The notes under the pieces were generated by a model. That model was not told the DNA's origin and ran no database searches. It saw only the letters and a list, made by a program, of their open reading frames with translations. Shown here piece by piece: positions 1-35,125 of a stretch of DNA of 35,125 nucleotides. The stretch comes from a virus (taxonomy: Duplodnaviria; Caudoviricetes): IMG/VR virus record IMGVR_UViG_3300017754_001394, positions 1 through 35,125 of that record; one strand, given 5' to 3'. How positions within the stretch are numbered: position 1 is the first letter of the stretch; every line of letters begins with the position of its first letter. Made by a program: the position numbers and the translations under genes.

Positions 1-5
1 ATATG

Positions 6-11
6 TATTTA
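6..11 (-). promoter_or_regulatory. TAAATA late-type promoter core for the next gene (beyond the window edge)
   Basis: Minus strand reads gaTAAATAcatat directly after the capsid terminator; same motif recurs at many junctions. Confidence 0.6.
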
Positions 12-18
12 TCAAACG

Positions 19-44
19 AAAAAAGCTCCCGAAGGAGCCTTTTT
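19..44 (-). terminator. Rho-independent terminator after major capsid gene
   Basis: Minus strand GCUCC-UUCG-GGAGC followed by U6; a T-run on the other flank makes it potentially bidirectional. Confidence 0.85.
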
Positions 45-74
45 CTAATCGAGTTTCTTTACACTCGTTACCAA

Positions 75-1250
75 TTAAGGTGTTACATCGCCAGCACCGC
101 TGTTGACACGTTGTACCAAAGCAGCAGGACGTGCACCAGGCAATGAAGACTGAGCAGTTGTACCTGCAGTGATGTTGTTCAACATACCTACGCCAGCTGG
201 GTTACGTACAATCAATGTACCTTCCATGATGAACTGATCCAATGAAGCGTCAGCGTTACTGAATACTTCGTTGTTTGGTCCTAGGTCACGCAATGAACCC
301 CACTGAACTACGTCTTCATTCAAGAAGTAGATAGAGTTCGAAACACCTGCTTGGTCCATGATCCATGAATCATAAACTTCGTATGTGTAATTGAAGTCAC
401 CTTCGTATGTTGCAACTGTATCACCACGCTCTGAATTGACACGGTTAATGCCACGAGATTGTGTGATGTTATCAGAGATTGAAGTACGTAGACTTGTTGG
501 AGCAACAATAGTACGAATCTTTGCGTTGTAACGTTGTTCAGCAGTTGTTACCAATTGCTTGTACAATGCTGGTGAGAAATACTGGTTAGTAAATGTACCT
601 GCATAGAAGTTCGAACCGTTAGCATTGATGTTCAAAACGTTAGAACCTTGTGACGCACTGTCAGTAGATTCGTTGTTTGTGAATGTGTCTAAACCTGACA
701 ATGTGCCAGATGTTGTGTTGAATGACTGAGTACCTGCGAAAGAACTCAATGAACCCATACGACGACCAGTTTGACCTGATGGTAGACCAGATGCTGAGCC
801 AGATTGACCTGCATACTTTGTACCGATTTGGTCGTTACGAACTAATTGTTGTTCAACGTCAAACATCAATTCAATCAATTGCTTGACTTCTTGATATGCT
901 TGAGGATCACCACCAGCTTGCATAACAGCACGAGCAGTACCTGAAGCGGCAATAACTGTACTGAAAATCTGCGTGTAGTTACCTAAGTTGTAACGACTAT
1001 TTGACTCTGCTTGTGAAGTTGCAACTGTAGCACCTTCAACTTGAGCTTGAACTGCGGGAGCACGATAGATATCGTCTGTCCACAATGGTAAAGTTGAGTT
1101 AACTTTACGCTTTTTTGACATAGCCATGTTTAAAACAGGGGTATCATCTTTAACACGATTAGACACATCTAGGTCTAGATCCTTGACAACAATATCTGAG
1201 CCGTATGCTGTAGTACCGTTACCAATTTGACTGGTTGTAATTTCTGCCAT
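75..1250 (-). CDS. Major capsid protein (DUF5309/SU10 MCP-like)
   Basis: 391 aa; NYTQIFSTVIAASGTARAV and EGTLIVRNP segments resemble this capsid family; follows scaffold; strong AAGGAG RBS; terminator downstream. Confidence 0.85.
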   Translation of the reverse strand: MAEITTSQIGNGTTAYGSDIVVKDLDLDVSNRVKDDTPVLNMAMSKKRKVNSTLPLWTDDIYRAPAVQAQVEGATVATSQAESNSRYNLGNYTQIFSTVIAASGTARAVMQAGGDPQAYQEVKQLIELMFDVEQQLVRNDQIGTKYAGQSGSASGLPSGQTGRRMGSLSSFAGTQSFNTTSGTLSGLDTFTNNESTDSASQGSNVLNINANGSNFYAGTFTNQYFSPALYKQLVTTAEQRYNAKIRTIVAPTSLRTSISDNITQSRGINRVNSERGDTVATYEGDFNYTYEVYDSWIMDQAGVSNSIYFLNEDVVQWGSLRDLGPNNEVFSNADASLDQFIMEGTLIVRNPAGVGMLNNITAGTTAQSSLPGARPAALVQRVNSGAGDVTP

Positions 1251-1286
1251 TTTATTCTCCTTAAATGAATGTTATTGAGGCTTTTT

Positions 1287-1292
1287 TATTTA
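1287..1292 (-). promoter_or_regulatory. TAAATA late-type promoter core upstream of capsid gene
   Basis: agaTAAATAaa, overlapping the scaffold stop codon, 36 nt before the capsid ATG. Confidence 0.6.
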
Positions 1293-2450
1293 TCTACCAC
1301 CTCTACCAGCACGGATGCGTTGCAACTGCGCCATTAAGAGGTTGTCCCCGGCTTTCTTATCACCGGACTTGGCTTGTTCACGAAGTTTTGATAAATCATC
1401 ACCGCCACGATTGTTTGAATTAGAACCTGAACGTTTTTGTGTCAATGCTGCAATACTTGCACCACTTGACTTGGTTGTTGGTTTATCTCTGTAGCGTAAT
1501 CCGTCACGTAACAAACTTAGCAACTTTTCATCGCTAGTAATTAGATCCAAATTCTTAACTCCAGGAATCATTTCTTCTTTAGCTTGTGGCCACAACTTTT
1601 CAAGTTTACCGCGAAGTTCATTAAAGACATATTCGTTTTTCAACTCTTTATCTTCAAAATTCTTACGATGATACTCTAATCGTTCACTGACTTGTTGTTG
1701 ACGAATGTTTCTAAATTCATCTACAGCAGGTTTAAGCTGTCCGATAACTTGTTGCTGGCTTTGGATATACTGTTCATTCTGTGCCATACTAGCTTGAATC
1801 CTTGCGATTTGTGCAGGGTCGCTAGTACGTGCTAATTGCTGTTGGAATGTCGTTTGATATTGTTGTGTTTTCACAATCTCATCATACGCACCACGCAATT
1901 TAGGCTGAACTGTAAATTCCATTGCTAAAGTCAAACCTTCTTGTCGTCCACGTGCATCGTTTAAGTATTCGTCAAACTCTGCTCGTTCAATCTTCAATTG
2001 TCTGGCTTCTTCGTGTATTGCTGATCCTTGACCTAGTATGGACGCAGCCTTCTTAGCATCGATAACTACTTCTTTACCATTCTTCATAAACTTGAACTTA
2101 GCGTTCGGATTAGTTTCTGCGAATTCAATAAAGTCAATTAGTTCATCTGATGTAGAATTATCATTACTATCAGTAGTTACCTCTTCAGGGCTATCTGCTT
2201 CGTGATTGCTATCGTCAAATAATTCGGTTTCCGTATCATCAACTTCTGGCACAGCATTAGGTGCCACAGGGCTGGAATCTTCTGCCGAAGTTTCTGTACC
2301 TGTCTCAGTTGAGTTAGTAGCGCCAATTTGATTACGTAATGTGGTTTCACGCATTGCGGTCATTTTTGCGGCTATTGAGTCTAAACTCGGGACTGCGTTT
2401 GTTTCAGTGGCCGTGCCTTGTGGGACATTAGGGCTGATATTATCTGTCAT
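1290..2450 (-). CDS. Capsid scaffolding protein
   Basis: 386 aa; acidic disordered N-terminus, Gln-rich coiled-coil middle, basic C-terminus; lies between portal and capsid. Confidence 0.75.
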   Translation of the reverse strand: MTDNISPNVPQGTATETNAVPSLDSIAAKMTAMRETTLRNQIGATNSTETGTETSAEDSSPVAPNAVPEVDDTETELFDDSNHEADSPEEVTTDSNDNSTSDELIDFIEFAETNPNAKFKFMKNGKEVVIDAKKAASILGQGSAIHEEARQLKIERAEFDEYLNDARGRQEGLTLAMEFTVQPKLRGAYDEIVKTQQYQTTFQQQLARTSDPAQIARIQASMAQNEQYIQSQQQVIGQLKPAVDEFRNIRQQQVSERLEYHRKNFEDKELKNEYVFNELRGKLEKLWPQAKEEMIPGVKNLDLITSDEKLLSLLRDGLRYRDKPTTKSSGASIAALTQKRSGSNSNNRGGDDLSKLREQAKSGDKKAGDNLLMAQLQRIRAGRGGR

Positions 2451-2468
2451 TTCAATTTTCTTTCTAAG

Positions 2469-2807
2469 TTATACTTGGGCGATATTATCGTTACCAAGTT
2501 TCGTTTTTAAGTAAACAGCTTTTTTAAGGCTATTTACAAAATTGTCTATTCCAGCCAGTTCGTGTGCCAATGCAACACGTTGACTATTATCATCATTAGT
2601 AAATCCCCTAATACTTGCTAGGGTATCTGCTAACTCAAACTTGTGGTGATGTATAAACATCGCCAAATCTTTATTCTTTAGTAGTTGTTCAGCTTGACTA
2701 CCGTAATGTCTAATTTGATCCTTTTTAGCAGGAGTCATCTTATGTAAATTACTGTAGTCAAGTGTCAATCTAGTGTTGTAAAATTCAACTGAATCTTCGC
2801 TAATCAT
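2469..2807 (-). CDS. Hypothetical head-module protein
   Basis: 112 aa helical ORF with AAGGA RBS, between portal and scaffold. Confidence 0.75.
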   Translation of the reverse strand: MISEDSVEFYNTRLTLDYSNLHKMTPAKKDQIRHYGSQAEQLLKNKDLAMFIHHHKFELADTLASIRGFTNDDNSQRVALAHELAGIDNFVNSLKKAVYLKTKLGNDNIAQV

Positions 2808-2829
2808 TACATTTCCTTAATCTATAAGT

Positions 2830-2835
2830 TATTTA
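2830..2835 (-). promoter_or_regulatory. TAAATA late-type promoter core
   Basis: gcaTAAATAac in the 36-nt gap after portal; does not overlap a stop codon. Confidence 0.6.
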
Positions 2836-2843
2836 TGCCTGTC

Positions 2844-5126
2844 TTAACTGTAGACTTTAGGATCTCCCTGAGCTAAAGCCATGTAGTCTAATTGAGTTTC
2901 AGCATCTTGTCCTGAAACTTCCATTTGAATTTGATTAGCTTTAACTTGATTCAACATAGCTGTACTCAAGTCTTTCTTGTCTGTTGGGCTAGGTTCTTTG
3001 TTTTTCATAGATTCGTTAGCTTGTTTAATCATAGCCATAACTTCATCGTCTGATGGTAGATACGAATTACAATCTTTAACACCTAACACATACAATGTAT
3101 CAGCAAATGGTTTCTTAATCTTTTTATAGATATCAGGAGTCAATGTACCTGAAGTTACCATACTTTGTGTAGTTGTGTACAAGTCAGCTTGGCACTTTTG
3201 AATAATCTGCAAACGACCTAATGCGTTTTCTTCACTATTCATACCTAATGCTAGTTCTAAATGAATCTGTTTTCTGTCGCAGAAGTTCATGTCGTCCCAT
3301 GCTTTAAAGTCTAAGAACTCAGGCTTCTTGTCTGGGTGAGTTGTTTGAGCTAATTTCTTAACACCATAATCATCACCATATTGAATCAATGTACGCCATA
3401 CTAACCATAACGCTTCACGTAGACCTTCAGCACTGTTACGAACTGTGTTGTCTTGAATGATTTGGTTAGGAGTTAATGCAAGTTGTAATTTAACACCACT
3501 GTTACCAGCAGCCATTACTTCTGGGTTGAATACATCTGTAGGACTAGTCATACCAACCATAGCCATTGTATCTTGTTGGATACGATTCATAGCTACTTCT
3601 AAGAACTGTAAGTTACCTGAAGGAGGTGGAACTTGATATACGTCAGTTGCTGGATTAAACTTACTATCTAAAATAAAGATAGCTGCTTCGCCGTCTTGTA
3701 ACATCTCAAAGTCTAATCTGTCTGGCTTAACACCTAAACGAGGTGTTGCTGTTAATAATCCCAGTTGGATCTCTGCCCTTGCAGCGCTGGTGTTGTATTC
3801 TTGCATAGGGATTACTGATTCAGCAATACTCATGCCATAGAAGTTGCCTGGTAGGGGCTTGGGACACATGTTAGCAACTGGGATAAACTCTACTTCACGT
3901 GCCGAAATGATGTATGAACCACTGTAGATTAATTCTACTAGTTCTAATTCACCGTCGCCATCAATGTCATACTTGTTCCAAACAGTAACAACTGAAACTT
4001 GTTTACTATCTGGGTCAGCACTACTTGCTGAACTGACAGGAATACCCATGACTGGTACTGAGTCACGTGCGTGAATAGCTAAGTTGTTTAGTACTGAACC
4101 TGCTTGATAAGCACCGTTCATGTTATACTCGGCGTGTGTTCTGAATTCTTCTAAGTTAATATCTGGATACAATTCCATTGCTTCTTGAATGGTCATTGGA
4201 TCATAGTAACCACAGAAAGGTTGATCCTTCATCTCTGGTACAGTTGGATCACAGATCCAGTAGTGTTGAGCAATAGGGTGGAACTTAATGTTTATACCAT
4301 ACCCGGTCAACTTATACTTTGCTGAATAGATTGAGTTGCGACTAATACTATCATTCAACATTTGCTGTTCACCGTCGAGTTGCTGAGTCTCTAACCCAGC
4401 AGTATTAGATTCCATCAATCCGTCCATATCGTCGGGATTAGTAGTGCCTAGTTGGTCAACAAAACCACCAACCATTTCTTGTGCTAAGCCTTGATTGAAT
4501 TCTTTAGTTGAGCCTTGCATCTCTTTCCAGACTTTTTCAATCTCAACTTTAACTCTACGGCGTGATTGACGTAATGCAGTTAAACCACCTTCAGCAGCTT
4601 GTGCTTCAAATGCTTTAAGTTGTTCTAAAGTACCTTCTGTTTCAACATAACGTGTAATCTTTTCACGCACTGGCTTAATCATCATCATGCCGTTTTTGTG
4701 CATAGCACTGTCCATGATCCAGCGCTCTAAGATAAAGTGCGGGTCGTTCATTTGATTGACGACTTTGGAAACCATTTCAGTGGCTTGACGGGCAGCAGTT
4801 TCATCCATTTCACCGTCAGCTACAAACTCAAAGTTGATTTCACCGTTAGGCATCAAACCTTTAGCAATAACAGCAGTAGCGTAATCAACTACAGGCTTGA
4901 CACTAGGGTGAATATAGTCAATACCATTAACAGGAGCTGTACTGTCAGTGACAGCAAGACACAAATAATGATAATCACTAGCTCTGTTAACTGCATTCTT
5001 AGTTCCAAGATAACGAAGATATGAAGCCATCTTCACATCCATTAAATTCTTCATCCGTACAAAGCGTTCGTTAATCTTGCGATTCTGATTAATGTCGTCA
5101 ACGGGAATATTCTTAATATCTAGCAT
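2844..5126 (-). CDS. Portal protein (P22/SU10-like)
   Basis: 760 aa after terminase; features such as DIDGDGELEL, PLPGNFYGMSIAE and a helical C-terminus fit podovirus portals. Confidence 0.85.
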   Translation of the reverse strand: MLDIKNIPVDDINQNRKINERFVRMKNLMDVKMASYLRYLGTKNAVNRASDYHYLCLAVTDSTAPVNGIDYIHPSVKPVVDYATAVIAKGLMPNGEINFEFVADGEMDETAARQATEMVSKVVNQMNDPHFILERWIMDSAMHKNGMMMIKPVREKITRYVETEGTLEQLKAFEAQAAEGGLTALRQSRRRVKVEIEKVWKEMQGSTKEFNQGLAQEMVGGFVDQLGTTNPDDMDGLMESNTAGLETQQLDGEQQMLNDSISRNSIYSAKYKLTGYGINIKFHPIAQHYWICDPTVPEMKDQPFCGYYDPMTIQEAMELYPDINLEEFRTHAEYNMNGAYQAGSVLNNLAIHARDSVPVMGIPVSSASSADPDSKQVSVVTVWNKYDIDGDGELELVELIYSGSYIISAREVEFIPVANMCPKPLPGNFYGMSIAESVIPMQEYNTSAARAEIQLGLLTATPRLGVKPDRLDFEMLQDGEAAIFILDSKFNPATDVYQVPPPSGNLQFLEVAMNRIQQDTMAMVGMTSPTDVFNPEVMAAGNSGVKLQLALTPNQIIQDNTVRNSAEGLREALWLVWRTLIQYGDDYGVKKLAQTTHPDKKPEFLDFKAWDDMNFCDRKQIHLELALGMNSEENALGRLQIIQKCQADLYTTTQSMVTSGTLTPDIYKKIKKPFADTLYVLGVKDCNSYLPSDDEVMAMIKQANESMKNKEPSPTDKKDLSTAMLNQVKANQIQMEVSGQDAETQLDYMALAQGDPKVYS

Positions 5127-5149
5127 GTCTAGAAGTCCTTTGTAATCTA

Positions 5150-5278
5150 TTATTTAGTCTTTGTAGAATCTTCTGTTTTTGCTGGCTTTTCTTCTTTATC
5201 TTTCTTACCAAAGATTAAATCCCAGTTATCATTAACTTTTTGTTTGTCTTCTTTTCTACGTGCTGAGCCTTTTCCCAT
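5150..5278 (-). CDS. Small basic hypothetical protein (42 aa, not in ORF track)
   Basis: Hand translation MGKGSARRKEDKQKVNDNWDLIFGKKDKEEKPAKTEDSTKTK; AAGGA RBS; fills the terminase-portal gap. Confidence 0.7.
   Translation of the reverse strand: MGKGSARRKEDKQKVNDNWDLIFGKKDKEEKPAKTEDSTKTK
5151..5156 (-). promoter_or_regulatory. TAAATA late-type promoter core upstream of portal
   Basis: gacTAAATAatag, 24 nt before the portal ATG. Confidence 0.6.
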
Positions 5279-5286
5279 ATATTTCC

Positions 5287-6897
5287 TTAATTAGCTGAGT
5301 ATGCTTTTTTCCAAGCAGGTTTAGTGCTGTCATCTCTTATTATATATCTGTCTCTTTGTGCAGCCATGCGTTGTGCAGGTGTTCTATCGTCCCATGGTTC
5401 TGCTATGCCCTGAAGACATGCAAGAATACCATAACGACAGCTATCAATGCAATCGTCAGGATCGCTAAAGCGTCCCTTTTCATCTACGAAGTAGTTCTGT
5501 GCTTCACTTAGGAAATGAGTACAGTTCTCGTTAACCATTAAACTTCCAACTTCTAGCATCTGACGCATTTGGTTGATACCATATGCTTTGTGATTAGTAA
5601 CTCGTCCCTGACTATCAGGTGGATTCATAATCGCTTTTTCATACACATTAAGTTGATACTGTTCAAACAACTCTCTAATTGAGTTTGACGACATTGTATA
5701 TCGTCCAGCTGTAAAAGCATCTGCCGGAAGAACGATTGGGGTTCCATAGACTTCTGGTCTAAGTAAGTGATTGATGTACTGTGTTGGCACAGCTTCTTCA
5801 ATACCTTGAACAACGATTTGTCTATGTAAGTACGCAGTACGTTCATGCGGTTCCCAGTATATTAAACTAATAACAGTCTTGTCATTCACTAGACCTAAGT
5901 CAAGAGAAATAACTCTATGAATGTTATGCATAGTATTAAAGTCAATCTCACCTGTCTTATAGGTAGGCCAACTATTAAGCTGAAATACTGCGCCTTTACC
6001 CATAACAGGTTTACCAGCAATCCGTGCTTCACGTTCATGTGGAAGATAATCTTTCTCTAATTGTCGTCTAGTACTATTTAACAGAAACGCTTGTCCCCAT
6101 GGATCATATTCAGGACAATCATCCCATGATACACGAACATACTCGTATCCTTCTTCTTTGTTCCAGAACTTACTTACTAGCCCGTTCAAACCTTTTAATG
6201 GTGTGAAAGAACATAATACTTTACCTTGTGTTGTAGCAGTACGTGTAACGATTTCTGAGAAGAAGTCATCCGGTGGTTGCTCATCGAACACAGCTAGGTT
6301 CAGTTTAAAACCTTGTAACTGTCGAACTTCCTGTGTGTAGTTTGCAAACAATAGGTAAGATTTAGCTCCTGACACATGTTTGATTTCCACACCGATACAG
6401 TTCGCTCCATCACTACGCATAGTATCAGTAACAATACAATGTCTTGGAATCGCACCTGTGCCTATATTCTCTCTGATTTTAATATCTTGTGTGCCTAGTA
6501 GTTCGTTCTGAAGTACTAATGCAACCTGTGACCAACCCTCACCTGCTACCATGCAAGTAATAGGTTTATCGAATCTGTAGCCATTCCACCATTCAGGATA
6601 AATGCCCGTTAAGTGACATGCTGTTTCAAAGCAAGTACTAACTGTTTTACCAATACGGTTTGCAGCTAGAATACCTCTACGTTCTGAATTACCTGTAGCA
6701 AAGAACTTTAATTGATGGTCGAAGGGTCGAAAGTATTTCAATTGATTGAATCGCATGTCTTCACATACTTCAATCGATAAATCTTCTAATTGACTTCTTA
6801 ATGGACCTGGAATGGTCGGTAGACTTTCAACTGTTAAATTGTTTTTGTCTACCGCCCATCTTAAAGCACGAGCCATTAAAGTCTCTGTGCCTATCAT
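5287..6897 (-). CDS. terL: Terminase large subunit
   Basis: 536 aa; Walker A AANRIGKT, Walker B LAVFDE, motif III SFTP, nuclease acidic residues in SLDLG and DDCID. Confidence 0.92.
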   Translation of the reverse strand: MIGTETLMARALRWAVDKNNLTVESLPTIPGPLRSQLEDLSIEVCEDMRFNQLKYFRPFDHQLKFFATGNSERRGILAANRIGKTVSTCFETACHLTGIYPEWWNGYRFDKPITCMVAGEGWSQVALVLQNELLGTQDIKIRENIGTGAIPRHCIVTDTMRSDGANCIGVEIKHVSGAKSYLLFANYTQEVRQLQGFKLNLAVFDEQPPDDFFSEIVTRTATTQGKVLCSFTPLKGLNGLVSKFWNKEEGYEYVRVSWDDCPEYDPWGQAFLLNSTRRQLEKDYLPHEREARIAGKPVMGKGAVFQLNSWPTYKTGEIDFNTMHNIHRVISLDLGLVNDKTVISLIYWEPHERTAYLHRQIVVQGIEEAVPTQYINHLLRPEVYGTPIVLPADAFTAGRYTMSSNSIRELFEQYQLNVYEKAIMNPPDSQGRVTNHKAYGINQMRQMLEVGSLMVNENCTHFLSEAQNYFVDEKGRFSDPDDCIDSCRYGILACLQGIAEPWDDRTPAQRMAAQRDRYIIRDDSTKPAWKKAYSAN

Positions 6898-7244
6898 TAC
6901 TCTGTCTCAACTGGGTAGTGTTGGTTCATAATACTCAAGTAGTATAAACCATGAGCTAAGTCTTTAATTTCACCAGCATTACAATCCCATGTTTCAGGGT
7001 TTGACAAATCTGTTGGCTTCTTAGTTAGTATAGCTTGAAGTCGTTCTGCTGTAAGACGCATACAGTGTTCTACTTGACCTGGAAAGCGTTCTTTAAATGC
7101 TTCACGGTGAACTTTGTTGACTTTCTGAAGAATCTTAGTTTCTTGAAACATAATATCTTCTTTCTTCTTAACAGCATCACGTACTTCGTCCTTAGCGACA
7201 CGAATGATTTTACGTTCGTTACCATTTTTATCTAAGATAGGCAT
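6897..7244 (-). CDS. Hypothetical protein coupled to terL (115 aa from ATG 7244)
   Basis: ATG one base after the upstream stop is more plausible than the track's start at 7277; its stop overlaps the terL start (TAATG). Confidence 0.7.
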   Translation of the reverse strand: MPILDKNGNERKIIRVAKDEVRDAVKKKEDIMFQETKILQKVNKVHREAFKERFPGQVEHCMRLTAERLQAILTKKPTDLSNPETWDCNAGEIKDLAHGLYYLSIMNQHYPVETE

Positions 7245-7245
7245 A

Positions 7246-8052
7246 TTACTTATCCAAGTCCCATGGGTTATTAGCAACTGTGTCGTTCAATGAAACGAAT
7301 TCACGGTCGATCCATACTTCCCATTGATTAGTGTTGTTAACTCTGAATGTTTGCATCGTTGCACGTAGGCGTTTACCTTGTGGTGTCAATGTGCCATCTT
7401 CACGCATAACAACTTGTTCACCTGTACGTGGATCAACCCATTTGATAACTTCAGGGCGAGTGCGACCGAACTTGTCAATCTTTTCACCGAATGGTTTCTG
7501 TTCCAATGGACCTAAGATATCGTATGAAATCATACCATTCTTGTACTTGCGAAATAGCATGTGAACTTTCTTATCTTGGGCGCGTTGTTCTGCATCTGGA
7601 TGCGGGATAACAGGGCTGAAGAATACGTTTTGAACTTGATTGCGGTCTGGTAGTGATTCGTCACGCTTAGGTACTTCTTTGATTGGATCAATAGGTACTA
7701 GTTCTGTTCTGTCGATATATGGGTTGTCAGTACCTAGGAACACTGGATCAATATCTTCTCCATTGAGAACATCCATTGCAACTTGATACTTTAGTTTGTT
7801 TGCACGACCTTTTAAGTTTAGAACAATACCTGTTTCGTCATAAACAAATCGTTCTAGTTCTTTCGCTGTTGGAAAGTCGGTCATTAAGCCTTCTAAGTCA
7901 AACTGAACGTTTGATGTGGCTTTTGGTGCTTGTGGCTTTTTTACTTTACTGATATCTGGAATCTCTTGTTTAATAGATTCTACAACAGCTTCTTTTACAT
8001 CTGTTGTTGTATCCCAAATATCTTCGGATGGTGTTATTTTCTTTTTAGTCAT
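7246..8052 (-). CDS. Hypothetical protein
   Basis: 268 aa ORF with AAGGA RBS, in the terminase operon; no family recognised. Confidence 0.8.
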   Translation of the reverse strand: MTKKKITPSEDIWDTTTDVKEAVVESIKQEIPDISKVKKPQAPKATSNVQFDLEGLMTDFPTAKELERFVYDETGIVLNLKGRANKLKYQVAMDVLNGEDIDPVFLGTDNPYIDRTELVPIDPIKEVPKRDESLPDRNQVQNVFFSPVIPHPDAEQRAQDKKVHMLFRKYKNGMISYDILGPLEQKPFGEKIDKFGRTRPEVIKWVDPRTGEQVVMREDGTLTPQGKRLRATMQTFRVNNTNQWEVWIDREFVSLNDTVANNPWDLDK

Positions 8053-8078
8053 TTCTTTTCCTTTTCTAAACTATAAGT

Positions 8079-8122
8079 GGAGAGAGAACCCCATGTCCTC
8101 TCTCCTGTAGACAGCAATCTAC
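8079..8122 (-). other. Two-hairpin 5' leader of the terminase operon
   Basis: Inverted repeats gtaga/tctac (8107-8111, 8118-8122) and ggagagag/ctctctcc (8079-8086, 8098-8105). Confidence 0.5.
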
Positions 8123-8127
8123 TAAGC

Positions 8128-8133
8128 TATTTA
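8128..8133 (-). promoter_or_regulatory. TAAATA late-type promoter core
   Basis: aaaTAAATAgc overlapping a stop codon, 5 nt before the first leader hairpin. Confidence 0.55.
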
Positions 8134-8385
8134 TTTCTTACTAGCTGTTGGGTTACGTTTTGGTCCTGTGCGCTCATGTAGACCTTCCAATGCAGGATTA
8201 GTCTTACCAGCTTGACCACGTCCGCGCATTTCTAATGCACTTGTGACCATGTTAGCTAGAGTAGCTTTTTCGCTAGAACTCTTTGACTTTTCAGCCATGA
8301 ACTCTGAACGCTTGCTTGGTGTACCACTGTTACCAGTAGTAGGACCACGCTTTTGATTGATTGGTTTTGATTGTGGGTTGCTCAT
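8131..8385 (-). CDS. Small basic disordered protein
   Basis: 84 aa, Lys/Ser/Gly-rich, RBS present, contains RGPT motif. Confidence 0.7.
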   Translation of the reverse strand: MSNPQSKPINQKRGPTTGNSGTPSKRSEFMAEKSKSSSEKATLANMVTSALEMRGRGQAGKTNPALEGLHERTGPKRNPTASKK

Positions 8386-8395
8386 TTTATTTTCC

Positions 8396-8764
8396 TTATG
8401 CTACAACTGCTACTGGTGTGATGAATACTGGGCTAGAACTTGATGCTACAGCAGCGACAAAGATTTCTGCCGGTGCTGCTGATTGTGGTGCAACCTGTAT
8501 AATAACTTCTGCAAAAGCAGGGATAGGTGTGCTACCTGCAAGAACTCCGTCACCTGTAGGGATAACGGCTGTTTGACTTGTTAGTCCAACTGAGAAGTAA
8601 ATGTTTTGATCCACACTACCATTTGTAATTTTCAAGAAGTAAGGACCTGTTTGACCGCTAAAGCCAATGCCTGCTTCTGAAGGTGTAATACTAATTTGAG
8701 CACTTGTACTAGTAGCTGTAATCTTATGTGTTACGCCTGTAACTTGATATGCGCTGATAGCCAT
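8396..8764 (-). CDS. Hypothetical beta-rich protein, possible virion component
   Basis: 122 aa, alternating hydrophobic pattern, few charged residues, coupled to upstream ORF. Confidence 0.7.
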   Translation of the reverse strand: MAISAYQVTGVTHKITATSTSAQISITPSEAGIGFSGQTGPYFLKITNGSVDQNIYFSVGLTSQTAVIPTGDGVLAGSTPIPAFAEVIIQVAPQSAAPAEIFVAAVASSSSPVFITPVAVVA

Positions 8765-9051
8765 TATTCGTTACCTTTCGTAGGACCGCGACCATAGTTA
8801 AATGATTCTTTACCGCGCTTTGGCATTTCTTTTGTGCCGCCGGGAGTACGTACTTGAGGATTGTGACAACCCATAATCATATCTTTATCAGCAGGTACTT
8901 TTGTACCGCCGCCAGTTGGACCACGACCCTTATTAATAAGAGCACCGTCATTGGCTTTACCTGTATACTCGTTTACACATTGACCTGTCTTACTGCGAGA
9001 ATAACCTGCGCCGCCCTGACCGTTAAATGCTAATCCTGAATTTTCTTTCAT
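8764..9051 (-). CDS. Small Gly/Lys-rich protein
   Basis: 95 aa with two GRGPT motifs; start and stop overlap neighbours. Confidence 0.7.
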
Positions 9052-9197
9052 TTTGTTTTTCCTTTAGATTTTTTCGCCGCTTGTTTTTTAACGGCATAAC
9101 CAATGGCGACGGCTTGTTTCACTGGCTTTCCTGCTTTAACTTCTGTAGCAATGTTTTTACTCAATGCTTTTTTGCTTGTTGATTTCATTAATGGCAT
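9048..9197 (-). CDS. Small basic protein (49 aa, not in ORF track)
   Basis: Hand translation [49 protein letters not shown]; ATGA overlap with next gene; KQAVAI-type peptide of the kind seen near phage head genes. Confidence 0.75.
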
Positions 9198-9201
9198 AAT
9201 C

Positions 9202-9207
9202 TATTTA
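9202..9207 (-). promoter_or_regulatory. TAAATA core, probable leaderless start
   Basis: gacTAAATA-gatt-ATG; only 4 nt to the start codon. Confidence 0.6.
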
Positions 9208-9549
9208 GTCTTTCTTTAAACCTGTCAGCTTCGCTAATGCTTCTGCGAACGCTGCTTGTTTAGCTTCAATAGCATCTTGAGGTTCTGTAATCTCAATCTT
9301 TGCTAATGATGTCATAACTTTGTTCAATATCAAATTATGATATTTGACTGTTAGTTGACTATCTCCACGAGTTCTAGCTTGTAAGAAGTCTTCAACTAAT
9401 AATGTTTCATATGGCTTGCCACCTGACTTATCTTTAAGTGCTGATAGCAAACCGTCAATTGTAACTTGTTCGGTCGAGCCTTTCTTGCGACCCGAGCCAG
9501 GACGTGGACCGCCGCGACCCTTTTTCTTTTCTGTTGTATTCTTTTCCAT
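9205..9549 (-). CDS. Putative terminase small subunit
   Basis: 114 aa; GRGGPRPGSGRKKGS basic N-terminal motif followed by helices, typical of many TerS proteins. Confidence 0.55.
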   Translation of the reverse strand: MEKNTTEKKKGRGGPRPGSGRKKGSTEQVTIDGLLSALKDKSGGKPYETLLVEDFLQARTRGDSQLTVKYHNLILNKVMTSLAKIEITEPQDAIEAKQAAFAEALAKLTGLKKD

Positions 9550-9554
9550 GTCTA

Positions 9555-9560
9555 TATTTA
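9555..9560 (-). promoter_or_regulatory. TAAATA core, probable leaderless start
   Basis: ggaTAAATA-tagac-ATG (5 nt spacer). Confidence 0.6.
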
Positions 9561-9568
9561 TCCTCTAT

Positions 9569-9574
9569 TAAATA
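9569..9574 (+). promoter_or_regulatory. Divergent TAAATA core for the plus-strand GNAT-like gene
   Basis: atTAAATAgtag, 19 nt before ATG 9594, back to back with the minus-strand motif. Confidence 0.55.
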
Positions 9575-9593
9575 GTAGTTTGAAAGCAATGAA

Positions 9594-10076
9594 ATGAATT
9601 ACACCTGGACTCCTGCTCACGGCAACGATGTTGAGCACATCGTAAATATGGCTGAAAGCCACTTCCAATCTGAGATTGACTTAATCTTCAAACCAGAACC
9701 TGTTGTTTACAGCAGAAATATCACTTTAGCAGTGGTAAATCAGTTCTATTCCCCTCTCTCCGAACTTTTAAGTGTCTGTAAAGACGACACAGGCAAGTTA
9801 ATAGCCTATACTTGGGCAGTTATTGAAGTTGCAACTTGGTCAGATGATAGAATCTTAGCTATCAAAATGGCACACGTTGACCTTTCATTATCTGCTAAAC
9901 TTCGCATTAAGATTGTCAAAGATATGTTTAATCTTTGGGAAACTTTTGCGTTGTTATCAAATACCCCTATCATATGCAGTACTACAATGCGTAGAGACCA
10001 AGATGGTTTCTTAAAGCTACACGAGAAAAACGGTTACGATGTTCGCGGTAGCTACGCATATAAAAGATTATTCTAA
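9594..10076 (+). CDS. GNAT-fold (acetyltransferase-like) protein
   Basis: 160 aa; N-terminal TPAHGNDVEHIVNM, central GKLIAYTWA strand and C-terminal FLKLHEKNGY follow the GNAT pattern. Confidence 0.55.
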   Translation: MNYTWTPAHGNDVEHIVNMAESHFQSEIDLIFKPEPVVYSRNITLAVVNQFYSPLSELLSVCKDDTGKLIAYTWAVIEVATWSDDRILAIKMAHVDLSLSAKLRIKIVKDMFNLWETFALLSNTPIICSTTMRRDQDGFLKLHEKNGYDVRGSYAYKRLF

Positions 10077-10499
10077 AGTGCTACGCAACATCCAGATTTG
10101 TTTCTCTAAAGCTAAGATTCTGTCTTGGCTGTAGTTACCGATTTCTTCGTAGCCTTCTGTTTCGCTGATTCTCATCAGTTCTTCATACTGTTCTTTTAAT
10201 TCTAACAAGTCCATCATAATAGAGCTTAGTAAATCATCACTAGATCCTTCTAGGATACCTGTACCAATATGGCTTTGATTCAATACATCTTGAATCTCGA
10301 CTGGCATGAACTCATCCATTGCACGTAATAGTTCTGCGATAGTATCGATTTGGTCTTGTAGACTTTCGTATATCTTTTCTAATAACTTGTGGTCGCTATA
10401 AAAGTTTCTACCTACAATATTAACATGAGCCAAATGCGCTCTGTAATATGCTACGAAATTGTCATTAAAGACTTGTGTTAACTGTTCTTGTGTGTTCAT
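10068..10499 (-). CDS. dps: Dps/ferritin-like protein
   Basis: 143 aa; HVNIVGRNFYSDHKLLEKIYE, DTIAE and C-terminal EKQIWMLRS match Dps signatures. Confidence 0.85.
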   Translation of the reverse strand: MNTQEQLTQVFNDNFVAYYRAHLAHVNIVGRNFYSDHKLLEKIYESLQDQIDTIAELLRAMDEFMPVEIQDVLNQSHIGTGILEGSSDDLLSSIMMDLLELKEQYEELMRISETEGYEEIGNYSQDRILALEKQIWMLRSTLE

Positions 10500-12166
10500 T
10501 CTATTCTTTTACCTTTTACATCATATGTTCTAATCACTACTGGTTTCTTCATGTTCGAAACATCATATACAGTTGCAAACACTTCGCCGTCTTTTAAATT
10601 TCTAGGGTTAGGGTTAACATCCATCTTAAAGGGCTTACCAGTGGTAGTATCTGTTCCATACATTACTGATTTATCTCTATTGTGATGTGTAATTTCCAAA
10701 TCAGGTGCTGAACTAAACTTAACTGACTTCTCCGTTAATACATCAGCTTTCTTCTTAGCTTTCAAATTATTAAACATCTCACTATTCTTTGCAACTGTGT
10801 CAGTAGTTGGTTGTAAAGTAGGTGTTGCTTGAACTTTTGGAGCTGGAGCAGTAGGTTGTGGTGGTAATTCAGTAGGAGCTACAGGGCCTGTAGTAGGTAT
10901 TGGAGCTGGTGCTTGTTGTACCGGAGCTGGTGCAGGTGCCTCTGGTGCTACTGGTCGTAGTTTGCTTGCTGCAAGATCCATACTCATTTGTTTAGGTGTA
11001 GCACTAGGCTGTGGCTTATACTTGTTAGTAAATGCTTCGTTACTTGCAGCCATTGGACTTGGTCCAATCTCACCAGTAGCCGTTCCATACATTGTAGCAG
11101 GGTTAACTGGACCTGGAGTAGGATTATATGGTAATGCCTGTTGAGTTGGCATACCAGCTTGTATACCAGCACGCCCTTTAGCAGCATTCACCGCAGCAGG
11201 GAACTCTGAGTTAAAGCCTGTTCTGTTAGCTAAGTGTCTAGCAGCTAATTCAGATACGCCTTGAGAGATTGTTTTAATTGGTACGCCAGTAAGTGCAGTT
11301 AAGCCGATTTCACCCATAGTTTGTAATGGGTTAGTTCTAACACCACGACCTACACGTTCACCGAATGCTTCCATAGCGCGCCCTTGTAGTGGAACTAGTG
11401 GATAACCTTCAGGACTTTTAACCGCAGTAGCTTTAGCGAACTTATCAATTGGGTTAGTCATTAACTCACTCGTAGGTCTTGCTTGACTTTGTAGTTGTTC
11501 TAGTGTTTGTGGTGGAATGTTAGGTGGATTAGCTGTAAATCTGTTTTGCGGTGTAGGTAAGTTACCCATAAAACGTTCAGCAGCCGCGACAGGTGTGTAT
11601 GTTTCACGTAATGGAATCATAGCACTAGTTGCTTCATTGTATGTTGGGTTAGTGACACCTTGATACAAGCCTTTACCAAAGTTAGCAGCTGGCTTGACTG
11701 TAGCTTTACCTACATTCATAGCAGCTTTACCAGCAGCCATTGTAGCATCGCCTGCGCCAGGTACCATTGCGAACTGCGGATCGTAAATTGCGCCCTTAAC
11801 CATTTCGCCCATAGTATTACCTGGGTTAGTAGTTATTGCTTTGTATAAGTTAGTAGCTGATTCAACAGGGTTCTGAATAACGTTAGCAATACCGCCAACG
11901 ATTTGGTCGCCTTTTTCTCTTACACGCTTAGTAGCAGCTTGATACTGTTCTTCAGTACCGCCTGGCATTATACTTTGAAGCATATCAAGTGTAGGGCTAG
12001 CAGCACTATTCTTGCGCCAGTCTTCAACACTCATACCTTTTAATGTATCAACAAAGCCTGGCTTTTTACCGCTATTCAACTTTTCAAGTAGACTAGGATC
12101 AGTAACGTACTCGCTAGAGCCGTTTAGCTTTTCTAACAGTGAGGTGTCTGTTACGTATTCACTCAT
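10496..12166 (-). CDS. Putative internal virion/ejection protein
   Basis: 556 aa, Ala/Gly/Pro-rich; N-terminal duplicated SEYVTDxSLLEKLN; last of the large post-tail genes. Confidence 0.6.
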   Translation of the reverse strand: MSEYVTDTSLLEKLNGSSEYVTDPSLLEKLNSGKKPGFVDTLKGMSVEDWRKNSAASPTLDMLQSIMPGGTEEQYQAATKRVREKGDQIVGGIANVIQNPVESATNLYKAITTNPGNTMGEMVKGAIYDPQFAMVPGAGDATMAAGKAAMNVGKATVKPAANFGKGLYQGVTNPTYNEATSAMIPLRETYTPVAAAERFMGNLPTPQNRFTANPPNIPPQTLEQLQSQARPTSELMTNPIDKFAKATAVKSPEGYPLVPLQGRAMEAFGERVGRGVRTNPLQTMGEIGLTALTGVPIKTISQGVSELAARHLANRTGFNSEFPAAVNAAKGRAGIQAGMPTQQALPYNPTPGPVNPATMYGTATGEIGPSPMAASNEAFTNKYKPQPSATPKQMSMDLAASKLRPVAPEAPAPAPVQQAPAPIPTTGPVAPTELPPQPTAPAPKVQATPTLQPTTDTVAKNSEMFNNLKAKKKADVLTEKSVKFSSAPDLEITHHNRDKSVMYGTDTTTGKPFKMDVNPNPRNLKDGEVFATVYDVSNMKKPVVIRTYDVKGKRIE

Positions 12167-14175
12167 TATTTCTTCTTCCAGCCTTTGCCATCAAAGACAT
12201 AAGTTACGCCGTCGATTGTTTTCTCGTTTTGACCACCACCAGCTTCAGCAGGAGTTTCAGGAATAAATCGACCACCACTCTTAACTTGATTTCTAGCAAA
12301 GTCTAATGTTCTACGAGTACCTTCAGCACTTCTACGTAACCATTCTTCAACAGAACCTGCGCTCCATGTTTCATCGGGTTTAGTCGATGTGACGAATTGT
12401 AAGTCTCTATCAGTTGGGTTAGTACCAAGCATCTTGGCGTTGATAGCAGCTTGCTTGTTTACCTGATCCAATACTGTTTGTGTGTTAACATAATCTTGTG
12501 TCTTGAAGACTCTACCGACAGTCTGTTCGCCAGGAATAGTGCCATGAATAAGAGTACCAAAGTTTGTGTTTTCATTTTTCAATACTTGAATTGCATGATT
12601 AGTTTTAGTCAAGTCTCCCACAATCTTATCTGCGCCAGCTAATGCTTCTGTAGCATTCTTCAACATGTCCTTACGTGCTCCTTGTGCTGCTTCACGGTCA
12701 CCAGGAGTCTCATATACAGGTGCAGCACCAGTAGTTGTAATCTGTGGATTAACACCACTCATTGGACTCTTTGTTGCGCCAACAGTTGTTCTATCAGCCA
12801 TAGGAGTTGAAGCTGCGGCTGCTGGAGCAGGGGCAGGTGCTGCATTATTAGTTGTAGTTGCTGCAGGAGTAGATGTAGCTTGACCTGTACCAGTTTTAAC
12901 TGTACCAGTTGGCTGTGGAGCTTGAGCACGAATGCTTGCTTTGTACTCTGGGCTTAATGCGCCATGTTTAGCTTCTGACTCAGCAATAATCTTCTCACGT
13001 TCAGCAGCACTTGCAGTAGGACCAGCAAACGCCAACCTGTTTGTAAGTTCATTAATTTGAATTTGATTCTTAGTTGCAACATCTGAACCAATACCATATG
13101 CACGTAGGTTGCTTGAAGCGCCAGAGTAAATCTTGCCCTTATTATCAACTAGACGAATACCTTGTGGTGTTGTTTGTTCATAGTAAATCTCACCAGTAGT
13201 CATGTCTTGCATCTTACCAGTGTGAGTTGTAGTACCTTTAGCAACTGTGCCAGCATTAGCAGCAGCAATCATTTCTTTATTAGATAGTTGCTTACCTGTT
13301 TCAGCATTATAGCCTTCCATAGGTAAACCGTCTGCTCTCATCTTAATAAGAGCATTAAATGTCTGACCGTCACTACCGATAACTTGTTGACTAGACCACT
13401 TAGATCCAACACCTAGTTTAGCAGCTTCATCTTTTTGACTTGCTTCCATACCTAACAAGCCATACATAATAGCTTTGCCCCATGAGCCTTCACTACTACG
13501 ACTTGCTAACATCTTGTTTAAGTCTGCAGGTGTAGCATTGCGAATGAATTGTGTTGCTTGATTCTTTGCATAATCTTGCTTCATCATATCACTTAACTGT
13601 ACGCCAGCAACTTGCCGTTGTTCAGGAGTATACTGACTATTGTTGTATATCTCCCACATCTTCTTCTGGTCACCTTGACTCTGAACTAATGCATCATTAA
13701 ACGGTACAGTTTGTTGTGCTAATTGTTGTTGAGCGCCTGGTGTTGCAGTTAGCCCACGGTTAGCTTGATCCTGACCCAACGGCGCTTGAGCCTGAGCTTG
13801 CAACCTTTGTGTTTCATTTTGTGTCTGGTCAGGATAATTAGCATATTGATTAACGTCCGTTGTAGGTTGTTGCATTGGACCGGCAACCTGAACTCCAGGC
13901 TGTTGTGTCATAGCTGTAATAGCTTGTTGCTGACTAGCTAAGTCTTGTGGACTAACAGGACGTGCGCCTGGTACTTGAGGTGCGCCAGGGATTCCAGGTG
14001 TTCCAGGAATCTCAGGAGTCTCAGGAACTTCAGGCATAGCAGGAGCGCCCGGAACTTGTGGAGCTCCAGGCATTTGATTCATTTGAGCCATTTCAGCTTG
14101 TTGAGCTTCTTTGCGCTTTCTTTCTTCTTCAAATGGATCGTAACTTTGTGAAATTGAGTAATCTGTGTATGCCAT
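12166..14175 (-). CDS. Putative internal virion/ejection protein
   Basis: 669 aa, Gln/Ala-rich with PGAPQV/PEIPG repeats; GTNPTDRD and C-terminal YVFDGKGW segments of the kind seen in podovirus DNA-transfer proteins. Confidence 0.6.
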   Translation of the reverse strand: MAYTDYSISQSYDPFEEERKRKEAQQAEMAQMNQMPGAPQVPGAPAMPEVPETPEIPGTPGIPGAPQVPGARPVSPQDLASQQQAITAMTQQPGVQVAGPMQQPTTDVNQYANYPDQTQNETQRLQAQAQAPLGQDQANRGLTATPGAQQQLAQQTVPFNDALVQSQGDQKKMWEIYNNSQYTPEQRQVAGVQLSDMMKQDYAKNQATQFIRNATPADLNKMLASRSSEGSWGKAIMYGLLGMEASQKDEAAKLGVGSKWSSQQVIGSDGQTFNALIKMRADGLPMEGYNAETGKQLSNKEMIAAANAGTVAKGTTTHTGKMQDMTTGEIYYEQTTPQGIRLVDNKGKIYSGASSNLRAYGIGSDVATKNQIQINELTNRLAFAGPTASAAEREKIIAESEAKHGALSPEYKASIRAQAPQPTGTVKTGTGQATSTPAATTTNNAAPAPAPAAAASTPMADRTTVGATKSPMSGVNPQITTTGAAPVYETPGDREAAQGARKDMLKNATEALAGADKIVGDLTKTNHAIQVLKNENTNFGTLIHGTIPGEQTVGRVFKTQDYVNTQTVLDQVNKQAAINAKMLGTNPTDRDLQFVTSTKPDETWSAGSVEEWLRRSAEGTRRTLDFARNQVKSGGRFIPETPAEAGGGQNEKTIDGVTYVFDGKGWKKK

Positions 14176-14183
14176 AATATCTC

Positions 14184-14918
14184 TTACATGAATTTGAATG
14201 GAGAACCTGACACAGATCCGCCGATACTAGACGTATCTTTACCTTGTGCGCCAGTGAAGTTACCAGTGTAGCTTGTTGCAGGTGTTCCAAAGATAACGCT
14301 AGCGTATTTAGCAAACGTATCTTGGTCGATACCAGCAGCACCCACTTTAGTACCAGCAGCACCAAGAGCTTGAGTTAATCCACCCTGACCTAATTGTGCT
14401 AGGTTAGTTGCTGCTGCGGCTCGTTGCCCTGCAACACTACTTTGAATGTCAGCAGCAGTCTTAGCTTGCAATGCTTGTGATTGACCTGCTAACTGTCTGT
14501 CTGCTAATGCTTGTCTTGCTGAGCCTAAGTTACCAGTGCCACCAAACTGTGCGTTTTGATTAGCAATGTTTTGTTGATACTGTGCTTGAGCAGGTGCTAA
14601 TGCAGCACTAACTTGATTTGCTTCGTAGTCTGGGCTGAATAGACTTTGTAGTCCACTGATGCCTGTACGTAATGCAGACTCGCCTGTTTCTCCTGAAACG
14701 TTTTGTACTTGACCAGCAACGCCGGCTAAGTTCTGTCCAGCATTTTGAATGCCTTGTGATGAACTGTTGTATACATCAGCAGCACCTTGCACAGCATTTT
14801 TATATGATGGGATGATGTCTTGTGTTAAGAACCCAGTCGTCGCCGCTATTTGGTCTCGTTGTTCTTGTGTTAGAACTGGGTTGCTTGTTGATGATGATTT
14901 GCCGAATGATCCAGACAT
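14184..14918 (-). CDS. Putative ejection/pilot protein (P22 gp7-like position)
   Basis: 244 aa, Ala/Gly/Gln-rich helical, GKSSSTS N-terminus, GNLGSARQALA motif. Confidence 0.6.
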   Translation of the reverse strand: MSGSFGKSSSTSNPVLTQEQRDQIAATTGFLTQDIIPSYKNAVQGAADVYNSSSQGIQNAGQNLAGVAGQVQNVSGETGESALRTGISGLQSLFSPDYEANQVSAALAPAQAQYQQNIANQNAQFGGTGNLGSARQALADRQLAGQSQALQAKTAADIQSSVAGQRAAAATNLAQLGQGGLTQALGAAGTKVGAAGIDQDTFAKYASVIFGTPATSYTGNFTGAQGKDTSSIGGSVSGSPFKFM

Positions 14919-14936
14919 GTTATAAAACCTTTATAC

Positions 14937-14942
14937 TATTTA
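14937..14942 (-). promoter_or_regulatory. TAAATA late-type promoter core
   Basis: cacTAAATAgt in a 34-nt gap, followed by AAAGG RBS; not part of a stop codon. Confidence 0.65.
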
Positions 14943-14952
14943 GTGTTTTTAA

Positions 14953-17433
14953 TTATGGTGCTACAGGACCAGCGGCTTGTGCTGACGTAGTACCTAGCAA
15001 CGGATAACGACCTTGCATTGCTGCTAGAATCTGTTGAGGTGTTGCTGAAGTTTGCGCTGTATTAGCTCCCCATGGAGTTGTTGGCGCTGCAGGAACATTG
15101 TTGTACAACGGTGCGTTGAACTCAGGTCCTTGTTGATATGGATGACCGCCCCAATGGAACTGACTTTGTGCATCGTTCATAGGTTGATACATAGGCGTAG
15201 GACTAATCCAGCCTGGGTTTAAACCTGTTGGTACATTTAGTTTAGCGCCTTGACCTAATGTGTATCTACCATAATGATATGAACCATCAGGGTTATTTGG
15301 GTCAGTTGGTACTACTACTGGGAAGACTGGGTTAGTTGGGTCTGTCGGTGTAGTAGGTGTTGTTGGGTCTGTTGTAGTTGTTGGACCTGGAACTTGCACT
15401 TCTGGGATCGGTGGAGTCTCTGGTATAACAACTCTAGGACCTTCTGTCAATGGTGGTTGAGTTGCTGGAGGAGCTACTGGTCCTGTACCATTACCAACAG
15501 TACCTGTACCCGTTCCGTTACCGCCAGTACCTGTACCCGCAGTAGTTGGACCGCTAATCATTACTGATATAGTTGTACCATCACTTTGTTTATCGTCTTT
15601 ATATACTGCGCCATCTGGTGTAGTTCTAGTTGTACTTGAGATAGTAGTTGGTGTCTGCGATGGTGGTTGAACCACTGGAGGTTGAACTGCAGGTGGGGCG
15701 ACAGGAGCAGGTGGTTGAACTGCAGGTTGAGCAGGTGCCGCTGTCGTCGGTGGTACAATGATAGGTACGATAGGTTGTTGTGGTGCGCTAGTTGGTACTT
15801 CCCAAGCATTAGCGCCAGCGTTGTATTGTGCAGTGCCACTATCAATCTGTTGTTGTGTAGCCAAATCAGTATTAGGTGTACGATACTCTGGGACAACACT
15901 TGATGGGTTTTCACTAAAGCCTGCACCGCCTGCTACGTCAACTTTAACTGGGGCTGTAGGAGCAGCAGGTCCAATCTGATTGATAGCATCAGCAGGGCGC
16001 ATTCCACTCTTTACTAATTCATTGTAACGTGCTTCTTGTTCTGGAGTGTATGCTTCTGCAACTGTTTGAGCCTTATACTGACTTTGTGCATATTGTTGTG
16101 CATCGTAGTAATCTAACAATTGGTCAACAGTTGCCTGATTGTAACCTTTACCTAATAGGAATTGTTCTGGGTTACTTGATGCTTCTGCTGCTGTTAAGTT
16201 CTTAGCATATGCGCTATTTGGGTTGCCAGCATTCTGCACAACTCCATTGTTTATTTGTGAACCATATTGGTCTTTTAGTACGTTGTCAGCAAAGCTATCA
16301 CTGTTTAGATTCATGCTACTGATATCGTTAGACGCAGGGTTGAACGTATCTGTTGCGTCATACTTTGCCCACATTGAATCAATGCTAGGGATAGTAGACT
16401 GGGCAACTGTTGTTGCTGGGTTAACTGGTGCAGGTGTTGTAGTTGTATCAGTTGCAACTTCAGTAGGGCGAATAGGACCTGTTGGTTCTCTATACTCATA
16501 CACTGTGTTACCACTTGCATCCGTTGTAGTTACTACTGTACCTTTACCTGCTGCTGCTAATTGTTCGTGCGCTTGAGCATAGCTGTTTGATGCAGTCTCG
16601 GCTCTGATTTGTTCTACCGTCTTTGATGTTGCATCAGATACAGGAGCTTTAGCAGGCGTATTCAAAGTGTCGAATGAGTTCAATGCATCATAGATACCTG
16701 TAACTTGTGGACCACTCATTGACCAGCCCATTTGATTAGCAACGCTTTGTGCAGGGTTGGCAGTAGTCTTAGCTTTAGCAATAACATCGTCAGGAATCAT
16801 ATCACTGTATGTTTGCTTTAATGTACCATTTGCTTTTGCTTGATTGATAGCTTGTTGGGCAGCAGCCGCAGCAGATTCGCTTGCAGTCCATCCCATTTCT
16901 TGGTTCAATGCTGCGATAGGATCACTTGTTAAGTTAGCACGAGCAAGTACATCTTTTGGTACTGAACTGATAGCTTCTGATGGAGTCATAAACTTGTATG
17001 CAGCAGCACCGCCACCGGTTACCGCACCAAGAATCAATCCTGACTTCAATGCTGTTACAACGTCTTGACCAGTAAGTACAGCACCAGTAACACCAGCAGC
17101 TCCACCTGCAGCAGCGGCTTGCACAGCAGCTTGAGCAATAGGACCTAAACTTCCTGTAGCTGCGCCAGCAGCCGATCCAGCATATGCACCGATAGAGCCC
17201 ATAGCTCCGCCAGTGATAGCAGCTTTAACTACGTTACCACCAGTCGCAGCAGCGCCAGCGGCACCACCTAACGCTCCAGCCCACATTGGTGGAATGCCGT
17301 ATGCCATAGCAACAGCACTTGTGATTGCACCGATTGGGTTTGCCTTAACGCTGTCCCATGCATTTTGAATTGTGTCTCCAACATCGTCAACGGTATCGTC
17401 AACGAATTCCCAGAAGTCGTTCCATAAGCTCAT
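14953..17433 (-). CDS. Large low-complexity virion protein with Gly/Ala hydrophobic N-terminus
   Basis: 826 aa; membrane-compatible GxxxG-rich region, internal repeats, Pro/Thr-rich C-terminal half; in the ejection-protein block. Confidence 0.65.
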   Translation of the reverse strand: MSLWNDFWEFVDDTVDDVGDTIQNAWDSVKANPIGAITSAVAMAYGIPPMWAGALGGAAGAAATGGNVVKAAITGGAMGSIGAYAGSAAGAATGSLGPIAQAAVQAAAAGGAAGVTGAVLTGQDVVTALKSGLILGAVTGGGAAAYKFMTPSEAISSVPKDVLARANLTSDPIAALNQEMGWTASESAAAAAQQAINQAKANGTLKQTYSDMIPDDVIAKAKTTANPAQSVANQMGWSMSGPQVTGIYDALNSFDTLNTPAKAPVSDATSKTVEQIRAETASNSYAQAHEQLAAAGKGTVVTTTDASGNTVYEYREPTGPIRPTEVATDTTTTPAPVNPATTVAQSTIPSIDSMWAKYDATDTFNPASNDISSMNLNSDSFADNVLKDQYGSQINNGVVQNAGNPNSAYAKNLTAAEASSNPEQFLLGKGYNQATVDQLLDYYDAQQYAQSQYKAQTVAEAYTPEQEARYNELVKSGMRPADAINQIGPAAPTAPVKVDVAGGAGFSENPSSVVPEYRTPNTDLATQQQIDSGTAQYNAGANAWEVPTSAPQQPIVPIIVPPTTAAPAQPAVQPPAPVAPPAVQPPVVQPPSQTPTTISSTTRTTPDGAVYKDDKQSDGTTISVMISGPTTAGTGTGGNGTGTGTVGNGTGPVAPPATQPPLTEGPRVVIPETPPIPEVQVPGPTTTTDPTTPTTPTDPTNPVFPVVVPTDPNNPDGSYHYGRYTLGQGAKLNVPTGLNPGWISPTPMYQPMNDAQSQFHWGGHPYQQGPEFNAPLYNNVPAAPTTPWGANTAQTSATPQQILAAMQGRYPLLGTTSAQAAGPVAP

Positions 17434-17451
17434 AATTGTTTACCTTTATTC

Positions 17452-17457
17452 TATTTA
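17452..17457 (-). promoter_or_regulatory. TAAATA late-type promoter core
   Basis: aacTAAATAga in a 28-nt gap, followed by AAAGGT RBS. Confidence 0.65.
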
Positions 17458-17461
17458 GTTA

Positions 17462-18349
17462 TTATTCTTTTACTACTTGAGCACTGATGCTTCTTAGTTT
17501 GAATTCATCTGTTGTTACTTGCATGGTACCAGTTGCAGTAAAAAACACTTCAACAATGTAACGATAGTATCCAGGATCAGGTTCATCTAATATAGTTGCA
17601 AACACAGTATCTAGTATTGGTAAGGATCCTGTACCTGTTAAGCCAGGGTACTCATACACCTGTTGAGCTATCGTAGTAGCATCTCCGAATATATAATCAG
17701 GGTTCACTGGATCATTGTTCAAAAATGCTGCGTATCTAGTTAGCTCAACATTTAATGTTAAGTCTTCTGTACCAGTAAACACTTCATAGCTTATGATTTG
17801 ATTTAACTGTCCTGATATGAACACACGGTCAGTACCGCCCGTTACTGTGACACGAACATCGCAGTCAGTTGAGGTTAAGCCGTCCATAGTTGAGTACTCA
17901 ATCGTTCCACCTGATACGTATGCAGGCAGTGGAGACGGTATCGCAGACACAGTTCTAACAATTACATATGTTGTAGTACATTCAACAACACCTATAGGAA
18001 CTGTGTTGTAGCCGTTATCTCTTAGATAACTATTGTTCCATTCTGTGGGTACAATGCTTCTAGCAACTAGCCCGTTACCTACAACGAATGGTGCTGACGC
18101 TTGAGCACTTGCGAACGTATACTTAATGGTTCTGTTGTCAAGTTGTTCAGCGTTAGACAAGTTAATGGGTGCAACATACAATTGTGCAACACCTGTTTGA
18201 CTGAATGGTATACGGAAGTTACCTGTAAGATATCCTGTTGCGTATGTACTGTAGCCGCTAAAGTTCTGTCCCAGACCGCTAGGGCCTGAGAGCAAATAGT
18301 TTACTGCATCTTGTACTGCATCACCGTCGCCTACTGGGAAGCTACTCAT
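17462..18349 (-). CDS. Putative tail protein
   Basis: 295 aa, beta-rich, translationally coupled to the tail hub gene. Confidence 0.6.
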   Translation of the reverse strand: MSSFPVGDGDAVQDAVNYLLSGPSGLGQNFSGYSTYATGYLTGNFRIPFSQTGVAQLYVAPINLSNAEQLDNRTIKYTFASAQASAPFVVGNGLVARSIVPTEWNNSYLRDNGYNTVPIGVVECTTTYVIVRTVSAIPSPLPAYVSGGTIEYSTMDGLTSTDCDVRVTVTGGTDRVFISGQLNQIISYEVFTGTEDLTLNVELTRYAAFLNNDPVNPDYIFGDATTIAQQVYEYPGLTGTGSLPILDTVFATILDEPDPGYYRYIVEVFFTATGTMQVTTDEFKLRSISAQVVKE

Positions 18350-20244
18350 TATCTGTCATCCTCAACTTGTGTCAATTGCCATGTTGCAGCACTACACATC
18401 CATACACTGTTGTTGCTTGTGTTAGATATTTCAATGTTGTTAACTCTGAATGCATTCTGGTCTATCTGGCACCATGGTTGTGTTGTGTCGATAGTCATAT
18501 TAACGGGAGTCTTAACTTCAGGAACGCTTGCAACCGAACTTGCTCCCTCAATTGTAACTGTGACATTACCTTTATGTGTTGAGGTTGCTGGATTAACTGT
18601 GATGTTATAATCATGTGAGTCAGTGAAAGGTATTGCACCTAAGTTGTTTACTTCAGGTAAGATACGGTGAACCATCATCTTACCACTATAGTCTTTGAGT
18701 AACTTAATGTTATCTCTACGGAAGTTAGATTCAATTGCACTATCATCTGCAAACGTATAGCCAACATCTTTCTGTACTAGACGACTGTTGGTTACACCCT
18801 GAGCATAGACTAAAGTACGTGAACCATAGTTAGGTTGATTGCCACTATAGATAGGACTCTCGCATGCCATAGTTGCGTTTGATATATCACGTGGTGCGTT
18901 CCAGCAATCTAAGTCATAACGATATGCTAGCATCTTGTTTGGTACACCGTTAACTGCATTACTATCTGGGTAGTATATCTCAATCTGATTCTTCTGACTG
19001 TTGTTCTCCATGAACACACGGTCAAAGTAGGTAGGTGATACTTGGTCAAAGAACCAGTTCTTCACACGTTGATTACCTAAGCCCTGGAAGTTAGTTCCAT
19101 CGAATACCCATACGTCACGAGCATCAACTCCGTATACGTTCTGGTCAGTATTTGCCCAACAGTTAGCTGATAACAATCCACGACCTTGGTTGTACAATCT
19201 TACGCCCAAGATAGGAGCGGAGGTTGTTGAGTAGTTCAATGGACTGAACACAACAGTATCCCAATACGAGCACAAGAAGAACTGTCCGTTACATGGGAAT
19301 GCATCAAGTGCTTGTCCACGTAAGGGAACTTCAAGTTGGTTAGCTACGTTAGTGATTGTGGGTGTCCACGTTGTTGGAGCCTGATTCAATCCAAACGCTT
19401 GACTCCACTGTATCGTAACAGGGTATATCTCTGTTGAACTGTTAATGTTTGTAGCTGTTAAGTTACCTGCAACTAAGATAGATCCAACGTTAGGTGTTGA
19501 ATACAAACGCATGAAGTAAGCGTAGTAGCTAGACCAGTTTGTATTATAGTTCCACGAGTACAATGGAGCAATCGTGCCACCACCTGGGTAAGCACCACCC
19601 GGTACTAACAGTATGTCTACGTAACTTGTAGTTGCAGTAGTAACGGTGAATGTACCATCATAAAAGTTATTGATTCCAGAAATCAATACTTTATCACCCG
19701 CGACATATGGTGTTACTGAGTACGGTGTACTAAATGTAACACGTTGTTCAGTGGGTGACTGATATGCGATAGTGTCGATATCAACTTGGATTGCGTTCTT
19801 ATACGCTACAAGCACGGCGCCTGGCTCATCTGGCAGGAACATAGGAGGGTTTAGTGTATCATTAAAGAATGGTACTGTACCGTTCCAACTGTCTGTAATG
19901 TTAGTAGCTTGACTGTAGCCCGTATATGTAACACCACCTGGCGTGATGTCGTACCAGTTTGTGTTACCGTCACTAGCGTACCATTTACCCTCTGTCACGG
20001 CTACGATGAACCAATATGCTCCACTCTGTCTAAAGCCAGCACTAATGAATGTAGGAGTACCAGGGATAGTGTTTAGTATCTCCTGGTCACCGGCTACTGA
20101 GCGTATACCTCTAACATCTGTTTCGATGTTAAGTCCACTGTTGTATTCGTTAGGTCCTAATGCCGTACTTGGTACGTCAGGAGTGAAACTCATCTTAGTG
20201 AAAGGTATTCTAACCTCTTCGTATTTTGATTTGATTTGAGCCAT
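18349..20244 (-). CDS. Tail hub/nozzle (P22 gp10-like stabilization protein)
   Basis: 631 aa, beta-propeller-like aromatic repeats (IQWSQ, VWVFDG, LAYRYDLDCW); precedes ejection proteins. Confidence 0.7.
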   Translation of the reverse strand: MAQIKSKYEEVRIPFTKMSFTPDVPSTALGPNEYNSGLNIETDVRGIRSVAGDQEILNTIPGTPTFISAGFRQSGAYWFIVAVTEGKWYASDGNTNWYDITPGGVTYTGYSQATNITDSWNGTVPFFNDTLNPPMFLPDEPGAVLVAYKNAIQVDIDTIAYQSPTEQRVTFSTPYSVTPYVAGDKVLISGINNFYDGTFTVTTATTSYVDILLVPGGAYPGGGTIAPLYSWNYNTNWSSYYAYFMRLYSTPNVGSILVAGNLTATNINSSTEIYPVTIQWSQAFGLNQAPTTWTPTITNVANQLEVPLRGQALDAFPCNGQFFLCSYWDTVVFSPLNYSTTSAPILGVRLYNQGRGLLSANCWANTDQNVYGVDARDVWVFDGTNFQGLGNQRVKNWFFDQVSPTYFDRVFMENNSQKNQIEIYYPDSNAVNGVPNKMLAYRYDLDCWNAPRDISNATMACESPIYSGNQPNYGSRTLVYAQGVTNSRLVQKDVGYTFADDSAIESNFRRDNIKLLKDYSGKMMVHRILPEVNNLGAIPFTDSHDYNITVNPATSTHKGNVTVTIEGASSVASVPEVKTPVNMTIDTTQPWCQIDQNAFRVNNIEISNTSNNSVWMCSAATWQLTQVEDDR

Positions 20245-20269
20245 GGGTAAAAGATTCCGTTTTATTCAG

Positions 20270-20275
20270 TATTTA
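20270..20275 (-). promoter_or_regulatory. TAAATA late-type promoter core
   Basis: agaTAAATAct in the gap before the tail hub gene. Confidence 0.65.
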
Positions 20276-20276
20276 T

Positions 20277-20570
20277 CTACGGTTTTTTATGGTTAGTTTC
20301 ATAGGGCTCCCACACTTCTCCATACTTGTTTCGAATCTGTTCTGGGTCTGGGTCTTGCAGATATACAGTTGGACCTTTATAAACACAGTTCTCAAAGTGC
20401 TTTGGAACGATGTTAGGATTCTGTACAGTTCTATGACATTGAGTGCAGGTATACCCTACAAACTTCCATATCTTAGCTTCTCTATCATATTGATGTGCTA
20501 AATGGAATGTCTTGTACTTATCTAATAGTTCTAATACTGGTGTTGATTTGTCTTGTCTTACGTATGGCAT
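20277..20570 (-). CDS. Small protein with C2HC zinc-finger-like motif
   Basis: 97 aa; CTQC-x12-H-x3-C. Confidence 0.6.
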   Translation of the reverse strand: MPYVRQDKSTPVLELLDKYKTFHLAHQYDREAKIWKFVGYTCTQCHRTVQNPNIVPKHFENCVYKGPTVYLQDPDPEQIRNKYGEVWEPYETNHKKP

Positions 20571-20574
20571 AGAC

Positions 20575-20580
20575 TATTTA
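20575..20580 (-). promoter_or_regulatory. TAAATA core, probable leaderless start
   Basis: tcTAAATA-gtct-ATG; no SD sequence. Confidence 0.65.
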
Positions 20581-20584
20581 GAAT

Positions 20585-20820
20585 CTGCTAACTCTGGCGT
20601 TTTTTAAGCCCCTCAGTTAGCAGAGTTAGCAGCGGCCTCTACGGATATTAAAGAATGTGAGAGAATGAGAAAGTACAAAGTACCCTGCAGGCGCGTATAA
20701 GAGAGGGAGGGTATCAATTTCGCTTTAGTATATATGTGTATAGCTGCTAACTGCTAACTGCTAACTGAGGCACTTTTCTGCTAACTTTGCTAACTCTCTG
20801 CTAACTCTCTGCTAACTCTG
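20585..20820. repeat. Iteron-like TGCTAACT array, putative replication origin
   Basis: 8 plus-strand copies (9-mers starting 20585, 20744, 20751, 20758, 20778, 20787, 20798, 20809) and 2 inverted copies (20615, 20624) around a ~110-nt core; non-coding, at the strand switch, upstream of primase/helicase. Confidence 0.75.
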
Positions 20821-20874
20821 AGCCACATTTTATGACGAATTTGCCCAAAACATGTAGCTAAAACGTATATCTGG

Positions 20875-20883
20875 TGTTACAAT
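20875..20883 (+). promoter_or_regulatory. Possible sigma70 extended -10 (TGtTACAAT)
   Basis: TGn plus 5/6 match to TATAAT; weak -35 (TAGCTA). Confidence 0.4.
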
Positions 20884-20884
20884 G

Positions 20885-20892
20885 TATAAATA
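20885..20892 (+). promoter_or_regulatory. TATAAATA, exact T4 late-promoter consensus, upstream of the replication operon
   Basis: Direct 8/8 match in non-coding DNA, co-oriented with the plus-strand operon. Confidence 0.65.
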
Positions 20893-20940
20893 CACTGTAG
20901 ACAATGTTTCGTGACATTTACATTGTGTATATTCCTAAAA

Positions 20941-21005
20941 TTTGTCAAACGAAGTCCCCGGTCTGAACCCCGGGGCTTCATCTCAGGTTCAGCGAGATTG
21001 ACAAA
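20941..21005 (+). ncRNA. Three-way-junction structured element with kissing loops
   Basis: P1 tttgtcaa/ttgacaaa; P2 gaag(t)ccccgg/ccggggcttc; P3 tctc/gaga; loops ctgaacc (20963-20969) and ggttcag (20986-20992) are exact complements. Confidence 0.65.
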
Positions 21006-21039
21006 GATGACAAGGAAACAAATTTTATAGGAAATGAAT

Positions 21040-21210
21040 ATGAACAAAGAATTAAGTATGATGAATCTGATCCGTCTGGATACAGAGTTAGAGAATGCGC
21101 TTGGCTTTCGAGAAGCAGCGATTCGTAGTGAAGACATGTGTGAGTTTATTGTCTGGGACAATGAAGTTAACAACATCGTCAATGAAATAGAAAACTTAGG
21201 AGAAGTATAA
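21040..21210 (+). CDS. Small acidic hypothetical protein (56 aa, not in ORF track)
   Basis: MNKELSMMNLIRLDTELENALGFREAAIRSEDMCEFIVWDNEVNNIVNEIENLGEV; AGGA RBS; TAATG overlap with the next ORF. Confidence 0.7.
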   Translation: MNKELSMMNLIRLDTELENALGFREAAIRSEDMCEFIVWDNEVNNIVNEIENLGEV

Positions 21211-21380
21211 TGAATGACTTAGTAAAGACCCAACAACAACTATACAAAGTAATGAACCAGTTGGAGAACTGGAAGATGAGTGGGTATGACACGCCCATGA
21301 TGACATACCATGAACAGATGGAAGAATATGTAGTCAGAATTGAATTGTTAAAACTAAAACTAAAGGAAGAAATGAAATGA
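21210..21380 (+). CDS. Small helical hypothetical protein (56 aa, not in ORF track)
   Basis: MNDLVKTQQQLYKVMNQLENWKMSGYDTPMMTYHEQMEEYVVRIELLKLKLKEEMK; AGGAG RBS; ATGA overlap downstream. Confidence 0.7.
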   Translation: MNDLVKTQQQLYKVMNQLENWKMSGYDTPMMTYHEQMEEYVVRIELLKLKLKEEMK

Positions 21381-21811
21381 AATTAGACGAAATGTACAAC
21401 AAGACAGGTGAAGAGATTTTTAACCAGATAGTAAGCGAAGCTACAGGACCAACAGCATTGATTAAGTTCAAAGGAACTATGATAGGTAATAAGCCTGAAA
21501 TTATACAGCAACATCATTATATTTCAGGTGAGTTGTCTGATGCAATACACATGCTTAAAAATGATAGAGATAGTGGACCCGAAACTATCAACCAATTAGT
21601 AGCCGTAAAAGAAAAGATTTTCAACTTCAACTATAACAACTTTGAATATAACGGAACAGAAGTAGCTAAAAGAATTAACAAGATTAATGAGAAGTTAACT
21701 GATATCCGTTTACATCAAGAAACCGTAAACAAAAAGATTGACTACCTCAGAGAAGCTAAAGAGGTTATTGGTATTGAGATTGAATTGATGAGACTTGGCA
21801 TTGATGCGTGA
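21377..21811 (+). CDS. Hypothetical coiled-coil protein
   Basis: 144 aa, AAGGA RBS, coupled on both sides. Confidence 0.75.
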   Translation: MKLDEMYNKTGEEIFNQIVSEATGPTALIKFKGTMIGNKPEIIQQHHYISGELSDAIHMLKNDRDSGPETINQLVAVKEKIFNFNYNNFEYNGTEVAKRINKINEKLTDIRLHQETVNKKIDYLREAKEVIGIEIELMRLGIDA

Positions 21812-22724
21812 TACGGAATTAAGTCTACTACCTGACTGGAGATTCTGCAAGATCCCATATGGTGAGAAAGGTCCAAGATATAAAGACTGGCACAAGAAGC
21901 CATTTACTTTACAACAAGTACCACAAGATAACAACATAGGTATCATCTTAGGTCCAGCAAGCAATGGTATATTAGCTATTGACTTCGATGGACCTTGGGC
22001 TTGGGAATACTGGAATGAACATATTTGTATTCCATTCGATAGTTTCGATACAGTAATGTGGACAAGCAACAAGCCAGGACGCTGTCAAATGGCATTCACA
22101 GTACCTAAAGACTTATGGGAACACGTACCCACAGTGTTCAAAAAGAACAAGCCTGAACCAGAACTTGACGGTAAGTTCCAAGCGATTGAATTTAGATGGG
22201 GGACTGTAGATGTATCATGTCAATCAGTTCTTCCACCTAGCTTACATCCAGATAACAAGATTGACCCAAACATCAACTATCAATGGCTACGTAGCCCAAG
22301 TGAAACAACGGTAGCAGAAGTTCCAATGAGACTATTAGAATGGGCTATACTAGACAGACAAACAGTGAACAATTATGTTCCTGATCCAGTTGAGAAGTTT
22401 GAAGCTAAGAACGTAGACGGGGAAGAAGCTAATAAACTATGTGAAGAACTGAAGAAGTATTACCCTAACCTAGACTATGAAACATGGATCAGAGTTACTT
22501 GGGCCTTCTGTAACTCAGTAGGATATAATGATGGAATAGCTATTATGAGCTACTACTACCCAGAGCAAAAGAAGGGTGAGTATGCCAAGCTAAGTAGAAG
22601 TCACACTAGCAAAAAGCAATGTACAATCGGTACAGTGATTAAGATGATTAACGATAGAAAGCCCAAAGCTATTACAAAAGATGACGGCCTGTTCTATAAT
22701 AGCAATGTAAGGGATTTAATATGA
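21795..22724 (+). CDS. Bifunctional primase/polymerase (Prim-Pol) with PriCT-2 domain
   Basis: IPYGEKGP, NIGIILG, ILAIDFDG, QSVLPPSLHP, YQW and C-terminal YETWIRV; true start may be ATG 21804. Confidence 0.85.
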   Translation: MALMRDTELSLLPDWRFCKIPYGEKGPRYKDWHKKPFTLQQVPQDNNIGIILGPASNGILAIDFDGPWAWEYWNEHICIPFDSFDTVMWTSNKPGRCQMAFTVPKDLWEHVPTVFKKNKPEPELDGKFQAIEFRWGTVDVSCQSVLPPSLHPDNKIDPNINYQWLRSPSETTVAEVPMRLLEWAILDRQTVNNYVPDPVEKFEAKNVDGEEANKLCEELKKYYPNLDYETWIRVTWAFCNSVGYNDGIAIMSYYYPEQKKGEYAKLSRSHTSKKQCTIGTVIKMINDRKPKAITKDDGLFYNSNVRDLI

Positions 22725-24295
22725 TAGATAAAGATAAAGAGAAGAAGCTAGCAGAGATGCGTAGAAATCTCAATAAAACCAGAGACGAGGTTTTATCGCC
22801 GAAGTTAGCTCTTTTTACTGAAGAAAAGAAGCAAGTTAGACCACGTTCAGAGATTTTAGCCGAAGTTAAAACAGACAAATTAAAGTTCAAGTTTTTACCC
22901 CCTTTGCTATCATACACTATGCTAGCACTAAAAGAGATTAATAATGTACCAGAAGAGATGGCTATTCAAGCTATCTTAGGAACTGTGAACTTCGCTACCC
23001 AGAGTCTGTATAACGTAGATCCTGTGTTCTTTGGCGGTGCAATCATTCCCACAACAGACTATTTCATCGCATTAGCGCCCACAGCTGGTATGAAAAGTAC
23101 AGTTTACAAGATGTTGGATCATGGTATCAAACGATTCGAAGAAGATGAGAAAGTTAGATATGGTAATGAAATTCAAGTGTATAAACTAGCACATGCTATT
23201 TGGTCTAAAGAATACGAGAAGCTAGAAAAGACACTGACTCCTGAAGACTTGAAAGATAAAGATAGATTCGATGCATTAGTATCTTCAGTTGGACCAGAGC
23301 CACAGAAGCCAGCTAGCTTTAAGTATAGATTGAGTACAGGTACAAGAAACGGTTTAATTGACTTCTTATCTAATGTACCACATGGTGGTATGAGTAGTAG
23401 TGAAGCTGGTGAATTCTTTAATGGTCATGCATTCCAAGAAGGTAAGAACAACTCAAAGGGATTTGAGATGATTACTACATTGACTAACTTGTGGGATGGA
23501 GCACCGATCGAAAAGAACACAGGCGTAGATGTAAAGAGTATCCAGAATCGTAGATTCACAATGCTATTTCTATTACAGAAAGCGATGGCTAAAGATTGGT
23601 TAGGTAACAAATTGTATAGTGAACAGGGATTCGTACATCGTTTGTTGATTACGCATTGTGATTACTGGGATGTACCTGAGATGGATCGTACCAGAGTCCC
23701 AGACTTGAAAGCTAGTCAACAAAAGCTAGTTATGTTCCATGATAGAATCTATGAACTACTGAAGAAAGATAGACAGTTCAGAGAAGATTCATCATTAGAA
23801 CTTGACTTGCCCATGATTCAAATGAGCAACGAAGCAATCGATAAACTAGCAGAGTTTGACAACCTAATCAAGAGAGAGCAGACTACAACATATGCAGAGT
23901 TTCAAGGATTTGTAGGTCGTTTATACGAACATTGTGTTCGTTTAGCCGCAACAGTTGCAATCTTTGACAATAGTAGTAAAATTGAGCTACGTCATGCAGA
24001 ATGTGCAATTGAATTAGGCTTCTTCTACCTAGAGCAGAGAATGACATTAGACTTGGGAGCTAACACAAAGTACGCTAACCAAGTGTCGATTGCTGAGAAA
24101 CTGACGTTTGAGATTATTAAGAAGATTCGTTCGGGAGTTACGATTGACAAGAAATGGTTAAGTCAATCAAGTCCTGCATACTTCAGAGGATTAAGCAGAG
24201 ATGAACGTCATAAGATTATAGAAGAAGTTATCAGTAGAGGTACACTGAAACAAGAGAAAGTAAATAACGTAACAGTTATGTCCATTATAGAATAA
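22721..24295 (+). CDS. DUF3987/YfjI-type P-loop helicase-like replication protein
   Basis: 524 aa; APTAGMKS Walker A variant, SSEAGEFF, LWDG, GFVHRLL, RLYEHCVRLA; coupled to the primase. Confidence 0.75.
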   Translation: MIDKDKEKKLAEMRRNLNKTRDEVLSPKLALFTEEKKQVRPRSEILAEVKTDKLKFKFLPPLLSYTMLALKEINNVPEEMAIQAILGTVNFATQSLYNVDPVFFGGAIIPTTDYFIALAPTAGMKSTVYKMLDHGIKRFEEDEKVRYGNEIQVYKLAHAIWSKEYEKLEKTLTPEDLKDKDRFDALVSSVGPEPQKPASFKYRLSTGTRNGLIDFLSNVPHGGMSSSEAGEFFNGHAFQEGKNNSKGFEMITTLTNLWDGAPIEKNTGVDVKSIQNRRFTMLFLLQKAMAKDWLGNKLYSEQGFVHRLLITHCDYWDVPEMDRTRVPDLKASQQKLVMFHDRIYELLKKDRQFREDSSLELDLPMIQMSNEAIDKLAEFDNLIKREQTTTYAEFQGFVGRLYEHCVRLAATVAIFDNSSKIELRHAECAIELGFFYLEQRMTLDLGANTKYANQVSIAEKLTFEIIKKIRSGVTIDKKWLSQSSPAYFRGLSRDERHKIIEEVISRGTLKQEKVNNVTVMSIIE

Positions 24296-24304
24296 GGAAA
24301 TGAA

Positions 24305-24790
24305 ATGGCTAAATTCAAAATCAGATACGTAAAGTTCGTATTCACACCCAAACTCAATCGAGGTAATGATTGGGCAACACCCCCAGACGTTAAGATAGGA
24401 TTCGGATCCAGACACACAGATGAATGGAACGAGTACATGTTCAACAGCAACCATATTAGTATCATCTTTAGTGACTTCTTGAACGGTGACCCACGCAGAT
24501 ACAAGAAACATGCAAAGTTTACCGAAAGCGAAGCAGCAATACTATTACTACAGTACCTAGAAGATAACTTAAAAGATGCTAGAAAGCAAAAGAGAGAGTT
24601 GTATACTACCCTCGAAAGAGTAGAACAATATGGAGTAAACCCGTATAGTCAAGGTAAGATGTGGGAATACTCATTGATGGTTAACAAAAGAGAAATAGAA
24701 TATCATCAAGCAGCCTGTAAGATATGGCGCAAGAAAGTACGTGAGATGAAAAAGAGTAAAGAATACATGTGGGAGCAACTAGCAAAATGA
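24305..24790 (+). CDS. Hypothetical protein
   Basis: 161 aa, AAGGA RBS, basic helical C-terminus. Confidence 0.75.
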   Translation: MAKFKIRYVKFVFTPKLNRGNDWATPPDVKIGFGSRHTDEWNEYMFNSNHISIIFSDFLNGDPRRYKKHAKFTESEAAILLLQYLEDNLKDARKQKRELYTTLERVEQYGVNPYSQGKMWEYSLMVNKREIEYHQAACKIWRKKVREMKKSKEYMWEQLAK

Positions 24791-25059
24791 ACAAGATTAG
24801 ATGCTATGGACTGACTGAAGTTCTAAATATGCGTGGTATCAAGATGAATGATGTTGATGACATGGCTAGTACATTCAAAGAATACCAAGTTCACATATTC
24901 CAGCCCCCAACTACCCCTGGTAGTGGTAGAGCTAGACGACAGATAGCTTACTATGTTACTACTAACGAAGACTTTGATAGATGGATCAAGTTAAACAACA
25001 CTCTAGCTATACTCAAAGAGTTGCCCATAGCTAAATTAAAATACAAAAAGTACCCATGA
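24787..25059 (+). CDS. Hypothetical protein (90 aa from ATG 24787)
   Basis: ATGA overlap with the upstream gene; ends at the terminator. Confidence 0.7.
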   Translation: MNKIRCYGLTEVLNMRGIKMNDVDDMASTFKEYQVHIFQPPTTPGSGRARRQIAYYVTTNEDFDRWIKLNNTLAILKELPIAKLKYKKYP

Positions 25060-25084
25060 AAAAACCCGCATTAAGCGGGTTTTT
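25059..25084. terminator. Bidirectional Rho-independent terminator
   Basis: A6-cccgc-attaa-gcggg-T5 where plus and minus operons converge. Confidence 0.85.
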
Positions 25085-25182
25085 CTTTGGAGTTAATGAA
25101 ATGAAAGTGTAGAGGACGCATAAAGGAAATTACGAAATGGCATTATCGTTTGCGGATACTTTATGAAAAAACATCCTCTACA
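25059..25182 (-). ncRNA. Candidate ~125-nt small RNA
   Basis: Starts 4 nt after a TAAATA; 11-bp stem (25172-25182 with 25108-25118, one U-G pair valid only on the minus strand), inner 7-bp stem (25159-25165 with 25119-25125); ends at the terminator. Confidence 0.55.
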
Positions 25183-25185
25183 AAA

Positions 25186-25407
25186 CTATTTATTCCTGTT
25201 GCGACCGTCTAACTTTTCCTCAATACGAAACAATTGTTTCTCAATCTTGTCCATAGCTTTGACAGTGTTATCTGAGCTATTGATAGCTACAGCAAGCTGC
25301 TTGTCGATACTATCGACTTTGCTATTCAGTGCAGCATAGCCGCCCGAACCTACTGTAGCTAAACTAACTACTAACCAACTTAGTTGTGTTGTTGAAAAAT
25401 CAATCAT
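25186..25407 (-). CDS. Small membrane protein with coiled coil (holin/XhlA-like candidate)
   Basis: 73 aa; N-terminal hydrophobic helix then heptad repeats; last gene of the tail block. Confidence 0.55.
   Translation of the reverse strand: MIDFSTTQLSWLVVSLATVGSGGYAALNSKVDSIDKQLAVAINSSDNTVKAMDKIEKQLFRIEEKLDGRNRNK
25187..25192 (-). promoter_or_regulatory. TAAATA core driving the candidate sRNA
   Basis: gaaTAAATAgtt; no ORF downstream, only the hairpin and terminator. Confidence 0.5.
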
Positions 25408-25571
25408 TCTGTAATACCAAAGAAGTCTTTAGCTTCTTGCTCCGTTTCAAAGTAATACCAACCATCGATTGGTAAGGTGTAAGTGTCTAGTAAGTCCATA
25501 TGTAAGAAACCTTCTGGCATCTCTACATATGGGCCACTACTTAAAATTTCATCTGAGTATTTATAAAACAT
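25404..25571 (-). CDS. Small acidic fibre-associated protein (55 aa, not in ORF track)
   Basis: MFYKYSDEILSSGPYVEMPEGFLHMDLLDTYTLPIDGWYYFETEQEAKDFFGITE; ATGA overlap downstream. Confidence 0.75.
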   Translation of the reverse strand: MFYKYSDEILSSGPYVEMPEGFLHMDLLDTYTLPIDGWYYFETEQEAKDFFGITE

Positions 25572-25574
25572 AGA

Positions 25575-28500
25575 TTATCCTGATACAGTCCAACCCTTAC
25601 CAATCGCTTGGTTAGTGTTTAAGTTACGTGCAGTTAGTGTTGCAGCCGCGTTAGTAATACCACACACACCACTAATGATAACGTTAGCGTTAGCGTTAAC
25701 AGTTACAACTTGATTGCTTATAGTTGCGCCGCCAATAGTCATAACACCAGTACCGTTTGTTACTAAGTTGATAGCTGCGCCGCCTGCAGCCGTAGATACT
25801 TGGAATGTAGTACTAGTTCTACCTACCACGTAGTACGTAGTGTTGATTACAATACCAGTTGTAGTAGTAATAGCAGTAAATCTAACCATATCACCGTTAG
25901 CCAAACCGTTTAAACCGCCGCCGTTAGTATACACAACTGTATTCGCAGCATCGTTAAACGTGACAGGGATACCTGTATTCATGCCAGTACCATATAAGAA
26001 TGTACCTGTCAATACACCAACAGTGTTAGCCATTGTAACTACGTTAGATCCAGCAGTTGTACCACTTGTTTTAGCGTTGGCAATATCGGTGCCTGGGTTA
26101 CTACTAATAGAAATAGTCTGTGCAGTTGTTACCGGTATTAATGTGTTAGCAAAAATACTTTCCATTTCTGTTTTACCAAAACTACATGTAGCAACTGTAA
26201 ATGTAAACCTAGCATTACTTACATTCGATAATTTACTTAATGAAGGTGTGTTAACAAATGTTAATGTGGCCGCCGCCACTGCCACATTACCTAAGTTAAT
26301 ATTACTAATATCAACTAATGAACTTGCAACTTGAAACATTGTTGAAAAGTTAGCCACAGCATTAGTACCAAGGTTAGCAAAATTTAATGAATTGAAGCCA
26401 CTGCTGTTAGCAAATGAAATTGTACTAGTACAATTGACTAAATTTAACGTAGGTAAATTAGTCAAAGAACTACAGGTTTGAAACATTGAAGCAGCATTAT
26501 TAACTTTACTAGTATCAATAGGAGGCATTGAAGATAAACTTCTAGCAGCGTTGCACATATTATATGCGTTCGTAACATTACTAGTATTTAAGTTTGCAAT
26601 TGTTTGTACTTTGCTGTTTGCAAACATACTTGACATATCAGTTACATTACTAGTATCAAACGCTGGTATAGAAATGATTGATGAGTTTGAAAATGTGTTG
26701 GACATGTTAGCCACTTTACTAGTATTGATAGTTGGGATATCAAGTAATCTACTAGTACCAGAGAAAGTATAAGCCATATTAGTAGCATTACTTGTATTAA
26801 TATTAGGAACTACTTTAATGCCACTATTAGCAAACGTATTGGTAAAATTGGTACAATTTATGGTATTAATATTTGCAATAGTAACTAAATTAGTAGTGTT
26901 ACTAAATGCGTTTGCTAATGTTGTTACATTACTCATATTAAACTGAGGTATAGTAGTTAAACTACTACATGAACTAAATGCATTTGTAAAGGTAGCAACG
27001 TTAGTAAAGTTAAACAGTGGCACTGAAACTAAGTTAACACAACCGTTAAACATACTTGTTGTGTTTGTGGCTTTACTAGTATTATATAATGGTACAGTTG
27101 TTAAACCGGAACAACCATTAAACATCGAAATAAAGTTAGTAACGTTACCAGTGTCAAAAAATGGTACGTTGTCACTTGTTAATGAAACACAGTTGAAAAA
27201 CATACTTGAAGTACTAACAATGTTAGTAGTATTAGTAGGAGCTTTTACTACTCTTAACGCAGTACAACCGCTAAACATGGTACCAGGATCAGTTAATGCT
27301 GTTGTGGTAGTTATTGTAGGGGCAACTTCTAAAGAAGTACATCCAGTAAACATACCATTTATGTTAGTCACAGAGGGCAAATAGTAATCAGGACAATATA
27401 ACAAGCTGGTGCAACCATTAAACATAGTTGTAGCTAATATTGCGACACTAGTATTAGTAGTGCTTAACGCAGGAGCGGATATTAATCCGCTGTTACTAAA
27501 CATACTAGTCATGTCAGTAATTTGAATATTAGGATCTATAACAACGTTTTGCAAACTTCTTAAGTTAGCGAATGTTGAGTTAAAGGTAACTATTTGCTCT
27601 GCAGGACCAGGGACTGTAATTTGCTCTAGCATATACAATGGTGAAGTACTATTACTGTTTATTACAAATGCTTCACCTGGTAAGTTAATACTCATGTCTA
27701 ACCATCTAGCTGTATAGTTGTTCAATGTACCGCTGGTAGGAGTATATCTAACGTTGAAGTTGGCAGTCCCTATCCTTAAATTAGTATTCCAACTGGCGCC
27801 TACGCCACCATATGCATTAATAGTTACCGCCGCTGTTTTGTATCCGCGACTACATACAACTCCCGGCACACTAGAATAAACATAATTATGTTGCGCTTGT
27901 ACTGCGGTGTTAACTATATCAACTACACCATCTCCCCAATCCACTTGATAGTTTGCTGTAAGAGTCAAAGATGCGGGACTTATCAATGTATTAACTGTTT
28001 GACTAATGTTAACTGTAGCAGATATAGCTTGTCTGCTAGTCAATGTACCGTTGAAGCCACCTCCACCTACACATGTGTAGGTTCCAGTCCCACCTGTACC
28101 GGTTAAAAACGCACTAACATATTTTGTGCCACCAACAGCGTTAGTATAAAAAGCCGTGCCAACTACAATTGGGTCGCCGGTCATTGATGTAATAGTCAAT
28201 GTAGAAGTAGTAATATCAAAACTACCGTTAATTATACTGCTGTTAACTGAAGTAACATAGGTACCAGCAGCAACCCCGGTACCAGTTACTGATTGTCCAG
28301 TATAGATACCTGAATTCAGGGTACCGCCTGGTGTAGAAAAGGTTAAAGTAGTGCCTTGAATAGTTCCATCAGATGAAGTAAGATACGGGACTGTAACAGT
28401 ACAATTAAAAGCAACATAGTTACTACTCTGGTCATATACCGCATAGATACCTGTAGCATAATATGTGTCAGCTACTGTAGGTAATGCAGTCCAATCACTA

Positions 28501-28610
28501 GGTCTTGTATACGTAGTTGGCGTATTGTATGGAGTTGGATTCAACTGAGGCTGTAGAATGTTTCTACGACCGTTATTAATTAAATTCTGCTCTAATGTGG
28601 TGCTAGCCAT
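25575..28610 (-). CDS. BspA/DUF285-like repeat protein, putative receptor-binding protein
   Basis: 1011 aa; many ~22-25 aa repeats of the type dTsnvtnmssMFxxCxsLxxvP; PKD-like VDWGDG. Confidence 0.75.
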   Translation of the reverse strand: MASTTLEQNLINNGRRNILQPQLNPTPYNTPTTYTRPSDWTALPTVADTYYATGIYAVYDQSSNYVAFNCTVTVPYLTSSDGTIQGTTLTFSTPGGTLNSGIYTGQSVTGTGVAAGTYVTSVNSSIINGSFDITTSTLTITSMTGDPIVVGTAFYTNAVGGTKYVSAFLTGTGGTGTYTCVGGGGFNGTLTSRQAISATVNISQTVNTLISPASLTLTANYQVDWGDGVVDIVNTAVQAQHNYVYSSVPGVVCSRGYKTAAVTINAYGGVGASWNTNLRIGTANFNVRYTPTSGTLNNYTARWLDMSINLPGEAFVINSNSTSPLYMLEQITVPGPAEQIVTFNSTFANLRSLQNVVIDPNIQITDMTSMFSNSGLISAPALSTTNTSVAILATTMFNGCTSLLYCPDYYLPSVTNINGMFTGCTSLEVAPTITTTTALTDPGTMFSGCTALRVVKAPTNTTNIVSTSSMFFNCVSLTSDNVPFFDTGNVTNFISMFNGCSGLTTVPLYNTSKATNTTSMFNGCVNLVSVPLFNFTNVATFTNAFSSCSSLTTIPQFNMSNVTTLANAFSNTTNLVTIANINTINCTNFTNTFANSGIKVVPNINTSNATNMAYTFSGTSRLLDIPTINTSKVANMSNTFSNSSIISIPAFDTSNVTDMSSMFANSKVQTIANLNTSNVTNAYNMCNAARSLSSMPPIDTSKVNNAASMFQTCSSLTNLPTLNLVNCTSTISFANSSGFNSLNFANLGTNAVANFSTMFQVASSLVDISNINLGNVAVAAATLTFVNTPSLSKLSNVSNARFTFTVATCSFGKTEMESIFANTLIPVTTAQTISISSNPGTDIANAKTSGTTAGSNVVTMANTVGVLTGTFLYGTGMNTGIPVTFNDAANTVVYTNGGGLNGLANGDMVRFTAITTTTGIVINTTYYVVGRTSTTFQVSTAAGGAAINLVTNGTGVMTIGGATISNQVVTVNANANVIISGVCGITNAAATLTARNLNTNQAIGKGWTVSG

Positions 28611-28937
28611 TTATGTTAGCTCCGTACCAAACAATCCAAAAGATACAGTGCTTGTGCCTGCATAACATGTTACAACGTCAGTGTTTGCTAATGAAACACC
28701 TATAGTTAAAAACAATGTATCATTGCCATTCACTACAGCATCGTATACCACATACTGACTACTAGTTAATGTTGCGCCCGCAGGTCTAATTGCCAAACGA
28801 ATGTTTGTAGTTACGCCCTGATTACATGCAGTTAATGTACTTGCTACTGCGCCATTGGCAGTACCACATGTGTACAATGTAGTTGCTGTGTTTGCTGTTG
28901 GGATTGATTGTCCCAACACTTTGTAAATATTTGCCAA
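28611..28937 (-). CDS. Small beta-rich virion protein
   Basis: 108 aa, YKVLGQSxPxAxTxTTLY N-terminus; TTG start one base after the upstream stop. Confidence 0.7.
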   Translation of the reverse strand: MANIYKVLGQSIPTANTATTLYTCGTANGAVASTLTACNQGVTTNIRLAIRPAGATLTSSQYVVYDAVVNGNDTLFLTIGVSLANTDVVTCYAGTSTVSFGLFGTELT

Positions 28938-28938
28938 T

Positions 28939-31900
28939 TTAGGCTCCCATCATTAAAAATACGTTTTCAAATCCAGATGAAGCTCCGCCACCACCTGATT
29001 GATTTACGAAACTTAAATTACCAGTTCCGTCAGTCTGAATAACTTGTCCTGTGCTACCACCTGTTATTTTAACAGTAGTAACAGCACCTAGACTTATGTT
29101 ACTTCCGTTCCATGTAACAGTACTTATGCCGCCCATAGAACCGTTGTTATTGAATTGTATTTGAGTGTTAGCACCACCTGGAGTAGCAGTACTTGTAATA
29201 CCTGTCAATGCAGATCCATTACCGATAAAGTAATCGCCTGTAATGTTACCAGTAGCAGTTAAACTAGTTAATGTACCTAAGCTAGTAATGTTAGGTTGCG
29301 CTGCGGTAGTTACTGTACCTGCTGTAGTAGCTGATCCACTAGTAACTGCATATGTTGCATTTGCTACTGTACCGGACACATTAGCACCAGCTACGCTATT
29401 AGCTACCGCTGCAAATGCAACTTCGCCAGAAACGTTAGCACCTGCTACTGAGTTAGCAGTCGTTGCAAAAGCAACAGGACCACTGACGTTACTACCTGTA
29501 ACACTAAACGCATTACCTGCAAAGTTAGCGTAGTTAGCGTTCGCTACGTTTCCTACTGAAGGAGCAGCAGCAAATACACCGTTACCATACAAGATATTGC
29601 TCAAGTTACCATCTAAGTTAACAGTTGCAATGTTACCAATACCTGATACGTTTGCAACAGCTACGCTGTTTGCAGTTGTTGCATATGTAACTGCACCTGA
29701 CACGTTAGCGCCAGCTACTGAGTTTGCGACAGCAGCGAATGATACTTGACCACTTACGTTAGCACCTGCTACACTATTAGCAACAGCAGCGAATGGCACC
29801 TGTCCAGTTACGTTAGCACCAGTCAAGCTAGTTAAACCACTACCGTTTGCAATGATGTTAGTTACTGTTAATGTGTTCGATGTTTTGTCGAATGCAAAGT
29901 TTGCACTAGCACCCAAACTACCATTGTCATTAAATTGAACTTGTGTATTAGCACCTGCAGGAGTTGCAGTAGCAGTGATACCTGTCAGTGCAGAACCGTT
30001 ACCGATAAAATAATTACCAGTTACGTTACCGTTTAAGTTAACTGTAAACTTGTTTGTACCGTTTACATGGAAACGAGCAAACAATGCGTTAGCATTACTA
30101 GCTGCGTTGTTAGTATAAACACTAAGCAAGTTAGCATTACTGCCTAACGCTAACCCGCCAGGGGCTGCAATAGACACTATACCAGCGTTAGCATTACTAC
30201 CAGACGCAATAGCAAAACTTGCAACTGCACCAGCCGCCGCCACTGTGTTTGAAACAGAAAGATATGTTAGTGTACCTAAATCTGTAATGTTAGGTTGACT
30301 ATTACCAGTTACAGTAACAGCAGTTGAAACAGTACCATTTACGTTACCGACAGTTAGTGTGTTTGTTGTCTTATCGTATGTAAATTGACTGTTTGCTCCA
30401 GTTACGCCGCCGTCATTGAACTGAATATATGTGTTAGATCCAGCAGGAGTTGCAGTAGATGTAACACCTGTTAATTGACTACCGTTACCGATGAAGAACT
30501 TAGCACGAATATTACCTGTAGGTGTTACGTTAGCTTGACTTACGCCGTTCTTTCTAAAGTCTAATAGTAGTGAGTTAGTGTTGTTTACGTTGCCGGCATC
30601 AACACCATCAACGATTAATGTTGTATAATTGACACTCGCATTGCCCCAAACTGGAGTTAACTGTGCAGCAGTGGCTGAAGTATTAGGAGTTGTTACAAAA
30701 AACGTACTAGTCAACGTACCCAAACTACTAATGTTAGGTTGTGCGTTTCCAGTAACAGTTACAGCAGTTGTTGCAGTACCTGCTGAACCAGTTGTCAATG
30801 CATATGTTGCATTAGCTACTGTACCAGTTACGTTAGCACCAGTGATACTAGTTAACAATGAACCGTTACCTGTAAAGAAATTACCTGTAACTAAGTTACC
30901 ACCATTGATGTTACCACTAGTAATGTTACCAGTTACACCTAAACTTGTTAATGTACCTACTGAATTAATGTTAGGTTGAGCATTAGTTGTTACTGTACCT
31001 GCCGTAGTTGCAGTTGTAGCGGTACCGGCACTAACTGCATATGTTGCGTTAGCAACAGTACCAGTGACGTTAGCACCTGTTAAACTAGTTAATAACGAAC
31101 CATTACCTGAATGATAGTTACCTAAGATTAAATTACCGCCGTTAATGTTACCACTAGTAATGTTACCTGTAACAGTTAATGATGTCAACGAACCTACACT
31201 TGTGATGTTTGGTTGTGCTGCTGTATATACTGTTCCAGCAATTAAACTGTTAGCAACTTGTCCACTAACGTTACTACCTGCTACGCTATTAGCGACTGCT
31301 GCAAAAGCAACTTGTCCACTAACGTTACTACCTGCTACCGAGTTTGCGACAGTAGCAAATGCTACAGGACCTGAAACGTTGCTACCTGTAACACTGAAAG
31401 CATTACCTGCATAGTTTGCATAGTTAGCGTTACCTGTAGTTGCTGTAATACCTGTTAGTAAACTACCGTTACCACTAAAATAGTTACCAGTTACTAAGTT
31501 ACCTAAAGTAGCATTGCCGCTGGTAATGTTACCTGTAACACTTAGACTACTTAATGTACCTACAGAAGTAATGTTAGGTTGAGCTGCGGTGTATACAGTG
31601 CCAGCGACTAAACTATTAGCTACCTGTCCAGATACGTTTGCTCCGGCTACACTGTTAGCAGTAGTCGCATAAGTTACTGCACCTGATACATTAGCGCCCG
31701 CAACTGAGTTAGCAACTGTTGCAAAGTTAGCTAAATTAACTGTACCTATAATGTTTGCTGCCGCAACACTGTTAGCTAAATCAGCTACGTTTGCATGTGT
31801 TGCATTACCAACAATACCAGTAACGTTTGCACCAGTAATTGATGTTAATAATGAACCATCACCACTAAAATAGTTACCAGCTACTAAGTTACCTAAACTT

Positions 31901-33663
31901 GCATTTCCACTTGTAATGTTACCAGTTACTGACAATGAAGTTAATGTACCAACACTTGTAATATTAGGTTGACTGCTAGTAATCACAGTACCAGCAAAGT
32001 TTGCATAATTTGCGTTAGCAGTACTAGGTGCAGCTACCCAAGCACCATTGCCTGCAAGTAATTGACTACCATTACCACTTAAGTTAATAGTTGCGATGTT
32101 ACCAATTCCAGTAACGTTAGCTACAGGTACGTTACCCGTCCACGCTGTTTGTTGAACTGTGGTATCTGGGAATGTTAAATTACTTCTATCAAATGACCAT
32201 GTTTTGAAGTCGCTGTTTGCAGTGTTGCTAAAGTCAACTTGTAAATAATCAGGATGTAATGTACTTCTACCAGACAACGGAGTACCTGCAGTAGGTTCAC
32301 CTGTAATTAATTCAACCTGTCCAAATTGACTGCTAATCGTAGCACCACTGTAATTAGCTTGAGTCCATTGTATACGACCATTGTCGTCACTGAAAGTTAA
32401 ACCAGTAGCACCTTGTACTCCAATGTTGCCGTTAGTAAGTAAGTCAATAGTATATAGTTGACCATATTGATCCATACTAGCCATATTAGCAACGTTAGAG
32501 TTTACAGGGTCGCTTAATAGATATGCAACGTTAGAGTATGCTGCAAAGTTAGCATTTGATACGTTACCTGAAATAGTAATGTTACTTAATAAGCCACCGT
32601 CACCTAAGAAGAAGTTGGCACTGACTGCATTACCCGCATAGACATCACCAGCAATACCTACACCACCACCAACACGCAATGCGCCAGTAGTTGTGTCTGT
32701 TGCTGCTGTAGTTGGTTCAATGTAGAACTGACTTTCTGCGTGAATAAAACGCATCTTTTCATCTATTGTTTGAAAGCCACCAGTTGCAAATACAATGTCT
32801 TTTGTACTACCCTGCGGACCTGTAGCAATAACTAAGTTACCACCGTTCGTAGATGTATCATCTCCTTGAACAAAGAAGTAACCATCGTTAATGCCTGTGA
32901 TTGTGTAAGTTGGGTCGCTGAAGTTAGATCCAGTAAAACCCATGTCAGCCCATGCACCACTATCAGAGCCATTATCGCCATATGTAACATAGTCGGCAGA
33001 ACCATCTGGACTTCCGTTAACAACAGCAGCTTGAACATAAGTTGCACCGCTTGCTTTTGCAATGATTGTTGGGTTAGTTAAGCCGGTAGCGTTTGCTGTA
33101 TAACCTACGTATACAGCAGCATTTGATTGAATGTTACCTTCAACATACAAGCTAGTTAAGTTACCTACACTAGTAATATTAGGTTGAGCACTATTAACAA
33201 CGTTACCTGCAAAGTTTGCATAGTTAGCATTTGCACCTGAGCCTCCACCTGGCGCAAATACACCATTACCATATAATACGTTTGAGTTTGAACCAGTTAA
33301 GTTAACAACGGCGATGTTACCAATACCACTTACGTTTGCTACTGACACACTAAAAGCGGTACCCGCAAAGTTTGCATAGTTTGCGTTAGCTGTATTGGGC
33401 AATGCACCCCAAGTGCCATTACCTAGTAATGTCTGACTCCCGTTCCCACTATAATTTGTTGTTGCGATGTTACCAATACCAACTACGTTTGCAACACTCA
33501 CTGAGTTTGCACTATCTGCAACGTTAGCATGTCCTGCGTTTGTTGCATAGTTAGCATTACCTACGTTTGGTAGGTATTCTGGTTTTACACTTGTGGGCGC
33601 ACCATTACCATCTACGTTTACGATTTGGTAAAAGTTACTATTAATTTCGCCTCTTGTTGTCAT
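28939..33663 (-). CDS. Long repetitive tail fibre protein
   Basis: 1574 aa, Asn/Gly/Ala/Thr/Val-rich; repeats AQPNITSVGTLTSL, ANSVAGANVSG, ANYANFAG, GxNTQIQFND, FxGNGSxLT. Confidence 0.8.
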   Translation of the reverse strand: MTTRGEINSNFYQIVNVDGNGAPTSVKPEYLPNVGNANYATNAGHANVADSANSVSVANVVGIGNIATTNYSGNGSQTLLGNGTWGALPNTANANYANFAGTAFSVSVANVSGIGNIAVVNLTGSNSNVLYGNGVFAPGGGSGANANYANFAGNVVNSAQPNITSVGNLTSLYVEGNIQSNAAVYVGYTANATGLTNPTIIAKASGATYVQAAVVNGSPDGSADYVTYGDNGSDSGAWADMGFTGSNFSDPTYTITGINDGYFFVQGDDTSTNGGNLVIATGPQGSTKDIVFATGGFQTIDEKMRFIHAESQFYIEPTTAATDTTTGALRVGGGVGIAGDVYAGNAVSANFFLGDGGLLSNITISGNVSNANFAAYSNVAYLLSDPVNSNVANMASMDQYGQLYTIDLLTNGNIGVQGATGLTFSDDNGRIQWTQANYSGATISSQFGQVELITGEPTAGTPLSGRSTLHPDYLQVDFSNTANSDFKTWSFDRSNLTFPDTTVQQTAWTGNVPVANVTGIGNIATINLSGNGSQLLAGNGAWVAAPSTANANYANFAGTVITSSQPNITSVGTLTSLSVTGNITSGNASLGNLVAGNYFSGDGSLLTSITGANVTGIVGNATHANVADLANSVAAANIIGTVNLANFATVANSVAGANVSGAVTYATTANSVAGANVSGQVANSLVAGTVYTAAQPNITSVGTLSSLSVTGNITSGNATLGNLVTGNYFSGNGSLLTGITATTGNANYANYAGNAFSVTGSNVSGPVAFATVANSVAGSNVSGQVAFAAVANSVAGSNVSGQVANSLIAGTVYTAAQPNITSVGSLTSLTVTGNITSGNINGGNLILGNYHSGNGSLLTSLTGANVTGTVANATYAVSAGTATTATTAGTVTTNAQPNINSVGTLTSLGVTGNITSGNINGGNLVTGNFFTGNGSLLTSITGANVTGTVANATYALTTGSAGTATTAVTVTGNAQPNISSLGTLTSTFFVTTPNTSATAAQLTPVWGNASVNYTTLIVDGVDAGNVNNTNSLLLDFRKNGVSQANVTPTGNIRAKFFIGNGSQLTGVTSTATPAGSNTYIQFNDGGVTGANSQFTYDKTTNTLTVGNVNGTVSTAVTVTGNSQPNITDLGTLTYLSVSNTVAAAGAVASFAIASGSNANAGIVSIAAPGGLALGSNANLLSVYTNNAASNANALFARFHVNGTNKFTVNLNGNVTGNYFIGNGSALTGITATATPAGANTQVQFNDNGSLGASANFAFDKTSNTLTVTNIIANGSGLTSLTGANVTGQVPFAAVANSVAGANVSGQVSFAAVANSVAGANVSGAVTYATTANSVAVANVSGIGNIATVNLDGNLSNILYGNGVFAAAPSVGNVANANYANFAGNAFSVTGSNVSGPVAFATTANSVAGANVSGEVAFAAVANSVAGANVSGTVANATYAVTSGSATTAGTVTTAAQPNITSLGTLTSLTATGNITGDYFIGNGSALTGITSTATPGGANTQIQFNNNGSMGGISTVTWNGSNISLGAVTTVKITGGSTGQVIQTDGTGNLSFVNQSGGGGASSGFENVFLMMGA

Positions 33664-33680
33664 GTTCTGTCCCTTTTATG

Positions 33681-33686
33681 TATTTA
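33681..33686 (-). promoter_or_regulatory. TAAATA late-type promoter core
   Basis: tcaTAAATAca overlapping a stop codon, followed by AAAGGGA RBS and the fibre ATG. Confidence 0.6.
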
Positions 33687-34568
33687 TGAAATACGATAAC
33701 TTACTATTATGATGCCGTCTGAACCTGCAGCACCTGTTCTACCAGAGCCAGCTCCGCCAGTATTACGTGCAGAACCGCCACCGCCACCCGCACCTCTATT
33801 AGGTATTGATGCTGGAAAACCCGCATCGTTCGTTCCACCATTACCACCGCCACTTAATGAATCTCCTGCACCACCAAACCCAGTGCTGCTAAGAGGTTGA
33901 CCTGCGCCACCGCCACCGCCACCATAGTATACAACAGTTACTCCGTCACTTATAGTTGAACCTGAAGAAGTTCCACCATTACCACCATCGTTACCCACTG
34001 CGTTAGATCCATTTGATGAATCACCAGCTCCGCCACCTGAACTAGAAAAGGTTGTATTAGGTGCACCACCTGTACCACCTATACCGCTATCTCCACCATA
34101 TCCGCCGCCGTTAGTTAGAGGAGCACCTTTACCACCTTTACCACCGTTAACAGTGTATGAGAAGCCAACAGTGTTTCCGCCGTCTGCACCGTCATAGTAT
34201 GAACCGGCACCTTTAGTGCCAACCGTTAATGAATACGATGTAGGTGCTATAGATACCACAGCTTGACCAGTTTGTCCACCTCCACCTCCACCACCAGAAC
34301 CAAAGTATCTAATAGTAGGTGTTAGTAATGCACTTCCACCTCCACCACCTCCACCACCAACTAACAATACATTAACGTCATTGTATTCAGCAATGTTAGA
34401 AATGCTAGTTACATTAAACGTACCAGTAGATGTGAATGTGTGAACTTTGTAATTAATACCACCGTCACTATAATAAGATATAGTTCCGCCCGTAGCAACA
34501 ATGAACGGTGAGAAAGACCCACCGAATCCTCTAGAACTCAATGATGCAAACGTAGTAATTAACGGCAT
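33684..34568 (-). CDS. Glycine-rich tail-associated protein
   Basis: 294 aa; ATGG...YKVHTFTSTGTF, LLVGGGGGGG, poly-Gly tracts, GSDGIIIVSY end. Confidence 0.75.
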   Translation of the reverse strand: MPLITTFASLSSRGFGGSFSPFIVATGGTISYYSDGGINYKVHTFTSTGTFNVTSISNIAEYNDVNVLLVGGGGGGGGSALLTPTIRYFGSGGGGGGGQTGQAVVSIAPTSYSLTVGTKGAGSYYDGADGGNTVGFSYTVNGGKGGKGAPLTNGGGYGGDSGIGGTGGAPNTTFSSSGGGAGDSSNGSNAVGNDGGNGGTSSGSTISDGVTVVYYGGGGGGAGQPLSSTGFGGAGDSLSGGGNGGTNDAGFPASIPNRGAGGGGGSARNTGGAGSGRTGAAGSDGIIIVSYRIS

Positions 34569-35125
34569 TATTGGAACTCCGATAAGCTAGCAAGTACGTT
34601 GTACGTGCCAGATCCTGTTTTGAATATTGTATATGTGTATGATTGTTGTGCTGAACTTAATCTAGTACCAACTGTAGGAGCAATACCATTGACCCATTTA
34701 GGTGTGATATTAGAACCATCGATTTGAATACTGTTAGCTACGTAAGAAGTAGCACCTACAGTGTTTAAGAAAACTACTGTAACAGTGTCATTAGTAGGGA
34801 CACTACTGTTAAACGTAGTTGTACCATTACCTCTAAAGTTCAATGTAAAGTTAGCTGTAGCGTTACCTGAGTAGTACAAGATAGATTGATCCAATATATC
34901 ATAGTTGATTGTACCAGTTGCATTACCTGCAACAGTAGTAAACTTCTCATATGCACGTTGAATGATAACATTACCACCAACAGTCAAATCAGTCAATGTA
35001 CCTGTACTTGTGATGTTAGGTTGACTTGAGTTTACAACAGTACCAGCAAAGTTTGCATAGTTAGGAGTACCAGTTAATACTGTAATCCATGACAATCCAC
35101 CAGTACCATCTGTACTTAAAACTTG
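34568..35125 (-). CDS. Tail fibre protein, C-terminal part (5' end outside window)
   Basis: Frame is open to the window edge (QVLSTDGTGGLSW...) and shares NYANFAG/QPNITS repeats with the 1574-aa fibre. Confidence 0.75.
   Translation of the reverse strand, partial: QVLSTDGTGGLSWITVLTGTPNYANFAGTVVNSSQPNITSTGTLTDLTVGGNVIIQRAYEKFTTVAGNATGTINYDILDQSILYYSGNATANFTLNFRGNGTTTFNSSVPTNDTVTVVFLNTVGATSYVANSIQIDGSNITPKWVNGIAPTVGTRLSSAQQSYTYTIFKTGSGTYNVLASLSEFQ

Follow-up and report, generated by a model that had tools for sequence, protein, structure and literature searches.

Probable TAAATA late-promoter boxes in a freshwater podophage clade without a recognizable sigma factor: a candidate bacterial virophage

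What reads a late promoter in a phage that appears to encode no reader for it? The question is raised by the 35,125-nt stretch of DNA analyzed here (the window), a whole IMG/VR record classed as linear and 98% complete, not closed. A sequence-only reading had listed TAAATA at 15 gene junctions and three intragenic positions and proposed that this phage builds its own virion while being transcribed by the late machinery of a co-infecting T4-like phage. The window is a member of clade A, a large freshwater clade of SU10-like podophages (34-40 kb) for which 559 loci were found. Profile searches identified its own capsid, portal, terminase, tail, and fiber genes, with the adaptor found in relatives; in the part missing from the window, relatives have two late genes, one of about 190 and one of 320-400 amino acids, and the start of a fiber gene. 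No description of the clade or the mechanism turned up in a literature search that covered mostly open papers.

TAAATA boxes and gene layout of the window

All 18 listed sites were recovered with exact coordinates and strands among a total of 25 TAAATA sites. The word is rarer than chance genome-wide (25 versus 38.9 +/- 6.4 in shuffles), yet 12 of 34 genes have a sense-strand copy in the 45 nt before their start (antisense, 3). Upstream of window genes it is the top-ranked of all hexamers (Fisher p=1e-14), and 5,000 dinucleotide shuffles of the upstream windows averaged 2.8 and never exceeded 10. Coding DNA of the window holds 4 copies versus 23.1 +/- 4.0 expected from synonymous-codon shuffles. 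Compared in this strand-aware manner, as the sequence-only reading had proposed, TAAATA is enriched upstream of genes and depleted in coding DNA. Nine junction sites overlap no stop codon, in agreement with that reading (6, 2830, 9555, 9569, 14937, 17452, 20270, 20575, and 20887), and six do (1287, 5151, 8128, 9202, 25187, and 33681), once the 43-aa gene at 5150-5278 is included. Just two copies of the complete T4 octamer, TATAAATA, are present, which is the chance level; the family shows a weak R(A/C)TAAATA consensus.

Most of the virion block lies on the minus strand. Only 5 nt separate its first box (6..11) from the contig end; the leaderless gene that starts 5-7 nt after this box in relatives (67/72) belongs to cluster 5 and is absent from the window. 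The SU10-type major capsid gene (75..1250; PF17236, E=2e-36; phrog_1328) is followed on its 3' side by a terminator-like hairpin and preceded at 36 nt by a box (1287..1292) that overlaps a stop codon. A probable scaffolding protein, so assigned from its position (1290..2450), has TAAATA 80 nt upstream (2531-2536), and a 112-aa core gene (2469-2807) has a box at 22 nt (2830..2835; 59/77 relatives). The box at 5151..5156 lies 24 nt upstream of the SU10-type portal gene (2844..5126; PF23899, E=4e-45) and is kept in 74/75 relatives. Beyond it are the 43-aa gene (cluster 17, minus strand), which has a homologue in the jumbo phage G033, the terminase large subunit (5287..6897; PF03237, phrog_2), and a 268-aa core protein common to the sister clade (7246..8052), with TAAATA upstream at 8128-8133. 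The 268-aa protein is predicted to comprise a small helical and a beta-rich domain, unlike a sigma factor, and ESM Atlas returned no usable match for it.

A leaderless gene at 9048-9197 has a box 4 nt upstream of its ATG (9202..9207, minus), and back-to-back divergent boxes occupy 9555..9574. The minus-strand copy (9555-9560) is 5 nt upstream of the gene at 9205-9549; the plus-strand copy (9569-9574) is 19 nt upstream of 9594-10076, whose 160-aa product has no family match and is presumably acetyltransferase-like. The remainder of the block, again on the minus strand, encodes a Dps/ferritin-like protein present in 21/21 clade genomes (10068..10499; PF00210, phrog_3636) and four probable ejection or internal virion proteins, judged by position and composition (10496..17433; boxes at 14305, 14937, and 17452). 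The box at 14937, with 18-nt spacing, is kept in 21/22 cluster members, the exception being MW202484 of the sister clade. Two tail genes follow (17462..20244; phrog_3287, virion structural) with a box at 25 nt (20270); the Gly-rich tail gene matched nothing among cultured phages. The box at 20575..20580 (minus) is 4 nt upstream of a 97-aa gene (20277-20570).

Direct and inverted CTGCTAAC(T) repeats at 20584..20820 are likely the iteron origin of a PrimPol/helicase module. On the plus strand, 20874..20892 combines an extended -10-like TGnTACAAT with TATAAATA (20885-20892), probably as two promoters of the replication operon in tandem, one for host sigma70 and one late; a sigma70 scan found no -35/-10 pair there, and site 20887 is 141 nt upstream of its gene. 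The Prim-Pol and DUF3987 helicase (21804..24295, plus; PF09250, PF13148) form a replication module that varies across the clade, and an intragenic box (24261..24266, plus) lies 38 nt upstream of 24305-24790. The 73-aa product of 25186..25407 (minus; box 25558 at 150 nt upstream), whose N-terminal part includes a hydrophobic stretch, is possibly holin-like. Site 25187 has no gene ahead, only a terminator-like hairpin some 100 nt further along (near 25060-25085). The rest of the window (25575..35125, minus) is a tail fiber/adhesin block, including a 1574-aa fiber (28939-33663) with a box at 17 nt (33681); the fiber-domain search gave weak partial matches only. Rfam and tRNA scans found nothing.

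Conservation and register of the box

The box is conserved across clade A, as comparison with related genomes showed. For five shared orthologues, TAAATA precedes 235/262 clade A starts versus 2/277 in the sister clade, and for all markers 259/289 versus 2/297; in both clades, these starts come from related rather than independent loci. A terminase tree separates the two clades (a quick method with a midpoint root, giving no direction of change). They share the capsid and portal families and the virion block gene order of SU10/phiEco32-type podophages, but the sister clade, which includes MW202484, differs in carrying Erf, SSB, RusA, replication initiators, and endolysins and in having no TAAATA enrichment. 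Coding DNA of clade A avoids the word on both strands: when hexamer pairs are ranked by depletion, TAAATA stands 2nd of 2073 there and 3rd of 1874 in jumbo phage G033, while its rank in the sister clade is 915th of 2076.

As to spacing, exactly 5 nt separate box and ATG in 57 cases across 21 genomes of the clade. Among 243 SD-less starts, TAAATA occupies exactly -11..-6 in 41, while a sigma70-type TAnnnT stands 5-7 nt before the ATG in only 8; the core ends at -6 relative to SD-less ATGs, a position taken from contig sequence. The T4 late promoter TATAAATA is placed at -13..-6 in PMC1524935. Because base frequencies over the 45 nt upstream of 225 sites reveal nothing conserved, neither a -35 element nor an operator accompanies the box. 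TAAATA sits before virion genes and also before some accessory genes (52/313). The promoter reading is well supported by where the boxes lie, by their -10-only register, by their conservation throughout the clade, and by their avoidance in coding DNA, and the boxes are likely -10-only late promoters, as judged from these sequence patterns. An archaeal TATA box was considered and rejected, the 4-5 nt spacing to the ATG being unfitting.

Candidate readers in the phage and its host

The sequence-only reading saw no sigma factor, and this absence was borne out by HMM searches of 22 genomes, 8 of them closed, which returned no recognizable sigma. No sigma, activator, or RNA polymerase was found in the window or the clade: PF04542 matched 0/24 records, and phrog_234 and phrog_12791 matched 0/22 genomes with T4 and PA5oct controls positive. 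Our own sigma HMM, run on a six-frame set, gave nothing under E=3 except the jumbo control, and HHalign over 199 clusters reached a best probability of 11.6% versus 95.6% for the T4 control.

An autonomous phage, in which an unrecognized protein of its own reads or activates TAAATA and lysis follows an unrecognized or single-protein route, is in our view unlikely. In its favor, Kuravirus-type phages, whose capsid belongs to the same family, have a sigma of their own (phiEco32 gp36). Most clade proteins lack a family, five clade-wide families (c9-c13) have one or no HMM match in the sister clade, the clade is abundant, and it has sigma70 early promoters; since these precede accessory genes, the small early ORFs could conceal an activator that is unrecognized and non-orthologous. 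The candidates include the core small protein at 6897-7244, the product of 9205-9549, the Dps-like protein, or early genes differing from member to member. Against this stand the absence of any sigma-like profile match, the beta-rich prediction for the 268-aa protein, and the lack of an operator upstream of the box. No early-region family is common to all 8 closed genomes, one of which, G008, is nearly devoid of an early region. As for the candidates present in every member, they are encoded within the TAAATA-driven block, and genes at matching positions exist in the sister clade, which lacks the motif.

The early promoters are of the form TTGACA-17-TATAAT. Consensus sigma70 promoters lie upstream of 26/313 accessory genes, whereas sigma70-type promoters precede only 3/415 core genes and 0/92 long genes. 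Helper transcription is accordingly proposed for the late boxes only, as ordinary sigma70 early promoters mean that the clade is not wholly helper-transcribed. Lysis genes are sparse: profile searches found no endolysin anywhere in the window, 1/21 clade A genomes has one versus 10/10 sister genomes, and GH19 occurs in 0/22 versus 11/26. One member, G015, encodes an M15 peptidase, which counts against a helper. Primase and helicase matches are absent from 3/8 closed genomes (G005, G008, and G011). Near-total endolysin loss and the missing replication genes of some members add new support for dependence.

It also seems improbable that the boxes serve facultatively, with a lone cycle run by sigma70 read-through and TAAATA keeping the phage transcribed when a jumbo phage shuts off host-sigma transcription. 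Such a scheme would suit the frequent tandem arrangement of sigma70 and TAAATA promoters upstream of early genes and the one lysin-bearing member, and it needs no obligatory co-entry. The scarcity of sigma70-type promoters before core and long genes speaks against it, as do the hairpin that follows the capsid gene, the divergent units that need promoters of their own, and the 20/21 genomes without an endolysin.

A host alternative sigma or split sigma-like factor that reads TAAATA without a -35 element is very doubtful. MtvS1/2 of Francisella, proposed in PMC13627669 as non-canonical sigma-like host factors for which in-vitro activation was not obtained, count in its favor. The phage early promoters, however, indicate an ordinary housekeeping sigma, and TAAATA fits neither sigma70 register. 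A jumbo-type sigma was found in 0/401 sampled genomes of the order of the Dechloromonas MAG G074, the order being a guess at the host, and endolysin loss and the genes shared with jumbo phages would be left unexplained. Finally, there is a negligible chance that TAAATA arises incidentally from AT-rich junctions and TAA stops: six of 15 junction sites do overlap a stop, but other AT-rich hexamers and single-base variants of TAAATA are far less enriched, the 5-nt spacing is fixed, sister-clade orthologues lack the box, and coding DNA avoids it on both strands.

Jumbo phages and satellites compared

We consider it probable that the TAAATA boxes are read by host RNA polymerase with a gp55-like sigma from a co-infecting PA5oct/CBB-like jumbo phage and that lysis, too, is likely helper-supplied. 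Helper dependence itself we infer. The sequence-only reading is well supported as to the promoters, but the gp55/gp33/gp45 system of T4 gave way to evidence favoring PA5oct/CBB-like jumbo phages, whose gp55-like sigma is the likely reader rather than that of T4 proper. The late promoter of the clade is also that of a larger, co-occurring type of virus, the putative helper, and the clade has no recognizable reader for it. Freshwater jumbo contigs encode the sigma, carry TAAATA before late genes, and have accessory and fiber genes in common with the clade. In the closed jumbo genome G033, the box precedes 71/445 genes (25 antisense) and 0/85 genes of the first 60 kb; the box-bearing genes include terminase, tube, sheath, baseplate, and holin, and also, counting against the proposal, the non-late ribonucleotide reductase and a polymerase subunit. 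Searches of G033 and PA5oct found neither gp33 nor gp45. CBB is described in PMC5259590 as having ATAAATA late promoters and a gp55-like sigma, with gp33/gp45 undetected. The need of T4-type activation for a clamp loaded onto the template, given in PMC7892883, weighs against the helper reading.

A 90-aa accessory gene occurs in 12/21 clade genomes; its absence from the window and 9/21 counts against the link. Among cultured phages it matches only the PA5oct group, Atu_ph07, and Phosso, and 10 of the 15 largest contigs bearing it encode the jumbo late sigma. Its protein matched only unnamed viral clusters in ESM Atlas and, as a structure model, only uncharacterized phage proteins; neither its predicted fold nor that of the 268-aa protein has a PDB match at E<=0.001. 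As a gp33 replacement, the 90-aa protein gained no support. The 1574-aa fiber resembles a long protein in the fiber region of the jumbo contig G066, which bears the late sigma (38% over 326 aa, E=7e-18).

Several side observations concern the same viruses. Tetranucleotide similarity to jumbo DNA is weak (clade A, r=0.30, 0.30, and 0.20; clade B, the sister clade, 0.12, 0.23, and 0.17) and was not used as support. Capsid genes of relatives were covered in two RNA runs, and short jumbo-type sigma pieces of 80-90% in the same four runs; this is co-presence only and was likewise not used as support. Siphophage look-alikes are mixed, with the box before 5/40 (G072), 5/29 (G071), 1/35 (G069), and 1/20 (G070) genes.

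Helper-timed late expression is familiar from P4, which is activated by Ogr of P2. PLE late expression is likewise helper-timed (PMC13595925), and I55 satellites use a jumbo helper (PMC12595487). P4, PICI, cf-PICI, PLE, and I55 resemble the clade in this timing, which is putative for the clade, and in the PrimPol/helicase replicon seen in some members; unlike the clade, they integrate, and the helper provides their capsid, their tail, or both. The clade encodes both, and the full tail block of the window sets it apart from P4/PICI-type elements defined as lacking tail genes. MiniFlayer and MulchRoom, satellites of virulent Streptomyces phages, have their own capsid and packaging genes in 15-17 kb (PMC10690885), compared with the 35-kb genome and full podovirus tail block here. 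The same source gives MiniFlayer no lysogeny module, no primase, and short tail fibers, and the word "promoter" appears nowhere in its main text. T4-type late promoters share the TAAATA core, the register to an SD-less ATG, the lack of a -35, and the position before virion genes, but here gp55 is absent from the genome carrying the boxes. Among variants of the type (Aeh1, CTAAATA; CBB/GAP32, ATAAATA), the first two bases of the clade, R(A/C), are nearer jumbo phages and Aeh1 than T4. The SU10-type capsid and portal and the absence of gp55 set the window apart from T4-like phages, which encode gp55 themselves and build a myovirus virion of T4 type.

The virophages Sputnik and mavirus carry a helper late promoter upstream of their own genes (PMC6723459) and share with the clade their own virion genes, a helper-type late promoter, and the lack of a polymerase or sigma. 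They differ in that the clade consists of tailed bacteriophages with an SU10-type capsid, a bacterial host, no integrase, and a putative dependence on the helper; SD motifs and sigma70 promoters, with that capsid, likewise separate it from Lavidaviridae.

The small phage might meet its helper by attaching to the jumbo virion, by persisting as an episome, or through simple co-infection. After entry, a few small early genes would be transcribed from host sigma70 promoters, as would the plasmid-like PrimPol/helicase replicon in members that have it. Virion genes would stay silent, without a repressor, until the helper produces its late sigma; the small phage would then build its own particles off the helper's late programme and leave through the helper's lysis. 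Profile searches found no integrase in the window or clade genomes, and no partition system or integrated copy of the clade was found, so the persistence of a clade this common until a helper arrives is a difficulty for the helper reading. GTDB species genomes contained only 2 short MAG contigs with a clade match, and none of the best 80 metagenome loci lay on a host-sized contig.

On balance, we lean slightly toward regarding the freshwater clade as an obligate "bacterial virophage" that makes its own virion and parasitizes a jumbo phage for late sigma, lysis, and, in some members, replication. It would have arisen from an autonomous lambdoid-like ancestor by gaining helper promoters and losing lysis and recombination genes; the strategy may also have evolved independently in unrelated siphophages. 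If true, hundreds of ordinary-looking, complete lake-metagenome phage genomes would be hyperparasites, which satellite gene-content screens would miss because no structural gene is lacking. Promoter words may then connect uncultured parasites to their helpers, and the motif-less, lysin-bearing sister clade would permit gene-by-gene tracing of the passage from autonomy to dependence. With PA5oct, a cultured jumbo phage whose sigma is of the same family, the core claim becomes testable. The virophage strategy would extend to bacteria, and jumbo phages would gain a common natural enemy.

TAAATA boxes in the window and clade A

The window, a single entire virus record classed as linear and 98% complete, encodes an SU10-type capsid and portal, terminase, and tail and fiber genes, in keeping with the claim of the sequence-only reading that the phage builds its own virion. 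It also encodes a Dps-like protein and a Prim-Pol plus DUF3987 helicase, and protein-family profile searches of its 35 proteins returned no match for sigma, polymerase, integrase, or lysin families. Every TAAATA site listed in that reading is present, with nine junction sites free of stop-codon overlap as it had stated, and the enrichment it called for is found: TAAATA is the top-enriched hexamer in the 45 nt upstream of starts (12 of 34 genes, p=1e-14), against a mean of 2.8 and a maximum of 10 TAAATA-bearing genes in 5,000 shuffles of the upstream regions. Across the whole window the word is under-represented (25 versus 38.9 expected), with 4 copies versus 23 expected in coding DNA. The site at 25187 has no gene downstream; a terminator-like hairpin lies ~100 nt beyond it, and this stretch (25060-25190, minus strand) may be the source of a short non-coding RNA. 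Contigs from two freshwater RNA runs, which show neither transcription level nor starts, cover relatives' capsid and scaffold-like genes (window 75-2450).

A capsid search of IMG/VR yielded 559 related stretches, and the 80 best matches among them were retained. Twenty of the longest records of clade A (the window and its SU10-like relatives) were fetched, 8 with terminal repeats and one (G018) minus its last 471 nt, giving 21 genomes counting the window; genes were called by our own script, blind to the motif. Per genome, 5-17 genes carry a box (sense-strand TAAATA) within 45 nt upstream, versus 0-3 in antisense. The sister clade, MW202484 and relatives, served as control: MW202484 has 61% capsid identity, and a virion block is common to it, its 80 best relatives, and clade A. 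Conservation in relatives, a check proposed with the original reading, is evident at the starts of five shared orthologues, where a box precedes 235/262 in clade A loci and 2/277 in sister loci (all markers, 259/289 versus 2/297); these counts drop starts failing an alignment filter and come from loci related to one another. Another 79 metagenome loci, partly overlapping the first set, had a box before 141 of 175 starts. By avoidance in coding DNA, TAAATA is 2nd of 2,073 hexamer pairs for clade A, at 148 against 560, and only 915th of 2,076 for the sister clade; the most avoided word there is the complement of TATAAT. Clade A coding DNA also almost wholly avoids the palindromes ACGCGT, GTCGAC, AGCGCT, and TGCGCA and AGCT-containing words, possibly, judging from word counts, a host restriction signature. 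Among individual proteins, a probable ejection protein of G005 (L084:2660-5782) has a weak HINT-domain match under the Pfam cut-off, and the G017 tail gene spans 1,674 aa versus about 630 usual.

Box-to-start spacing is bimodal: a spacing of exactly 5 nt is seen for 57 boxes, and a second, broad group spreads over 15-30 nt. This second group has 131 members, and in 110 of them an SD-like word separates the box from the gene start. TAAATA lies at -11 to -6 in 41 of the 243 distinct starts that lack an SD, and TAnnnT lies 5-7 nt upstream in 8 of them. The T4 late promoter is described as TATAAATA at -13 to -6 and that of Aeh1 as CTAAATA, beginning at -12 (PMC1524935); on these registers, the 5-nt class would set +1 on the A of ATG.

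Jumbo phages and lysis genes

The supplier of a late sigma is likely a PA5oct/CBB-like jumbo phage; a classical, Aeh1-type T4-like helper is also conceivable. A 90-aa accessory gene is present in 12 of 21 clade A genomes and absent from the window. Of 50,697 phage records compared with it, jumbo phages alone were matched: 11 records of the PA5oct group, plus Atu_ph07 and Phosso. Its protein family, with 3,393 database matches, is common to jumbo and these small phages (L109:2559-2849, L350:1063-1338), and the confident predicted alpha/beta model has no PDB match. The gene carries a TAAATA box in PA5oct and in G033, a closed 372-kb jumbo phage. IMG/VR homologues include 58-372 kb contigs, and 10 of the 15 largest contigs with the gene encode the jumbo late sigma phrog_12791. 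Across 52 loci with the gene, a few of them small phages, TAAATA is the top non-SD hexamer upstream of starts, peaking at 5 nt. In G033, a box precedes 71/445 genes but 0/85 in the first 60 kb, and TAAATA ranks 3rd of 1,874 by coding avoidance; named genes among 56 box-preceded ones scanned include terminase, tube, sheath, baseplate, fiber, and holin, with ribonucleotide reductase and a polymerase subunit also box-preceded. In the 40 kb of PA5oct examined, boxes lie ≤60 nt upstream of 9/57 starts, with prefixes GA, GC, or CC.

CBB is described as having ATAAATA before structural genes and a gp55-like sigma, with gp33 and gp45 undetected (PMC5259590); neither was found in G033 or PA5oct, the T4 control being positive. 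A sigma able to work without a template-loaded clamp might transcribe whatever DNA the cell contains. The window's large fiber matches a long protein in the fiber region of a sigma-bearing jumbo contig (G066), which is matched by 14 clade A proteins; the sister clade's two matches are to one ~200-aa protein. Small, unrelated siphophage-like records (G069-G072, L396-L402; L390) have the early module and accessory genes in common with clade A (the 90-aa jumbo-type gene, Prim-Pol, Dps-like), and their boxes are uneven, preceding several genes in G071 and G072 and hardly any in G069 and G070.

Endolysin was found in 10/10 fetched sister genomes versus 1/21 clade A genomes (an M15 peptidase, in G015), and GH19 in 11/26 sister versus 0/22 clade A records; in these gene-content scans each protein cluster was represented by a single member, and ORFs <45 aa and five long proteins spanning a fetch boundary were left out. 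Some clade A members may retain a small holin-like gene. On sequence comparison, clade A phages are probably obligately dependent on a helper's sigma.

Alternative readers of the box

The best-surviving alternative, an own but unrecognized factor reading TAAATA, appears unlikely. The lack of a visible sigma reported for the window held clade-wide: PF04542 matched 0/24 records and two gp55 PHROGs 0/22 clade records (T4 and PA5oct controls positive), an HMM of 11 jumbo sigmas plus T4 gp55 had no match below E=3 when run on the genomes and 80 loci translated in six frames, and HHalign over 199 clusters reached at best 11.6%, versus 95.6% for the control, with no sigma-like match. Every family universal in closed clade A genomes falls in the virion block, and among early-region families none was found in all of these genomes.

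Facultative use of a helper sigma through the boxes ranks next and is likewise improbable. Consensus TTGACA-17-TATAAT or extended -10 promoters precede 26/313 accessory versus 3/415 core genes in clade A, often in tandem with TAAATA, which, on the helper-dependent reading too, argues for a small early program independent of the helper. In early regions of G013, G005, G006, and G015, and likewise in PA5oct, TAAATA sits inside the sigma70 promoter spacer or directly downstream.

A host factor reading TAAATA is a decidedly poor prospect. The accessory promoters indicate an ordinary host housekeeping sigma, and 5' of the box clade A sites show AT-richness and a weak R(A/C) preference, nothing more; a host-sigma-plus-activator promoter is disfavored by this, as it would require an operator. 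Chance is a negligible explanation of the pattern.

Replication and comparison with satellites

Primase and helicase had no match in closed genomes G005, G008, and G011 (L083-L084, L089-L092), though the early region of G008 holds an unclassified 376-aa ORF (L089:9623-10753); in other members the replication module is interchangeable (DUF3987, DUF5906, or VapE helicases). The sister clade encodes Erf, SSB, RusA, and replication initiators. In the window, ~10 direct and inverted repeats of CTGCTAAC(T) at 20584-20820 adjoin the PrimPol/helicase operon and are likely an iteron origin. The operon's ~140-nt leader (20880-21033, plus strand) has a GC-rich hairpin near 20950-20978; the fold z is -2.25 for 20760-21040, which spans it, and an Rfam scan of the leader gave no match.

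No integrated copy was found in the genome and metagenome loci searched. The PrimPol module and repeats could maintain the genome as a silent episome, which is conceivable because helper-only promoters would require no repressor. Co-entry is solved in MiniFlayer by attachment to the helper virion (PMC10690885). The satellites of large phages covered in a 2026 review are PLE, MiniFlayer, and I55 (PMC13359090), and the literature searched held no published description of clade A or its mechanism. As originally claimed, the phage is distinct from P4, PICIs, and PLEs, here on the grounds that a tail block is present and an integrase absent. Virophages are reported to carry the late promoter of their helper (PMC6723459); clade A phages, under the proposed dependence on a helper's late promoter, would work alike, although their descent differs.

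What the first reader, a model, noticed from the sequence alone, without database searches (positions are those of the whole stretch)
20941..21005. Compact three-way junction with perfectly complementary 7-nt kissing loops
In 65 nt, an 8-bp closing stem encloses two hairpins whose loops (CUGAACC and GGUUCAG) pair exactly. It ends ~35 nt before the first plus-strand ORF. The topology recalls purine riboswitches and phi29 pRNA hand-in-hand loops, but I see neither family's conserved sequence. It may be a new cis-regulatory RNA, a multimerising RNA, or an ssDNA priming structure beside the origin. The pairs are Watson-Crick, so the strand is not fixed by structure.
Basis: partly seen in the sequence, partly recalled or inferred. 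Interest (0 to 1): 0.75.

Follow-up and report, generated by a model that had tools for sequence, protein, structure and literature searches.

The report
Kissing-loop switch before phage replication genes
Uncultured freshwater phages keep a small folded sequence, with two hairpin loops that change together so as to stay complementary, at the front of their DNA-replication genes; it matches no Rfam family and, as RNA, likely works as an on/off switch that exposes or hides the first gene's ribosome-binding site.

Summary
The fold is real and conserved, but it is only the core of a ~150-nt leader. I found 22 leaders (about 15 clearly distinct) in related phages. All follow a TAAATA box and a 5' hairpin and precede a small ORF and/or a primase-helicase module. 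All 22 keep a 6-8-bp loop-loop match in five mutually exclusive sequence classes; 10 of 21 stem pairs covary. Predicted energies are close. G·U pairs fix the plus strand. No Rfam match; not a purine riboswitch, pRNA or ssDNA priming site. Best reading: a translational switch for the replication operon, locked ON by the kiss. The trigger is unknown. No expression data. Earlier scan notes describe similar-architecture leaders on other phage DNA, none sequence-similar.

The parts
20855..20883 (+). sigma70-like promoter: -35 TAGCTA, 17 nt, -10 TACAAT (predicted)
   Evidence: a similarly placed -10 box (5-9 nt before TAAATA) in 10 of 22 members, near-consensus TTGACA/TATACT in L138; missed by the stricter scan
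20887..20892 (+). TAAATA box (resembles the T4 late promoter consensus, recalled)
   Evidence: present at the head of all 22 leaders; also precedes most morphogenesis gene blocks of the window
20890..20930 (+). 5' hairpin H0, sequence variable, position conserved
   Evidence: predicted in 21 of 21 leaders folded
20932..20948 (+). switch strand: anti-SD UUCCU + AAAAUUUGU(CAA); pairs with P1 3'/decoy or with the SD region
20951..20979 (+). P2 hairpin, 9-11 bp in the family; loop L2 20962-20969 with YUNR at its 5' side
   Evidence: 8 of 10 P2 pairs show two-sided changes
20980..20980 (+). J2/3 adenosine, invariant
   Evidence: 22 of 22
20981..20997 (+). P3 hairpin; loop L3 20985-20993 complementary to L2
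21013..21017 (+). decoy AGGAA that takes up the anti-SD in the P1 state
21018..21033 (+). P0 3' strand ACAAAUUUUA plus Shine-Dalgarno AGGAA (21029-21033)
   Evidence: 10-nt perfect inverted repeat with 20936-20945 (I24); covaries across members
21040..21210 (+). first ORF, 56 aa, acidic two-helix hairpin of unknown function
   Evidence: no family at a useful E-value, no fold match at E<=0.001
21210..24295 (+). overlapping chain of ORFs: 56 aa, 144 aa, Prim-Pol (21804-22724), DUF3987 helicase-like (22721-24295)

Best explanation
This is the conserved 5' leader of a phage replication operon, and as RNA it likely acts as a two-state translation switch: one 5' strand is complementary both to the junction-closing stem plus a decoy GGA and to the real ribosome-binding site, and the loop-loop kiss would lock the first, open state. 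SHOWN: leader position, covarying stems, covarying loop complementarity, two covarying registers for the same strand, overlapping ORFs down to the primase. PREDICTED: P1 and the decoy helix form before the SD strand is transcribed, so new mRNA starts ON; the two folds are close in energy; losing P1/decoy closes the SD. INFERRED: the kiss packs P2 against P1/P3 and tips the balance to ON; when the kiss is lost or exchanged, the strand slips onto the SD, and translation of ORF1 and the coupled primase-helicase falls. The trigger is not identified. I favour an RNA pairing at the YUNR loop, most simply another copy of the same leader, over a metabolite or the operon's own proteins.
For: Kiss of 6-8 bp in 22 of 22 leaders, five loop classes, cognate 6-7 WC pairs against 1-4 across classes; six of seven kiss positions change on both sides. 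Nested structure: 97.2% of cells paired, 10 of 21 pairs with two-sided change, 0 of 500 shuffles, slid controls 34-55%. Forcing P1-3'+decoy unpaired drops P(SD open) to <=0.004 in 22 of 22; unconstrained it is 0.014-0.95, window 0.16. Shuffled switch strands match both partners as well in <=3 of 1000 for 12 of 13 representatives, 18 of 1000 for L138. Cognate switch:SD duplex is the strongest of its row in 10 of 14, beaten by a near-identical relative in 2. L138/L139 keep the whole layout with different letters directly before the Prim-Pol start. P1+decoy appear by 21017, before the SD. YUNR at the 5' side of L2 in 21 of 22. One copy per genome in the whole records scanned.
Against: No expression, probing or reporter data. 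Energies omit the kiss, so its coupling to P1 is assumed. Blocking the switch strand opened the SD (P>=0.4) in only 16 of 22, and not in the window itself (0.008). L355 and L382 are predicted >90% open, L130/L131/L126 <3% open, so the balance is not uniform. L124 and L138 switch strands pair better with other classes' SD regions than with their own. Alignment A5 was fitted to the structure and members are related, so the counts are not independent events. Only 11 of 41 Prim-Pol locus clusters carry it, so the module does not need it.
Confidence: 0.55

Rival explanations
This is a specific form of the best explanation.
For: Coarse rigid-helix dimer closes without penalty only for P2+kiss+P3 = 19-23 bp of 15-29 tested (J2/3=1, J1/2=2), axes parallel at 21-22; all 22 members have 20-22, or 21-23 counting an extra A-U. 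Loops have 0-2 spare nucleotides. Intramolecular models kept a penalty of 15-33 against 4 for the unlinked kiss and had no minimum at P2=10-11. YUNR loop.
Against: Helix coordinates were recalled and the model is crude; its positive control (7-bp kiss, no spare bases) failed with penalty 62, so intramolecular kissing is not excluded. With J1/2=1 the dimer never reached zero penalty (minimum about 10). Shared ancestry alone would keep lengths alike. An intramolecular partner has a large concentration advantage (general knowledge).
Confidence: 0.25
2. Kinetic timer with no trans factor, as in the MS2 maturation-gene leader: the ON fold forms first, the kiss slows the slip, and each mRNA is translated for a limited time.
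For: ON fold forms first; the cost of opening the SD is larger at 10 C than at 37 C in most members, up to 4.9 kcal/mol; precedent in PMC4615214 (passages).
Against: L355, L382, L152, L184 and L138 need <=0.4 kcal/mol to open the SD at every temperature tested, before any kiss bonus, so OFF is not their end state.
Confidence: 0.17
3. Cis-encoded antisense control as in IncI plasmid ColIb-P9: a countertranscript binds L2, breaks the activating pseudoknot and shuts the initiator off.
For: Same logic upstream of a replication protein, small ORF overlapping the primase, L2 class UUAGCG close to the rUUGGCG loop named in a reference title of PMC4705826; YUNR 21 of 22.
Against: No conserved antisense promoter: best scores 11-16 against a background median of 13 and 95th percentile of 16, at scattered positions. 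No conserved U-tract after P2 on the minus strand. No integrase, partition or repressor family among 35 window proteins or 62 proteins of relatives. No plasmid match.
Confidence: 0.08
4. Riboswitch for a small molecule or ion, or a site for a host protein, that stabilises the junction (add-type ON switch).
For: Three-way junction with L2-L3 contact and P1 as switching helix; junction letters identical in 9 of the first 9 rows of A5 despite different loops.
Against: Across all 22 only the J2/3 A, the first G-C of P2 and one kiss U-A are invariant; junction strands are 1-4, 1 and 0-3 nt, small for a pocket. ORF1 is acidic (pI 4.1-4.8), and the identical leader precedes unrelated primase domains in L150 and L354, against autoregulation by either.
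Confidence: 0.12
5. ssDNA priming or origin structure, or a packaging RNA.
For: Iteron-like repeats lie 120-360 nt upstream in the window; a Prim-Pol gene follows.
Against: Covarying anti-SD register; several members follow a same-strand ORF directly; the phage has a large terminase and SU10-type portal, not a phi29-type motor.
Confidence: 0.03

Closest known systems
rep leader of IncI-alpha plasmid ColIb-P9 (repY/repZ, Inc RNA); PMC4705826 and PMC9977716, passages read
   Same: Leader of a replication gene; a hairpin loop pairs within the mRNA to open a masked ribosome site; small upstream ORF coupled to the replication gene; similar loop letters in one class.
   Different: Here the partner is a second hairpin loop one base away, not a strand next to the SD; the masking strand lies 5' and has a decoy register; no antisense promoter found; lytic-looking phage, not a plasmid.
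5' leader of the MS2/Levivirus maturation gene; PMC4615214, passages read
   Same: 5' hairpin, upstream strand that pairs with the SD at long range with covariation, and an earlier-forming fold that hides that strand.
   Different: dsDNA phage; the permissive fold is a kissing three-way junction of similar predicted stability, not a small metastable hairpin.
Purine riboswitch, translational add type (Rfam RF00167; features recalled)
   Same: Three-way junction, L2-L3 contact, P1 competing with an SD-masking helix.
   Different: No Rfam hit; 1-nt J2/3, no conserved pocket; the kiss is 6-8 freely covarying Watson-Crick pairs.
phi29 pRNA (features recalled)
   Same: Two complementary loops on a three-way junction that could pair between molecules.
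   Different: mRNA leader with an anti-SD register; terminase-type phage; no Rfam hit; multimers not shown.
PeSL cassettes of T4-type phages; PMC2839356, abstract and outline only
   Same: Conserved promoter plus structure at the head of a swappable module.
   Different: Single copy per genome, no terminator U-tract, complex fold.

Membership tests
Purine riboswitch RF00167 | Three-way junction with L2-L3 interaction | tested here: met
   (sequence level only)
Purine riboswitch RF00167 | Long conserved J2/3 and J3/1 pocket; Rfam gathering score | tested here: not met
   J2/3 is one A; no hit
Purine riboswitch RF00167 | Ligand binding | not testable with these tools
   needs in-line probing
phi29 pRNA | Complementary left- and right-hand loops | tested here: met
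phi29 pRNA | Loops pair between molecules | tested here: inconclusive
   dimer fits, intramolecular control failed
phi29 pRNA | phi29-type packaging motor; Rfam match | tested here: not met
   large terminase and SU10 portal; no Rfam hit
IncI-complex pseudoknot/antisense rep leader | Target loop that pairs within the mRNA; small ORF coupled to the replication gene | tested here: met
   coupling inferred from overlaps
IncI-complex pseudoknot/antisense rep leader | Cis-encoded antisense RNA | tested here: inconclusive
   no conserved promoter; no RNA data
IncI-complex pseudoknot/antisense rep leader | Plasmid replicon, sequence homology | tested here: not met
Levivirus maturation leader | Upstream strand pairs with the SD, with covariation; earlier fold hides it | tested here: met
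   (computed)
Levivirus maturation leader | Permissive fold is metastable | tested here: inconclusive
   OFF favoured in most members, not in five
Levivirus maturation leader | ssRNA phage, homology | tested here: not met
sar RNA RF00262 | Gathering score 43 bits | tested here: not met
   15.6 bits, 25.9 bits; the match is to P2 and the bases beside it
Self-cleaving ribozymes | Conserved catalytic core; Rfam match | tested here: not met
   cleavage itself untested

The most novel reading that the evidence does not exclude
Probability: 0.25. Interest if true: 0.87.

Novelty: new variant of a known kind. Interest (0 to 1): 0.64.

Why it matters
Few structured cis-regulatory RNAs are characterised in lytic dsDNA phages. 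This one comes with natural compensatory variants for every helix, the kiss and both registers, so it can be tested in a plain reporter without culturing the phage. At least one unrelated pseudoknotted leader fills the same slot in sister phages, which suggests that translational control of the primase-helicase operon is under repeated selection. If the kiss is between molecules it would be a protein-free copy or multiplicity sensor.

Tried and rejected
Rfam: no gathering-level hit in the window or 17 loci; E-value scans gave only sub-threshold rows. No DNA match in cultured-phage records beyond chance or in plasmids. The loop-only pattern scan was unspecific; one search gave 1 of 123 matches in the family, one search gave 8 of 72 loci, none new. 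The GTDB pattern scan (54 of 64 parts, 120 stretches) gave no member by the profile search, so no host or prophage. No RNA holder listed. MAFFT alignments A2/A3 and model alignment A5 misregister the loops, so the kiss was counted per sequence, not with the count of structure pairs. In one search the enforced helix was mis-picked for L124/L149 and several decoy rows; replace it. Rigid-body test of the intramolecular kiss is uncalibrated. Model R1 missed L124 and L139. A uORF ending in the TGAC of H0 and a third pairing of that TGAC with P1 were seen by eye and not pursued: L128, L129 and L146 lack it and H0 occludes it. ORF1 gave no family, atlas hit >=0.9 or fold match. Literature: nine searches answered found no description of this motif. 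In PMC10690425 six motif strings were absent from three searchable supplements, but files 1, 2 (zip, too large), file 4 for those strings, and mmc1-3 were not searched, so it may be one of that paper's 10,000 candidates. For PMC5737381 only main-text passages were seen.

Full report
Setting. The window is a 35,125-base virus record, 98% complete, with an SU10-type capsid and portal, a large terminase, a ferritin-like gene, and a plus-strand block holding a Prim-Pol (21804-22724) and a DUF3987 helicase-like protein (22721-24295). No integrase, repressor or partition family was found among its 35 proteins scanned. The two runs that hold most of the stretch are labelled freshwater metagenome; one may be the source. 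The host is unknown.

Observation. The 65-nt fold is as described: z -3.15, loops CUGAACC and GGUUCAG. The minus strand folds equally well. Rfam has nothing at gathering level in the window or 17 related loci, and only sub-threshold rows otherwise.

Family. Loci came from Prim-Pol searches, DNA patterns and the ORF1 alignment. Profile, descriptor and by-eye inspection gave 22 leaders including the window, about 15 clearly distinct; exact duplicates (L354, L376, L132, L139, L246, L431, L147) were left out. On the 14 distinct rows aligned to the model, 97.2% of cells pair and 10 of 21 pairs change on both sides; slid controls pair at 34-55% (the alignment is fitted, rows are related). The loops match over 6-8 bp in 22 of 22, in five classes (YUGAAC(C), YUCGCC(U), UUAGCG(G/U), UUGGUAG, GUGAGAA); cognate loops give 6-7 Watson-Crick pairs and other classes 1-4. 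Only the J2/3 A, the first G-C of P2 and the second kiss pair are invariant. G·U pairs in the kiss (L124/L149), P1 (L628) and P2 (L126, L124) put the function on the plus strand. A sequence-free descriptor found 0 hits in 418,168 control bases, and in 800,834 bases of related loci only members plus four off-target rows (two distinct sequences). Whole records hold one copy.

The larger unit. Every member reads: TAAATA, hairpin H0, anti-SD plus switch strand, P2, A, P3, P1 3' strand, decoy GG(A), a strand complementary to the switch strand, SD, AUG. The switch strand and its SD-side partner change together (window AAAAUUUGU/ACAAAUUUU; L150 AAUAUUGU/ACAAUAUU; L332 AUAUAUGU/ACAUAUAU; L138 AUGAC/GUCAU). 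Shuffled strands rarely match both partners (<=3 of 1000 in 12 of 13 representatives). With P1-3' and the decoy forced unpaired the SD closes in 22 of 22; unconstrained, P(open) spans 0.014-0.95. The converse test is less clean: blocking the switch strand opened the SD in 16 of 22, not in the window. In stepwise folding of the window leader P1 and the decoy helix exist by 21017, before the SD is made. These energies leave out the kiss.

What it controls. The first ORF is usually a 50-63-aa acidic two-helix protein with no family; in the window it starts a chain of overlapping ORFs ending in the primase and helicase. In L138/L139 the leader sits directly on the Prim-Pol start, in a phage with a different gene set. 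L150 and L354 carry the same leader and first two ORFs before primases that share only a C-terminal domain. All 4 loci found with that second primase carry the leader, though all were already known through it. Of 41 clusters among 57 Prim-Pol loci, 11 have this leader, 12 a different pseudoknotted leader (plus L140 by eye), and 18 neither as scored, 2 of them short. The target is therefore the replication operon rather than one protein, and the leader is optional.

The trigger. No conserved antisense promoter was found. A ligand pocket is unlikely on conservation grounds, and autoregulation by ORF1 or the primase is unlikely for the reasons above. L2 begins with YUNR in 21 of 22, a signature of natural loop-loop complexes (PMC4872101, passage). 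A coarse rigid-helix model closed an antiparallel two-molecule dimer only for P2+kiss+P3 of 19-23 bp, and the family has 20-22. Intramolecular models stayed strained, but the positive control failed, so this is a hint. Whether the kiss is within or between molecules, and the sign of any trans effect, remain open.

Comparison. It works like the ColIb-P9 rep leader (PMC4705826, PMC9977716, passages), the MS2 maturation leader (PMC4615214, passages) and, in outline, the add riboswitch (recalled). It fails membership of each and of pRNA. Nine literature searches did not find it; the alignments of PMC10690425 could not be searched. Earlier scan notes report kissing three-way-junction leaders with anti-SD elements in other phages; none was sequence-similar, and I could not compare their sequences. 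They pointed me to the MS2 and PeSL papers.

Verdict. A real, uncatalogued, strongly covarying phage leader and likely translational switch (about 0.8 for cis control of the ribosome site, 0.55 for the full kiss-locks-ON model). New variant of a known kind; interest 0.64, or 0.87 if it proves to be an RNA-only copy counter (probability 0.25).

Noticed in passing
L001:3605-3735 (+); also L123, L125, L137, L140, L141, L145, L158, L167, L170, L173, L176, L177, L185: A second, unrelated structured leader fills the same slot (TAAATA, 5' hairpin, then a larger fold) before the Prim-Pol operon. L001 folds at z -4.5; by eye it has a covarying pseudoknot; no Rfam hit in the members scanned; profile hits. 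Deserves its own study.
   Followed up: partly
L133 about 540 nt and L134/L135/L157 about 400 nt upstream of the Prim-Pol start: A third conserved non-coding stretch of about 120 nt, shared by two divergent phages, before the ORFs that precede the primase.
   Followed up: no
window, minus strand 1292, 2835, 5156, 8133, 9207, 14942, 17457, 20275, 20580, 33686: TAAATA boxes, like the T4 late promoter (recalled), precede most morphogenesis gene blocks, yet no sigma factor was detected in this 35-kb genome. A 265-aa ORF in G005 (L639:6986-7783) looks gp55-like by eye but had no Pfam hit. Possible use of a host or helper-phage factor.
   Followed up: partly
window 20584-20632 and 20744-20820: Iteron-like CTGCTAAC repeats in two opposed clusters between the divergent promoters; candidate origin or repressor array.
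   Followed up: no
L150 against L354/L376: Same leader and first two ORFs, followed by different primase and helicase modules; helicase partners among relatives are DUF3987, DUF5906 or VapE-like.
   Followed up: partly
window 21040-21210: Unnamed family of small acidic helical hairpins (L, A, W, I invariant; pLDDT 93), at times in distant tandem copies (L628) or without the leader (L127); candidate DNA mimic or host-takeover protein.
   Followed up: partly
window 10068-10499 (-): Ferritin/Dps-like gene inside the virion gene block, kept in all seven relatives compared.
   Followed up: no
window 20936-20983, run X1: Summed contig depth rises to 250-540 over the junction core against about 20 on the flanks, with loose ends showing other loop variants: many co-occurring phages share the core.
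   Followed up: no
window 25575-28610 (-): 1011-aa tail-region protein with five DUF285 repeats.
   Followed up: no
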